From assembly GCA_965263295.1 (NCBI GenBank), contig OZ253665.1, forward strand, positions 1,856,001 through 1,920,000: a DNA stretch of 64,000 bases. The letters run 5' to 3'. Origin of the DNA: Spirochaetia bacterium. Lineage in GTDB: Bacteria; Spirochaetota; Spirochaetia; SP-2023. The notes below the pieces were generated by a model. The model did no database searches. It was not told the origin of the DNA and saw nothing but the letters and a program-made list of their open reading frames with translations. Made by a program: the position numbers and the translations under genes. Shown here one piece after another: positions 1 through 64,000 of this stretch (positions are counted from its first letter, which is position 1; each line of letters opens with the position of its first letter).

Positions 1-238
1 GGCGAGCCTTGAGCTGGACTAGACTGAATTCTGGCTCTTTGGCTTCAGTTGGGCGTCCGAGATGACTCATCAGAATCAGTGCGGCTCCGTGCTCTAGCAC
101 ATAATTGATAGAGGGCAATGCAGCGCGAATACGGGTGTCGTCGGTAATTTCTCCCGCCTTCAGAGGCACGTTGAAATCGACGCGCATCAATACGCGCTTG
201 TCTTGCAGTGCCATTTCGGTAATTTTTTTAACAGCCAT
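1..238 (-). CDS. pgk: Phosphoglycerate kinase, N-terminal part (runs off window start)
   Basis: Minus-strand frame from ATG 238 reads [44 protein letters not shown]...LMSHLGRP, with the PGK RVDFNVP and SHLGRP motifs; directly downstream of gap. Confidence 0.95.
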
Positions 239-250
239 GTAATATTCCCG

Positions 251-1249
251 TTATGCTAATTTCAAAGCCAAGTCAACTACACGGTTGGAGTAACCCCATT
301 CATTGTCGTACCAAGAAATGACTTTGAAGAAACCTGGGCCTTTTTTCAGGGTTAACTCGGCATCAAAGATAGAGGAGTGGGTATTGCCGAAAATGTCACG
401 TGAAACAATCGGGTCCGTTTCATATTGCAGGATACCTTTCATCGGGCCTTCGGCTGCAGTTTTGATTGCAGCGTTTAAATCCTCAATGGAAGGATCATCT
501 TTCAGTTGCACGGTGAGGTCGACAACCGAACCGGTGGGAGTGGGGACACGCATGGCAAAGCCGTGCATTTTACCCTCTAGCTCAGGAATCACCTGGCTGA
601 TGGCCTTAGCGGCTCCAGTCGATGTCGGGATGATCGACAAGGCAGCGGAACGGGCGCGGCGCAGGTCGGAGTGGGGCTGATCCAACAAGGCCTGGTCGTT
701 GGTGTAGGAGTGGATGGTATTCATCAAACCGTGCTCAATCGTAAAATGATCGTTGATAACTTTGCTGATTGGAGCCAGACAGTTGGTCGTGCAAGAAGCA
801 TTAGAGAAAGCCGTGTTGCTCAAGTTGATGGAACTGTCGTTGACGCCCATCACGATAGTTTGGTCAATGGTGTCTCCGGCGGGAACAGTCAGGATCACCT
901 TCTTGGCGCCGGCCTTGATGTGGTCCTTGTAGCCGCCCTTTTCACTTTCAGCCTTGCGGAAAATACCGGTAGATTCAATGGCAATATCGACCCCAGACTG
1001 TCCCCAGGGAAGCTTGGCGGGACTGCGTTCCGCCAATACTTTGATCTCCTTGCCGTCGACGACAATGGCAGCATCTTTTGCTTCAACATTTTTGTTGTAG
1101 ACACCGTAGGCAGAATCATATTTCAACAGGTGAGCTAAAGTCTTGACATCCGTCAAATCATTGATGGCGACGACCTCAATACCACGGTCCAAAGCAATTT
1201 TAAATACGGCGCGACCAATGCGACCGAAACCGTTAATAGCGATCTTCAT
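251..1249 (-). CDS. gap: Type I glyceraldehyde-3-phosphate dehydrogenase
   Basis: INGFGRIGR Rossmann motif, catalytic ASCTTNCLAP, WYDNEWGYS. Confidence 0.98.
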   Translation of the reverse strand: MKIAINGFGRIGRAVFKIALDRGIEVVAINDLTDVKTLAHLLKYDSAYGVYNKNVEAKDAAIVVDGKEIKVLAERSPAKLPWGQSGVDIAIESTGIFRKAESEKGGYKDHIKAGAKKVILTVPAGDTIDQTIVMGVNDSSINLSNTAFSNASCTTNCLAPISKVINDHFTIEHGLMNTIHSYTNDQALLDQPHSDLRRARSAALSIIPTSTGAAKAISQVIPELEGKMHGFAMRVPTPTGSVVDLTVQLKDDPSIEDLNAAIKTAAEGPMKGILQYETDPIVSRDIFGNTHSSIFDAELTLKKGPGFFKVISWYDNEWGYSNRVVDLALKLA

Positions 1250-1561
1250 AAAAAGACCTCCTTATTCAGACTTCTATTTTTTTCAGCGACTCTAATGTTA
1301 CTGTCGATCAAATTATATAGGAGCGAAAACGAATAGTCAAATGCAATTTATTTTGCAAAATCAAGTAAAAAACCATATTTGCCTGTTTATATCCCTTATT
1401 ATTTGATTAATTTGACTAAACAATGAAAAATGGACTAAGCTTACAAATGTCATAAAATATAAACACCAAAGATTATGCAAGGTAAACAGAGTTGTATACC
1501 ACCGGACATCAAGGTTATCGGCAGTCAAGCCCCAAGGTGCAAAATATCACTAATAAATGTA

Positions 1562-3409
1562 CTAATCAATTAGATCTATTTGAGACTCCTTGGCAGGCGG
1601 GATAACTAAACGCCAGCCGGGATGAATCAGGCTGGGAATACGGATTAAGTTTTTATTACGCTGATAGATACGTTTCCACTGGAAGGGGTCGCCGTAGATA
1701 TCGGCATAGCCGGCAATGCGCCATAGACAATCTTCTGGTTTGACTTTGCGCACGGTGTAGTAGCCGAAAATGGCATACTGTACGTTGTATTGGTCAACTA
1801 GGCGGGCGGCTTCTTCAAAGTAGTGCTGGGCCTTGGGAAGCTCGTTTTTATTGCGGGCCTGTACGCCATTTTCCCAACTGCTAATAGCTTGTTTCAATAG
1901 TAGTTGGGCATCGCTGAGTAAAGCTTGCTTGCCTGTTTGTAAACCGTCATCGCTGACATACTGCGCAGACTCCTGAAGAGCGGTATCTCGACCCGAGATC
2001 GTTTGTGACTCGGGTTCTTCCTGACTATATATGGTTGCGTTGTCAGCCGTTTCTGTCTGTGATTCGGATAGCGGGATAAAATCGTCGCCCTCCGCTGTGC
2101 CAGGAGTTGAATTTGGGGTCTGTGAATCGTGGGGAGAATTTGAGACTTGACTCCCTTCAAATGGATTTCCTTCGCGGGAGTTCTCTCCATCAAAGGCATT
2201 TTTGTCGGGCGTCGACGACATATTAGAATCCCCCAAAGATTGGGTAATCGCATTGATCTGCCAGCTGGCCGTAAAACTTTGGGCCTGAGCCATCAGCGAT
2301 AGATGATGATCTTGCAATTCCGGCTGCGCCAGTAAAGACAGGGTGGGGCCGATATCCCCCCCTGCTTGACTCGTTTGCGGGGAGGCATCGGGCACAGTGG
2401 AAGGAAAGAAGTCGGCGCTGACTTGCGGTTCTTGCAGTTCGGACTCGTCGCGTGGCCGTTGACCACTCGGCTCCGCGCTGTCGATTTCTAGCAATGGATG
2501 CTCGCGCAAATAGGCATCGCCGCTCCAAGGCTCAATATCCAATTCATTGCCCTCTGAATCAATGACTTTGCGCTTGGACGCTGTCTCTAGACGTTTTTGG
2601 ATGCTTTTTAACAGGGTATCAATTTTACCGGGATCGAGGGCCCCAGAATGGCGCAATGCCTCGCTCAGGTAGTAACGGGCATCGTAGAGGTCTTGCTCCA
2701 TACTCTGCATGTCGCCGCGTGCGTGATGTTCTATAGCGCTCTCGTAAGCATTGCGGCCTTGTTGTTCCAGCTCTGCAGATTCGCCTGCCAAGTCTTGGCG
2801 ACTAGCTTCTCCCTGCAGGCCGGCGACTTCCTGGCGCAATTGATCCAGCCAATCCAGGTTAGCTGCCAGGGCGCCAACTACGGCATCGACATTAGGAATT
2901 ATCGACTGATAGAGGTCCAGAGATTCTTCGTTATCGCCGCTCTGAATTTGATCGCGTAGCTGCCGAAGTAGCTCGCGCGAACGGGCATCGTATTCGGGCA
3001 TATACAAAGAGGCATTCAGTTCGTCCAGGTCGGTTTCGTAATTATCAATAGTCTGGAGCCAAAGGTCGCGGGATTTCCCCACGGCTTCATTATAAGCCTG
3101 GTTTGCCTTGTCGATGGCAGACAAGTACTGTGCTCGTTGAGCCCCTTCGTCTTGCCCCGGGTCTTTTTCCTGAGCGTTGCGCAAATCCAGATAAGCTTCG
3201 TCGAGCAGCTTGGGGCTAATCTCTGCGGCACCGGCCGCCTCGGCGCGAGCGATGGCACCTTTGGCCTTTTCTTCTAAACTTTGTAATTTGTCGTTGTCAG
3301 CACTCTGTTCCTGGACGACAGGCTCTACTGCGGGCTTACTGGCACAGGAATATGGCAATCCAATCAATATAAGCGCAAACAGTAAAGAATAAAATACTTG
3401 TTTTTTCAT
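1562..3409 (-). CDS. Putative lipoprotein with helical N-terminal region, disordered linker and C-terminal LysM domain
   Basis: Likely start MKKQVFYSLLFALILIGLPYSC (signal plus Cys); C-terminal YTVRKVKPEDCLWRIAG...IYQRNKNLIRIPSLIHPGWRLVIP is LysM-like. The ORF track starts upstream at 3457. Confidence 0.75.
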   Translation of the reverse strand: MKKQVFYSLLFALILIGLPYSCASKPAVEPVVQEQSADNDKLQSLEEKAKGAIARAEAAGAAEISPKLLDEAYLDLRNAQEKDPGQDEGAQRAQYLSAIDKANQAYNEAVGKSRDLWLQTIDNYETDLDELNASLYMPEYDARSRELLRQLRDQIQSGDNEESLDLYQSIIPNVDAVVGALAANLDWLDQLRQEVAGLQGEASRQDLAGESAELEQQGRNAYESAIEHHARGDMQSMEQDLYDARYYLSEALRHSGALDPGKIDTLLKSIQKRLETASKRKVIDSEGNELDIEPWSGDAYLREHPLLEIDSAEPSGQRPRDESELQEPQVSADFFPSTVPDASPQTSQAGGDIGPTLSLLAQPELQDHHLSLMAQAQSFTASWQINAITQSLGDSNMSSTPDKNAFDGENSREGNPFEGSQVSNSPHDSQTPNSTPGTAEGDDFIPLSESQTETADNATIYSQEEPESQTISGRDTALQESAQYVSDDGLQTGKQALLSDAQLLLKQAISSWENGVQARNKNELPKAQHYFEEAARLVDQYNVQYAIFGYYTVRKVKPEDCLWRIAGYADIYGDPFQWKRIYQRNKNLIRIPSLIHPGWRLVIPPAKESQIDLID

Positions 3410-3933
3410 GATATGAAGAGCGACAATCATCGAACGTAAACTGTCGAAGAAATACATAGAGGACTCCTTGGATCACAATCTAGTTATTTAGTTTGCAAAA
3501 TTTTATGCCAACTACTGGCATGTATTATTTTACTGCACGATACGATTATAAACTATATCCTATATATGGCAGAATGAATACGGCAACAGCACCTTAATTT
3601 TCTACATTTGTTAGAACCTGAACAATTCCAGCTGAGCAGGCCATTACAACGCGACAACGCGACAGCTGGCACATTAAGAGGCGCATTTCAATCAAGTTTG
3701 TCAGGTTACCCATTTGCCCATGTAAACAGCCAAAAAATTAATTGCTTTTGTGGTAATTAAATTATAAAATCAGCTTGCTGTAGAAATTACATGAAATCTT
3801 AAGGCGAGCCAAATGGCTGCAAGCGAGGCTATTTTACTTGGGGTGCTGGGAGTCCCTGCCAGGCTTGGGAGGGGACGCCCAGCCCAGCCATTGATTTAAC
3901 GAAAAATTGGTGAAAGCACAGGAGCTTAAATAG

Positions 3934-6594
3934 ATGCCAACTGAGCATGGATACTTGATATTTGAAAATGGTTCCAAATGGTTAAAAGCAGATTTCCACT
4001 TACATACGAGAGCGGATAAAGAATTCGTGTATGATGAAAATAACGCTGGATATCCTTCTGAAAATACCTTTCCAGCTGCTTACATTGCTCAATTGAAAGA
4101 GCAAAATATTAATCTGGGCGTTATCACCAACCACAATAAGTTTGATTATAAAGAATTTAAGGCTCTTCAAAAGAAAGCCAAGAGAGAAGAGATATTCTTG
4201 CTGCCTGGTGTCGAACTCTCTGTAAATGATGGGGCAAATGGAATCCATACTTTGATTATTTTCTCTGATGAATGGATTGCCGATAGTAATGATTATATCA
4301 ATCCTTTTATTGCTACAATGTTTCCCGGTAAATCGGCTTCTGAATACCAAGATGAGAATGGGAGAAGTGATAAAAATATTCTGCAAGTTGTCGAAGAATT
4401 AGAAAAGACAAATAGAGATTATTTTCTGGTTTTTGCACATGTAGAACAGCGAAGTGGCTTATGGCAAGAAATGGCAGGAGGAAAATTAAGCGATTTTGCT
4501 TCAGATCGCTATGCTGCCGTCAGAAATCGCACATTGGGATTTCAAAAGGTCAGGAGCAAAGATAAGCGTGGTCAAGTAAGAGAATTTCTCGGCAACTGGT
4601 ATCCAGCTGAATTAGAAGGCTCAGACTGCAAGTCAATAGATGAAATCGGAACAAAAAAGGGAGAGACATGGCTTAAAATTGGAGATTTTTCTTTTGAAGC
4701 CCTTAAATATGCTTTGAAAGATTTCTCAAGCCGGGTTAGACCATCAGAACCAGAAAGATATAAACATTCATATATAAAAAATATTTCGTTTGAAGGAGGT
4801 GTTTTAAATGGGCATTCCATCCCCTTTTCTCCAGAATTAAATACGCTTATTGGCATTCGGGGAAGCGGAAAATCATCCATACTGGAAGCAATACGCTATG
4901 TTCTCAATATCCCTCTGGAAGAAAAAGCAACCGATATTGAATATAAAAATCGTTTAATCCAACATACACTGGGCAGTGGTGGTAAAGCTATAGTAACAGC
5001 CATTGATCAATATGGACTAGAATTTCAGATAAAACGGATTCTAAATGAATTTCCGCAAGTATATGTTAATGACAAGTTGCAGCCCGGTGTTTCCATAGGT
5101 GAAACCATTATCAATAATCCTATATATTTTGGTCAAAAAGATCTCTCCTCAAGTGGTGAAGGCTTTGAGAAAGACCTGGTCGAAAAACTTGTCGGTAAAA
5201 ATTTATATGATTTGCGACGAAGAATTGAAGAACAAAAACAAGTAGTTGCGGACCAAGTATCCAAACTGCGTAAGATTTCCAATATTGATGAACTGATAAG
5301 AGAAAACACTCAGAAGAGAGAAGATACTCAATTCAGACTCAAAAAGTTTGCTCAATATGGAATAGAGGAAAAGTTAAAAAAACAGACAGATTTCAATGCG
5401 GATGATCGCAAATTGCAAAAGATACTAGCTGATATAAAGCGTTTTATTGAAGGCATTGATACCCTTTTGGAAGAGAATGAGGATACTATCAAAAATAATA
5501 TTGAGTATAAATCAGCCCAGAATCAGGATTTCTTTGCAGGATTCTTTGAAATATACGATGCTATCGTAACTATTGTTGATAATATCAAAAGTAAAAAAAT
5601 AGTAGCTGATAAGGCTTTAAATTCAATGCAAGACAAATACTCTGGTTTTCAGGCTCTCAGTAAAAAGTTTACCGATGAGTTTGCCCAGACAAGAAGAGAC
5701 ATAGAAGCCGAACTAAAATCTACAGGGGCTGAAGCAATAAACCTTGAAGAATATCCAGAGTTAAAAAGAAAAATTGCTACGGCAAGTAATATGCTGGTTG
5801 CTTTGAAAAAAGAGCAAGAGAACAAAACATCTCTACAAAATAAGCTAAGTCAGGCTTTATCCTGCTTAAATGACCTGTGGCTTAAAGAGTTTGAACAGAT
5901 AAAAAAGCTGTTGGATTCAATGAATAACAGAAACTCAGCCCTAAGGATTGAGATAAAATATAAAGGTGACAAAAAAGGTTTTGGGGATTTTTTCAAAAAC
6001 ACATTTAGAGGCAGCAACATTAGAGTTAAGACATTTGATGGATTAGTGGATTCTTATCCAGACTTTGGTGCTATATATAAAGATTTGGAGCAGGCTAAAA
6101 CCATGGCAGGCTCCTCTCCCGAAACATTTGAGCAGTATTTCATGGAAAATCTTGGGACCCTGCTGACCTATCAGGTAGAAAATAAATTTTCTATATATTA
6201 TCGTGATAAGGAGCTGCAGCATCATTCTTTAGGACAGCGAGCCTCCGCGCTAATACTTTTTATCCTCAATCGACAAGACAATGCTTTGATTATTGTTGAT
6301 CAGCCCGAGGATGACCTGGATAATCAAACGATTTATGCCGATGTAATCAAATTAATCAGAGATTTAAAGCCTGGCATCCAGTTTATATTGGCTACCCATA
6401 ATGCGAATTTTCCGGTACTTGGTGATGCAGAACAGATTATTGCATGTAAATATAGTGACGAAAAAATTGAGAATAAAATCGGAAGTATAGATGCAGCTAT
6501 TATGCAAAAAGAAATCGTTGACATAATGGAAGGTGGTGAAGATGCTTTTAATCGGCGTAAAGAGATATACGGAATATGGAAACCTCAGAACTAA
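3934..6594 (+). CDS. PHP phosphoesterase fused to ABC/SMC-like ATPase (TrlF/Ppl-like)
   Basis: PHP motifs DFHLHT, ITNHN, GVEL, AHV, GSDC; Walker A GIRGSGKS; long coiled coil; signature SLGQR; Walker B/D-loop IIVDQPEDDLD; H-loop ATHNAN. Visibly AT-rich. Confidence 0.85.
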   Translation: MPTEHGYLIFENGSKWLKADFHLHTRADKEFVYDENNAGYPSENTFPAAYIAQLKEQNINLGVITNHNKFDYKEFKALQKKAKREEIFLLPGVELSVNDGANGIHTLIIFSDEWIADSNDYINPFIATMFPGKSASEYQDENGRSDKNILQVVEELEKTNRDYFLVFAHVEQRSGLWQEMAGGKLSDFASDRYAAVRNRTLGFQKVRSKDKRGQVREFLGNWYPAELEGSDCKSIDEIGTKKGETWLKIGDFSFEALKYALKDFSSRVRPSEPERYKHSYIKNISFEGGVLNGHSIPFSPELNTLIGIRGSGKSSILEAIRYVLNIPLEEKATDIEYKNRLIQHTLGSGGKAIVTAIDQYGLEFQIKRILNEFPQVYVNDKLQPGVSIGETIINNPIYFGQKDLSSSGEGFEKDLVEKLVGKNLYDLRRRIEEQKQVVADQVSKLRKISNIDELIRENTQKREDTQFRLKKFAQYGIEEKLKKQTDFNADDRKLQKILADIKRFIEGIDTLLEENEDTIKNNIEYKSAQNQDFFAGFFEIYDAIVTIVDNIKSKKIVADKALNSMQDKYSGFQALSKKFTDEFAQTRRDIEAELKSTGAEAINLEEYPELKRKIATASNMLVALKKEQENKTSLQNKLSQALSCLNDLWLKEFEQIKKLLDSMNNRNSALRIEIKYKGDKKGFGDFFKNTFRGSNIRVKTFDGLVDSYPDFGAIYKDLEQAKTMAGSSPETFEQYFMENLGTLLTYQVENKFSIYYRDKELQHHSLGQRASALILFILNRQDNALIIVDQPEDDLDNQTIYADVIKLIRDLKPGIQFILATHNANFPVLGDAEQIIACKYSDEKIENKIGSIDAAIMQKEIVDIMEGGEDAFNRRKEIYGIWKPQN

Positions 6595-7727
6595 TTGAAA
6601 TTATTTCCAGAGGTGAAGATAGTAGATATCAATTTAAGGAGAATCTGCATAATGTCGATTCCCTGGCTGGAGAAATAGTTGCCTTCTGTAATTCTGGGGG
6701 CGGCACAATTATTGTTGGAGTCAACGATAAAACTTTAGCAGTAACAGGGCTGCGTCCTGAAGATATTGCAAGGCTCAATCAATTATTGTCAAACGCAGCA
6801 TCTCAGTCTGTTAAACCTCCTATCAATCCACAGTCTGAGAATGTCGCTCATCCAGATGGTTTAGTCATGGTTATTAATATCCCGGATGGAATTAGTAAAC
6901 CATATATGGATAATAAAAGTTCAATTTGGGTAAAGTGCGGCAGTGATAAGCGAAAAGTTACTAGCCGCGAAGAAATGCAGCGAATTTTTCAGTCTGCTGG
7001 CTTAATTCATGGCGATGAGCTCCCTGCTAATGGTTTACCTATTTCAGATATTGATTTGCCATTTTTTGAAGGTTTCTTCCAAAGAGAGTATGCAGAAACT
7101 ATAGAAGAGCAAGAGAATCCGCTACCAAGCATTTTGGAATATATGAATCTTGCTAAAGCTGGAGTCTTCAATGTCGCCGGTGCATTACTTTTTGCAAAAA
7201 ATACACATTTCCGGTTGCCAACTTTTATTATCAAAACAGTAGCTTATCCTGGCAATATCATCTCTACAGACAAATACTTAGACAGCAGAGATATAAATGG
7301 GAAAATTTCCGATATGTTTCAGCAGGCGATTTCTTTTATTTCCGTGAATGTTCGACATCCACAAAACCAAAAAGTTATAAATTCTGTCGGGGATACTCTA
7401 ATTCCCCAAATTGTCCTTGAAGAACTAATTGCCAATGCTTTAATACATCGTGATTATTTTACTACGGCCCCAATTCGAGTCTTGGTATTTGCGGACAGAG
7501 TGGAGATTATTAGCCCGGGTCATCTCCCCAATAACCTGACTGTAGAAAATATAATCTTGGGCAACTCAAATATCAGAAACCCTATTCTGGCTTCTTTTGC
7601 AGCAAAATTACTGCCCTATCGGGGGCTCGGTAGAGGAATTATAAAGGCTTTAAAAGCTTATCCCAACAAAATCAAATTCAAGGATGATCGTGACGGTAAT
7701 ATGTTTAAAGTAAGTATTAGTCTGTAA
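6576..7727 (+). CDS. AlbA_2/Schlafen-like domain plus HATPase_c_4 (RecG C-terminal-like) protein
   Basis: GEDSRYQFKE...IVAFCNSGGGTIIVGVND at the N-terminus; EELIANALIHRDY, RVEIISPG, RNPILA, GRGI at the C-terminus; overlaps the upstream gene by 19 bp. Confidence 0.85.
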   Translation: METSELIEIISRGEDSRYQFKENLHNVDSLAGEIVAFCNSGGGTIIVGVNDKTLAVTGLRPEDIARLNQLLSNAASQSVKPPINPQSENVAHPDGLVMVINIPDGISKPYMDNKSSIWVKCGSDKRKVTSREEMQRIFQSAGLIHGDELPANGLPISDIDLPFFEGFFQREYAETIEEQENPLPSILEYMNLAKAGVFNVAGALLFAKNTHFRLPTFIIKTVAYPGNIISTDKYLDSRDINGKISDMFQQAISFISVNVRHPQNQKVINSVGDTLIPQIVLEELIANALIHRDYFTTAPIRVLVFADRVEIISPGHLPNNLTVENIILGNSNIRNPILASFAAKLLPYRGLGRGIIKALKAYPNKIKFKDDRDGNMFKVSISL

Positions 7728-7957
7728 GGAAAGATCTTAAGCGACTGAAACGAAGAGGGTGTTTGAGGACATCCGCCGGCTGAGAAGATAATAGTTATGC
7801 AAGGTAGCTTGGGCTCTGCCTGTAAGATCCTTTATAGATTTGCCAGCCGAAGTCGACCATGACTTACGAAAAGAATAAATAAATCTATAACTAAAAGCTA
7901 GGTGTATATCAAATTTCAAACAAATAACTTAATCAGCCAATGGATTAAGTTGTTAAG

Positions 7958-8620
7958 CTACTGGCTTGAAAGAGTGTGATCCCAAACAGATATCCGATAA
8001 TTTACGACATCATCAATAGTCAAAACTACCATGTCGTTTTTTACTGCAAAATTTATTATTGTTGGCAATTTTGCCATTGAACCATCCTCGTTTGTCAGCT
8101 CACATAAAACAGCAGCTGGCATAAAACCGGCCATTTCAACCAGGTCGACACTACCTTCCGTGTGTCCACGTCTGCTTAATACTCCACCAGTTCTGGCCCT
8201 TAAAGGAAAAATATGGCCGGGACGATTTAAATCTTCAGGTTTACAATTGGGATTAACCGCTGTTTTTATAGTTGTAACCCGATCCTGTGCAGATACTCCT
8301 GTAGTTATACCAACACTTGCTTCTATCGATACAGTAAAAGCGGTCTCATATTTACTGGTATTATTCTTTACCATTTGTGGTAATTGCAATTGCTGAATTT
8401 TTTCATCAGTAAGGCAGAGACAAACTATACCACTGCATTCTTTTATTAGCATTGCCATCTGGCTATTGGTAATAGTTGCGGCCGGGAAAATAATGTCGCC
8501 TTCGTTTTCACGATCTTCATCGTCAACCAAGAGTATACCTTTGCCATTTTTAAGGTCTAACAAAGCCCGTTCTATTCGCGCGCTTGAATCTCCAAATTCA
8601 GTTAAAAGGTGATTTTCCAT
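7958..8620 (-). CDS. ribB: 3,4-dihydroxy-2-butanone 4-phosphate synthase
   Basis: [42 protein letters not shown] motifs. Confidence 0.96.
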
Positions 8621-8653
8621 TTTTAACTCTCCTTTTTAATTCTCCTTGATGAA

Positions 8654-9799
8654 TCAGCTGCGGGGGGCATTGGGGGCGGGCACAAATTCACCGTTGCGAA
8701 ACACAGAAAAGTAGACTTGACTGGGGTACTTCTTAGCTTTAGCCAGCTGTTTGTTGTGCCCCTGGTAAATTTGTGACTGTCCGGCAAGTTGGTTTCCCAC
8801 TTCAGAATCAACCTTGCCCAATGGTTCTCCCTTGCGGATCTCTTGCCCCGTGTTGACAAGAAAGTGTACATTGCCGCCATAGAGGTAGATATAGCCATCT
8901 TCACTGGCTACTAATGTCACTGAGCCATAGCTGCGGTAGGGCCCCTGCCACAGTACTCTGCCGTCGCGTACAGAATAGACCAGGCTCTGGTCGCGTGCCA
9001 TTATACGTACCCCCTCAACCTTGCCGTTCAAGGCTTCGCGACGCCCAGAAGCCGGCCAGTAGTAATCCTCTTTCGCCACGTCGTTAGAGATTTCACTGCT
9101 TTGTGCCGACACATTGTGCCTAGGTTTAGGCCGGCTTTCCTCCGCCAAGGCTTTGACGACAATTTTTTGCCCTTGTTTGAGCATGCCGTTGGCACTCAGG
9201 CCATTCAGCTCCAGTAATTCATCCGTAGACATGAAGTACTTGCGGGCGATGGCATAATAGGTTTCGCCTGGGGCGACGGTATGGATACTGTAGCCACTCT
9301 TGATGCTTTCTTCTGAGCGTTTGCCGCGACCGGGGAAATTTTTGGCCGGAATTTTGAGCAGCATTCCCAGTTTGAGTTCCGAACTATTTTCCAGCTCATT
9401 GACACTCATTATTTCGTTGACCGAGACTCCATAACGCCGGGCCAGCGAATATAGCGTATCTCCACTGCGGACCTCATAGTCTTGGGTCGGGGTGTCGTAG
9501 GCGACCAGCCGGGTCGCCAGTGCAAGGATCAGAGACAACGGGACAAAATACCGGTGGAAACTTGGCGTCGTCGTGGCGCTTGTATCCTGGCTTTCGCGCT
9601 TATCAGCTGGACCAGTCGTGGCGAAACCAGGCAAAAACATCGACCACAAAGTATGCCTGGCCCGAATCAAGATGATATGTTTTGCAGCATGCTGGTTTGC
9701 CATTGATAATTCCCCCTCCAATCTATGGACGTGGCCAAGCTTATTCAAAATATTTGCAAGGACAAGCTTATTTGTCGCAATTTTCTGTATCGCGATCAA
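8654..9799 (-). CDS. LysM x2 / M23 peptidase-like (NlpD-like) envelope protein; true start probably downstream of 9799
   Basis: Two LysM repeats (YEVRSGDTLYSLARRYGV; HTVAPGETYYAIARKY) and a C-terminal M23-like fold that lacks canonical HxxxD/HxH, so probably a degenerate peptidase. Confidence 0.8.
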   Translation of the reverse strand: MIAIQKIATNKLVLANILNKLGHVHRLEGELSMANQHAAKHIILIRARHTLWSMFLPGFATTGPADKRESQDTSATTTPSFHRYFVPLSLILALATRLVAYDTPTQDYEVRSGDTLYSLARRYGVSVNEIMSVNELENSSELKLGMLLKIPAKNFPGRGKRSEESIKSGYSIHTVAPGETYYAIARKYFMSTDELLELNGLSANGMLKQGQKIVVKALAEESRPKPRHNVSAQSSEISNDVAKEDYYWPASGRREALNGKVEGVRIMARDQSLVYSVRDGRVLWQGPYRSYGSVTLVASEDGYIYLYGGNVHFLVNTGQEIRKGEPLGKVDSEVGNQLAGQSQIYQGHNKQLAKAKKYPSQVYFSVFRNGEFVPAPNAPRS

Positions 9800-9825
9800 A
9801 AAGCTGTAAAAATTTCTGGCTTGAG

Positions 9826-11112
9826 TCAGTTTTGAAAACCTCTTACTGAGCGCGATTTTTCTCCTTCGTGACTGTGGAGGTGGATATCCATTTGGGCAAA
9901 GGGGATTGTGATTCCATGATCACGGAAAACTCGCCACACTTCCATGTAGAACCAGTGGGTGGCTGCGCGGTAGACGTCGATGTTTTCGATCATGATGCGC
10001 ACTTCAAAGTCGATGGACGAGGCACCAAAAGCCTTGAGCCAGACATCATTGCCGACTCCCAGCTCTTGAAAGCTGACAAACTCCTGGGACTGCTGGTATG
10101 ACGCTTTTTCTGTCGCCGTGGGGCCATCTGAATCTTTTAGAGATATGGCGGAGTCTTGTTGGGAATCTATGGTTTCAGCTGGACTGGATATCTGCGGCCC
10201 TCGCTCTGGTAGATAAGGGTTGCGCAGTATGATTTGCTTAATTAATTTTAATACATGATCTAGGTCACTTTCATAGCTGACGCCCAATGGCAAGTGCAGT
10301 TGTACCGTGCGGTTTTTGTTGTAAGAGGCGTTTTCGATAATTTCATTGAGCAAATACTGGTTGGGGATAATCAGGTTTTCGTATTCGGTGGTCAGAACGA
10401 TGGTACTCATCAGCCCAATGCGTTCGACGGTGCCAAATGCATTGGGCGTGCGGATGAAGTCGCCACACTGAATGTGACCATTGAGCAGTAGGGTAATGCC
10501 GGAGACGAAGTTAGCGGCCATATTCTGCAAGCCAAAACCAACTCCCAGGCCGAGGGCACCGAGAATGACGCTCAGGGACGAGAGGTTTATGCCGACCAAG
10601 TTGATGCCGAAAAGGCAGAATAGCAGGAGTAAAACGTAGTGGCTGATTGTCAGCAAAGCTTGAATATTGTTTTTGTACAGGCGTTTCCTCAGTCTGCGGC
10701 TGTGTTCAAAGTTCAGCTCTAAGAGTTTGACGACACCCTCTGCCAGGCGGCTGGCCAGGAAGAAGATCGGCAGTAGCAGCGACAAAGAAATCAGACTGGG
10801 GCCGCTGTCCTTGCCAAAGAGTGGGCTAGTCAGGACTTTGCCAAATAAGCTAAAGCCTTCTTTCAGCTGTGGAAAATAAAAAGCTAGAGGCGGGTATAAA
10901 GCCAGTAGGAAGATGAACCAGCGAGAGTGCTGCCAGAACAGAAACAGACTGCGCATCCAATTATTTGCTTGGTTTTGCAAACGGGAGTTTTTAGTGCTCT
11001 GGCGCCTTAACAACCAGTAGATTGCGGCATAGCCGAGCAGCCAGGCGAGCATTGGCAATAAGCCAATCGTGATGAACTGCCGGTTGAGCAGCTGTGAAAA
11101 AAAGCTTTGCAA
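9826..11112 (-). CDS. MscS family mechanosensitive channel
   Basis: GLGVGFGLQNMAANFVSG, GTVERIGLMST, IIPNQ, GVSYESDL, FGASSIDF, ITIPFAQMDIH. Confidence 0.92.
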   Translation of the reverse strand: MQSFFSQLLNRQFITIGLLPMLAWLLGYAAIYWLLRRQSTKNSRLQNQANNWMRSLFLFWQHSRWFIFLLALYPPLAFYFPQLKEGFSLFGKVLTSPLFGKDSGPSLISLSLLLPIFFLASRLAEGVVKLLELNFEHSRRLRKRLYKNNIQALLTISHYVLLLLFCLFGINLVGINLSSLSVILGALGLGVGFGLQNMAANFVSGITLLLNGHIQCGDFIRTPNAFGTVERIGLMSTIVLTTEYENLIIPNQYLLNEIIENASYNKNRTVQLHLPLGVSYESDLDHVLKLIKQIILRNPYLPERGPQISSPAETIDSQQDSAISLKDSDGPTATEKASYQQSQEFVSFQELGVGNDVWLKAFGASSIDFEVRIMIENIDVYRAATHWFYMEVWRVFRDHGITIPFAQMDIHLHSHEGEKSRSVRGFQN

Positions 11113-11154
11113 GTTTCTTCCCTGTCGAGTTCTAATCAGCTTAATGTCTGATTA

Positions 11155-13959
11155 TTATTGGCTATGCATCGCTTCTGGGGCCGCCGCGCTGGCCCCAGCA
11201 CTACTTTTTTTACGGGCTTTCTTGGGGGCCACAGCTTTAGTTGGCGCGGCGGCTTGCCCAGCACTGGCGGGCAGGGGCTTGGCATTGCGGCATTTAGGGT
11301 ATGCGGTACAAGCCAGGAAGGGACCGCGCCTGCCCATTTTTACAGCCATCTCACTGCCGCACTTTTCGCAGATCTCGCCTGTGATCTTAGGTAAAAAGAC
11401 GATATTACCGTCGGCATCTAGGGGGTGAGTATTCTTACAAGTGGGGTAAGCCGAGCAGGCTAGGAATTTTTGGCCGAAGCGCGAAGTTTTAACGAGCATT
11501 GGCTGCCCGCACTCTTCGCATTCATGGTCAATTTCTGGCAGGTCGGCTTCTCCTTGGGCCCCGTCGATTGATTGGGGAATTGACAGGGTGGTCTTACATT
11601 CGGGGTAGCCAGAACAGGCTAGGAATTTCTGTCCGAAGCGAGAGGTCTTGACGATCATCAGGCGGCCACAGCTTGGACAGTTCACCTCCTCTTGTCCGTC
11701 GGTACTTTCGCCCTCGCCCGGCATGGGACGCAGCCCTTTACATTCGGGATAGCGACTACAACTCAGAAAGGCGCCATTGCGCGAGTAGCGGATCACCATG
11801 GCACTTTGGCAGAGAGGACACTTCTCAGGCCCCGCGTAAGGACGGCCCTTCAGGGTCGCGGCATGCTCTGACGCGTAAACGACTTGCTCGTGGAATTTGC
11901 CATAAAAGCCTTCCATCATCTTGATCCAGTCAATCTGTCCCTGCTCAATCCTGTCCAGATCTTTTTCCATGCCGGCTGTGAATCGCAGATCCATAATTTG
12001 CGGGAAGTTCTTTTCGAGGACTTCTGTCACCGCAATGCCGAGTTCTGTAGCTCGGAAGGAGCGTTGTTCCAGACCTACATAACCGCGCTCGCGGATAGTT
12101 TTGATGATGGGGGCATACGTCGACGGGCGACCAATGCCTTCTTTTTCGAGGGCCTTGACCAGTCCGGCCTCGGTGTAGCGATTGGGCGGTTTGGTAAAGT
12201 GCTGCGAGGGAATAATTTCCTCTTTTTGCAGTCGGCTTCCCGCGGCAATATCGGGTAACATTGGCTCTTCGGTTGGTCCCCCTGATTCTCCTGGTTCCCC
12301 TGAACTCTGCTCCCCACCTTGGACCTGGTTCCCCTGGTCCTTCTGGTCCCCCTGGTTTTCTTGATCTTTGGCTTTACTTTTAAGTTTGCGTGCCCCCGTA
12401 CTGTTGTCGTTCCACAGTCGTGTAAAGCCATCAAAAATCATGATGCGCCCCCGACTTTCAAAGATACCCTCGCCTGCGTAAATGCGAAAGTGGCTTAAAG
12501 CGTAACGCGCGTCGGCCATTTGTGAGGCGACAAAGCGATTCCAAATCATAGTGTAGAGGCGGTGGCTATCTCGTTCCAGGTATGAGCGCACAAAATCGGG
12601 AGTCAGCGCCACGGAGGTGGGACGGATGGCTTCGTGGGCGTCCTGAGCGTTCGTCTGCTTGCCAAAAATACGCGCCTTCGGCTCCAAATAGTGTGGGGAA
12701 AAGTTTGCGGCGATATAGCCGCGCACTTCGTCGATAGCTTCGGGCTCAATGCGAGTTGAGTCCGTTCTCATGTAGGTAATTAGGCCTACGGGCCCGTCGC
12801 TGCCGATTTCGACGCCCTCGTAAAGTTTTTGCGCCAGGCCCATGGTGCGTGAAGGGCCAAAATTGAAAAGGTTGCTGGCGCTTTGTTGCAAGGTGGAGGT
12901 TATAAATGGGGCCGGAGGCTTGCGCCGCGTTTCTTTTTTTTGCACAGCGTCGAGTCGGAACTCGGCGCCTTCTAAGGCCGCTAGGACTTTCTGTACTTCC
13001 TCTTTGCATGACGCCGCCTTGCGGCCGAGGCCAAAGCGCTCGCCCTGCCATTGGCTCAGTTCGGCGTGGAAGCTGGCCCGTTTGCCTTCCAGATCGACAC
13101 CTGCGAGGCTGGCCTGTATCTTCCAGTATTCTTCAGATACAAAGGCGCGGATCTGTTTTTCGCGTTCGACGACTAGCCGTACCGCCACAGATTGTACACG
13201 GCCCGCAGAAAGCCGCATGGCCACTTTCTGCCACAGAAACGGCGAAAGCTCGTAACCGACCAAGCGGTCGAGGATGCGGCGGCCCTGTTGGGCATTCACC
13301 AAGTCCATATCAATGCTGCGCGGTCTGGCAATGGCCTCTAAAACAGCCTTTTTCGTAATGGCGCCGTAGCTTACCCGGTGTAAGGGTTTGTCTTGCACTT
13401 GCAGCACTTCGGCCAGGTGCCAGGCGATGGATTCTCCTTCGCGGTCGGGGTCGGGGGCGAGAAAGACTTCGGAAGCTTTAGCCGCATAAGCCTTCAACTC
13501 TTGTACGGTTTTTTCTTTTCCTGGAATGACTTGGTAGTCTGGGTTAAAGTCGTGTTGGATATCGATACCCAAGCCTTTGCGCGAGTTACCTTTCTGTGGC
13601 AGGTCGCGAACATGGCCGACAGAAGCTTTAATAACAAAGTCTGAACCGAGGAATTTACTCAGAGTGCGGGCTTTGGCCGGGCTCTCTACGATCAACAGCT
13701 TCTTGCCAGAACTTATCTTTGTACGACTACTGGCAGCGGCAGATTTTCTGCTCGTACGTTTCTTCGCCACCACTTGCTTCGTCGGTGCTTTTTTGCCAGT
13801 CGCCTTTGAGGCAGTCTTTGAGGCCGTCTTTGGGGTGGCCTTTTTTTTGGCTTTTTTAGCGGGTTTCTTGTCCGCGATTTTCTTGGCGATTGGGGAGACA
13901 GTCAATTTTTCCCCGGACGTATCTAGTGGTTTTGTTTCGTTTACAACTTCCATAAGCAC
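11155..13959 (-). CDS. topA: DNA topoisomerase I with Lys/Ala-rich N-terminal extension and four C-terminal zinc ribbons
   Basis: LLIVESPAKA, GHVRDL, DPDREGE, SAGRVQS, ITYMRTDS, AQDAHEAIRPT, GIGRPSTYA; CxxC...FLxCSxYPxC repeats. Confidence 0.97.
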   Translation of the reverse strand: MLMEVVNETKPLDTSGEKLTVSPIAKKIADKKPAKKAKKKATPKTASKTASKATGKKAPTKQVVAKKRTSRKSAAASSRTKISSGKKLLIVESPAKARTLSKFLGSDFVIKASVGHVRDLPQKGNSRKGLGIDIQHDFNPDYQVIPGKEKTVQELKAYAAKASEVFLAPDPDREGESIAWHLAEVLQVQDKPLHRVSYGAITKKAVLEAIARPRSIDMDLVNAQQGRRILDRLVGYELSPFLWQKVAMRLSAGRVQSVAVRLVVEREKQIRAFVSEEYWKIQASLAGVDLEGKRASFHAELSQWQGERFGLGRKAASCKEEVQKVLAALEGAEFRLDAVQKKETRRKPPAPFITSTLQQSASNLFNFGPSRTMGLAQKLYEGVEIGSDGPVGLITYMRTDSTRIEPEAIDEVRGYIAANFSPHYLEPKARIFGKQTNAQDAHEAIRPTSVALTPDFVRSYLERDSHRLYTMIWNRFVASQMADARYALSHFRIYAGEGIFESRGRIMIFDGFTRLWNDNSTGARKLKSKAKDQENQGDQKDQGNQVQGGEQSSGEPGESGGPTEEPMLPDIAAGSRLQKEEIIPSQHFTKPPNRYTEAGLVKALEKEGIGRPSTYAPIIKTIRERGYVGLEQRSFRATELGIAVTEVLEKNFPQIMDLRFTAGMEKDLDRIEQGQIDWIKMMEGFYGKFHEQVVYASEHAATLKGRPYAGPEKCPLCQSAMVIRYSRNGAFLSCSRYPECKGLRPMPGEGESTDGQEEVNCPSCGRLMIVKTSRFGQKFLACSGYPECKTTLSIPQSIDGAQGEADLPEIDHECEECGQPMLVKTSRFGQKFLACSAYPTCKNTHPLDADGNIVFLPKITGEICEKCGSEMAVKMGRRGPFLACTAYPKCRNAKPLPASAGQAAAPTKAVAPKKARKKSSAGASAAAPEAMHSQ

Positions 13960-14410
13960 CCTTTTTTATTGGCCATTTCCTTGTTTGCCGGCGGGAGAAT
14001 TCCGGCCGGCAAATTGAAAGTTTCTTGGCTAGCGACTTGTCTTGCGCCATCTTAGCACGCTTGCCGGCGTAGCTCTCAAATCCTTAATTTATCCCAGAAG
14101 GCTGCGCTTTGACAAGGGCCGAGAGTCATGCTTATTGAATATTTGACACTTGAGATCGTCTAGTCTAGGCGCTGGGGATTTTACGAGGCCATGGTTAGAT
14201 GCCTCTATGTATCTACATTAAGTCATTTATTAGTAGTTAAATAACGATGATGAAGGTTCCCGCGCGGTGAAGGCTTGGACTTCCGAGGCAGATGCGTTAC
14301 TATGGTGCGATTTTTCTGAAGTCGAGCTTTGGCTTGCGTCACAGACCGTCTGTTTTGCAAAAAACGAGGCTGCCATCACCACGAGGGCTGCCATCACCAA
14401 ATGGGGAATT

Positions 14411-15358
14411 ATGTGTGAAAAAAATTGTGATGAAGATTATCAGCGCGGCGTAATGGCTCGTTTTGGGGGCAATGTAATCAAGGGCTTATCTATTGGAGCT
14501 GCCAATATTGTGCCAGGGCTCTCGGGTGGGACCATTGCCCTGGTTCTCGGTATTTTTGAACGTTTGGTTCAAAGTATAAGGTCAATCGACAAGACGGCCT
14601 TAAAGCTATTGCTGCACGGTCGTTGGCGTGATTTCGCCCGGCATATTGATTTTGCTTTTGTCTTTGCTGTATTCATTGGGGTATTGCTCGGCAATGTGCT
14701 CCTCGCGAAGCTGCTTGGCTATTTGTTTGCTACTTACCGAGTCTATACTTGGTCTTTTTTCTTTGGTCTGGTATTGGCTTCACTCTACTTTGTGCTCAAA
14801 AGTATCGGGACTTGTTCTTGGGCAACTGTGCTCGCGTTCTTTTGTGGCTGTGGCACGGCTCTCTTCATTACCGCCTTGCCGCCGGCAGAAAGCAATGCGG
14901 CTGTCGGGTACTTGGTATTTTGCGGTATCATTGCTGTCTGCAGTATGATCCTGCCGGGCCTTTCGGGCTCCTACGTTTTGATTTTGCTGGGCAACTACCA
15001 TTTAGTAATGATACAAGGCGTGGGGCAGCTGCGTCTACAAATCCTCGGTCCCTTTCTCGGCGGGGCTCTGTTTGGCGTCCTGCTATTTGCAAGGTTTTTA
15101 GCTTACTTGTTGCAGAATTATCATAGCCAGACCATGGCTCTGCTCTGCGGTTTTATAGCCGGCTCTCTGCGTAGTTTGTGGCCATGGAAGCATGCAATTC
15201 TGCAAAGTTTTGGCGATAAAACAAAAATTGTCGCTTATAGTTACTTTGCCCCTGAACTGAATATGTCTCTGCTGTTTGCCATTATTCTGATTTTGCTGGG
15301 GGGCATACTCATTGTTGCCGCCGAGGCGATGGCCTCGCGCCGTTCAAAGAAGGACTGA
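14411..15358 (+). CDS. DUF368 family membrane protein (undecaprenyl-phosphate recycling flippase family)
   Basis: Two repeats: GAANIVPGLSGGTIALVLG and SMILPGLSGSYVLILLG; WPWK. Start uncertain (ATG 14411 or 14453; the track gives 14267). Confidence 0.88.
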   Translation: MCEKNCDEDYQRGVMARFGGNVIKGLSIGAANIVPGLSGGTIALVLGIFERLVQSIRSIDKTALKLLLHGRWRDFARHIDFAFVFAVFIGVLLGNVLLAKLLGYLFATYRVYTWSFFFGLVLASLYFVLKSIGTCSWATVLAFFCGCGTALFITALPPAESNAAVGYLVFCGIIAVCSMILPGLSGSYVLILLGNYHLVMIQGVGQLRLQILGPFLGGALFGVLLFARFLAYLLQNYHSQTMALLCGFIAGSLRSLWPWKHAILQSFGDKTKIVAYSYFAPELNMSLLFAIILILLGGILIVAAEAMASRRSKKD

Positions 15359-15388
15359 TTCTGGAGCGACTGAGCGTGAAAGTGGCAA

Positions 15389-15422
15389 ATAAAAAAAGGG
15401 AAGGGGAGTGCCCTCCCCCGTT
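15389..15422 (-). terminator. Probable intrinsic terminator of the hydrogenase operon
   Basis: Minus strand reads GGGGAGGG-CACTC-CCCTTCCC followed by T7; lies between convergent genes. Confidence 0.5.
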
Positions 15423-15444
15423 TGTATGCTACTAAACGCAGTGC

Positions 15445-17208
15445 CTACTGGTTTTTGTAGATAGGCATTTCGTGATAGTGGGTGTGCAGCAACTCGTGAG
15501 ATTTTTCGCTCAGTGGGGATCCCAGGAACTCTGCATAAATTTTCTTTATACTGGGATTCTCGAAGGAAAAGCGCACTTTGCTTTGCGCGTCATCCCGGTG
15601 TATGCCGGCAATGCGGCGGGCCACGGTACCTTCTTTTTTGCTGTAGGGCTGGCCGCCGCCGCCGATACAACCGCCAGGACAGGCCATTACTTCGACGAAA
15701 TGGAAGGGTAAATCTTCTGTGGCAAAGCCATTAGCCTTTGCCTGGCGAATTTCTTCTACAATTTTTGAAACATTATTCATGCCGTGTGCAATAGCCACAC
15801 GAATTTTTTTGCCCTCAATTTCGAGCTCACCTTTGCGTATACCGGCCATACCGCGCACGCACTCGACTTCAACTTTCTCCAGTCTCTTGCCGGTGATGAA
15901 ATAGTGGGCCGATCGCAGTGCCGCTTCCATCACGCCACCGGTCGCGCCAAAGATGACTCCAGCTCCCGAGTATTCGCCGATAGGGCTGTCAGACGGACTC
16001 TCAGGCAAGTTGACAAAGTCAATCCCAGCTTGTTTGAGCAGGCGAGCTAGCTCGCGAGTAGTCAAGACTAAGTCCATATCGTATTCGCCGGAAGATCGCA
16101 TATGATCATCGCGGTCAATCTCATACTTTTTGGCGGTGCAGGGCATAATGGCCGCAGATAAGATTTGCTTGGCCTCCAAGCCCTTCTGCTGGGCATAGTA
16201 AGTCTTGGTCATGGCACCTTGCATCATCATCGGCGATTTGGCCGAAGAACAGTGGGGCATCATATCAGAACAGTACTTCTCCATGTAATCGACCCAGGCG
16301 GGACAACAGGTTGTGATCTGTGGCAGAACGGCATCGCTGTGCGCGAGGCGCTGCGCAAATTCATTTGCTTCCTCCATAATGGTCAAATCTGCCGAGAAGC
16401 TGGAATCAAACACGGTATCGACGCCGAGAGCCCGCAGGGCACTGTAAAGTTTGCCCGTCGAGATTTCTCCCGCTTCAAGCCCAAACTCTTCGCCGATAGC
16501 CACGCGGATGGCCGGCGCTATCTGAACCACGACATGCTTGCCGGGGTCGGCGATGGCAGCCATGAACCTCTCGGTGTGATCCATTTCATAGATGGCTCCG
16601 ACAGGACAGTGGGCCGCGCATTGACCACATTTGATACAAGGACTTTCGGCCAGAGTCGCGCCGGCTGCCGGTTGAATAATCGTATTGATACCTCGATTGA
16701 GAAACTCAAGGGCCCAAACGTTCTGCACTTGTTGGCAGACTTCGACACAGCGACCGCACTGTATACACTTGTAAGGATCCAGAACTATAGCCTGTGTCGT
16801 CTCATCGGCCGGAAGATTCTTGATTTCACGCTGATAGGGAACCTTGCGAATGCCAAACTCGGCAGTCAGCGTCTGCAACTCGCAGCTGGTATTGCGCACA
16901 CAGCCCAGACAATCGTTGGGGTGGTTCGCCAAAATCATCTTTAGCACGGTCTGACGACTGTCGTAAAGCTCCTGGTCGTGAGTCAGGTAATTGAGACCAG
17001 CGACAACTTTTGTGGTACAAGAACGCACCAGTTTTGGCGAGCCTGCGACTTTGACGACGCAGAGACCACAGGCTGACCAGCTGGGCAGGTCCGGGTGGGC
17101 GCAAAGCGTGGGAATTTGGATTTGTACCGCCTTGGCGGCCTTCAGGATCGTATAATCTTCAGGGACTTCGACGCTCTTACCGTTGATTTGTACGTTTATG
17201 TTTGCCAT
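15445..17208 (-). CDS. hydA: [FeFe]-hydrogenase catalytic subunit (HydA/HndD type)
   Basis: H-cluster motifs TTCCPAW, MPCTAKKYE, EVMACPGGCIGGGGQP; N-terminal 2Fe-2S, His-ligated 4Fe-4S and 2x4Fe-4S motifs. Confidence 0.95.
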   Translation of the reverse strand: MANINVQINGKSVEVPEDYTILKAAKAVQIQIPTLCAHPDLPSWSACGLCVVKVAGSPKLVRSCTTKVVAGLNYLTHDQELYDSRQTVLKMILANHPNDCLGCVRNTSCELQTLTAEFGIRKVPYQREIKNLPADETTQAIVLDPYKCIQCGRCVEVCQQVQNVWALEFLNRGINTIIQPAAGATLAESPCIKCGQCAAHCPVGAIYEMDHTERFMAAIADPGKHVVVQIAPAIRVAIGEEFGLEAGEISTGKLYSALRALGVDTVFDSSFSADLTIMEEANEFAQRLAHSDAVLPQITTCCPAWVDYMEKYCSDMMPHCSSAKSPMMMQGAMTKTYYAQQKGLEAKQILSAAIMPCTAKKYEIDRDDHMRSSGEYDMDLVLTTRELARLLKQAGIDFVNLPESPSDSPIGEYSGAGVIFGATGGVMEAALRSAHYFITGKRLEKVEVECVRGMAGIRKGELEIEGKKIRVAIAHGMNNVSKIVEEIRQAKANGFATEDLPFHFVEVMACPGGCIGGGGQPYSKKEGTVARRIAGIHRDDAQSKVRFSFENPSIKKIYAEFLGSPLSEKSHELLHTHYHEMPIYKNQ

Positions 17209-17226
17209 AGAATCTTCACTCCTTTC

Positions 17227-19047
17227 TTAGGCGATTTCCACGGCCTTGACCTTGGGAGGACAGACCTCGTAGCAGACACCACACTTGATACATGCCTGGG
17301 GATCAATTTGGTGCGGCGATTTCTTCTCCCCACTAATGCAGTCGACCGGGCATTTTCTGGCACAAATGCCGCAGCCGATACATTTTTCTGGGTTGATGAC
17401 GTACTTGATTAAGTCCTTGCACTTGCCGGCGCGACAACGACCGTCGCGAATATGCTCGATTAACTCGTCTTCAAAGTATTCCAGCATGGAAAGTACGGGG
17501 TTGGGAGCCGTCTGCCCCAGGCCGCAGAGTGAAGCCTTGCGCAACGACCTACCGATTTCTCGGATGTGTTGTACCTGTTCCATGTTACTTCGTCCCTTTG
17601 ATATGCGATCCAATATGCCGTAGAGTTTTTTCGTGCCGATGCGACAAGGGGAACATTTGCCACAAGATTCGTCGACACAAAAATCCATATAGAATTTACA
17701 GACGTCGACTACGCAATCCTGGTCATCCAGTACGATCATGCCCCCAGAGCCCATCATTGAGCCAATGGAGGTCAGGGTGTCAAAATCGATCGGAGTGTCG
17801 AGAAATTGGGCCGGGATCATGCCTCCAGAGGGGCCACCGGTTTGGACCGCCTTGAATTCGCGCCCGTTGGGGATGCCCCCGCCGATATCGAAAACAATCT
17901 CGCGTAAAGTTGTTCCCATCGGTACTTCAACTAAACCGGAGTTCTTAATTTTGCCGGTCAAGGCAAAGACCTTGGTCCCTTTGGAACCTTCGGTCCCAAT
18001 ACGAGAAAACCAGTCCCCACCTTTAGTCATAATAATGGGGATATTGGCAAAAGTTTCGACGTTGTTGATGACCGAAGGCATGCCGAAGAGACCCTTTATC
18101 GCAGGAAACGGCGGCTTGGGCCGAGGCGTCCCGCGCTGACCTTCGACAGAAGCCAGGAGGGCGGTCTCCTCGCCACAGACGAAGGCTCCAGCTCCATAGC
18201 GCAGTTCAATGTCAAAATCGAAGCCAGACCCCAATATGTCTTGTCCTAAAAGACCGTATTCGCGCGCCTGTTTCATGGCAACTTCCAAACGCTCGATAGC
18301 CAGCGGGTACTCGGCGCGAATATAAATATAGCCTTCATGGGCCCCAACAGCGATACCGGCAATAGTCATGGCCTCCAGTATTGAATGTGGGTCGCCTTCT
18401 AAAGTTGCGCGATCCATGTAGGCGCCGGGGTCACCCTCGTCGGCGTTACAGACAATGCACTTGCGCTCGGCATCAACTTTTCTAGTGAAATCCCATTTCA
18501 TCCAGGTGGGGAAGCCGGCCCCACCTCGTCCACGCAGGCCGGAAGTTTTAATTTCGGCGATGATGTCGTGCGGTTTTAATGTGAACAGAGAGCGTTCCAG
18601 GGCTACGTAACCATCGCGGGCGATATACTCATCAATGTTTTCCGGATTGATGAAGCCACAGTTGCGCAAGGCCACGCGGTATTGTTTTTGGTAAAAATCA
18701 ATATTTTCGATATCGCAGGCTCCGCCCTTATTGCCTGATTTTTCTGGATTGTATTGCAAACGCTCGACGATGCGACCTTTGACAATGGTTTCAGCGATGA
18801 TATTCTTGGCGTCTTCAGGTTTGACTTGCACATAGAAAGCCTGCTCAGGCAGGATTTTGACAATGGGCCCTTGTTCACAAAAGCCGAAACAACCGGTCTT
18901 GACGACCTGAATATCGAGATCCACGCCGTGGGCTTTCGCTTCGCTGAGCAGCTTCTGGTGAATCTCTTCTGCTTTGATCGACTCGCAGGCCGTGCCGCCA
19001 CAGCAAAGGATGTAACTCTTTATAGCCATATAACTTTTCTCCCTCAT
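17227..19047 (-). CDS. NADH/FMN-binding diaphorase subunit (HydB/HndC, NuoF-like)
   Basis: GLRGRGGAGFP, CNADEGDPGA, GAGAFVCGEETAL, ESCGKCSPCRIG, C-terminal 2x4Fe-4S. Confidence 0.95.
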   Translation of the reverse strand: MREKSYMAIKSYILCCGGTACESIKAEEIHQKLLSEAKAHGVDLDIQVVKTGCFGFCEQGPIVKILPEQAFYVQVKPEDAKNIIAETIVKGRIVERLQYNPEKSGNKGGACDIENIDFYQKQYRVALRNCGFINPENIDEYIARDGYVALERSLFTLKPHDIIAEIKTSGLRGRGGAGFPTWMKWDFTRKVDAERKCIVCNADEGDPGAYMDRATLEGDPHSILEAMTIAGIAVGAHEGYIYIRAEYPLAIERLEVAMKQAREYGLLGQDILGSGFDFDIELRYGAGAFVCGEETALLASVEGQRGTPRPKPPFPAIKGLFGMPSVINNVETFANIPIIMTKGGDWFSRIGTEGSKGTKVFALTGKIKNSGLVEVPMGTTLREIVFDIGGGIPNGREFKAVQTGGPSGGMIPAQFLDTPIDFDTLTSIGSMMGSGGMIVLDDQDCVVDVCKFYMDFCVDESCGKCSPCRIGTKKLYGILDRISKGRSNMEQVQHIREIGRSLRKASLCGLGQTAPNPVLSMLEYFEDELIEHIRDGRCRAGKCKDLIKYVINPEKCIGCGICARKCPVDCISGEKKSPHQIDPQACIKCGVCYEVCPPKVKAVEIA

Positions 19048-19050
19048 TCC

Positions 19051-19449
19051 CTAGGTGTTTGCGGCCAGAATATCTCCGGCGGGGCGGTCGAGAATATGGC
19101 CGTCTACCAGCTTTTTGTTTATAATATGGCTGCTGACAATTTCTTCAGCCAATTGGGCATCGACATTGCCGTAAATGGTGTGAGGTACTTGCGGAACCCG
19201 GATTTCAACCGTGGGTTCTTTATAGCAAAGGCCCATGCAGCCCGTCTGCTTGACGGTTACATTGGTCAGATTGTGCTTCTTGATGGAATCGAGGAAGCCG
19301 TCCAGGGTCTGCTTGGCACCCGCGGCGATCCCGCAGGTGCCCATTCCAACTATAACTTGGACTTCCTTGCCCTCCACCTCTCTGCGTTGCATTTCGTGCT
19401 TGGTGTTGTCACGCATTTGGCGCAATTGCTCCAGTGTCATCTTTGCCAT
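19051..19449 (-). CDS. Thioredoxin-like (2Fe-2S) ferredoxin subunit (HndB/HydD-like)
   Basis: VGMGTCGIAAGA and TGCMGLCYKEP motifs. Confidence 0.9.
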   Translation of the reverse strand: MAKMTLEQLRQMRDNTKHEMQRREVEGKEVQVIVGMGTCGIAAGAKQTLDGFLDSIKKHNLTNVTVKQTGCMGLCYKEPTVEIRVPQVPHTIYGNVDAQLAEEIVSSHIINKKLVDGHILDRPAGDILAANT

Positions 19450-19495
19450 TGCCAGTCTCCTTTCTTTTTTTTAATTTTAAGTCAATAAAATTTTG

Positions 19496-20050
19496 TCAGG
19501 CTGCTTCCTGCGAGCGCAGATAGTCGCGCAGTAGTAGCATGTTCTGTGAATCGCCCAGATCGCCCAGTAGCGCCCGCAGCTTACTGCGCTCCAGGCGGTA
19601 ACCTTGCGCTTGCGACACAGCGGCAAAACTCTTGTCTATGATCAGTTCATAATCCCCAGAGAAACACATGGCTTGCAAAAACATCGCGCTCCAATCCCCT
19701 TCGGGTGGGGTGTCGATATTACCCTGGTCAAAACAGGCCATCAGCTCCGTGCCGTGCTCTGTTTCCCCCGTTTTTGAGTTTATGGTAAAACTGCCGCCGG
19801 CAACTTGGGCCGTTTGTATGACAAACGGCAGACCCAAGCCAAATTTGCGCCGGGGATGTTTTTGCCCATCGCTGTAAAATGCGTCTCCGGCTTGAGCCAG
19901 CTCTTCAGGCGTCATGCCACAACCATTGTCACACAGGCGGAAGCAAAGCATTTTTTGTCGTCGCCAAAGCTTGAGCTCAATGCGCTCGGCTACCGCTTCC
20001 ACCGAGTTTTGCAGTAGATCCAAAATCATGTCAGATAAGCAATAATGCAT
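19496..20050 (-). CDS. GHKL/HATPase_c ATP-binding protein associated with hydrogenase operons
   Basis: DLLQNSVEA (N box), DNGCGM (G1), GLGLP (G2), GT motif; sits between the NuoE-like and HndB-like genes. Confidence 0.85.
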   Translation of the reverse strand: MHYCLSDMILDLLQNSVEAVAERIELKLWRRQKMLCFRLCDNGCGMTPEELAQAGDAFYSDGQKHPRRKFGLGLPFVIQTAQVAGGSFTINSKTGETEHGTELMACFDQGNIDTPPEGDWSAMFLQAMCFSGDYELIIDKSFAAVSQAQGYRLERSKLRALLGDLGDSQNMLLLRDYLRSQEAA

Positions 20051-20071
20051 GGGCGTGTCCCCGTGGTAGTT

Positions 20072-20596
20072 CTACCGAGAAGATTTTAAAACTTTGCGCA
20101 AAGAATCTTTAGACAGCTTGCCGTGTACTTCCGTGCCAATAGTCAGCACCGGGGCCAGACCGCAGCAGCCAATGCAGCGTACGGCTTCGTAGGAAAACTT
20201 GCCGTCGGGTGTCGCCTTACCTTCGGGAACATTCAATTCGTCTGCCAGAGTCTTGAGTAGTTTGTCTGCGCCCTTGAGGTAACAGGCTGTGCCCATACAA
20301 ACCTGGACATGTCGTTCGCCAGGCTTTTCTGTCTTGAAAAAATTGTAGAACGAGATCACTCCATAAATCTTGGCCAAAGGCGTATTCAAAGCTTCGCTAA
20401 GGTAATTGATATAAGCCTTGGGAAGATAGCCGAATTCCTTTTGAACGCGGTGCAGTACCATAATCAGGTTGCCTGCCTTGGGTTGCCATTCTCGGATAAA
20501 GTCTGCCAGTTCCCGGCTGATTGCCGGAGCTTCACTTGATAGAGTATTCGCCACGTATGTCCTCTCATTTCGCGCCAGCCTGAAATAGCCAGTCAC
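20072..20596 (-). CDS. NuoE-like 2Fe-2S subunit (HydC/HndA)
   Basis: GYLP, VISFYNFF, VCMGTACYLKG, CIGCCGLAPV. Start may be slightly downstream. Confidence 0.93.
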   Translation of the reverse strand: MTGYFRLARNERTYVANTLSSEAPAISRELADFIREWQPKAGNLIMVLHRVQKEFGYLPKAYINYLSEALNTPLAKIYGVISFYNFFKTEKPGERHVQVCMGTACYLKGADKLLKTLADELNVPEGKATPDGKFSYEAVRCIGCCGLAPVLTIGTEVHGKLSKDSLRKVLKSSR

Positions 20597-20665
20597 AAGC
20601 TAGAAATTTTTTGCAGACAACTCATAGACAGCCCTTCGTTTCTGCCAATCTCTGCCTGTAAAACT

Positions 20666-20835
20666 ATATTACATCTTTATATTCTGTTTGTCAATGAATT
20701 TTTAGTTTTAAATGCTTATTATCAAAGTATTCTAGTGATTTTGATTATCGTTTTATTTGGCGTCGATATTGATAAAAATTAAAAATAGATTAAGATAAAT
20801 ATGATATTTGACAATAGTCTGTATTGATCTAAATT
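20666..20835. promoter_or_regulatory. Divergent sigma70-like promoters between the hydrogenase operon and the regulatory cluster
   Basis: Minus strand TTGACA (20694-20689)-17 nt-TAATAT; plus strand TTGACA (20808)-16 nt-TAAATT; AT-rich spacer. Confidence 0.5.
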
Positions 20836-20844
20836 AGAGAGAAT

Positions 20845-21798
20845 ATGGCACATTTTTTATTAAATACGGATCTTCCGCCTGCAAGTATTATGGAAATGAT
20901 ATTTCGTTTAAAAGTTAAAGATGTAATGACTGCAGATATCTATGTCGTGCAAAAAAGTCATAAAATGGCCCGTGTCCGCCAGGTAATGAAGGGGCGGGGT
21001 GTCACGGGTTTGCCTGTTGTAGAAAATTTAAAAAATATGCGCTTGATGGGAATTGTCAGCATTAGTGACTTGCTGGATGCGATGGGTGCAGGCGATATCG
21101 AAAAGTCTGTCGAAAATTATATGACTAAAAACGTGGTTGCTTTGGAAGAAGATATGCCTCTGTCTTTTGCAATTAATTATATAGATAAATATAATTTTGG
21201 CCGTTTTCCGGTTTTGAACAAGATGAGGCGACTGGTGGGCATCGTGACCAATCGGGATATCGTCAACCACTTGCTGGGCGAAATGAACCGGGAAATGGCG
21301 CAGTTGGAGAAAATGCTGCCGCCGGAAAATACCTGGAATGATAGCGAAAATATTCAACTGGATTTTGTCTGCCACCGGTATGACTTTGAAAATGCCGGCA
21401 AGGCCTCGGCCAAGATCAAGCAGGTGTTAAAGAAGCGCGGCGTGTCACGTCCCATTATTCGCCGGGTGGCGATAGCTTCTTACGAGCTAGAAATCAACCT
21501 GGTGATTCATTCTCTGGGCGGCCAATTGCAGTTCTTCGTGCGTCCGCACGAGGTGGAAATTGTGGCCAGTGACGAGGGGCCGGGCATCGCCTGTATCAAT
21601 TCGGCCCTGACGGAGGGCTATTCCACTGCCGGCGACTGGATTCGCTCGTTAGGGTTTGGAGCCGGTATGGGCCTGCCGAATGTCAAGCGGGTTTCAGATG
21701 ATTTTGCCTTTGAATCCCGTTGTGAAGAGGGCAAAGCAGGCACGGTAGTGCGCGTGAAGATTTCCACATTGGAAGATGCCAATGGAGGTGCGGGATGA
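20845..21798 (+). CDS. CBS-pair protein fused to RsbT-like Ser/Thr kinase (HATPase) domain
   Basis: VKDVMT...GLPVV...FGRFPV CBS pair; YELEINLVIH, DEGPGI, GFGAGMGLPN. Confidence 0.88.
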   Translation: MAHFLLNTDLPPASIMEMIFRLKVKDVMTADIYVVQKSHKMARVRQVMKGRGVTGLPVVENLKNMRLMGIVSISDLLDAMGAGDIEKSVENYMTKNVVALEEDMPLSFAINYIDKYNFGRFPVLNKMRRLVGIVTNRDIVNHLLGEMNREMAQLEKMLPPENTWNDSENIQLDFVCHRYDFENAGKASAKIKQVLKKRGVSRPIIRRVAIASYELEINLVIHSLGGQLQFFVRPHEVEIVASDEGPGIACINSALTEGYSTAGDWIRSLGFGAGMGLPNVKRVSDDFAFESRCEEGKAGTVVRVKISTLEDANGGAG

Positions 21799-22145
21799 AA
21801 GTGAACGACCTGGCGAACTGGCTTGGCTACGAGTGCCTGTTCGACGCGGCGGCAGACGAAGATTTACTGAGGGGATATACGTCCGACTTGCTCAGCGACG
21901 TGATGGGCAATGCTCCTGCCGATTCGGTACTGATAACGATTCAGGCCCACAAAAATACGGTGGCGGTGGCTTCTTTGATCGGGGCATTTGCCATCCTGAT
22001 TTGTAACGGTCGCAGTGTCCCTGCCGATATGCTAGAGGCCGCAAGGCGCGAAGGCATCGCTATTTACAGCTGCGGTGAGAATCAGTTTCAGGCTTCGGGA
22101 AAAATCTTCCAACTCTTAAAGAGGCCAGGCCAGGAATCCTCATGA
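21795..22145 (+). CDS. DRTGG / HPr-kinase N-terminal-like domain protein
   Basis: GYTSDLLSDVM, VLITIQAH, VAVASL pattern typical of hydrogenase-associated DRTGG proteins; 4-bp overlap with the upstream gene. Confidence 0.8.
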   Translation: MKVNDLANWLGYECLFDAAADEDLLRGYTSDLLSDVMGNAPADSVLITIQAHKNTVAVASLIGAFAILICNGRSVPADMLEAARREGIAIYSCGENQFQASGKIFQLLKRPGQESS

Positions 22146-22230
22146 TTGAGTTTGGGCAAGAATTGTCAGGTCGCGACATGGAGCCAATTATGGAAGCCCA
22201 ATTATAGAAGTAAATTAAAGCGAGGATGGC

Positions 22231-22941
22231 ATGTGGCTTGACCTGCACAATCATTCCTGTCTTAGCCCCTGTGGCAGCCTGAGGCAGTCGCCGCGCGTGT
22301 TGGTGGAGCGGGCTCGGCTCCGGGGGCTCAAACTATTGGCACTCAGCGACCATAACACGGGGGAAAATCTGCCGGCCTTTGCCGACTGTTGTGCCGCCGC
22401 AAGCATTGCTCCGGTCTTTGGCATTGAGGTCAGCAGTGCGGAGGAAGTCCATGTCTTATGTCTGTTTGGCGACTTGGATGTGGCGCTGACGTTTGGCCGC
22501 GAAATTTACACGGCTCTGCAGAGCATGAAAAATATTCCCGAAAAACTGGGCGACCAAGTTATCGTCGATGCCGAGGAAAATATTTTGGGGTTCTTGGAAA
22601 AACATTTATCCAGCGGGGCGGTGACTTACAACCTGGATCAACTGGCACAAATGGTGCAAGAGAGAGAAGGGCTTTTTATCCCGGCCCACATAGACCGTCC
22701 GGCTTTTAGTATTCAAAGTCAGCTAGGCTTTCTGCCCAGTCTCGCCGTCGGTGACTTTGATGCCTTGGAGGTGCTGCAGCGCCCTTGCCCGCTAAATACT
22801 GCGGGATACTGTGAAATCACGGGCTCAGATGCCCACTTCCCCGAAAATGTCGGGCAGCGCGCCTGTGAGCTCCCGTTGCGAGAAGCTAGTTTTGCCGCTC
22901 TGAAGGAGTTCCTGGCAAGTCAGCGCCGGGTGCGGCGCTGA
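22231..22941 (+). CDS. PHP domain phosphoesterase
   Basis: DLHNHSCLSPC, SDHN, GIEV, EEVH, PAHIDR, GSDAH. Confidence 0.9.
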   Translation: MWLDLHNHSCLSPCGSLRQSPRVLVERARLRGLKLLALSDHNTGENLPAFADCCAAASIAPVFGIEVSSAEEVHVLCLFGDLDVALTFGREIYTALQSMKNIPEKLGDQVIVDAEENILGFLEKHLSSGAVTYNLDQLAQMVQEREGLFIPAHIDRPAFSIQSQLGFLPSLAVGDFDALEVLQRPCPLNTAGYCEITGSDAHFPENVGQRACELPLREASFAALKEFLASQRRVRR

Positions 22942-23206
22942 AGATTTCCTGCGGCTTGACTCTGACGGGCTTTAATCAATACAAATTTGTCTCTGCTTGG
23001 TCTTGATTCTGCCTCCAGGTGGCAATGTTTGCGCGCTTAAATCGGGCTTATGGACAAGAGCCTCAGTTTGCCGGCGGCTTTTGCTGGAGGAACGGTTTGA
23101 GAATTTTTTGTTTTGCGGGTAAATTTAGGGGGACACGGTATCAGATATATAATAAAATATTAATAAATTTAAATGATGGGAGTTTACTTGAAGAATGCGG
23201 CCACCA

Positions 23207-24636
23207 TGTATGATGTCATTGTAATCGGCGCAGGAATTGCGGGGGCTGCCATTGCTCGCGAACTTTCGCGCTACGAATTAAAAATTGCCGTGCTGGAGCG
23301 CAGCAGCGATGTCGCAAACGGAACGACCAAAGCCAATTCGGCCATCGTCCACGCTGGCTATGACGCGCCCGAAAACAGCTTGATGGCCAAGTATAACGTC
23401 GTGGGAAATGCGATGTTTGCCGCCCTGTGTCGCGACCTTAATGTGCCATTTACAGCGTGCGGCTCTCTCGTGGTGGCCTTTTCCCCAGAAGACCAGGAGC
23501 AGTTGCAAAGATTGCATCGCCGGGGTCTGCGCAACGCTGTGCCCGGAATGCGTCTGATCAGTGGACAGAAAGCCCGGCAACTTGAACCGAAACTCAGCGC
23601 TCGCATCACGGGCGCACTTTTGGCCGAGACTGCGGGCATTGTCGGGCCTTGGGAACTATGTATCGCGCTGCTGGAAAATGCCGTGGTCAACCGAGCGGAA
23701 CTTTTTCTGCGAGAGGAAGTCCTGTCCATAGAAAAAAAACGGGATGTATTTTATCTATCCACAAATGATCGCACTTTCGCAACGGGACTCGTCATAAATG
23801 CTGCGGGGGTCTACGCAGACAAAATTCACAACGCCATTGCGAGGCCGAGTTATCGCATCCGGGTGCGACGCGGCCAATACTTCGTCATGGACAAGAGCCA
23901 GGGTGCCCTGGTGCAGCGCGTGATTTTCCGGTGTCCGAGCGCCCTGGGCAAGGGCATCTTGGTCGCCCCGACAGTGCACGGCAACTTGCTGCTGGGGCCA
24001 GATGCGCAGGATCTGGATGACCGTGAAAATACCGCAACCAGCGCCGAAGAACTGGAACTCATACGCCGGGCGGCGGCAAAAATCATACCGGATATCCAGT
24101 TTCGCGACAGCATTCGCAATTTTGCCGGACTGCGCGCGGAATCGGATCGCGGTGACTTCGTGATTGAAGAGGCAGCAGACGTAGCCAATTTTTTTGATGT
24201 CGGGGGAATGAAGTCGCCGGGCCTGACTTCGGCTCCAGCTATAGCCATCGCTGTGGCAAAACAGGTGACAGAGCGCCTCGGCGCCCGCGAGAGGGCGGAA
24301 TTTCAGAGCCGGCGCGGCGGGCAGCGCGTGTTTATGGCGCTCAGCGATGACGAAAAGCGCGAACTGATCGGCAGGGAACCAGCTTATGGCAGAATTATTT
24401 GCCGCTGTGAAAGTATCACCGAAGGAGAAATTGTCGCAGCGATTCACAGGCCGCTTGGCGCCCGCAGTCTCGACGGGGTGAAGAAGCGCTGCCGTCCGGG
24501 CATGGGTCGCTGCCAGGGGAGCTTTTGCGGGCCGCAAGTCCAGGAGATTCTGGCACGGGAGCTAGGGCTCTCCTTGCAGGAAGTCATGCTTGACGAAGGG
24601 GGCTCCTATATTTTAGCCGGCGAGACAAAAAACTAG
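23207..24636 (+). CDS. FAD-dependent oxidoreductase, GlpA/L2HGDH-like, with C-terminal BFD-type 2Fe-2S domain
   Basis: MYDVIVIGAGIAG, TTKANSAIVHAGYD, SPGLTSAPAIA, ICRCESITEGEI...GMGRCQGSFC. Likely start is the ATG of MYDV (approximate); the track starts at 23173. Confidence 0.88.
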
Positions 24637-24637
24637 G

Positions 24638-25951
24638 ATGCCGGACAGAGTTCAATGCGATTTGCTCGTGGTCGGCGGTGGCCCTGCCGGCCTGGCTGCG
24701 GCTATTGAAGCCGCCAGAAACGGTGTCGAAAAGATACTGTTGGTAGAGCGCGGCAAAGAGCTGGGAGGCATCCTGCAACAGTGTATCCACAACGGCTTTG
24801 GCCTGCACGAATTTCAGCGCGAACTCACCGGGCCGGAGTATGCCCAGCGTTTTATTTCCGAGTTTTATCAAATCAAATCCATTGATTGCAAATGCAATAC
24901 GACGCTGCTTTCCATCGACGCAGCGACAAGCGAGCCGGCAGCCGCAGGCGCCGTCAAGCCCCAAATCGCCAAGGCCATCAACGAACAGGACGGTTATTTC
25001 AGCATTGAGGCAAGGGCGATCATCCTGGCCATGGGCTGCCGCGAGCGCACGCGCGGCGCCATTGCCATTCCGGGCACGCGCCCTGCCGGAGTTTTTACCG
25101 CGGGGGCGGCGCAGCAGTATATCAATATGGAAGGCTACATGGTCGGCAAGCGAGCGGTGATTTTAGGTTCTGGCGATATCGGCCTGATTATGGCGCGGCG
25201 CCTGACGCTTGAAGGGGCCACGGTCGAGGCTGTGGTTGAACTGCTGCCGTTTGCCAACGGACTCAGGCGCAACGTCGTGCAATGCCTGGAAGATTACCAG
25301 ATCCCCCTGCTGCTGAGTCACACTGTCAGTGAAATACGGGGCAAGGGCCGCGTGGAAGGCGTGCGCGTCGTCGAGGTCGATGAGAAATCGCGCCCCATCC
25401 CCAATACGCAAAGATTTCTTGACTGCGATACGCTCTTGTTGTCTGTCGGTCTGATTCCTGAAAATGAGCTGTCTCGCAAAGCGGGCATCATCATAGACCG
25501 GGGGAGTTCGGGGCCGCTCGTCAACGAGCAGCTGGAAAGTTCTGTCGCCGGCGTATTTGCTTGTGGGAATGTACTACACGTGCATGACCTGGTTGACTTT
25601 GTCAGCGAAGAAGCGCGCAAGGCCGCGCTCGCTGCCGCCCGCTTCCTCAAGCAGCCTTGGGTAGCCGGCGCAAAATCGGTCCCAATTCGGGCGGGGCATG
25701 GGATCCGCTACACTGTCCCGCAGAAGTTGTCCGCCGAGAATTTGCCGGAGCACGTGGATATTTTTATGCGGGTGAAAGAAATATATCAGCAGGCCCAAAT
25801 CCAGGTACACGCGGGAGGAACATTGCTGGCCTCTTTCGCCAAGCGCCATATGGCCCCCGGTGAGATGCAAAAGATTCGCATAAGCCAGAAGGTCTTGCAA
25901 CAAATACAGAGTTCTGCCTTGGAGGTCTCTGTTTCTGCGGTCGCAGAATAA
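24638..25951 (+). CDS. FAD/NAD(P)-dependent pyridine nucleotide-disulfide oxidoreductase (partner of the GlpA-like enzyme)
   Basis: GGGPAGLAAA, GGILQQCIHNGFG, MGCRER, GSGDIGLIMARR, GNVLHVHDLVD. Confidence 0.88.
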   Translation: MPDRVQCDLLVVGGGPAGLAAAIEAARNGVEKILLVERGKELGGILQQCIHNGFGLHEFQRELTGPEYAQRFISEFYQIKSIDCKCNTTLLSIDAATSEPAAAGAVKPQIAKAINEQDGYFSIEARAIILAMGCRERTRGAIAIPGTRPAGVFTAGAAQQYINMEGYMVGKRAVILGSGDIGLIMARRLTLEGATVEAVVELLPFANGLRRNVVQCLEDYQIPLLLSHTVSEIRGKGRVEGVRVVEVDEKSRPIPNTQRFLDCDTLLLSVGLIPENELSRKAGIIIDRGSSGPLVNEQLESSVAGVFACGNVLHVHDLVDFVSEEARKAALAAARFLKQPWVAGAKSVPIRAGHGIRYTVPQKLSAENLPEHVDIFMRVKEIYQQAQIQVHAGGTLLASFAKRHMAPGEMQKIRISQKVLQQIQSSALEVSVSAVAE

Positions 25952-25989
25952 CGAAAATCCTTTGCCGGGCAGATATTGGGGATACGAAA

Positions 25990-26343
25990 ATGGAAGAAAA
26001 ATCTTTAGTCTGTGTCGTTTGCCCGATTGGTTGCCATTTGCAAGTGGATACGACAGCCGGTTATCGGGTCACGGGCAATCAGTGCAAGCGAGGGATTCTG
26101 TATGCCAGGGAAGAACTTACAGCCCCCAAAAGGGTGGTCACTTCCACGGTCAGGATATCGGGGGCCATTTATCCAAGACTTCCCGTCAGAACTTCAAAGG
26201 CCATTCCCAAAAAACGGGTCTTTGAGTGTATGCAGCTGATAAACAGCCTGAGAGTCTCGGCTCCAATAACGATGGGGACAGTGCTGGTAGACAATTTGCT
26301 TGACCTGGAAGACGTTCAGCTGATTGCCAGTAGGGATATGTAG
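25990..26343 (+). CDS. DUF1667 family CxxC metal-binding protein
   Basis: CVVCPIGC, GNQCKRG, PKRVVTSTV, LPVRT; the usual third gene of this cluster. Confidence 0.88.
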   Translation: MEEKSLVCVVCPIGCHLQVDTTAGYRVTGNQCKRGILYAREELTAPKRVVTSTVRISGAIYPRLPVRTSKAIPKKRVFECMQLINSLRVSAPITMGTVLVDNLLDLEDVQLIASRDM

Positions 26344-26440
26344 CCGTTTTTTCTGTAGCCTTCTTGCGCACAGAATTCAAGATACACTCCTCAGAGTGCT
26401 GTGGGCATCGTCTGGCATTCTGGCTTATTGCTTAGCTTAG

Positions 26441-26530
26441 TGTGGGGGACATGAAAAATAAAAAAGCAGAAATTGAGCAGAAAAGTTGCAAGATACCTTT
26501 TATTTAGGGCTTTCAAAGGATGGATGCAAG
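26441..26530 (+). mobile_element. Short diverged copy of a putative transposable-phage terminus
   Basis: TGTGGGGGACATGAAAAATAAAAAAGCAGAAATTGAGCAGAAAAGTTGCA...TATTTAGGGCTTTCAAAGG matches the first ~90 bp of 26773 and 57139. Confidence 0.6.
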
Positions 26531-26772
26531 ACTTGAATAATCGGCCATTATTGACGGCATAATTTAACAAACTAACAGGCTAAAACTTTTAAGACTGTTA
26601 GTTTCTGCCCTTAAAAAGCAAAAAATTTTGCGGGGCAAAAGCCCCGTTTTCCTATCTTACGCCTTACGGCAGGGCTGCCGCCCTATCCCCGCTTGGGACT
26701 CCGCCCCAAACCCCGGCAGGAGCAAAGCCCCTGCACCCCATTTACCGCCATCGCTCAAATCGGCAACCGGTT

Positions 26773-27089
26773 TGTGGGGGGGGGGGCATGAAGAATGAAA
26801 AAGCAGAAATTGTGCAGAAAAGTTGCAGGATGTCTTTTATTTAGGGCTTTCAAAGGGTGGATGCAGGGCGTTTAAGTTTGAAAAAAATTGCAGGTTTTTG
26901 CTGTTTTCTTGGAGAAATTTGTAAAAAACTTGCAGAAATTTGCAGCCGTTTTTACTGATTTTCCGGGTGCGGTTTCGGCTTTCTGTGACGGGTCGACTGA
27001 GAGCGCCCGGCCGACTTTTGCTAAATGACAGACTTTGCGGGCGGCGCTAGCAATATCGAAATGCGTGAAGCGTGATGAGCGCGGCGGCC
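26773..27089 (+). mobile_element. ~315-bp putative Mu-like prophage terminus, copy 1
   Basis: Begins TGT-G-run; several AAA(N)TTGCAG boxes; near-identical to 57139-57451; abuts Mu-like structural gene fragments. Confidence 0.65.
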
Positions 27090-28063
27090 TGGCGCGCCTG
27101 GCCGCCTATGCATTTATGGCTAAACGCTTCGGGCTGGGCGACTGGGTAAAGTATCTTTCAAGCGCGGGAATGCCCGTGCGTGTGGGAAAGTACGAACCCA
27201 GGGCCAACACGGAGGAACGCTTGTTGCTCAAGCGGGCCTTGCGAATGATATCAAGCGACAAGGCGGCGGCAATACCCAAGAACACCAGTATTGAGTTTGT
27301 CGAGGCACAGAACAGCGGTGGCGCGAGCTTCAAGGCCCTGGCCGAGTATCTGGACAAGCAGATTGCGGTGGCGGTGCTGGGGCAAACCCTGACGAGCGGC
27401 AGCGGACAGCAAGGCAGCTATGCCCTGGGGCACGTGCACAACGAGGTGCGCCAGGACATCTTGAAGGCCGACTGCGTGAGTATTACGGCTGAGATTCAAG
27501 AGTTGGTCGATAAAATCTGCCTGGTCAATTTTGGGCCAGACAGTGCGCCCGCCTTGAGTATCAAGCCAAAGGCGCAAAAGGATTTGCAGAAGATGGCCGG
27601 AGTCGTCTCAACCCTGACGCAGCATGGACTGGAAGTACCGCTCAAGTGGATATATGAGGAATTTGGCATTCCCGAACCCAGGGATGGCGAGGAAACCCTG
27701 GGCAGCGCCGAGGGCCAGGCGAAAGACAGCCCAAAAGGAGAAAAAGACAAGAAAGGCGAAATGAATAGCCTGAACTTGTCGCAGCAGGCCCACAACAGCG
27801 AACTAAACTCATACGTGGTGCCCGGAGAAAAAGACCCGGACGCGGAACTTGAACAGCTTGAAGCTCAGGCCATGGAATTTGACTATCACACAAACGCAGA
27901 GGATGCGGTTTTGAAGGCTTTAAACTCATCGAAGGACTTTAACCAGTTTAATCAAAAGATGGCTAAAATCGCACTTAAGGAGCCAGAGGAGGGACTTGTG
28001 CAGTCTCTGGCCCTTGCGACGACCAAGGGGGCACTGCTGGGCCAGAGGGACGGCGATGCCTAA
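27080..28063 (+). pseudogene. 5'-truncated Mu gp29-like portal protein (DUF935)
   Basis: GLARLAAYAFMAKRFGLGDW...GMPVRVGKY...AAAIPKNTSIEF...VLGQTLTS...GSYALGHVHNEVRQDI is the central/C-terminal part of DUF935; the N-terminal part is replaced by the terminus repeat. Confidence 0.8.
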
Positions 28064-29447
28064 ATATTACCGCATTCAGGACGTATCCAAAGAGGTTAGC
28101 CGCTACATTGCGGAAAAGGGCCTGAAAACCAGCCCCAACAGCTGGCGCGATATCTATGCCGCAGAGCACGCCAACGCCTTCACGGTGGCACGATTAAAGG
28201 ACTTAAACCTGCTGGGAAACGTGCAAAAGGAAGTCGCCCGCAGCATCGAAAACGGCGACACGTTTGAAGATTTCAGGGAGCGGATGAAGCCCAAGCTGCA
28301 AAGCTGGCTTGATAGCGTGCGCAAGAGTCCGCCGCCTGAGGTTGAAGGCCCGGAGCTGGACAAGTGGAAGAAGCGCAAGGACAACTACCGGCTAAGGCGC
28401 ATATTTGAGACCAACACGCGCCAGGCATACGCCAATCACCACTACAATCGCGGCATGGACAATCCGCTGGTCACGCATGTGATCTATCGCATTGGGCCGA
28501 GTATTCATCACCGCGTCGATCATGTCGCGCTGGACGGGATAGTCCTGCCCAAGGATGACCCTTTCTGGGACACGCACTGGCCGCCCAACGGCTGGGGTTG
28601 TAAGTGCTATACGCGCTTTATCACCAAAGATACATTGGAGCGCTACCGCAAGGAAGGCGTGCAGGACTTAAACGCCGGGGCAGAAAAAGACCAGAAGGGA
28701 CGGCCCACGGGACGGCTGCGCAAAAAGATGAAGCCGATCAATGAAGTGGCCCCGCCCATAAGGTATCGCCGGTTTGAGCGCGCAGACGGGCAGGTAGTAA
28801 ATGTACCCGCAGACATTGACCCCGGCTTTGAGTGGAACGCGGGCAAGGTGAATCGAAATACCTGGCTAAAAGATCAGGCAATCAGGAAGGCGCGGGCACT
28901 GGAGTTAAACCCAAAGGAACAACAAAAGCTGGAACAACTGATTGTTTCCAATAAGGCGCAGCAGCAAGCATACGAGGCTTTCGTAGAAAGACATTATGGT
29001 AAGGCTTCCAGCGGTAAAACTACGGATGTAGGATTGATACAGGACGCCTTAAAGACGGACAGTATGCATCGCTTGGGCGGTTTGCCGGACTCTGATTTAA
29101 TCATGATACAGGATAAGGTACTGAATTCCAAAGATCAGAGCCACAAGAGTTTTGCCTTCGGCGATAGCAGCGTGAGTAAGCGGGATTTCTTGAAGGTACC
29201 GCAGATGCTACAAAAGCCAGATTTATTGGTATGGGACAATAAGCGCAATCAATATGTAATAGTGATGCATACCAAGCGGCGGCAGCTATTATTCTTGCCC
29301 GTTGGAATCAACCGAATTAAGGCATTGAAGGGCAATTACTGGACATTGCGCAGTGTCTACCGTGTAGAGAGCTATAATGAAGCATTTAATGAAAAATGGC
29401 GGGGCGAGCATCGCTATGAAATTCTGAATCCCCAGAAAAAGAAATAA
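28056..29447 (+). CDS. Mu gpF-like head morphogenesis (MuF) protein with C-terminal extension
   Basis: AEHANAFTVA, RLRRIFETNTRQAY, HRVDH, DDPFWDTHWPPNGWGCKC, IDPGFEWNAG; ATG 28056 overlaps the portal stop. Confidence 0.88.
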   Translation: MPKYYRIQDVSKEVSRYIAEKGLKTSPNSWRDIYAAEHANAFTVARLKDLNLLGNVQKEVARSIENGDTFEDFRERMKPKLQSWLDSVRKSPPPEVEGPELDKWKKRKDNYRLRRIFETNTRQAYANHHYNRGMDNPLVTHVIYRIGPSIHHRVDHVALDGIVLPKDDPFWDTHWPPNGWGCKCYTRFITKDTLERYRKEGVQDLNAGAEKDQKGRPTGRLRKKMKPINEVAPPIRYRRFERADGQVVNVPADIDPGFEWNAGKVNRNTWLKDQAIRKARALELNPKEQQKLEQLIVSNKAQQQAYEAFVERHYGKASSGKTTDVGLIQDALKTDSMHRLGGLPDSDLIMIQDKVLNSKDQSHKSFAFGDSSVSKRDFLKVPQMLQKPDLLVWDNKRNQYVIVMHTKRRQLLFLPVGINRIKALKGNYWTLRSVYRVESYNEAFNEKWRGEHRYEILNPQKKK

Positions 29448-29570
29448 GGCGGAATACCTTGAGTTACTGCAACAGATGCAGGCCCAGGCAACTCGCCCTA
29501 CTTGATTCTACTATAACACAGTTTTTAGCTTAAAGCAAGAAATTTTTATAAAAACTCTTAACCTTTATTT

Positions 29571-31046
29571 CTACTCAGGCGGGCAATCTGTAAGTGGAAT
29601 TTCTACTTTCCCCAATTTGGCTACTCCAGACTCTTCTTTTTTTACCAGTACTCTGAAATAAAAGTTTTCTGCGTTGTCTAATCCCATAGCATTAAAAAAT
29701 CCTGTATAGAGTCCAGATTTATATGCTGTATCTTTATCTATTATTTTTGCCATGTAGCCGTAATCCTCCCAGCAATGAGCCATTTTTCGCTCCCAATCAG
29801 ACCATGGTGAATCGTAGTCTTTGTCTTCTTTTATATCTGTATTCGCCACAAGGCCAACAATAGCCCCTCTCAAGTTCGCCCCTGTCAAGTACGCCCCTTG
29901 CAACTTCGCCCCTGTCAAGTCCGCCCCTTGCAAGTACGCCATTTCCAAGTCCGCCTCTTGCAAGTGCGCCATTCTCAAGTGCGCCATTCTCAAGTGCGCC
30001 CATTTCAAGTGCGCCATTTCCAAGTGCGCCCCTTGCAAGTTCGCAATTTCCAAATTCGCCCCCTCCAAGTCCGCACCCAACAATTTCGCCCGCATCAAGT
30101 CCGCCTCTCGCAAGTCCGCCTCTCGCAAGTCCGCCTCTCGCAAGTCCGCAACCAACAACTTCGCCTTTCGCAAGTCCGCCTCTTGCAAGTCCGAATCTTT
30201 CAAGTGTGCCTCTTGCAAATCTGCCCCTTGCAAGTCCGCGCCTTGCAATTTCGCGCCTTGCAATTCCGCCCCTTGCAATTCCGCCCCTCGTAAGTTCGCA
30301 TCTTTCAAGTTCGCCCCACTCAAGCACGCATCATTTAAGTGTGTCCATTTTAAGTCGAACTTGTAGTTTTCAGGATATTCCTTATTGCCAGATTCCTTAC
30401 TAAAATCGGAAAAAAATAATTTCAGTACACGATTTCTAACAGATGGGTTGATTTTTATATCATCCTTATCGTTCTTGTCAACGTCCCGGAGATATAAAGA
30501 GATACAGTCTAAAATTTTAATTTTCAAAGATTTATTGGATTTAGCTATCAATATCGACTCATCTTTAGATTTGTCTGGATATAGATCGTATAATTCACTT
30601 ATCCCCAGTAATTGTAGACGAAATTTATCTATACTATAGAGTTTTTCTAACGCTTCCCCATAGATTCTTTTTTGTTCATCTTCCCTGCGCAATTTCTCTT
30701 GTCTTTCATTGTCTTCTCTGTGTTTTTCATTATCTTCCCTGCGGTGTTCTTCTGTTCGATGAATGCGAATTGCGGAATAGACTAACCCAGAAATTGCTAT
30801 AGCGAGAGTTTCTAATTTTACCAGTAAGTCTTGAGCTCTCTCTTTGTCGTTGTCTGATACAGAAAAAATAAAAGACTTTAATAGTGCCAGAAATTTATAC
30901 CATTTCTCCTTATTTGGTAGGCAGTCATCAGACTGCCCGATAAAAATATACATTATAATCATAATAGCAGTGAATAATAAGAATAGGACGATAACCCAAC
31001 CAGAAAAGGTACGAAATAGAAACTTAATTAACCTTCTCATTTTCAA
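29571..31046 (-). CDS. Membrane-anchored pentapeptide repeat protein
   Basis: Two N-terminal hydrophobic helices and ~30 A(D/N/H/K)Lxx repeats (15-bp DNA periodicity at ~29870-30345); AT-rich. Confidence 0.88.
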   Translation of the reverse strand: MKMRRLIKFLFRTFSGWVIVLFLLFTAIMIIMYIFIGQSDDCLPNKEKWYKFLALLKSFIFSVSDNDKERAQDLLVKLETLAIAISGLVYSAIRIHRTEEHRREDNEKHREDNERQEKLRREDEQKRIYGEALEKLYSIDKFRLQLLGISELYDLYPDKSKDESILIAKSNKSLKIKILDCISLYLRDVDKNDKDDIKINPSVRNRVLKLFFSDFSKESGNKEYPENYKFDLKWTHLNDACLSGANLKDANLRGAELQGAELQGAKLQGADLQGADLQEAHLKDSDLQEADLRKAKLLVADLREADLREADLREADLMRAKLLGADLEGANLEIANLQGAHLEMAHLKWAHLRMAHLRMAHLQEADLEMAYLQGADLTGAKLQGAYLTGANLRGAIVGLVANTDIKEDKDYDSPWSDWERKMAHCWEDYGYMAKIIDKDTAYKSGLYTGFFNAMGLDNAENFYFRVLVKKEESGVAKLGKVEIPLTDCPPE

Positions 31047-31287
31047 TCACCTGTATAGCATCATGTAGTAATGCTTCTTGATATTCTGCTTCTCCAACCC
31101 CATGCTCGGCGAAAAAGTCATCCAGCATGCTCTGGTGCAAATAGGCCAGCCCTTCAATGTCTAGTGCGCTCTCCGAAACGTTGGGGCCAAATTCCCGCAG
31201 CAGCAAAATAAGAACATATTATGAAGCCTTCCCAAATGAATAATATTTAGAATCATGGCTTTCTGTCAATTTACAAATTTAATGTTG

Positions 31288-31902
31288 TTAGGCGCCCCCT
31301 TCTTCCCGTATCCCGCCACAAATTCGGCCACGTAATAGCAAGTCTGATCCTTTCAGGTTCGCCAGCCTCAATGTTACACCTTGTAAGTTCGCTCTTTCCA
31401 ATTCCACATCTGTCAATGTCGCCCTGTATAAGTTCGCCTCTTTCAAATTGATCTGGTCTCCTAGAAGCTTAATCCCTTCTTTCATAAACAAATTAAATAT
31501 TTTATTTACAGTTCTAACGCTTTTTACTGCATGGTTTTTATCACTTACTTCTTTAATATTTACGCCAACTTCACGGGGGTATTCAAAAATGTTATCCAAG
31601 ATTTTCTTTTTTAAAGATTGTTTGAATTCCGGCTTATCTTCCTCTAAATATACGTTATATAAATCTCGCACACCTAGCAGTTGAAGCTCTTTCTTATCGG
31701 TTGTGTAAAGATTCCGCAAAGCTTCTGCGTAGCGTTCTGTTTGTTTATCCTCTCTGCGCAAGCTGTCTTGTTTTTCATTATCTTCCTTGCGATACTCTTC
31801 TGTCTTCTTGGAATTCTTCGCAGAAATCTTGAATATTAGAATAGTTACAATGGTACCCAGAGCACTTACAATGAGATCTATTACATCAAATAAATCACTT
31901 TT
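31288..31902 (-). pseudogene. Degenerate paralog of the pentapeptide repeat protein
   Basis: TEEYRKEDNEKQDSLRREDKQTERYAEALRNLY...LQLLGVRDLY parallels TEEHRREDNEK...LRREDEQKRIYGEALEKLY...LQLLGISELY; no start codon before the TM segment, few repeats, early end. Confidence 0.65.
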
Positions 31903-32289
31903 TTATGAGTCAAGTATTACTTGATATTTCGCTCAGATCAGTTAAATCTACAAAGAGTAAATTCACAAAAACTTCGCTTATTTCTTTATTATCAGGTTAT
32001 AATAAAGAAATAGGAGTTGAATTAAGGCACGAAATCTTTGAGGTAGCTGGCACGTAAAATCTATAGAGTTGAGCCCCCTTTTTAACGAAGAGAATGTCAA
32101 GGTGCCCGATTAACAATGCAAGTTGTGGAGATGGCCGAAGAAATAGCCAGCTTCCCCTGGCAGAAATCACGCGCTCAGGAGACAACAAAGCTACAAGCCA
32201 GTGGCCCGATATAGTGCTTAGCAGCTTGACTCAATTCATGGTTTAGACATATTCTAACGGTCCGCTAATAATTTAAGCCCATTACAAAT

Positions 32290-32712
32290 ATGGAGGTTAC
32301 CGTTGTGTTTTATACATTATTATTGGTAAGCTTATTGCTGTCTTTCATTGTATGTCTGTGCGTAGTATTATGGTTAAGAAAACCGATTGATCGGATATTT
32401 CAGCGAATCATCAAAGACCCGGTAAGTTATGCTTGGTCCAAGTTTGTCCACCTTGCCACTTATTCTATCGGTATTGGCAGCGGGGTGAACACTTATAGAC
32501 TTGAGCAATATCTCCCGAACAGAGATGGCGAAATACAGAATTTTAATACGGCAAGATGGGCCTTGGAAGTATATAAAACTATAATTAATACTTTGCAAGC
32601 GATTAGTTGGCTGTATCTGGTAACTTTTGTTTTTACCTTGCTAGCGTATGCCATCGTACGATCCTATGAGATTAAGCAAGGCAATAATTCTTCTAATAAC
32701 GAAGCGCAATAA
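32290..32712 (+). CDS. Hypothetical membrane protein (~3 TM)
   Basis: 140-aa ORF with three hydrophobic segments; no function recognised. Confidence 0.7.
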   Translation: MEVTVVFYTLLLVSLLLSFIVCLCVVLWLRKPIDRIFQRIIKDPVSYAWSKFVHLATYSIGIGSGVNTYRLEQYLPNRDGEIQNFNTARWALEVYKTIINTLQAISWLYLVTFVFTLLAYAIVRSYEIKQGNNSSNNEAQ

Positions 32713-32741
32713 ATGCTTATCCTCAGCCTGGCACAAATCAT

Positions 32742-32779
32742 AGAGAGAGGCCGGGATATTGAGGGCCCCTCTTTTCTCT
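32742..32779. terminator. Hairpin between convergent genes
   Basis: AGAGAGAGGCC...GGCCCCTCTTTTCTCT imperfect inverted repeat. Confidence 0.4.
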
Positions 32780-34737
32780 CAGCCTTTCAGCAGATTAATT
32801 TTGCCGCCAGCTGCCAGTACTTTACGCTCAAATTCGCTGGCCTGTAGCGTGGTCTTGACGATGCCAGCTTCATGGCCACCTTCATTAAGCTGTAGCAGAA
32901 GTTCTTCAGCTCCGCCCAGTACCTGCTCGCGCAGGCGGGGCACGCCCAAGAGACAGCCCTCTTGTATGCGTTCATAATCCTGTAGATCGGCAAATACTAA
33001 TGGCAGTATACCGTTATTGATCAGGTTGGCGCGATGTATGCGGGCAAAGCTTTTGGTCAATACCACTTTGACTCCCAGGTACAGTGGTGCCAGGGCCGCG
33101 TGTTCGCGGCTCGAACCTTGGCCATAATTTTCTCCACCGACAATTATACTGCCGCCGTACTCTTCGTTGGCGGCTTTGGCATTTGGGGCAAAGTTCGGGT
33201 CGCAGGGGCGTAGACAATGCTCTGCAAGGAATGGAATATTGGAACGGTAGGGTAGCAGGCTGGCGTTAGAAGGCATTATGTGGTCGGTGGTAATGTGGTC
33301 GCCAAGCTTGATTACGACCGGGATGCTGCCCCCCTTGCGGCTGAAGCTCTCGCCGAGCGGCTCCCCCAAGGGAAAAGGCTGAATGTTTGGCCCCCGCACT
33401 ACTTCCCGATCACTTTTCGCCGGGTCGGGAGCCACCAACAAATTGTCATTCTGGCGAAATCTCTCTGGCCAGGGGATATTCCAGTCCATTTGCAACTCGC
33501 GCGGATCAGATATACAGCCTTGTATCGCACTGTAAGCGGCAGTCTCTGGGCTAGCCAGATAGACGTAGGAGTTCTTGGTCCCACTGCGGCCGCTAAAATT
33601 GCGATTAAAGGTGCGCAGCGACACGCCTTCCGACGGCGGAGCCTGCCCCATGCCAATACATGGCCCGCAACCGGTTTCGAGGATACGGGCACCGGCATCT
33701 AAAATATCATTGAGTGCGCCATTCGCGGTGATCATCGAGAGGACCTGTTTTGAACCGGGGGAAATGGTCAGGCTGACATGGGGGTGAACACAACGCCCCT
33801 TCAGGATAGTTGCGACCCTCATCAAATCCAGATACGAACTGTTAGTGCAACTGCCAATGCAGACCTGGTCCACTTTAGTGCCAACCAGGTTGCTCACTCT
33901 CACCACATTGTCCGGGCTGTGTGGCTTGGCCACGCGCGGCTCCAGAGTGCTCAGATCAATCGTGATATCCAGGTCGTAAACCGCCCCCTCGTCGGCACAC
34001 AGAGCCTGCCAGACAGCCGTGCGCCCTTGACGCTCCAGGTAGTCTTTAGTCTGCTCATCACTGGGAAACAATGAAGTTGTAGCCCCCAATTCCGCACCCA
34101 TGTTGGCAATTGTGGAACGTTCGGGAACACTAAGGTGGCGGACACCGCTACCGCAATACTCAATTACCCGGCCGACGCCTCCCTTGACGCTAAGCTGACG
34201 CAGTACTTCCAGGATGACATCCTTGGCAGCGACACCACCCCGCAGGCGACCTTGCAATTCAACGCCTACGACAGCCGGCATATTGATGGCATAGGGCTGG
34301 CCCCCCATGGCCATCGCCACGTCCTGACCGCCGGCTCCAATGGCAAGCATACCTAAACCGCCAGCGGTTGGAGTGTGGCTGTCCGAACCGATCAGAGTCT
34401 TGCCTGGCGCGCCAAAACGTTCCAAGTGCACTTGGTGGCAAATGCCATTGCCCGGTTTGGAAACCCAAATCTGGTGTTTTTCGGCCACGCTTTGGATGTA
34501 GCGATGGTCGTCGGCACTCTCAAAACCTGCCTGCAGCATATTGTGATCAATATAGGCCACCGACAGATCGGCACGAGTTTTGCCGACCCCCAAGGCTTCC
34601 AGCTGCAAATAAGCCATAGTGCCGGTAGAATCTTGAGTCAAAGTCTGATCAATGCGTATCGCTATTGGCTCTCCAGCTGCCGGCAACTCGCCTGCTCCCA
34701 CCAAGTGGGCTGCAAGGATTTTTTGAGTCAGGTTCAT
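32779..34737 (-). CDS. acn: Aconitate hydratase (short ~650-aa type)
   Basis: DQTLTQDSTGT, DHN, GICHQ, GSDSHT, IGSCTN, CGPCIGMG, RNFSGR, TTDHI, NYGQGSSREHAA. Confidence 0.93.
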   Translation of the reverse strand: MNLTQKILAAHLVGAGELPAAGEPIAIRIDQTLTQDSTGTMAYLQLEALGVGKTRADLSVAYIDHNMLQAGFESADDHRYIQSVAEKHQIWVSKPGNGICHQVHLERFGAPGKTLIGSDSHTPTAGGLGMLAIGAGGQDVAMAMGGQPYAINMPAVVGVELQGRLRGGVAAKDVILEVLRQLSVKGGVGRVIEYCGSGVRHLSVPERSTIANMGAELGATTSLFPSDEQTKDYLERQGRTAVWQALCADEGAVYDLDITIDLSTLEPRVAKPHSPDNVVRVSNLVGTKVDQVCIGSCTNSSYLDLMRVATILKGRCVHPHVSLTISPGSKQVLSMITANGALNDILDAGARILETGCGPCIGMGQAPPSEGVSLRTFNRNFSGRSGTKNSYVYLASPETAAYSAIQGCISDPRELQMDWNIPWPERFRQNDNLLVAPDPAKSDREVVRGPNIQPFPLGEPLGESFSRKGGSIPVVIKLGDHITTDHIMPSNASLLPYRSNIPFLAEHCLRPCDPNFAPNAKAANEEYGGSIIVGGENYGQGSSREHAALAPLYLGVKVVLTKSFARIHRANLINNGILPLVFADLQDYERIQEGCLLGVPRLREQVLGGAEELLLQLNEGGHEAGIVKTTLQASEFERKVLAAGGKINLLKG

Positions 34738-34807
34738 AAGCTTCCTTCAAAGGTTTTTATTTGGGGCTAAATTGATTCATGGCGCATTACAGCGCGAAGT
34801 ACAGGAG

Positions 34808-36175
34808 CTATCCGTTTTGCAAAAGCTGCAATTGTAATTGGGCTTCCAGTTCTTCGTCGGCAATTGAGGTGACGCGGCCTCCTTCATATTGCTGGTCGAC
34901 CCAGGCCTTGATGGCTAGTACCACGGGCGAAGTTTTGCCACATTGGGACTGCGGTAGCTCCGGGTGCTGCTGTTGTAACCAGTGCGCTATGCCGCTGGCC
35001 CCGGAAGTGTTGGAAATCGCCACGGAAACGGGCCGGTTCAACAGGTTCTCCGTATCGAAAATATTGTAAATTTCTTCATTCTTGAGAATGCCATCGGCAT
35101 GGATTCCCGCGCGGGTAATATTGAAGTCGGAGCCGACAAAAGGTGTACGCGCTGGTATTCTATAATTCAGTTCTCGTTCATAGTACTGAGCAATTTCGGT
35201 GATAACCGCAATGTCCATGCCATCTCCAGTGCCACGCAACTGGGCATATTCGAAGACCATGGCCTCCAGAGGACAATTGCCGGTACGCTCGCCAATGCCC
35301 AACAGCGAACAATTGACCGCTGACGCGCCGTAGAGCCAGGCCGCACTGGCGTTGGAGACGGCGCGATAGAAGTCGTTGTGGCCGTGCCATTCCAGCTGTG
35401 CGCTAGGGAATCCGGCATGATGCAGCAGGCCGTAAATGATGCCCCCGACACTGCGCGGAATGGCCACACCCGGAGTGCTGACGCCGTAGCCCATGGTGTC
35501 ACAAACCCTTAGTTTAACAGGGGTCCCCGCCTGTTCTGAGAGCTTGCGCAATTCAATGGCAAAGGGAATGACAAAGCCGTAGATATCGGCGCGGGTAATA
35601 TCTTCAAAGTGACATCGCACTTTGATGCCTGTTTCAAGAGCCGCTTTAACTATGCTGAGGTAATGCTCCATTGCCTGACCGCGCTTCATCTTCAATTTTT
35701 GGAAAATATGGTAATCAGAGCACGAAACCAAAATTCCGGTCTCTTGAATCTGCATATCTTTGACCAACTGGAAGTCCTTTTGAGAAGCGCGGATCCAACT
35801 GGTGATTTGTGGGAATTCATAGCCCAAGGCCCGACAGGCTTCGACAGCGGCGCGGTCTCGCTCGCTGTAAAGAAAAAACTCCGACTGGCGGATCAGCCCC
35901 TTGGGGCCACCCAAGCGGTGCAGGAATTTATACAGCTGGACAATTTGTTCCACTGTATACGGTGTGCGAGACTGCTGACCGTCGCGGAAGGTGGTATCTG
36001 TAATCCAGATATCATCCGGCATGTGAATAGGGACCACACGGTGGTTGAAGGCAATGCGCGGGACTTCAGTATATGGAAAGTGCTCGCGGTACAATTGGGG
36101 CTCGTCGATATCCTGCAAGGCATATTCAAAATTTTTGGCTTCAAGCAGGTTACTTCGCTTAGTCAATTCTAGCAT
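34808..36175 (-). CDS. Re-citrate synthase-like DRE-TIM (LeuA family) enzyme
   Basis: ITDTTFRDGQQ, CSDYHIF, HFEDITRAD, CDTMG, HGHNDF, GIGERTGN, AGIHADG; no LeuA regulatory domain; co-oriented upstream of aconitase. Confidence 0.8.
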   Translation of the reverse strand: MLELTKRSNLLEAKNFEYALQDIDEPQLYREHFPYTEVPRIAFNHRVVPIHMPDDIWITDTTFRDGQQSRTPYTVEQIVQLYKFLHRLGGPKGLIRQSEFFLYSERDRAAVEACRALGYEFPQITSWIRASQKDFQLVKDMQIQETGILVSCSDYHIFQKLKMKRGQAMEHYLSIVKAALETGIKVRCHFEDITRADIYGFVIPFAIELRKLSEQAGTPVKLRVCDTMGYGVSTPGVAIPRSVGGIIYGLLHHAGFPSAQLEWHGHNDFYRAVSNASAAWLYGASAVNCSLLGIGERTGNCPLEAMVFEYAQLRGTGDGMDIAVITEIAQYYERELNYRIPARTPFVGSDFNITRAGIHADGILKNEEIYNIFDTENLLNRPVSVAISNTSGASGIAHWLQQQHPELPQSQCGKTSPVVLAIKAWVDQQYEGGRVTSIADEELEAQLQLQLLQNG

Positions 36176-36360
36176 TAGTAAGGCTCCTTTTAAGGCACTG
36201 AGACTGGCGGCTTCACTATATCCTTACAGGCCAGGCCAAGGGAAACTGGCCACGGGAAACAGACAAAGGGAGAAACAAAATTTCTTTACTACAAATTATC
36301 GGAGCGCATTAGACGACATAAAAGAAGAGCAAGTTTATTTTATACCTGTTGTCACATAGC

Positions 36361-36390
36361 CGTAAGCGGGGCCTTTAGGCCCCGCTTACG
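36361..36390. terminator. Perfect hairpin downstream of ferritin
   Basis: CGTAAGCGGGGCC-TTTA-GGCCCCGCTTACG, 13-bp stem. Confidence 0.6.
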
Positions 36391-36411
36391 AGATTACAAA
36401 ATTTACGGGGT

Positions 36412-36930
36412 CTAGTCTCCTGACTCCGCTGAGCGTTCCAACAAGCGCTCATCAATAGCCAGCAGGGCGGCCACGTTGTCGCCGGCCATTTCCAAGCGAT
36501 CGACAATATCGTCCACAGAAGATTCTTCCTTGCGTTGCTCTGCCAAGAACCACTGCATGAACTCAAAAGTTCCAAAGTCTTTCTCTTCAAAAGCTTGCCC
36601 GACAATCGCATTGATGCGCCTGGTAATAACTTGCTCGTGTTCAAAAGCTTTCTGGAAGCATTCAAGCAGGCTGCCCGGCTGGACCTCAGGTTTTTGGACC
36701 GCTTCCACCAAGGCTTTGCCATGCTTCTCTACAATGTACTCAAAGACTCGCATACCGTGTTCATGCTCTTGGATGAATTGCTGGTGGAACCAGTGGGCTG
36801 CACCATGCCATTTCATTTCATGGCAAGACGCAGACAAGGCTAGATTAGTATAGGCCGAGTTCATTTCAAAGTTAAAATGCTCGTTTAAGCTCGCAAACAT
36901 TTCTTTGCTGACTAATGAGTTATGTCCCAT
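36412..36930 (-). CDS. ftnA: Non-heme ferritin
   Basis: LNEHFNFEMNSAY, QEHEH, HEQVIT, FMQWFLAEQRKEE ferroxidase pattern. Confidence 0.9.
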   Translation of the reverse strand: MGHNSLVSKEMFASLNEHFNFEMNSAYTNLALSASCHEMKWHGAAHWFHQQFIQEHEHGMRVFEYIVEKHGKALVEAVQKPEVQPGSLLECFQKAFEHEQVITRRINAIVGQAFEEKDFGTFEFMQWFLAEQRKEESSVDDIVDRLEMAGDNVAALLAIDERLLERSAESGD

Positions 36931-37012
36931 AGATGTCTCCTCATTGATATTTTATAATATCAATATTATACACAAAACACACAACTAATACAAGTTCATC
37001 TAATATTTTTAT

Positions 37013-37052
37013 GCCCTGGGGATATAATTATATATAATTATATCCCCAGGGC
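37013..37052. repeat. Perfect 40-bp palindrome between 5S rRNA and ferritin
   Basis: GCCCTGGGGATATAATTATA|TATAATTATATCCCCAGGGC is its own reverse complement. Confidence 0.9.
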
Positions 37053-37078
37053 GACTCTGCCCTTAGAATACAAAAAAA

Positions 37079-37188
37079 GCCGGCAACGACCTACTCTCCC
37101 AGCTCTCGCTAGTACCATCGGCGCTGAAGAGCTTAACTACTGAGTTCGGAATGGTTTCAGGTGTTTCCTCTTCGCTATCGTCACCGGC
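37079..37188 (-). rRNA. rrf: 5S rRNA
   Basis: Reverse complement contains GAAACACCTGAAACCATTCCGAACTCAG...GCCGATGGTACT...GGGAGAGTAGGTCGTTGCCGG; terminal helix present. Confidence 0.95.
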
Positions 37189-37241
37189 ATTATCATACAA
37201 AACTATAACGCTCAAATCACGCCAAGGATGGGCAATAATAT

Positions 37242-40186
<2,945 letters not shown>

Positions 40187-40206
40187 ATATTATTACTCAT
40201 CCTTCG

Positions 40207-40279
40207 CTTTGCTGTCAAAGAGCGCCCCCTCTCGCTGGAGGGTGAAGCGTAATTTAATGATCTCATCCTCAACTGTCAA
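40207..40279 (-). promoter_or_regulatory. Dedicated 23S-5S promoter with boxA-like antiterminator
   Basis: Minus strand TTGACA (40279-40274)-17 nt-TAAATT (40256-40251), then GCTCTTTGACA (boxA-like) just before the 23S 5' end. Confidence 0.75.
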
Positions 40280-40311
40280 GCTCATAGCAACACAAAATCT
40301 TAATTTTTTTC

Positions 40312-41547
40312 TCATCCTTGCTGCTGGCGCGACAAAATGCTGGGCACGCGATTCTGACGCAGGCGATAGGCGTCGGGCATCCGCGAGCCCAACAGCGGAC
40401 GCAGATACATGCGGAAAGCATCGGTTATATTAGTGCCGCTCTCGCTAATGAACTCATCAGGCATGGTCCTGGTCTTGCCCGCCACATCCCGCAGGTTGCT
40501 GAGCTGATAGTCGACGGAATAGAAACCCGTGCGATGGATGGTCACAGAACCGTCGGCATCTCCCCACATGGCATACTGAACCGCCTTTTCGCCCACCTCG
40601 CGCGCCTCGCGCTGGTCGACGTCCGAGACACAGCCCACAAAACAGCGCTGCATGTAGCCAAAGGTATCCGCGCGCACGCGCTTGTAAGGTAGCTTGGCCT
40701 TGATTTCGCCACACAAGAGGTCGGCCAAGGCCCCTGTGCCCGAAAGCTGCACGTTGCCGTGGGCATCGCGCTCCACCTCCTTGACCAGATTGAGCGCCAT
40801 AGGCACACCATTGGAATCGTGAATGCCTTCAGAGAGGGCGATCACACAACGCCCATATTTTTCCATGGTCGCCTTCACATCCGCGAGGAACGAAGCGATC
40901 GAAAAAGAGCGCTCCGGCATGTAGATCAGGTGCGGACCGTCATCGGGAAACTTTTTGCCCAAGGCGGAGGCGGCCGTCAGGAATCCCGCGTGGCGTCCCA
41001 TCACCACCCCTAGATAGACGCCGGGCAGCGCCCAGTTGTCCAGATTCGCCCCCATGAAGGCTTGCGCGACAAAGCGCGCCGCCGAAGGGAATCCGGGACA
41101 ATGATCGTTGACCATCAGATCGTTGTCAATCGTCTTGGGGATGTGGATACAGCGCAGGGGATACTTCGCTGCCTGGGCCTGCTCAGAAACGATGCGCACG
41201 GTATCCGAACTATCGTTGCCACCAATATAAAAGAAATAGCCAATCTGGTGCGCCTGAAGGACGCGAAAAATCTCCTGGCAGTATTTCAGGTCGGGCTTGT
41301 CGCGAATGGAGCCCAAGGCCGAAGAAGGAGTCTGCGCCACCATCTCCAGATTGTGGGTGGTCTCCTGAGTCAGGTCAAAAAATTCCTCATCGACGATGCC
41401 CCGCACGCCGTGAAACGCGCCATATACCTTTTCGACGGCGCTGAATTTACGCGATTCCAAAACCACGCCAACCATGGATTGGTTAATTACGGCGGTGGGG
41501 CCACCGCCCTGGGCCACCAGAATTTTGCCACTGTTCAAATTGTCCAT
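40312..41547 (-). CDS. pfp: 6-phosphofructokinase, probably PPi-dependent
   Basis: QGGGPTAVIN, GGND (Asp at the PPi-determining position), PKTIDND, MGRHAG; ATG 41547 follows GGAGG. Confidence 0.88.
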   Translation of the reverse strand: MDNLNSGKILVAQGGGPTAVINQSMVGVVLESRKFSAVEKVYGAFHGVRGIVDEEFFDLTQETTHNLEMVAQTPSSALGSIRDKPDLKYCQEIFRVLQAHQIGYFFYIGGNDSSDTVRIVSEQAQAAKYPLRCIHIPKTIDNDLMVNDHCPGFPSAARFVAQAFMGANLDNWALPGVYLGVVMGRHAGFLTAASALGKKFPDDGPHLIYMPERSFSIASFLADVKATMEKYGRCVIALSEGIHDSNGVPMALNLVKEVERDAHGNVQLSGTGALADLLCGEIKAKLPYKRVRADTFGYMQRCFVGCVSDVDQREAREVGEKAVQYAMWGDADGSVTIHRTGFYSVDYQLSNLRDVAGKTRTMPDEFISESGTNITDAFRMYLRPLLGSRMPDAYRLRQNRVPSILSRQQQG

Positions 41548-42178
41548 ATGAAGACCTCCTTCATCCTCCGGCACAAAGAGCCCGTAATAGCCGCACATTC
41601 TTGTTTATTCCGGTTATTCACTGCCAGCTGCTCCCCGCAGCGCCCTTTGTCCCGTTTCTTTATTTAAATCTGCCAGTCTGCCGGCTAGCAAACTGAAGCC
41701 ACTAGCTCATAGCCTCGGTATCATAACCGCTTGCCGCCCACGCAGCAAGGCAAACCGAGGCAACACAGACTTTGAAGATTCCACGTCGGCGATGACAAAA
41801 ATTCTATTTCTTCCTGATTGACTCAAGCTGCTAAGCATTACAACAACACGCTGAGCCGGATTATCGCAGTCTGCATGAATGGATATTTTAAGCCGGTTAT
41901 AAATAGAAAATAATGAAAAATAACAATTTTTATTTAAAAAAATATTGATTAAAATATAGATTTTTAGTAAATTATACTTATCAGTGGTTAATACCACAAG
42001 CAAATTTCAAATGACAATTCAAAATGGTATTTCATCGAAAATCGAAACTCAAAATGCATTGCAAACAATGTGGAATAAATATCGTTGGTATTTTGCCTGC
42101 CCGGTTTTTGCGTCGGATTTTTGCCCTTTGGGATATCTACTTCGGGGATATCTATTTTGAATTTAAGGGGGCAAGCTT

Positions 42179-44005
42179 ATGTCGACCAAAAACATTTGGG
42201 GGAAAACAAGAAAGTTCAGCATATATATGCTGACTCTCCTGCTACTTGCAGGCTGTGATGACACTGCAAAACACAAAGGAATCCCCAAGAGTGTTTTTCA
42301 CATTAAACAAAAAGATATCGAAAGCCAGGCTTTTACTAATGCATCAGAGCAGTCGATAGTCTACATTGTCGACAAATTTGAGAAAGACGGCGAGCTTGTC
42401 TACGATAGCCATCAACCTGAAGATAAGCGCATCGTCAACCAAAAGATCTGGGATGGGTGCAAAATTGAGTGGGGCCTGCGCAAAAAAGGCACGTCAAAAA
42501 TATACACGTGTGACAAAGAGCAAGTTACAGAAGAGAATAAAGCCGAATTTACTCTGTCGAAGACAATGCCGTCAGGCTTCCCGGTAGAAGAACTGAACCT
42601 CCAAAAGATATCAGGCATAGAAATCAGCGCCCAATTGATTTTGCCTGATGGTACCTCAATTGTAAACGACAAAACTGATGAGAATTTGCTACCCGATGAA
42701 ATTGCTCAAAAACTAATTGGGGAAACTTTAAAGGCAGAAAGTAAAAAAGGTGATGATGTAGATAAAGGCCAAAAAAGCAAGACCCAAACTGAGACTTCTA
42801 GCAGTAAAGGGTCAGGGGTAGAAGCCACAGATAAAGGTGATGATAAAGGCCAAAAAGGACGGATGGGAACCACAGGAGAATCAAGCGCTACCTCCACTAC
42901 TACTGTGACTGAGGAAGGAGAGTCTGAAGTATTAGAGGAAGCCGAAACAGAAGGAACAGTAGCTAAGGAGATAACAACTACTATTACTACTACTGAAGTT
43001 GAATCTACTGAAACTGCTACTGTTCCTTCTGTTTCATCAAAGCTTGCTCAATATGAAAATACGTTGAAATCTAAATTCAAAGAAACTTTTAGCAAATATT
43101 ATGAAAAGGAAAACCAAGTCCTGTCCCTGGGCACAAAAGCGGAAGAACAGGGTGATGATGTCTTGTATGCCCTGTCTTTCGACAGCATTGATTCTTCACA
43201 AGTCAATAAATTTAAGCACTTGTTTTTGAAAACCATACTGTGGAAAAGCAAAGCCAATGGCATGTTTCAGAAAATCAAGAGTACGCAATCCAATTTTTAC
43301 ATCTCCCTGGGAAAGCAAGATCCTGAAAAACTTGTCCTGCGCGTGAAGGACATAGATAAAATAGACGGGTTAAAAAGCTTTTTCACGGATAAAACTTACC
43401 GCGTGGAAAAAATAGACAACAAAGTCACTTTTACATCGACCAAAGGAGGGAAAAAATTGTCGGCATTCATTGCCCCGCAATCGCGCCCGGTAACGGTAAA
43501 TGATCTGCAGGGCAAGAGATTCTGTAACAATGATTTAATCAAAGGAACTGAAGAAGATGCAAATGATAAAATTCATCGCTTTCTCAAATTTCCACCGAAT
43601 ATGAACCGTAAAGAAGGAAAGGATGCGCAATGGCAGTATGAGCGGACTCATAATAATAAAAATTATAAAGTGCATCAGGATATGGAATGGAAATTTAATC
43701 CAGAGAATGGCCTGTTAGAAATCATTACCATGAAAGCTTTTATATTCATTAAGATTAATAATCAAAATGATAAGAGGCATCGCATTAAAGAAGATGAAAA
43801 CTTGAACTGGATGAAAAATTATGAACAGTTTGAACTGAGTGGGTATCTCAAATGGAGCGAAACGGAAAAAGGCAAATTAGTTTTAGAGGCCGAGGGCCCA
43901 TTGCCAAAAACTTGTCAAGATCCAATGAGCTTCTGGTTCTATAAAGACTTTGGTACACATGAATTCAAAGATAAAGTTATCTTGGAGGAATCAAAATCAA
44001 AATAG
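42179..44005 (+). CDS. Putative lipoprotein with Thr/Glu-rich linker
   Basis: Signal ...MLTLLLLAG-C; low-complexity T/E/K/S linker between two globular regions; AT-rich. Confidence 0.75.
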   Translation: MSTKNIWGKTRKFSIYMLTLLLLAGCDDTAKHKGIPKSVFHIKQKDIESQAFTNASEQSIVYIVDKFEKDGELVYDSHQPEDKRIVNQKIWDGCKIEWGLRKKGTSKIYTCDKEQVTEENKAEFTLSKTMPSGFPVEELNLQKISGIEISAQLILPDGTSIVNDKTDENLLPDEIAQKLIGETLKAESKKGDDVDKGQKSKTQTETSSSKGSGVEATDKGDDKGQKGRMGTTGESSATSTTTVTEEGESEVLEEAETEGTVAKEITTTITTTEVESTETATVPSVSSKLAQYENTLKSKFKETFSKYYEKENQVLSLGTKAEEQGDDVLYALSFDSIDSSQVNKFKHLFLKTILWKSKANGMFQKIKSTQSNFYISLGKQDPEKLVLRVKDIDKIDGLKSFFTDKTYRVEKIDNKVTFTSTKGGKKLSAFIAPQSRPVTVNDLQGKRFCNNDLIKGTEEDANDKIHRFLKFPPNMNRKEGKDAQWQYERTHNNKNYKVHQDMEWKFNPENGLLEIITMKAFIFIKINNQNDKRHRIKEDENLNWMKNYEQFELSGYLKWSETEKGKLVLEAEGPLPKTCQDPMSFWFYKDFGTHEFKDKVILEESKSK

Positions 44006-44074
44006 AGAAGAGTGGCCAAAACTCTCTGATAGTTCTTGCTTGATCTTTGGGGCTGTGCCTGTGGCACGCCTCAA

Positions 44075-47000
44075 AGTCCCTGGCCCGCTAACCACGAAAA
44101 ACACCAAAAAAGTACGAAACCACACGAAAAATTCTAAAAAACCGCCCCTCCCGCCTCGACGCCCCCCACAGCTCCCGTTCTCCATCCAGCCCCTATTTTA
44201 ACTTTTCCCTGTCACCCGCAGCTCCCCGTCGTCGTCCCCGCGGCCCCCCTACCTAACTTTCGTGACCTTTCGCTGTCTTCGTGCACTTTCGTGGTTCCCC
44301 TTTCGTGGTCCCCACCAAGTAACCACGAAAAACACCAAAAAAGTACGAAACCACACGAAAAATTCTAAAAAACCGCCCCTCCCGCCTGAACGCCTCCCGC
44401 AGCTCCCGTCACCCATCCAGCCTCATTTTCTACCTTCTCCCTGTCACCCAAAGCTCCCCATGTGCCACCCGCGGCCCCCCCGTCTAAATTTCGTGCCTTT
44501 TCGCTGTCTTCGTGTAATTTCGTGGTTCCCCTTTCGCTGTCTTCGTGCCCTTTCGTGGTTCCTTTCGTGCCCTTCGTGGTTCCCTTCAAAGTTCCCCGGT
44601 CACCCGCAGCTCCCCGTCCTGCCCCCCGCGGCTCCCCCGTCTAGATTTCGTGACCTTTCGCTGTCTTCGTGTAATTTCGTGGTTCCTTTCGTGGTCCCCC
44701 CCCCAAGTAACCACGAAAAACACAAAAAAAGTACGAACAACACCAAAAATCCTAAAAAACCGCCCCTGCTACCTGGACGCCCCTCCTGCCTCCCGTCACC
44801 CTGTTTTCCTGTTTTCCTGTTTTCCTGACTCCCCGGTCACCCCCAGCCCCCGTCATCCATCCAGCCCCTATTTTAACTTTTCCCTGTCACCCGCAGCTCC
44901 CCATGTGCCACCCGCGGCCCCCCTGTCGCCATTTCGTGACCTTTCGCCACCTTTCGTGTAATTTCGTGGTCCCCCTTTCGTGGTCCCCCCAAGTAACCAC
45001 GAAAAACACCAAAAAAGTACGAACAACACCAAAAATTCTAAAACACCGCCCCTGCTACCTGAACGCCCCCCTCCTGCCTCCCGTCATCCATCCAGCCCCT
45101 ATTTTAACTTTTTCCCCCTGCCTCCCTGCCCCCAAAAGGAAAATTTCCGGCTCCCCTATCTAACTTTCGTGCCCTTTCGCCGTCTTCGTGCCTTTTCGTG
45201 GTCCCCCCCACGGCTCCCCTATCTAAATTTCGTGCCTTTTCGCTGTCTTCGTGTAATTTCGTGGTCCCCCTTTCGTGGTCCCCCCCCAAGTAACCACGAA
45301 AAACACAAAAAAAGTACGAACAACACGAAAATTCTAAAAATTAAATAACCAGTCGTGTAATTGATACCTTTGGATATGTTCCAAAATTCACAAGTAATCC
45401 AAGTTTCATGCCGGTTGCTTTTAAATAATTAATCAACTGTGTCTTATGTTCGGGTGCAACAGCCTTGACAGCCTTGAGCTCAACAATAATTTTCCCATAG
45501 CAGATTAAATCCGCCTTATAAGTTTGTTGCAACGATTCACCTTTGTATGCCAAGTTTAGTTTCTTTTGCGAAACAAAGGGAATCCCATTTTTAGTAAGTT
45601 CTTTTTCAAGACATTCCTGATATACAGCTTCCAAAAAACCACACCCCATTTCGCGATACACTGCAAAAATCGCGCCCTGAATTTTATAACATTTGTCTTT
45701 AAAAAGTATTTTTTCTTGTCTCTCTTGCTTGTTGTCGTTCACCTTCTGCTCCACAATCACAAAAGGCAAAAAAACACCGCAAAATACAAAAAATTCTTCC
45801 CCAGCCCCCTTTTTTACCTTTTCCCTGTCACCCACAGCTCCCCGTCCTGCCACCCACGGCTCCCCTGCCTAAATTTCGTGCCCTTTCGCCACTTTTCGTG
45901 CCTTTTCGTGGTTCCCCTTTCGTAGTCCCCCACCAAGTAACCACGAAAAACACCAAAAAAGTACGAAACCACACGAAAAATTCTAAAAAACCGCCCCTGC
46001 TACCTGGACGCCCCTCCTGCCTCCCGTCATCCATCCAGCCCCTATTTTCCTGCCTCCTTGCCACTAAAAGGAAAATTTCCGGCTCCCCTATCTAAATTTC
46101 GTGCCCTTTCGCTGTATTTCGTGCCCTTCGTGGTTCCACCCACAGCTCCCCGTCCTGCCCCCCACGGCTCCCCAGCCTAAATTTCGTGCCTTTTCGCTGT
46201 CTTCGTGTAATTTCGTGGTTCCCCTTTCGTGGTTACTATTTCGTGACCTTTCGCTGTCTTCGTGCCTTTTCGTGGTTCCCCTTTCGTGGTCCCCCCCCCA
46301 AGTAACCACGAAAAACACCAAAAAAATACGAACAACACCAAAAATTCTAAAAAACCGCCCCTGCTGCCTAAACGCCCCCCGCGCCTCCCGTCACCCTGTT
46401 TTCCTGTTTTCCTGTTTTCCTGACTCCCCGGTCACCCCCAGCCCCCGTCATCCATCCAGCCCCTTTTCTAACTTTTTACCTGCCTCCTTGCCACTCAAAG
46501 GAAAATTTCCGGCTCCCCAGCCTAAATTTCGTGACATTTCGCCACCTTTCGTGCATTTTCGTGGTTCCCTTTAAAGTTCCCCGGTCACCCCCAGCCCCCG
46601 TCATCCATCCAGCCCCTATTTTAACTTTTCCCTGTCACCCGCAGCTCCCCATCCTGCCACCCACGGCTCCCCTGCCTAAATTTCGTGACATTTCGCCACC
46701 TTTCGTGTAATTTCGTGGTCCCCCTTTCGTGGTCCCCCCCAAGTAACCACGAAAAACACTAAAAAGTACGAACAACACCAAAAATCCTAAAACACCGCCC
46801 CTGCTGCCTGAACGCCCCTCCTGCCTCCCGTCATCCATCCAGCCCCTTTTTTAACTTTTCCCCTGTCACCCGCAGCTCCCCGTCCTGCCCCCCGCGGCTC
46901 CCCTGCCGCCATTTCGTGATTTTTCGCTGTCTTCGTGCCTTTTCGTGGTTCCCCTTTCGCTGTCTTCGTGCCCTTTCGTGGTTCCCCTTTCGTGGTTCCC

Positions 47001-48390
47001 CCAAGTAACCACGAAAAACACCAAAAAAGTACGAACAACACCAAAAATTCTAAAACACCGCCCCTGCTACCTGAACGCCCCCTCCCGCCTCCCGTCACCC
47101 TGTTTTCCTGTTTTCCTGTTTTCCTGACTCCCCGGTCACCCCCAGCCCCCGTCATCCATCCAGCCCCTATTTTAACTTTTTCCCTGTCACCCACAGCTCC
47201 CCATGTGCCACCCGCGGCCCCCCTGTCGCCATTTCGTGACCTTTCGCCACCTTTCGTGTAATTTCGTGGTCCCCCTTTCGCTGTCTTCGTGTAATTTCGT
47301 GGTCCCCCTTTCGTGGTCCCCCCAAGTAACCACGAAAAACACCCAAAAAGTACGAACAACACCAAAAATTCTAAAAAACCGCCCCTCCCGCCTGGACGCC
47401 CCTCCTGCCTCCCGTCACCCTGTTTTCCTGTTTTCCTGTTTTCCTGACTCCCCGGTCACCCCCAGCCCCCGTCATCCATCCAGCCCCTTTTCTAACTTTT
47501 CCCCTGTCACCCAAAGCTCCCCATGTGCCACCCGCGGCTCCCCAGCCTAACTTTCGTGACCTTTCGCTGTCTTCGTGTAATTTCGTGGTCCCCACAGCCC
47601 CCGTCATCCATCCAGCCCCTATTTTAACTTTTCCCCTGTCACCCGCAGCTCCCCATCCTGCCACCCACGGCTCCCCTATCTAGATTTCGTGACCTTTCGT
47701 TATTTTTCGTGCTTTTCGTGGTTCCCCTTTCGCCGTCTTCGTGCCTTTTCGTGGTCCCCGCGGCCCCCCCGTCTAAATTTCGTGCCTTTTCGCTGTCTTC
47801 GTGCCCTTTCGTGGTTCCTTTCGTGCCCTTCGTGGTTCCCTTTAAAGTTCCCCGGCCACCCACAGCTCCCCATCGTCGTCCCCGCGGCCCCCCTACCTAA
47901 CTTTCGTGACTTTTCGCCCTCTTTCGTGCCCTTCGTGGTTCCACCCGCAGCTCCCCGTCGTCGTCCCCGCGGCTCCCCCGTCTAAATTTCGTGCCTTTTC
48001 GCTGTCTTCGTGTAATTTCGTGGTCCCCCTTTCGCGGTCCCCCCCAAGTAACCACGAAAAACACCAAAAAAAGAACGAACAACACCAAAAATTCTAAAAC
48101 ACCGCCCCTGCTACCTGAACGCCCCTCCTGCCTCCCGTCACCCTGTTTTCCTGTTTTCCTGTTTTCCTGTTTTCCTGACTCCCCGGTCACCCCCAGCCCC
48201 CGTCATCCATCCAGCCCCTTTTTTACCTTTTCCCCTGCCACCCACAGCTCCCCCGTCTAGATTTCGTGACCTTTCGTTATTTTTCGTGCTTTTTCGTGGT
48301 TACTATTTCGTGACCTTTCGTTATTTTTCGTGCCCTTTCGTGGTTACTATTTTGTGCCTTTTCGTAGATTTTCGTGTAATTTCGTGGTTT
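44075..48390. repeat. Modular inverted-repeat lattice, block 1 (about 11 A modules with B modules and shuffled C-rich fillers)
   Basis: AACCACGAAAAACAC at ~44090, 44321, 44709, 44995, 45292, 45939, 46304, 46745, 47007, 47328 and 48050; TTTCGTG...TTTCGTGGT clusters between them. Confidence 0.95.
45341..45742 (-). CDS. GxxExxY protein (PD-(D/E)XK nuclease-like)
   Basis: MGCGFLEAVYQECL (GxxExxY), YKADLIC, IIVELKAV, QLINYLKATGMKLGLLVNFG; probable GTG start at 45742 after GGAG (133 aa). Confidence 0.93.
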   Translation of the reverse strand: MNDNKQERQEKILFKDKCYKIQGAIFAVYREMGCGFLEAVYQECLEKELTKNGIPFVSQKKLNLAYKGESLQQTYKADLICYGKIIVELKAVKAVAPEHKTQLINYLKATGMKLGLLVNFGTYPKVSITRLVI

Positions 48391-48396
48391 GGTTCA

Positions 48397-48438
48397 ACAA
48401 AAAAAACGCCGCCCACTGTCTTCCGACAGGAGGCGGCG
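48397..48438 (-). terminator. Intrinsic terminator of the repeat lipoprotein gene
   Basis: CGCCGCC-CACTGTC-TTCC-GACAG-GAGGCGGCG hairpin with an A-run on + (U-tract on -). Confidence 0.75.
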
Positions 48439-48480
48439 CGGCGTAGGCGAAAAAGCTAACGCGAAAAGTTAATTACCCAA

Positions 48481-50562
48481 TTACTGAGCAACCGTCAGAG
48501 AAATATTATGGGTTACACTAGATCCCAGATCAACTGTGACCTTCGAATTTGCTACATCAACAGCCAGCTTAGTTTTATCAAAAGCGCCATCAACTTCGCC
48601 TTGTTCTGACCCACTAAGATTTGTATAAGCAGACAAAGCCTTAACTGCGTCCAAAATGGCCTTTTTGGTATCATCATCATCGGCAATTGTTGTGCCCTGA
48701 GCAAGCTCTAGGGTCGCTATTGCTTTAACAAATGTATTTAAGTCAAAAAGATTGCCAGTGCCACCGCCAGCAGCAACCGTCAGAGAAATATTATGGGTTA
48801 CACTAGATCCCAGATCAACTGTGACCTTCGAATTTGCTACATCAACAGCCAGCTTAGTTTTATCAAAAGCGCCATCAACTTCGCCTTGTTCTGACCCACT
48901 AAGATTTGTATAAGCAGACAAAGCCTTAACTGCGTCCAAAATGGCCTTTTTGGTATCATCATCATCGGCAATTGTTGTGCCCTGAGCAAGCTCTAGGGTC
49001 GCTATTGCTTTAACAAATGTATTTAAGTCAAAAAGATTGCCAGTGCCACCGCCAGCAGCAACCGTCAGAGAAATATTATGGGTTACACTAGATCCCAGAT
49101 CAACTGTGACCTTCGAATTTGCTACATCAACAGCCAGCTTAGTTTTATCAAAAGCGCCATCAACTTCGCCTTGTTCTGACCCACTAAGATTTGTATAAGC
49201 AGACAAAGCCTTAACTGCGTCCAAAATGGCCTTTTTGGTATCATCATCATCGGCAATTGTTGTGCCCTTAGCAAGCTCTAGGGTCGCTATTGCTTTAACA
49301 AATGTATTTAAGTCAAAAAGATTGCCAGTGCCACCGCCAGCAGCAACCGTCAGAGAAATATTATGGGTTACACTAGATCCCAGATCAACTGTGACCTTCG
49401 AATTTGCTACATCAACAGCCAGCTTAGTTTTATCAAAAGCGCCATCAACTTCGCCTTGTTCTGACCCACTAAGATTTGTATAAGCAGACAAAGCCTTAAC
49501 TGCGTCCAAAATGGCCTTTTTGGTATCATCATCATCGGCAATTGTTGTGCCCTGAGCAAGCTCTAGGGTCGCTATTGCTTTAACAAATGTATTTAAGTCA
49601 AAAAGATTGCCAGTGCCACCGCCAGCAGCAACCGTCAGAGAAATATTATGGGTTACACTAGATCCCAGATCAACTGTGACCTTCGAATTTGCTACATCAA
49701 CAGCCAGCTTAGTTTTATCAAAAGCGCCATCAACTTCGCCTTGTTCTGACCCACTAAGATTTGTATAAGCAGACAAAGCCTTAACTGCGTCCAAAATGGC
49801 CTTTTTGGTATCATCATCATCGGCAATTGTTGTGCCCTTAGCAAGCTCTAGGGTCGCTATTGCTTTAACAAATGTATTTAAGTCAAAAAGATTGCCAGTG
49901 CCACCGCCAGCAGCAACCGTCAGCTCAATTTTCTTGGATGGAGTCGTAAGTACAACACTGGCAGGAGTTTGCCCTGAAGCTGGAGTAACCTTCAGATTAT
50001 CTTTGGCAAAATATCCATCAAAAGTTGATTTTTCGGTGCCAAGCTTGTCATAGAACAGAACCTTTTTAGCTTTCGCTTTAGCTGCCTCCAAAATGGCAGT
50101 TTTGATATCATCAGTATCGGCAATTTTTGTGTCAGAAGGAAGCTCTAGGCCATCTGCCACAATCTTGTCAAGCAATTCGCGAGCCTCAGGCTGGAGCAAA
50201 TAAAAAGTTCCTTCACCTTTCTTTACTTTAGTATTTTCATCTGCAGCTACTTTGCCGTAAAAGACTGTTAGACCAATGGGCATTGCAGCAGGGTCATTAA
50301 AAGTTAATCCTCCTCCATTTTTATCTGAATTATAGAATAAAGGGGATGAAAGTTCTCCGTCTGTACCAAATAGAGCATTGTAAGTGGCGGTTTCTTTATC
50401 ACCCACCACTGCACCCACATAAGTTTTATCAGTATCATTTGGTAAAACCGTTGGATTCGTAAAGCTGTTGGCGGCAGAGCTTCCGCCGTCATCGCTGTCG
50501 TCGCAGGCGAAGAACGCCAGCCCGACCAGCAACATAGGAATTAAATAGAATATTTTCCGCAT
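48481..50562 (-). CDS. Surface lipoprotein with five tandem 95-aa repeats
   Basis: MRKIFYLIPMLLVGLAFFA-C lipobox after AAGGAG; repeat TVAAGGGTGNLFDL...THNISL x5. Confidence 0.88.
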   Translation of the reverse strand: MRKIFYLIPMLLVGLAFFACDDSDDGGSSAANSFTNPTVLPNDTDKTYVGAVVGDKETATYNALFGTDGELSSPLFYNSDKNGGGLTFNDPAAMPIGLTVFYGKVAADENTKVKKGEGTFYLLQPEARELLDKIVADGLELPSDTKIADTDDIKTAILEAAKAKAKKVLFYDKLGTEKSTFDGYFAKDNLKVTPASGQTPASVVLTTPSKKIELTVAAGGGTGNLFDLNTFVKAIATLELAKGTTIADDDDTKKAILDAVKALSAYTNLSGSEQGEVDGAFDKTKLAVDVANSKVTVDLGSSVTHNISLTVAAGGGTGNLFDLNTFVKAIATLELAQGTTIADDDDTKKAILDAVKALSAYTNLSGSEQGEVDGAFDKTKLAVDVANSKVTVDLGSSVTHNISLTVAAGGGTGNLFDLNTFVKAIATLELAKGTTIADDDDTKKAILDAVKALSAYTNLSGSEQGEVDGAFDKTKLAVDVANSKVTVDLGSSVTHNISLTVAAGGGTGNLFDLNTFVKAIATLELAQGTTIADDDDTKKAILDAVKALSAYTNLSGSEQGEVDGAFDKTKLAVDVANSKVTVDLGSSVTHNISLTVAAGGGTGNLFDLNTFVKAIATLELAQGTTIADDDDTKKAILDAVKALSAYTNLSGSEQGEVDGAFDKTKLAVDVANSKVTVDLGSSVTHNISLTVAQ
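48488..49923. repeat. 285-bp tandem repeat x5 (intragenic)
   Basis: GCAACCGTCAG at 48488, 48773, 49058, 49343, 49628 and 49913; the only difference seen is one K/Q codon. Confidence 0.97.
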
Positions 50563-51141
50563 AAGAAAACTCCTTGAATGTATATTTTTACCCAAAATAC
50601 AAACTGGGCGCCCAAAAGTCAAGCCTGTATCGCGGTTTTGGCGCAAAAAAATCACTTTTTTCTCCTTTCGTGCCATTTCGCTGGCCAAGTAACCACGAAA
50701 AACACAAAAATTCTAAAACACCGCCCCTCCCTGCCACCCATGGATTACCTGCCTAAATTTCGTGACCTTTCGCTGTCTTCGTGCTTTTCGTGGTCACCTT
50801 TTCGCCACCTTTCGTGCAATTCGTGGTCCCCCTTCAAAGTTCCCCGGTCACCCGCAGCCTAAATTTCGTGACCTTTCGCTGTCTTCGTGCACTTTCGTGG
50901 TTACTATTTCGTGCCTTTTCGTAGATTTTCGTGTAATTTCGTGGTTCCCGTCATCCATCCAGCCCCTATTTTAACTTTTCCCTGTCACCCGCAGCTCCCC
51001 GTCGTCGTCCCCGCGGCCCCCCTACCTAACTTTCGTGATTTTTCGCTGTCTTCGTGTAATTTCGTGGTTACTATTTCGTGCCTTTTCGCTGTCTTCGTGC
51101 TTTTCGTGGTCCCTCTTTCGTGGTCCCTCTTTCGTGGTCCC

Positions 51142-51555
51142 CTAACCAGGTAGAAACTGATAAGCTGCGACAAGTGCGGCGATAGTCACGCCACTACAAC
51201 TGATCATGGCCGTCAGCGACCATCTCATAAAATTATTTATTTGCGCTTGCACCGACTCAAAACGCTTATCCACCTGCTCAAAACGCTTATCCACCTGCTC
51301 AAAACGCTTATCCACCTGCTCAAAACGCCTGTTCATCTGTTCCTGCACTTGCTCAAAGCGATCATTCATATCCTTTCTAAGCGTCAATATTTCACCCCGC
51401 AGATCTTGTTCAAGATGCGTTATGTGGTTCGTCTGTGCTTTAAGCACCAAAACAATGATCTCTTCGCTCTTTAGAGCCTCATTATTGGTTACTTTTTGCA
51501 TGGCTTTTTGGGCATTTTCGTCCAGCCATTGTTCAAAACCCGAATTGTCAAACAT
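51142..51555 (-). CDS. Membrane-anchored coiled-coil protein (DUF1640/Bdr-like architecture), copy 1, 137 aa
   Basis: Head, EQVDKRF heptads and EQVQEQMNRRF hendecad, C-terminal TM helix; GGAGG RBS. Confidence 0.85.
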   Translation of the reverse strand: MFDNSGFEQWLDENAQKAMQKVTNNEALKSEEIIVLVLKAQTNHITHLEQDLRGEILTLRKDMNDRFEQVQEQMNRRFEQVDKRFEQVDKRFEQVDKRFESVQAQINNFMRWSLTAMISCSGVTIAALVAAYQFLPG

Positions 51556-51576
51556 GAAAAAATACCTCCAAACCCA

Positions 51577-51605
51577 ATTCTAAATCTATCCAACATATTT
51601 TGCAA
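51577..51605 (-). promoter_or_regulatory. sigma70-like promoter of cassette 1 (repeated upstream of all eight copies)
   Basis: TTGCAA-17 nt-TAGAAT, then TGGGTTT-GGAGG-TATTTTT(T)C-ATG. Confidence 0.65.
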
Positions 51606-51790
51606 ACCAGATTTTGGTTCCCTCAGAATCCCTGGCCCCGTAACCACGAACAACACCAAAAATTCTAAAACACCGCCCCTCCCGCCTCGACGCCCCCCCC
51701 CTGCCACCCACAGCTCCCCGTCGTCGTCCCCGCGGCTCCCCCAGCCTAAATTTCGTGACCTTTCGCTGTCTTCGTGCTTTTCGTGGTCCC

Positions 51791-52249
51791 CTAACCAGGT
51801 AGAAACTGATAAGCTGCGACAAGTGCGGCGATAGTCACGCCACTACAACTGATCATGGCCGTCAGCGACCATCTCATAAAATTATTTATTTGCGCTTGCA
51901 CCGACTCAAAACGCTTATCCACCTGCTCTTGCGCCTGCTTAAAGCGCATATTCATTTGCTCTTGTGCGCACTCAAAACGCTTATCGACCTGCTCAAAGCG
52001 CTTATCCACCTGCTCAAAACGCCTGTTCATCTGTTCCTGCACTTGCTCAAAGCGATCATTCATATCCTTTCTAAGCGTCAATATTTCACCCCGCAGATCT
52101 TGTTCAAGATGCGTTATGTGGTTCGTCTGTGCTTTAAGCACCAAAACAATGATCTCTTCGCTCTTTAGAGCCTCATTATTGGTTACTTTTTGCATGGCTT
52201 TTTGAGCATTTTCGTCCAGCCATTGTTCAAAACCCGAATTGTCAAACAT
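51791..52249 (-). CDS. Coiled-coil cassette copy 2, 152 aa
   Basis: Same head and anchor; includes the ECAQEQMNMRFKQAQ insert. Confidence 0.85.
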   Translation of the reverse strand: MFDNSGFEQWLDENAQKAMQKVTNNEALKSEEIIVLVLKAQTNHITHLEQDLRGEILTLRKDMNDRFEQVQEQMNRRFEQVDKRFEQVDKRFECAQEQMNMRFKQAQEQVDKRFESVQAQINNFMRWSLTAMISCSGVTIAALVAAYQFLPG

Positions 52250-52741
52250 GAAAAATACCTCCAAACCCAATTCTAAATCTATCCAACATATTTTGCAAAC
52301 CAGATTTTGGTTCCCCCTCAGAATCCCTGGCCCCGTAACCACGAACAACACCAAAAATTCTAAAACACCGCCCCTCCCTGCCACCCATGGATTACCCGTC
52401 TAAATTTCGTGACCTTTCGCTGTCTTCGTGCTTTTCGTGGTCACCTTTTCGCCACCTTTCGTGCAATTCGTGGTCCCCCTTTAAAGTTCCCCGGTCACCC
52501 GCAGCCCCCCATCGTTTCACCCGCGGCTCCCCAGCCTAAATTTCGTGACCTTTCGCTGTCTTCGTGCACTTTCGTGGTCCCCCTTTAAAGTTCCCCGGTC
52601 ACCCGCAGCTCCCCATCGTTTCACCCGCGGCCCCCCTACCTAACTTTCGTGATTTTTCGCTGTCTTCGTGTAATTTCGTGGTTACTATTTCGTGCCTTTT
52701 CGCTGTCTTCGTGCTTTTCGTGGTCCCTCTTTCGTGGTCCC

Positions 52742-53197
52742 CTAACCAGGTAGAAACTGATAAGCTGCGACAAGTGCGGCGATAGTCACGCCACTACAAC
52801 TGATCATGGCCGTCAGCGACCATCTCATAAAACTATTTATTTGCGCTTGCACCGACTCAAAACGCTTATCCACCTGCTCAAAACGCTTATCCACCTGCTC
52901 AAAACGCTTGTCCACCTGCTCAAAACGCTTGTCCACCTGCTCAAAACGCCTGTTCATCTGTTCCTGCACTTGCTCAAAGCGCTTGTCGACTTGCTCAAAG
53001 CGATCATTCATATCCTTTCTAAGCGTCAATATTTCACCCCGCAGATCTTGTTCAAGATGCGTTATGTGGTTCGTCTGTGCTTTAAGCACCAAAACAATGA
53101 TTTCTTCGCTCTTTAGAGCCTCATTATTGGTTACTTTTTGCATGGCTTTTTGAGCATTTTCGTCCAGCCATTGTTCAAAACCCGAATTGTCAAACAT
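52742..53197 (-). CDS. Coiled-coil cassette copy 3, 151 aa
   Basis: Five EQVDKRF heptads; INSF variant. Confidence 0.85.
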   Translation of the reverse strand: MFDNSGFEQWLDENAQKAMQKVTNNEALKSEEIIVLVLKAQTNHITHLEQDLRGEILTLRKDMNDRFEQVDKRFEQVQEQMNRRFEQVDKRFEQVDKRFEQVDKRFEQVDKRFESVQAQINSFMRWSLTAMISCSGVTIAALVAAYQFLPG

Positions 53198-53468
53198 GAA
53201 AAAATACCTCCAAACCCAATTCTAAATCTATCCAACATATTTTGCAAACCAGATTTTGGTTCCCTCAGAATCCCTGGCCCCGTAACCACGAACAACACCA
53301 AAAATTCTAAAACACCGCCCCTCCCGCCTGAACGCCCCCCCTGCCACCCATGGATTACCCGTCTAAATTTCGTGACTTTTCGCTGTCTTCGTGCTTTTCG
53401 TGGTCCCCGCGGCTCCCCCTACCTAACTTTCGTGATTTTTCGCTGTCTTCGTGCCCTTTCGTGGTCCC

Positions 53469-53861
53469 CTAACCAGGTAGAAACTGATAAGCTGCGACAA
53501 GTGCGGCGATAGTCACGCCACTACAACTGATCATGGCCGTCAGCGACCATCTCATAAAATTATTTATTTGCGCTTGCACCGACTCAAAACGCTTATCCAC
53601 CTGCTCAAAACGCTTATCCACCTGCTCAAAACGCCTGTTCATCTGTTCCTGCACTTGCTCAAAGCGATCATTCATATCCTTTCTAAGCGTCAATATTTCA
53701 CCCCGCAGATCTTGTTCAAGATGCGTTATGTGGTTCGTCTGTGCTTTAAGCACCAAAACAATGATCTCTTCGCTCTTTAGAGCCTCATTATTGGTTACTT
53801 TTTGCATGGCTTTTTGAGCATTTTCGTCCAGCCATTGTTCAAAACCCGAATTGTCAAACAT
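53469..53861 (-). CDS. Coiled-coil cassette copy 4, 130 aa
   Basis: Shortest stalk (two heptads). Confidence 0.85.
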   Translation of the reverse strand: MFDNSGFEQWLDENAQKAMQKVTNNEALKSEEIIVLVLKAQTNHITHLEQDLRGEILTLRKDMNDRFEQVQEQMNRRFEQVDKRFEQVDKRFESVQAQINNFMRWSLTAMISCSGVTIAALVAAYQFLPG

Positions 53862-54086
53862 GAAAAATACCTCCAAACCCAATTCTAAATCTATCCAACA
53901 TATTTTGCAAACCAGATTTTGGTTCCCTCAGAATCCCTGGCCCCGTAACCACGAACAACACCAAAAATTCTAAAACACCGCCCCTCCCGCCTCGACGCCC
54001 CCCCTGCCACCCATGGATTACCTGCCTAAATTTCGTGCCTTTTCGTAGATTTTCGTGTAATTTCGTGGTCCCTCTTTCGTGGTCCC

Positions 54087-54545
54087 CTAACCAGGTAGAA
54101 ACTGATAAGCTGCGACAAGTGCGGCGATAGTCACGCCACTACAACTGATCATGGCCGTCAGCGACCATCTCATAAAATTATTTATTTGCGCTTGCACCGA
54201 CTCAAAACGCTTATCCACCTGCTCTTGCGCCTGCTTAAAGCGCATATTCATTTGCTCTTGTGCGCACTCAAAACGCTTATCGACCTGCTCAAAGCGCTTA
54301 TCCACCTGCTCAAAACGCCTGTTCATCTGTTCCTGCACTTGCTCAAAGCGATCATTCATATCCTTTCTAAGCGTCAATATTTCACCCCGCAGATCTTGTT
54401 CAAGATGCGTTATGTGGTTCGTCTGTGCTTTAAGCACCAAAACAATGATCTCTTCGCTCTTTAGAGCCTCATTATTGGTTACTTTTTGCATGGCTTTTTG
54501 GGCATTTTCGTCCAGCCATTGCTCAAAACCCGAATTGTCAAACAT
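54087..54545 (-). CDS. Coiled-coil cassette copy 5, 152 aa
   Basis: Protein identical to copy 2. Confidence 0.85.
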   Translation of the reverse strand: MFDNSGFEQWLDENAQKAMQKVTNNEALKSEEIIVLVLKAQTNHITHLEQDLRGEILTLRKDMNDRFEQVQEQMNRRFEQVDKRFEQVDKRFECAQEQMNMRFKQAQEQVDKRFESVQAQINNFMRWSLTAMISCSGVTIAALVAAYQFLPG

Positions 54546-54903
54546 GAAAAATACCTCCAAACCCAATTCTAAATCTATCCAACATATTTTGCAAACCAGA
54601 TTTTGGTTCCCTCAGAATCCCTGGCCCCGTAACCACGAACAACACCAAAAATTCTAAAACACCGCCCCTCCCGCCTCGACGCCCCCACAGCTCCCGTTCT
54701 CCATCCAGCCCCTATTTTAACTTTTCCCTGTCACCCGCAGCTCCCCGTCGTCGTCCCCGCGACCCCCCAGCCTAACTTTCGTGACCTTTCGCTGTCTTCG
54801 TGCCCTTTCGTGGTTACTATTTCGTGACCTTTCGCTGTCTTCGTGCACTTTCGTGGTTACTATTTCGTGACTTTTCGCTGTCTTCGTGTAATTTCGTGGT
54901 CCC

Positions 54904-55359
54904 CTAACCAGGTAGAAACTGATAAGCTGCGACAAGTGCGGCGATAGTCACGCCACTACAACTGATCATGGCCGTCAGCGACCATCTCATAAAACTATTT
55001 ATTTGCGCTTGCACCGACTCAAAACGCTTATCCACCTGCTCAAAACGCTTATCCACCTGCTCAAAACGCTTGTCCACCTGCTCAAAACGCTTGTCCACCT
55101 GCTCAAAACGCCTGTTCATCTGTTCCTGCACTTGCTCAAAGCGCTTGTCGACTTGCTCAAAGCGATCATTCATATCCTTTCTAAGCGTCAATATTTCACC
55201 CCGCAGATCTTGTTCAAGATGCGTTATGTGGTTCGTCTGTGCTTTAAGCACCAAAACAATGATTTCTTCGCTCTTTAGAGCCTCATTATTGGTTACTTTT
55301 TGCATGGCTTTTTGAGCATTTTCGTCCAGCCATTGTTCAAAACCCGAATTGTCAAACAT
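54904..55359 (-). CDS. Coiled-coil cassette copy 6, 151 aa
   Basis: Protein identical to copy 3. Confidence 0.85.
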   Translation of the reverse strand: MFDNSGFEQWLDENAQKAMQKVTNNEALKSEEIIVLVLKAQTNHITHLEQDLRGEILTLRKDMNDRFEQVDKRFEQVQEQMNRRFEQVDKRFEQVDKRFEQVDKRFEQVDKRFESVQAQINSFMRWSLTAMISCSGVTIAALVAAYQFLPG

Positions 55360-55699
55360 GAAAAAATACCTCCAAACCCAATTCTAAATCTATCCAACAT
55401 ATTTTGCAAACCAGATTTTGGTTCCCCCTCAGAGTCCCTGGCCAAGTAACCACGAACAACACCAAAAATTCTAAAACACCGCCCCTCCCGCCTCGACGCC
55501 CCCCCTGCCTCCCATGGATTACCCGTCTAAATTTCGTGACCTTTCGCTGTCTTCGTGCTTTTCGTGGTCACCTTTTCGCCACCTTTCGTGCCCTTCGTGG
55601 TCCCCGCGGCTCCCCCAGCCTAACTTTCGTGACTTTTCGCTGTCTTCGTGCCCTTTCGTGTTCGTGCCTTTTCGCTGTCTTCGTGCTTTTCGTGGTCCC

Positions 55700-56179
55700 C
55701 TAACCAGGTAGAAACTGATAAGCTGCGACAAGTGCGGCGATAGTCACGCCACTACAACTGATCATGGCCGTCAGCGACCATCTCATAAAATTATTTATTT
55801 GCGCTTGCACCGACTCAAAACGCTTATCCACCTGCTCTTGCGCCTGCTTAAAGCGCATATTCATTTGCTCTTGTGCGCACTCAAAACGCTTATCGACCTG
55901 CTCAAAGCGCTTGTCCACCTGCTCAAAACGCCTGTTCATCTGTTCCTGCACTTGCTCAAAGCGCTTGTCGACTTGCTCAAAGCGATCATTCATATCCTTT
56001 CTAAGCGTCAATATTTCACCCCGCAGATCTTGTTCAAGATGCGTTATGTGGTTCGTCTGTGCTTTAAGCACCAAAACAATGATCTCTTCGCTCTTTAGAG
56101 CCTCATTATTGGTTACTTTTTGCATGGCTTTTTGAGCATTTTCGTCCAGCCATTGCTCAAAACCCGAATTGTCAAACAT
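55700..56179 (-). CDS. Coiled-coil cassette copy 7, 159 aa
   Basis: Longest; has the leading heptad of copy 3 plus the ECAQ insert of copy 2. Confidence 0.85.
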   Translation of the reverse strand: MFDNSGFEQWLDENAQKAMQKVTNNEALKSEEIIVLVLKAQTNHITHLEQDLRGEILTLRKDMNDRFEQVDKRFEQVQEQMNRRFEQVDKRFEQVDKRFECAQEQMNMRFKQAQEQVDKRFESVQAQINNFMRWSLTAMISCSGVTIAALVAAYQFLPG

Positions 56180-56523
56180 GAAAAAATACCTCCAAACCCA
56201 ATTCTAAATATATCCAACATATTTTGCAAACCAGATTTTGGTTCCCTCAGAATCCCTGGCCCCGTAACCACGAACAACACCAAAAATTCTAAAACACCGC
56301 CCCTCCCTGCCACCCATGGATTACCCGTCTAAATTTCGTGACCTTTCGCTGTCTTCGTGCACTTTCGTGGTCCCCCTTCAAAGTTCCCCGGTCACCCGCA
56401 GCCTAAATTTCGTGACCTTTCGCTGTCTTCGTGCACTTTCGTGGTCCCCGCGGCTCCCCAGCCTAACTTTCGTGACCTTTCGTAGACTTTCGTGTAATTT
56501 CGTGGTCCCTCTTTCGTGGTCCC

Positions 56524-56982
56524 CTAACCAGGTAGAAACTGATAAGCTGCGACAAGTGCGGCGATAGTCACGCCACTACAACTGATCATGGCCGTCAGCG
56601 ACCATCTCATAAAATTATTTATTTGCGCTTGCACCGACTCAAAACGCTTATCCACCTGCTCTTGCGCCTGCTTAAAGCGCATATTCATTTGCTCTTGTGC
56701 GCACTCAAAACGCTTATCGACCTGCTCAAAGCGCTTGTCCACCTGCTCAAAACGCCTGTTCATCTGTTCCTGCACTTGCTCAAAGCGATCATTCATATCC
56801 TTTCTAAGCGTCAATATTTCACCCCGCAGATCTTGTTCAAGATGCGTTATGTGGTTCGTCTGTGCTTTAAGCACCAAAACAATGATCTCTTCGCTCTTTA
56901 GAGCCTCATTATTGGTTACTTTTTGCATGGCTTTTTGGGCATTTTCGTCCAGCCATTGTTCAAAACCCGAATTGTCAAACAT
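56524..56982 (-). CDS. Coiled-coil cassette copy 8, 152 aa
   Basis: Protein identical to copy 2. Confidence 0.85.
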   Translation of the reverse strand: MFDNSGFEQWLDENAQKAMQKVTNNEALKSEEIIVLVLKAQTNHITHLEQDLRGEILTLRKDMNDRFEQVQEQMNRRFEQVDKRFEQVDKRFECAQEQMNMRFKQAQEQVDKRFESVQAQINNFMRWSLTAMISCSGVTIAALVAAYQFLPG

Positions 56983-57138
56983 GAAAAAATACCTCCAAAC
57001 CCAATTCTAAATCTATCCAACATATTTTGCAAACCAGATTTTGGTTCCCTCAGAATCCCTGGCCCCGTAACCACGAACAACACCAAAAATTCTAAAACAC
57101 CGCCCCTGCTGCCTCGACGCCCCCCCACGCCTCCCGTG

Positions 57139-57451
57139 TGTGGGGGGGCATGAAGAATGAAAAAGCAGGAATTGAGCAGAAAAGTTGCAGGATGCCTTGT
57201 ATTTAGGGCTTTCAAAGGGTGGATGTGGGGCGTTTAAGTTTGAAAAAAATTGCAGGTTTTTGCTGTTTTCTTGGAGAAATTTGTAAAAAACTTGCAGAAA
57301 TTTGCAGCCGTTTTTACTGATTTTCCGGGTGCGGTTTCGGCTTTCTGTGGCGACCGACCGAGAGTGCCCCGGCCAGCTTTTGCCAAATGACAGACTTTGC
57401 GGGCGGTGCTAGCGATATCGAAATGCGTGGAGTACGATGAGTGCGGCAGCC
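57139..57451 (+). mobile_element. Putative Mu-like prophage terminus, copy 2
   Basis: Direct, near-identical copy of 26773-27089; begins TGTGGGGGGG inside a lattice unit. Confidence 0.65.
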
Positions 57452-57540
57452 ATAAATACTTGGTCGCTGATTTCATGGCCAGAGCTGCGCTCGTAGATAG
57501 CCCAGACTGCGACGGCTGTAAACATTATTGCGGTGCCCAT
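57409..57540 (-). CDS. Small hydrophobic phage ORF (43 aa)
   Basis: MGTAIMFTAVAVWAIYERSSGHEISDQVFMAAALIVLHAFRYR; its 3' end is conserved in frame at ~27047-27089 (AAALITLHAFRYC). Confidence 0.55.
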   Translation of the reverse strand: MGTAIMFTAVAVWAIYERSSGHEISDQVFMAAALIVLHAFRYR

Positions 57541-57595
57541 GGGGTTCGTTCTCTGTTTTTAAATGCCATAGGCTACGCTATGGCTTTGGGTTGTG

Positions 57596-57748
57596 CTAAA
57601 ACGGAGAAACCAACAGCGTGATTAGATGCGAAGCATTTTCTTCGTGGCGTTTGGCATTGCCGATACGGATTACGCGATAACCACTATTTTCAAGTAGTGT
57701 CGCAAGCTTGAGCAGTTCGCTGGGTTCCTTGCTATTTTCGTTATTCAT
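57596..57748 (-). CDS. Small phage ORF (50 aa)
   Basis: MNNENSKEPSELLKLATLLENSGYRVIRIG...; AAGGAG RBS upstream. Confidence 0.55.
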   Translation of the reverse strand: MNNENSKEPSELLKLATLLENSGYRVIRIGNAKRHEENASHLITLLVSPF

Positions 57749-57782
57749 ATATACTCCTTGCCAGATGTTCTTGAGATGATCT

Positions 57783-57923
57783 TCAAAATGCTTTAGTACA
57801 GTGGCAGTTCCAGTCAGCGGGAGGCAGGAACGTGCCCCAGGGCCTATCTGTTGGTTTAAGCTGGTTTGCCTTATTTTCTCCTGGCTCTTGTTTCTCCGAG
57901 AGCTTAATCTCTGTGTTTTGCAT
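57783..57923 (-). CDS. Small ORF (46 aa) carrying a MuF-like PPxxWxCxC motif
   Basis: AAGGAG RBS; ...LKPTDRPWGTFLPPADWNCHCTKAF. Confidence 0.55.
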   Translation of the reverse strand: MQNTEIKLSEKQEPGENKANQLKPTDRPWGTFLPPADWNCHCTKAF

Positions 57924-58060
57924 AAATTTCTCCTTGCCGCTTGTCAGGGCGGGCTTTGTGTGATACATTGGCTATATAAGCCCTGTGGTAAGTACGCTAG
58001 TTGGTAAGCGGGCCCAATCAACGATGGCTAGATGCCGTTCAAATCGGACCGTCACGGGGT

Positions 58061-58975
58061 TTATTTTTTATATAATGCATTGCCAACTGATTCCTCCGTT
58101 TCCCCTAGTCTGACCTTGGTAAAGCTTACCAGTTGTAGTGGCCGCCCGTTGTTCTGGCGAAATACCACACGGGCCTCGTGATGCCTGTTTAGTTTATAGG
58201 TAAATAGCCATTCGCCGCCGTCACGGTAAATTGCGTCTGGGTTCGCCAGGTGGCGCGGCATGGCGCCGATTTCCTTGATTGTCAGGTCTCGGTCGGGGTT
58301 AAAGTCGCCTTTCTTTCCTCCGCGTCCCCGACTGCCGTGGCGCAGGGCTTTGTCGCTCGCCATAAGCTTGGGGTCGAAGTCCATGACGTCCATAACTTGC
58401 TGCGCGAGTGTGGCCATGTGCACGGGAATTTCGGTGGTGCCGTGCTTTTCCTCGATCACCGTGCGGCTGTATTTTTGCCATGCTCCATGGCTCATCTGTA
58501 CTTTGGCCATCTCGTCGCGGTAGTTTTGCATTACGCCGCGCAGGGCGCCGGCCTTGCGCAGGCCCTTGTAGGTTTTCCAGTTGGGTGCCAGGGCTTCCTT
58601 GGCTGGGTTATAGGCCCAGGCGGGGTCAAGCTGTGGTGCTCCTTCTTGTGGCGTGGGCAGGGTCTTTTTGGCGCCCTTTGCCCATTCTGCGTCGGCTTGC
58701 TCCTGGGTTAGTGGGCTGCGATAACAGGCGCAGCGCCAGCCGTTGGGCGGGCAGATTACATCCCAGGCCGGGTCGTCGGCTTTGAGGATCATGTTATGCC
58801 AGGCTGCGTGGCTCTGACGTTTGTTTTTTCTTTGCCGCTGCTTGTATTGCCAATAGGGATAGATGTGTTGCACGCTCCACAGCTTGCGGGTCTGGCCGGC
58901 ACTGTAGGCGGTGAGCTGGTTTTGCTCGTAGATGATGCGGATGCGCCAGTTGATGTAGTTCTGGGCCGGCAGTTT
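58061..58975 (-). pseudogene. 5'-truncated Mu gpF-like (MuF) gene
   Basis: WRIRIIYEQNQLTAYSAG, YPYWQY, RQSHAAWH, DDPAWDVICPPNGWRCAC, LDPAWAYNP; the upstream part of the track ORF is antisense tape-measure sequence. Confidence 0.8.
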
Positions 58976-60091
58976 GTGCTGGCGATTCCCAAGGCTTACG
59001 CCTTTGCCGTGGCCAACTGGGCCGTGATCGGCCCCATGATCGCGATCACCGTGGGAATAGCCGCCGTCATCGCCATTGGCGTGCTGCTGATAAAACATTG
59101 GGACACAGTCAAAGCCTTTGGCGCCAAGGTATGGAATGGGATTGTTTACGGGGTACAAACCGCAATTACCTGGTTCAGCAACTTGCTGAATAACCCATTC
59201 TTTGCGGGTGTCGGGGTTTTATTCGCTCCCTGGATAACTATACCGGCTTTGGTTGTCAAAATAATCATGGCCCACTGGGAGCCGATCAAGGCGTTTTTTG
59301 CGGCCGTCTGGGATGGGATCACGTTGGGCGCGCGGGCCGCCTGGGCTTTTGTTGTGGGTGTTTTTAGTCCCGTTGGCAATGCCATTGTCGCCGCATGGCA
59401 GCCCGCAAAGGCTTTTTTCATTGGGATGTGGGATGCCGTATTGTTTGCACTGCACGGCGTCGGGGCTTTCTTTAACGGGGTTTTTGCGGCTATCGCGGGC
59501 AGGCTTATTGCCGTGTGGCAGCCCGCCAAGGCGTTCTTTGTGGGCATGTGGGATGCGGTATTGCTTGTGCTGCACAGCGTCGGGGGCTTTTTTAGCGGGA
59601 CTTTCGCGGCTATCGCGCAGGGGATTATTACGGCCTGGCAGCCGGTAAAGGCCTTCTTTGCCGCATTGTTTGAGCCCATTAATAAGGTGGTGAGCAGCGC
59701 CAGTTCCGCCTGGAAATGGCTTGTGGGCGGCAATACCGAAGGAGCAGGCGGCGGCCAAGCCGTGCCTGACAATGTCAAGAAATTTGGCGCTGGGGGCTAT
59801 ACTGGTCCGGGCGGGGCCAGTCAGGTGGCGGGCGTGGTGCACGCGGGCGAATATGTGTTCTCGCAAAGTGCGGTGGACACGATCGGGCTGGGCAACCTCG
59901 ATTATCTACACAAACATCCGGGGCCGATTCAATTCGCCCAGGGAATTGGCGCGGCGGAAGGCCCCGCGCCGAGCGGCGGTGGCAACGGGAACATATCCAT
60001 TCACATCGAAAACTTGACAGTCAATGCAGACGAGATTGAGGAAATCGGCGACTTTGTGCGCTTGCTGATGCGGGCCGGGGGTGCGGCGTGA
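58965..60091 (+). pseudogene. 5'-truncated phage tail tape measure protein (C-terminal part)
   Basis: LLIKHWDTVKAF, repeated W(E/Q)P(I/A/V)KAFFxxxWD amphipathic units, FGAGGYTGPGG...AGVVHAGEYV. Confidence 0.8.
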
Positions 60092-60696
60092 TCTTGAGTT
60101 CAATGCCCGAAGAAAAGGCCCTATTGCTCAACGATGTCGTGGTGCCGGGCATAGAGGTCTCGTGCTCCTTTGACGGGAGGGCGCAGGTTGACCGCTCCCG
60201 GTGGAAAGACGGCGGGCGTGATTTTACCCTGAATGGCTTTGACCCGGTGGAGTTTTCTGTAAACCTTAAAATTGTGGATGAACAGGCCCCAGGTCAAGTA
60301 ACAGATCAGTCAACGAGTCACGGCGGCAAGAGTCGGGAAGACCTGCTCGCCGAGGTCATCGCCCTGTTTCGCAAGACCGAGAACGGCGGCCAGCCGGTGC
60401 AATACGAGATACTGCTGCCGGAGGCAAGGGCCTGGGGCATCAAGCGCTGTTATCTTCTGAGTATGAGCAGCGCTCGCGGCAGCAAGCTGGTCTACGATGT
60501 GAGCCTCAAGTTTGTGGAGTTCAACCCTGAGATTGACAGGATCACCAAGCAGCAGAAGAAAAAACAGGCGGCCAAAAGCGCGCCAAAGCCTCCCTCAAGC
60601 GGCGATGCGGCCACGACCGCCGAGCGGAAACAGTTTGACGAGCATGCGGAGATATGGAGGCGCCATGATCCAAGTCTGCGCCAGGATATTTATTAG
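60088..60696 (+). CDS. Putative phage tail protein (post-tape-measure, tube initiator-like)
   Basis: 4-bp overlap with the tape measure stop; ends in VSLKFVEF plus a basic tail. Assigned mainly by position. Confidence 0.55.
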   Translation: MILSSMPEEKALLLNDVVVPGIEVSCSFDGRAQVDRSRWKDGGRDFTLNGFDPVEFSVNLKIVDEQAPGQVTDQSTSHGGKSREDLLAEVIALFRKTENGGQPVQYEILLPEARAWGIKRCYLLSMSSARGSKLVYDVSLKFVEFNPEIDRITKQQKKKQAAKSAPKPPSSGDAATTAERKQFDEHAEIWRRHDPSLRQDIY

Positions 60697-60718
60697 CCTT
60701 TAAATATTGGAGGATACA

Positions 60719-61819
60719 ATGGAAGTGCGAATATTACGGGATGGCGAGGATACGGGTTATAAGTACCTGAGCTGCCGCCTATCGGCCACCGTGGATTTGG
60801 TTAGCCAGCGCTGCGATCTCTACCTGAGCCGCGAGGCTGATTTTGCCGTAGGTCAGGAGCTAGGCATTGAGGGAGGCGGCGTGCGGCTGTTTAGCGCCCC
60901 GGTGGTGAAGGTGGGGCCAGGGCGGCACAACCAGTTGCGCATTATAGCCTTTGCGGCGCTGGATGAGGTGGTGCACGTGAATTACCACCAGGAGGATGCG
61001 GCCAATATCCTTTCGGACATAATTGAGAAGCACAACTACAAGAGCACGGACAAGCGCATGGACTTTGCGTTAAGGGGTGAGCGCATGAGCCTGCTGCACC
61101 ACTGGCTCGACACTGTGGCTCCAGACAAAGAAGCCTTTATGGACGCCGAAGGGGTCTTACAGGTGGGGCTGGAGCCAGGCAGTACGGTGCATTTGGGCAA
61201 GCTGATAGAGGAACACGGAGACTGGCAGGAATACCGCGCCGTGCCGGTGCTTTTGGGCTGGGTATCGGGTCAGGGCATCGTAAGGGGTCTAGAGTACGCG
61301 CTCAAGCCGACGCGGGAGCGCCTGCGCATCTGGTGGGGTGAATTAAAGGAGAGTGCAAAAGACTTTTCTGTTAAAAGTAGCCTGAAAAAAGCCTTTGAGG
61401 CGACCAAGGACGCTATTTTAGGGCCAGGAAGTATCGGAAACTTTAGCAACAAGACAATTTATGCTATTATGAACGACAGGGTTGGCGGCCATCCGCTAGA
61501 AAGCCTGGTGCGCCCAGTCCCTTCGGGCACGATCTTGCAAGGCTATATAGACGGCGTGGTTGATGTGGAAGGTTATCAAGTTTATAAGATGAATGAAAAT
61601 ACCAATTTAACTTTTGATGGTGATTTTCAGGTTCTGCAGCCCGATGACAAAGTAGAGATACATTTGAAGAATATAAAAGTTATAATGGGGGAGAATAACG
61701 ATGGATATGGCCTATACCGTGACATGCTAAGGAGCAGTAACTTTCAGCATGTCTACACTGGCCAGTTGTCAATAGCCATGTATAGTTGGTGGTCTGCAGC
61801 TCAAAAACACGGGGGATAG
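60719..61819 (+). CDS. Putative baseplate hub-like protein with AT-rich C-terminal extension
   Basis: GGAGG RBS before ATG 60719; lies between the tail and gpV-like genes; composition shifts near 61340. Confidence 0.5.
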   Translation: MEVRILRDGEDTGYKYLSCRLSATVDLVSQRCDLYLSREADFAVGQELGIEGGGVRLFSAPVVKVGPGRHNQLRIIAFAALDEVVHVNYHQEDAANILSDIIEKHNYKSTDKRMDFALRGERMSLLHHWLDTVAPDKEAFMDAEGVLQVGLEPGSTVHLGKLIEEHGDWQEYRAVPVLLGWVSGQGIVRGLEYALKPTRERLRIWWGELKESAKDFSVKSSLKKAFEATKDAILGPGSIGNFSNKTIYAIMNDRVGGHPLESLVRPVPSGTILQGYIDGVVDVEGYQVYKMNENTNLTFDGDFQVLQPDDKVEIHLKNIKVIMGENNDGYGLYRDMLRSSNFQHVYTGQLSIAMYSWWSAAQKHGG

Positions 61820-61821
61820 TA

Positions 61822-62049
61822 ATGCTTAAAATCCATAAAAAAAATATTTTACAATTATCGTATGTTTACTGGTTAGGACTATATCCGTTCATTCTATTAT
61901 TGGCATTCGAATGGGTTCCTATTGTGCTGCTAGCGGTTGTTATAACCGTTCTTTTGGTTTTTAATAGAAAGTATATCAAGGTCTTAGCTATAAAAACAAA
62001 CTTGATAATGCTTGTATTTTGGCTGTTAATTATAGTTATCTTTGGCTAG
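61822..62049 (+). CDS. Small AT-rich membrane protein (75 aa)
   Basis: Almost entirely hydrophobic; starts 2 bp after the upstream stop. Confidence 0.55.
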   Translation: MLKIHKKNILQLSYVYWLGLYPFILLLAFEWVPIVLLAVVITVLLVFNRKYIKVLAIKTNLIMLVFWLLIIVIFG

Positions 62050-62082
62050 TGACTATAGTTACCTAAGGCTTCTTAATATATT

Positions 62083-62425
62083 ATGCCTCCCGATGATACC
62101 CTAGCCCCACTGTACCGCAGCTGGCTCAATTCCGCGATGCCCAAACGCCAGGGGCCAGAGCTGGGCAAGGTGCAAAGCAGTACCTGCAGTGCCCAGGAAT
62201 ACACCTGCGCCGTAAAGCTGCTGGAGCCAGATAGCCTGGCCGAAACTGGAACCGAGCTAAGCGGCGTCAGCATCAACCCGCTGTGGGCCGACTCGCACGG
62301 GTCGGGTATCTATGTCCCACCAGAAAACGGCCAGATTGTGGTGATTGGCTACCTGGGCATGGATCGCAGTCATCCCTTTGTCTCGGCAATCTGGGGTGGC
62401 CAGACCCCCAATTTGCGCCCCAGCT
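62083..62425 (+). pseudogene. Baseplate spike gpV-like N-terminal fragment, truncated by the repeat lattice
   Basis: GKV...AVKLL...LWADSHGSGIYVPPENGQIVVIGYLGMDRSHPFV resembles the gpV OB-fold; the frame then runs into repeat sequence. Confidence 0.7.
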
Positions 62426-62429
62426 GCCC

Positions 62430-63835
62430 CGCTGCGGCTCCCCTGCCTAAATTTCGTGACCTTTCGTTATTTTTCGTGCCCTTTCGTGGTCCCCCTTTAA
62501 AAGTCTCTGGCCGAGTAACCACGAAAAACACCAAAAAAGTACGAAACAACACGAAAAATTCTAAAACACCGCGCCTGCTGCCTGGACGCCCTTCTTGGCT
62601 GCCGTCCCCTTTTTTAACCGTTTTCCTGCCCTCCACAGCTCCCGTTGCCCATTCGGCCCCCTTTTCTGCTTTCCCCTGGCGCCCACAGATCCCCCGTCTA
62701 GATTTCGTGCCTTTTCGCCCTATTTCGTGCCCTTTCGTGGTCCCCCTTTCGCCACCTTTCGTGCAATTCGTGGTCCCCATCGTTCCACCCACGGCCCCCC
62801 CCGTCTAGATTTCGTGCCTTTTCGCCCTATTTCGTGCCCTTTCGTGGTCCCCCTTTCGCCACCTTTCGTGCTTTTCGTGGTTCCCTTTCACAGTCCCTGG
62901 CCGAGTAACCACGAACAACACAAAAAAAAGTACGAAACGACACGAAAATTCTAAAACACCGCGCCTGCTGCCTGGACGCCCTTCTTGGCTGCCGTCCCCT
63001 TTTTTAACCGTTTTCCTGCCCTCCACAGCTCCCGTTGCCCATTCGGCCCCCTTTTCTGCTTTCCCCTGGCGCCCACAGATCCCCCGTCTAGATTTCGTGC
63101 CTTTTCGCCCTATTTCGTGCCCTTTCGTGGTCCCCCTTTCGCCCTCTTTCGTGCAATTCGTGGTTCCCTTTCACAGTCCCTGGCCGAGTAACCACGAAAT
63201 ACACTAAAAAATACGAACGACACGAAAAATCCTAAAACACCGCCCCTGCTACCTGAACGCCCCCCCACGCCTCCCGTCATCCTTTTTCCTGCCCCCCCCC
63301 TGCCACCCACAGCTCCCCCGTCTAAATTTCGTGACCTTTCGCTGTCTTCGTGCTTTTCGTGGTCACCTTTTCGCCCTCTTTCGTGCACTTTCGTGGTTCC
63401 CCCTTTAAAGTTCCCCTGTCACCCACAGCCCCCCATCGTTTCACCCGCGGCTCCCCAGCCTAACTTTCGTGACCTTTCGCTGTCTTCGTGCTTTTCGTGG
63501 TCACCTTTTCGCCCTCTTTCGTGCACTTTCGTGGTTCCCCCTTTAAAGTTCCCCTGTCACCCACAGCCCCCCATCGTTTCACCCGCGGCTCCCCAGCCTA
63601 ACTTTCGTGACCTTTCGCTGTCTTCGTGCTTTTCGTGGTCACCTTTTCGCCCTCTTTCGTGCACTTTCGTGGTTCCCCCTTTAAAGTTCCCCTGTCACCC
63701 ACAGCCCCCCATCGTTTCACCCGCGGCTCCCCAGCCTAACTTTCGTGACCTTTCGCTGTCTTCGTGCCCTTTCGTGGTTACTATTTCGTGCCTTTTCGCC
63801 ACTTTTCGTGTAATTTCGTGGTTCCTTTCGTGATC
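62430..63835. repeat. Inverted-repeat lattice, block 3
   Basis: A modules at ~62517, 62907 and 63190; includes a 138-bp unit repeated three times (GACC at 63333, 63471, 63609, 63747). Confidence 0.95.
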
Positions 63836-63839
63836 CCAC

Positions 63840-63880
63840 AAAAAAAACGCCGCCCACTGTCTTTCGACAGGAGGCGGCGC
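63840..63880 (-). terminator. Intrinsic terminator, duplicate of 48397-48438
   Basis: Same hairpin and A-run, with the 3' UTR near-identical to 48397-48480. Confidence 0.75.
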
Positions 63881-63921
63881 GGCGTAGGCAAAAAGGCTAA
63901 CGCGAAAAGTTAATTACCCAA

Positions 63922-64000
63922 TTAAGGCTTGGGAGCAACCGTCAGATTAATTGTCTTGGCTGGATTCGCAAGTGCGACACTGGCAGATTTTCCACCTGTA
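63922..64000 (-). CDS. C-terminus of a paralog of the repeat lipoprotein (runs off window end)
   Basis: ...TGGKSASVALANPAKTINLTVAPKP* resembles ASVVLTTPSKKIELTVA of 48481-50562; shares its 3' UTR. Confidence 0.7.
   Translation of the reverse strand, partial: TGGKSASVALANPAKTINLTVAPKP

What the first reader, a model, noticed from the sequence alone, without database searches (positions are those of the whole stretch)
44075..63835. GxxExxY nuclease-like gene inside a ~20-kb lattice of its own flanking inverted repeats: candidate new repeat/nuclease amplification system
Seen: about 23 units bounded by module A (AACCACGAAAAACAC...) and its imperfect reverse complement B (...TTTCGTGTAATTTCGTGGT), with C-rich fillers shuffled from a small vocabulary. 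Exactly one A...B unit contains a complete gene, GxxExxY, whose stop codon abuts module A (45340/45341) and which has a degenerate A copy just upstream (~45755-45797). The other intact cargo (repeat lipoprotein and eight coiled-coil genes) lies between units (B-cargo-A). No transposase, integrase, RT or cas gene is present in the window. Known: GxxExxY is a PD-(D/E)XK-like family with no established function. Inference: A...B is a REPIN/MITE-like element, the GxxExxY unit is its autonomous or cognate form, and cutting plus recombination at these repeats drives tandem amplification and shuffling of neighbouring envelope genes.
Basis: partly seen in the sequence, partly recalled or inferred. Interest (0 to 1): 0.9.

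Follow-up and report, generated by a model that had tools for sequence, protein, structure and literature searches.

The report
Nuclease gene and its amplified repeats
A small uncharacterised nuclease gene sits inside a large array of gene-less copies of its own end repeats; the same repeats occur all over the chromosome beside duplicated surface-protein genes, which points to an apparently undescribed nuclease-plus-repeat system that may reshape the genome.

Summary
The array is real: 23 A modules and 81 B ends against at most 2 and 3 in shuffles. A and B are the two arms of a mobile cassette around a GxxExxY PD-(D/E)XK gene. 78 of 80 homologues carry such arms on both sides, arm sequence follows the protein tree across 19 phyla, a distant clade has a different arm, and one operon junction is empty or holds unrelated cassettes. 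This chromosome has one GxxExxY gene, under purifying selection, and 72 repeat loci. They lie beside duplicated and lipoprotein-like genes and at duplication breakpoints. Joins are ragged, with 5-10 shared bases and no target duplication, so this is not ordinary transposition. Best reading: the nuclease cuts at its arms and host repair copies arms and neighbours; cutting is not shown, and host recombination alone remains a serious rival. It works like Ssn/NTS and RAYT/REPIN but belongs to neither. I found no description in nine literature searches. The scan noted this cassette before on other genomes; new here are the whole-chromosome picture, the breakpoints and the link to gene duplication.

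The parts
41510..44305 (+). 2.8-kb segment (608-aa lipoprotein-like gene plus the first repeat unit) duplicated in inverted orientation at G000 1976778-1979570; the duplication ends inside a B module
   Evidence: 99.75% identical over 2,796 bp
44075..45340 (+). Repeat block 1: four gene-less units plus the A arm of the gene-bearing unit
   Evidence: A at 44090, 44321, 44709, 44995, 45292
45292..45339 (-). Right (downstream) arm of the GxxExxY cassette = module A read on the - strand
   Evidence: matches the downstream arm of homologues
45341..45742 (-). GxxExxY gene, about 133 aa; GTG start inferred; PD-(D/E)XK residues D68, E78, K80 (numbered on the 123-aa core 45344-45712) intact
   Evidence: TIGR04256, PF13366; alignment; model pLDDT 95 with restriction-nuclease-like fold; single copy in the genome
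45713..45742 (-). Decayed left arm that encodes the N-terminus (VNDNKQERQE here, MNHEKHERHE in L003)
   Evidence: inference from comparison
45755..45797 (-). Degenerate right-arm copy of the upstream hairpin
   Evidence: read directly; upstream hairpins are common in homologues
45874..45912 (-). Left arm (module B on the - strand) closing the gene-bearing unit
45939..48395 (+). Repeat block 2: six gene-less head-to-tail units
48481..50562 (-). Lipoprotein-like gene with five 285-bp internal repeats (48487-49923) that contain no A/B
50680..57137 (-). Eight tandem coiled-coil/C-terminal hydrophobic genes (130-159 aa), each separated by a different repeat unit of 140-405 bp
   Evidence: 5' and 3' coding parts at least 98.4% and 99.0% identical; heptad number varies; ninth copy at G000 1929961-1930375
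57137..62420 (+). Mu-like phage remnant (Mu F-like head gene, tape-measure fragment, three further ORFs); the last ORF is cut by a repeat at 62420
   Evidence: uncut copy at G000 726107-729780, 96% identical
62405..63840 (+). Repeat block 4: partial unit, then three units, ending at the terminator-like hairpin of the next lipoprotein gene
   Evidence: the last 93 bp are identical at G000 931520-931612

Best explanation
A and B are the two arms (three to four CACGAA boxes each, in inverted orientation) of a 0.45-0.6-kb cassette whose only gene is a single-domain PD-(D/E)XK nuclease, GxxExxY. SHOWN: the cassette moves between lineages and into gene junctions as a unit, arm sequence tracks the protein clade, and gene-less derivatives have multiplied in this chromosome into head-to-tail arrays, largest around the one gene, and lie at the edges of duplicated surface-protein genes. 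INFERRED: the protein recognises its own boxes and nicks or cuts at or near the arms, most likely on single-stranded or extruded DNA at replication; host repair then copies from another repeat or from DNA sharing 5-10 bases, which spreads arms, shuffles fillers and duplicates neighbouring genes. No transposase is needed. Odds by step: cassette plus derived repeats 0.9; protein acts specifically on the arms 0.65; its cutting drives the amplification seen here 0.45.
For: 78 of 80 closest homologue loci have arm hexamers within 250 bp on both sides (18.3 per kb against 3.4 per kb 1.2-1.7 kb away). On a tree of 79 core proteins the arm subtype changes 6 times (1,000 shuffles: mean 22.5, minimum 18) while phylum changes 43 times among 75 rows of 19 phyla. 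A clade at 33-38% identity has another arm: 76 of 80 loci with the AATC-type pattern and 0 of 80 with the CACGAA-type, against 2 and 79 of 80 in the near clade; that arm occurs 19 times in G002, which has that gene, and 0 times in G000, G001, G003. G003 has no gene and 0 CACGAA pairs. Among 40 relatives, 5 of 9 with a gene over the cut-off and 1 of 31 without have 4 or more arm matches (kin not independent). The same junction holds cassettes more divergent than their flanks (L005/L097 flanks 79 and 86% nt, proteins 41% aa; L036/L079 86 and 89% against 66%) and is empty in L223. In G042 the fillers of gene-less units are GxxExxY gene fragments (71-86% aa to the L097 clade). In G000: 72 loci, 22.4 kb; 32 of 76 multi-copy ORFs against 99 of 1,769 ORFs lie within 300 bp; lipobox-like ORFs 19 of 99 near against 56 of 1,670 far; 21 of 42 dispersed duplicated blocks have an end within 30 bp of a repeat, against 1.0% of random and 7.6% of intergenic positions. 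A 352-bp element at G000 557273 replaces 1,366 bp of the phage remnant with both flanks 100% identical and 5-6 shared bases at each join. dN 0.10-0.13 with dS above 2 or saturated. The G-rich cassette strand follows the leading strand in 26 of 35 clusters (p 0.006) while ORFs do not (910 of 1,769). Precedent: SsnA cuts ssDNA at its flanking repeat (PMC11893778).
Against: No binding or cleavage data exist. Co-variation of arm and protein also follows from simple linkage. G042 has 308 arm matches but no intact gene of the matching clade in its draft assembly; G002 has 10 CACGAA pairs with only a gene of the other clade. The arms next to the gene's 5' end are decayed here, and this genome's arms have drifted from the 9-bp period (0 and 1 matches to the canonical triple patterns). 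Tandem amplification also occurs without A/B: the 285-bp lipoprotein repeats and arrays at G000 552971 and 2213813. A scripted control for join homology was inconclusive: 4 of 11 testable joins had P at or below 0.033 and the joins are not independent. BLAST runs into repeats, which inflates the breakpoint count. No gene-derived sequence was found in this genome's fillers. Homologues without clear arms exist among distant relatives.
Confidence: 0.5

Rival explanations
1. Passive relic: the cassette arrived once, left gene-less arms, and host homologous recombination, gene conversion and slippage alone spread and shuffled them and duplicated neighbouring surface genes under selection. The nuclease has another job or none here.
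For: Ragged ends and joins at short shared sequence; shared flanks among paralogous loci; tandem arrays without A/B in the same genome; expansions without an intact cognate gene in G042 and G002; decayed proximal arms.
Against: Does not explain new joins inside coding sequences that had no repeat (62420, G000 422296, 557273), the leading-strand bias, the largest array around the single gene, or conserved boxes with free spacers.
Confidence: 0.3
2. RNA-level element: the arms pair in the transcript to form a stem around the gene, as in intervening sequences or REP stabilisers, and the protein acts on RNA or is a passenger in defence operons.
For: The first long ORF downstream is a restriction-modification subunit in 42 of 63 loci scanned (63 of 80 had one); translational coupling in L003; terminal arms pair in the predicted structure of 46 of 46 units; many loci abut terminator-like hairpins.
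Against: Free spacer positions of paired arms match no better than shuffled pairs (P 0.05-1.0 at six positions, 65 arm pairs); A-C mismatches outnumber G-T on the sense strand, 91 to 50; arms pair on either strand; the gene here is not in a defence operon.
Confidence: 0.09
3. MITE moved in trans by an IS5-family transposase encoded elsewhere in the genome.
For: Nine DUF4096 (IS5-type) matches, five over the cut-off; the inner 10 bases of one IS end (GTCACGAAAT) equal the innermost B box.
Against: The outer IS tips were found at 7 and 13 places that are not repeat loci (the nearest, 422594, is about 300 bp from one); four IS5-like ORFs lie 11-143 kb from any repeat; no target duplication or fixed end; no Y1 transposase, rve or RT match.
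Confidence: 0.05
4. The 20-kb array is partly an assembly artefact.
For: No record spans the stretch; only contigs were available.
Against: All units differ; the modules occur at 60 other loci; contigs of four runs from two studies lie across 21-30 of 30 bins; a 562-bp contig covers arm, gene and upstream region without a difference in X1 and X3; in X4 a coiled-coil contig has depth 35 against 2-4 for single-copy pieces, a hint only.
Confidence: 0.04

Closest known systems
Ssn nucleases with NTS/SRM repeats (SsnA of Neisseria meningitidis; PMC11893778, abstract, introduction, first part of results and discussion read)
   Same: Small single-domain nuclease gene flanked on both sides by its own repeat; repeat variants pair with protein variants; repeats expand to many copies and cluster beside membrane-protein genes; authors compare the layout to an insertion sequence.
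   Different: Ssn is GIY-YIG and its repeat is a 20-50-nt hairpin; here the fold is PD-(D/E)XK and each arm is a row of three to four direct 9-11-bp boxes. ssDNA cleavage is shown for Ssn, untested here. Empty and swapped sites are shown here.
REPIN/RAYT and tandem REPIN or BIME arrays (PMC3337134, two of three parts read)
   Same: Two inverted repeats around a variable spacer, no two alike; tandem arrays; single-copy enzyme gene flanked by its repeat type.
   Different: RAYT is an HUH tyrosine transposase, absent here; REPs are palindromes, these arms are not; this cassette crosses phyla, and copies in this genome have ragged ends.
GxxExxY / PDDEXK_3 family (TIGR04256, PF13366)
   Same: The protein is a plain member. 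PMC3424549 lists it as function unknown with multiple transfers (passage read).
   Different: The flanking arms, the cassette and its gene-less expansions are not mentioned in that passage or in the other papers my searches returned.
MITEs and composite transposons (own knowledge)
   Same: Gene-less internal-deletion derivatives; unit-cargo-unit layout around duplicated genes.
   Different: No DDE transposase with matching ends, no fixed termini and no target duplication found.

Membership tests
GxxExxY / PDDEXK_3 | Score over the curated cut-offs, GxxExxY motif, D and ExK residues | tested here: met
   149 bits against 35 (TIGR04256), 148 against 22 (PF13366); G25, E28, Y31, D68, E78, K80
Ssn/SRM | Single-domain GIY-YIG nuclease | tested here: not met
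   PD-(D/E)XK by profile and fold; the genome's only GIY-YIG match lies in a 687-aa frame elsewhere
Ssn/SRM | Gene flanked on both sides by a cognate repeat that varies with the protein | tested here: met
   78 of 80 loci; clade-specific arms
Ssn/SRM | Repeats multiplied and clustered near envelope genes | tested here: met
   72 loci; lipobox-like ORFs 19 of 99 near against 56 of 1,670 far, by my own rough pattern
Ssn/SRM | Sequence-specific cleavage of ssDNA only | not testable with these tools
   needs purified protein
REPIN/RAYT | HUH Y1 transposase (PF01797) flanked by the repeats | tested here: not met
   0 matches in G000, 92.6% complete, single contig; control rang in 6 of 14 genomes
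REPIN/RAYT | Inverted doublet around a variable spacer, also in tandem arrays | tested here: met
   46 A-to-B units of 123-313 bp genome-wide, terminal arms paired in all; head-to-tail arrays
REPIN/RAYT | Each repeat is itself a short palindrome | tested here: not met
   arms are rows of direct CACGAA boxes
MITE | Fixed ends and target-site duplication | tested here: not met
   ragged ends at 72 loci; the one two-sided filled/empty pair is a replacement without duplication
MITE | A transposase whose ends match the element | tested here: inconclusive
   IS5-type remnants present, only an inner 10-base match; rve, Y1, RT and PDDEXK_2 not found; other transposase families not searched
CRISPR array | Identical repeats with unique spacers and cas genes | tested here: not met
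   fillers recur; Rfam found only rRNA in the window; no cas hit among 21 window proteins scanned

The most novel reading that the evidence does not exclude
GxxExxY is a minimal, transposase-free mobility enzyme: a 123-residue PD-(D/E)XK nuclease that reads clade-specific box arrays and cuts there, so that host repair moves the cassette, multiplies gene-less arms and copies neighbouring genes. In this lineage a single retained gene and about 70 repeat loci act as a domesticated generator of surface-protein gene duplication and shuffling. The family would supply many natural enzyme-site pairs with a readable specificity code.
Probability: 0.35. Interest if true: 0.9.

Novelty: new variant of a known kind. 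Interest (0 to 1): 0.73.

Why it matters
It gives a concrete, testable substrate to a widespread family listed as function unknown, and would be a third, independently evolved nuclease-repeat pair after RAYT/REP and Ssn/NTS. The clade-to-repeat code makes swap experiments straightforward. This closed chromosome shows what such repeats can do at scale: they sit at the edges of duplicated lipoprotein and coiled-coil genes, which bears on how tandem REPIN/BIME-like arrays form, a question PMC3337134 calls unexplained.

Tried and rejected
Single-sequence fold gave pLDDT 48 and was discarded; the alignment-based model was used. Fold searches place it among restriction-nuclease-like folds (best Foldseek E 3e-4 to Cas4 SSO0001; best Z 7.9, none at 8 or more), so no specific function follows; the T7 endonuclease I profile hit (E 0.16) is a lead only. 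Homodimer prediction gave no answer. No RNA holder listed. A viral-contig scan with the L097 protein found no relative. No tRNA and no promoter or terminator excess near the gene. Fillers in G000 are not recognisably gene-derived. The automatic join-homology control was inconclusive, and its end count was under-summed by a script error: printed 21 of 84, the printed rows give 25 of 84. Sense-strand G-U preference was tested and not found. The five-copy coiled-coil nuclease-like family beside the repeats is not related to GxxExxY by profile. Literature: 'GxxExxY' 3 papers, family accessions 2 papers, and seven further searches returned no description of this cassette; subscription journals are mostly not covered, and no supplements were read, including those of PMC11893778. 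Rows dropped: L065 (internal stop in the match) from the tree and alignment; L071 was skipped when the tree set was first written, and the tree printed 79 rows; 17 of 80 loci had no downstream ORF.
Full report
OBSERVATION. The window is G000:C1:1856001-1920000 of a single 2.41-Mb contig. From 44,075 to 63,840 it holds 23 A modules and 81 B ends, all in one orientation; 100 dinucleotide shuffles gave at most 2 and 3. Repeats cover 7,769 of 19,761 bases. Each A is followed by 1-8 B ends, and fillers recur across units.

THE GENE. The ORF ending at 45,341 is a full GxxExxY/PDDEXK_3 protein, single copy in the genome, with D68, E78 and K80 in place. The model from a 62-row alignment has pLDDT 95 and a minimal restriction-nuclease-like fold; nearest structures are Cas4, Uma2-like proteins and Hjc, none decisive. 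Against six close homologues dN is 0.10-0.13 and dS is above 2 or saturated. Read in gene direction the unit is: intact left arm (B), filler, degenerate right arm, decayed left arm encoding the N-terminus, gene, right arm (A). Upstream hairpins of this kind occur in many homologues.

THE ARMS BELONG TO THE GENE FAMILY. Of the 80 best of 298 genome loci, 78 have arm hexamers on both sides. On a tree of the protein cores, which exclude the arm, the arm subtype changes 6 times against 22.5 in shuffles, and the CGCGAA subtype falls in one clade that spans several phyla; the tree has few columns and many open forks. Eighty loci of a clade at 33-38% identity carry a different arm of the same build, with near-complete separation. 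In the genus, G002 carries that clade and 19 copies of its arm, G003 has neither gene nor arms, and G001 has four gene matches and 21 CACGAA pairs. The composite units of this window are specific to G000.

THE CASSETTE MOVES. The first long ORF downstream is a restriction-modification subunit in 42 of 63 loci scanned. Homologous junctions hold cassettes more divergent than their flanks, down to 41% protein identity between flanks of 79 and 86%. The same junction is empty on a Desulforapulum plasmid; the cassette lies between the upstream stop codon and the downstream ribosome-binding site, and divergence hides any target duplication. In G042, which holds L005, 308 arm matches form tandem composite units whose fillers are pieces of GxxExxY genes in both orientations. 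That shows how gene-less lattices arise. It also cuts the other way: no intact gene of that clade was found in that draft assembly.

THIS CHROMOSOME. There are 72 repeat loci, 22.4 kb in all, 60 outside the array. Of those 60, 43 have the junction motif before A and 24 include a B-junction-A join, so the copied piece often spans the head-to-tail joint. Ends are ragged. Multi-copy and lipobox-like ORFs are enriched beside the repeats (32 of 76 against 99 of 1,769; 19 of 99 against 56 of 1,670); these sets include the array's own genes and rest on my simple ORF caller. Half of the dispersed duplicated blocks end at a repeat (21 of 42), and homology mostly does not resume beyond it. Three joins fall in coding sequence whose uncut state is known. 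At window 62,420 a phage gene switches to filler at CCGCGGC. At G000 422,296 a coiled-coil nuclease-like gene switches to the junction motif with 9 of 10 shared bases. At G000 557,273 a 352-bp element replaces 1,366 bp of the phage remnant, with GCTTTC and GGTTA shared at the joins. A scripted control for such homology was inconclusive. The cassette strand follows the leading strand, inferred from GC skew, in 26 of 35 clusters; it follows the upstream gene in 37 of 57 loci.

OTHER ENZYMES. No Y1 transposase, rve, RT or PDDEXK_2 match; two tyrosine recombinases and nine IS5-type matches lie outside the window; the one GIY-YIG match is in a 687-aa frame. IS5 ends share only an inner 10 bases with B. 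Other transposase families were not searched.

ARTEFACT. Only contigs were available. They cover the stretch in four runs of two studies, the gene with both flanks is unchanged in X1 and X3 (either may be the source sample), and no record spans the array. Exact order and copy number are unconfirmed.

MECHANISM. Boxes are conserved while the two spacer bases between them are free and do not co-vary between paired arms. This suits protein-binding sites better than a selected RNA stem. I infer that GxxExxY binds its boxes and nicks or cuts nearby, and that host repair copies from another repeat or a short match, which explains ragged joins, replacements, mosaic fillers, tandem arrays and duplicated neighbours. 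The cutting step is inferred from fold, linkage and the SsnA precedent; host recombination alone explains much of the in-genome pattern and keeps 0.3.

KNOWN SYSTEMS AND NOVELTY. It works like Ssn/NTS (PMC11893778; abstract, introduction, first part of results, discussion read) and RAYT/REPIN (PMC3337134; two of three parts read) but fails the enzyme test for both. PMC3424549 lists the family as function unknown (passage); the one GxxExxY paper opened names it only as a neighbour of an RT (passage). Nine searches found no description of the cassette. Earlier notes of this scan describe the cassette in other genomes; one of them gave me the Ssn lead. Verdict: real, a new variant of the nuclease-plus-cognate-repeat kind, interest 0.73.

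Noticed in passing
window 57137-57340 and 26774-27089; G000 723128, 557623, 991542, 2083203, 1882440: A second, 200-300-bp repeat family with recurring AAAAnTTGCAG motifs starts three Mu-like remnants and is joined to module B at three other loci; possibly a phage end.
   Followed up: partly
G000 133144, 683002, 731957, 898428, 1453667, fragment at 422296: Five-copy coiled-coil plus nuclease-like gene family (Atlas neighbours DUF8196/DUF3782/Hjc, minority shares), each copy within 300 bp of a repeat; a second nuclease-fold candidate, unrelated to GxxExxY by profile.
   Followed up: partly
G000 807280, 863206, 989055, 2001326, 2083763, 2086073: Six related PKD-domain lipoprotein-like genes, most bounded by repeats.
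   Followed up: partly
L218 974-994 and 1794-1814: IS5-type element with 21-bp inverted ends whose inner 10 bases equal the innermost B box.
   Followed up: partly
G000 1705725-1706944: A 1.2-kb array of a drifted repeat variant with shortened A modules.
   Followed up: no
L239-L246 (G042): Independent genome-wide lattice of gene-less GxxExxY cassettes, with a CACGGA-type cassette fragment nested in reverse inside CACGAATGGA-type arms.
   Followed up: partly
L086 and L093 (G001): Two identical-scoring GxxExxY cassettes 4.6 kb apart; L093 has a 129-bp tandem duplication of the upstream gene end plus left arm.
   Followed up: no
window 37078-40186: 23S and 5S rRNA genes with no 16S match in the window; the 3.3-kb copy is repeated at G000 2201223-2204537 and a separate 2.1-kb repeat lies at 537512 and 1590976, which suggests unlinked rRNA genes.
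   Followed up: no
window 48812-49475 in run X3: No contig depth over part of the lipoprotein's internal repeats and many joints among repeat units not seen in X1; may be a strain difference or a mapping effect.
   Followed up: no
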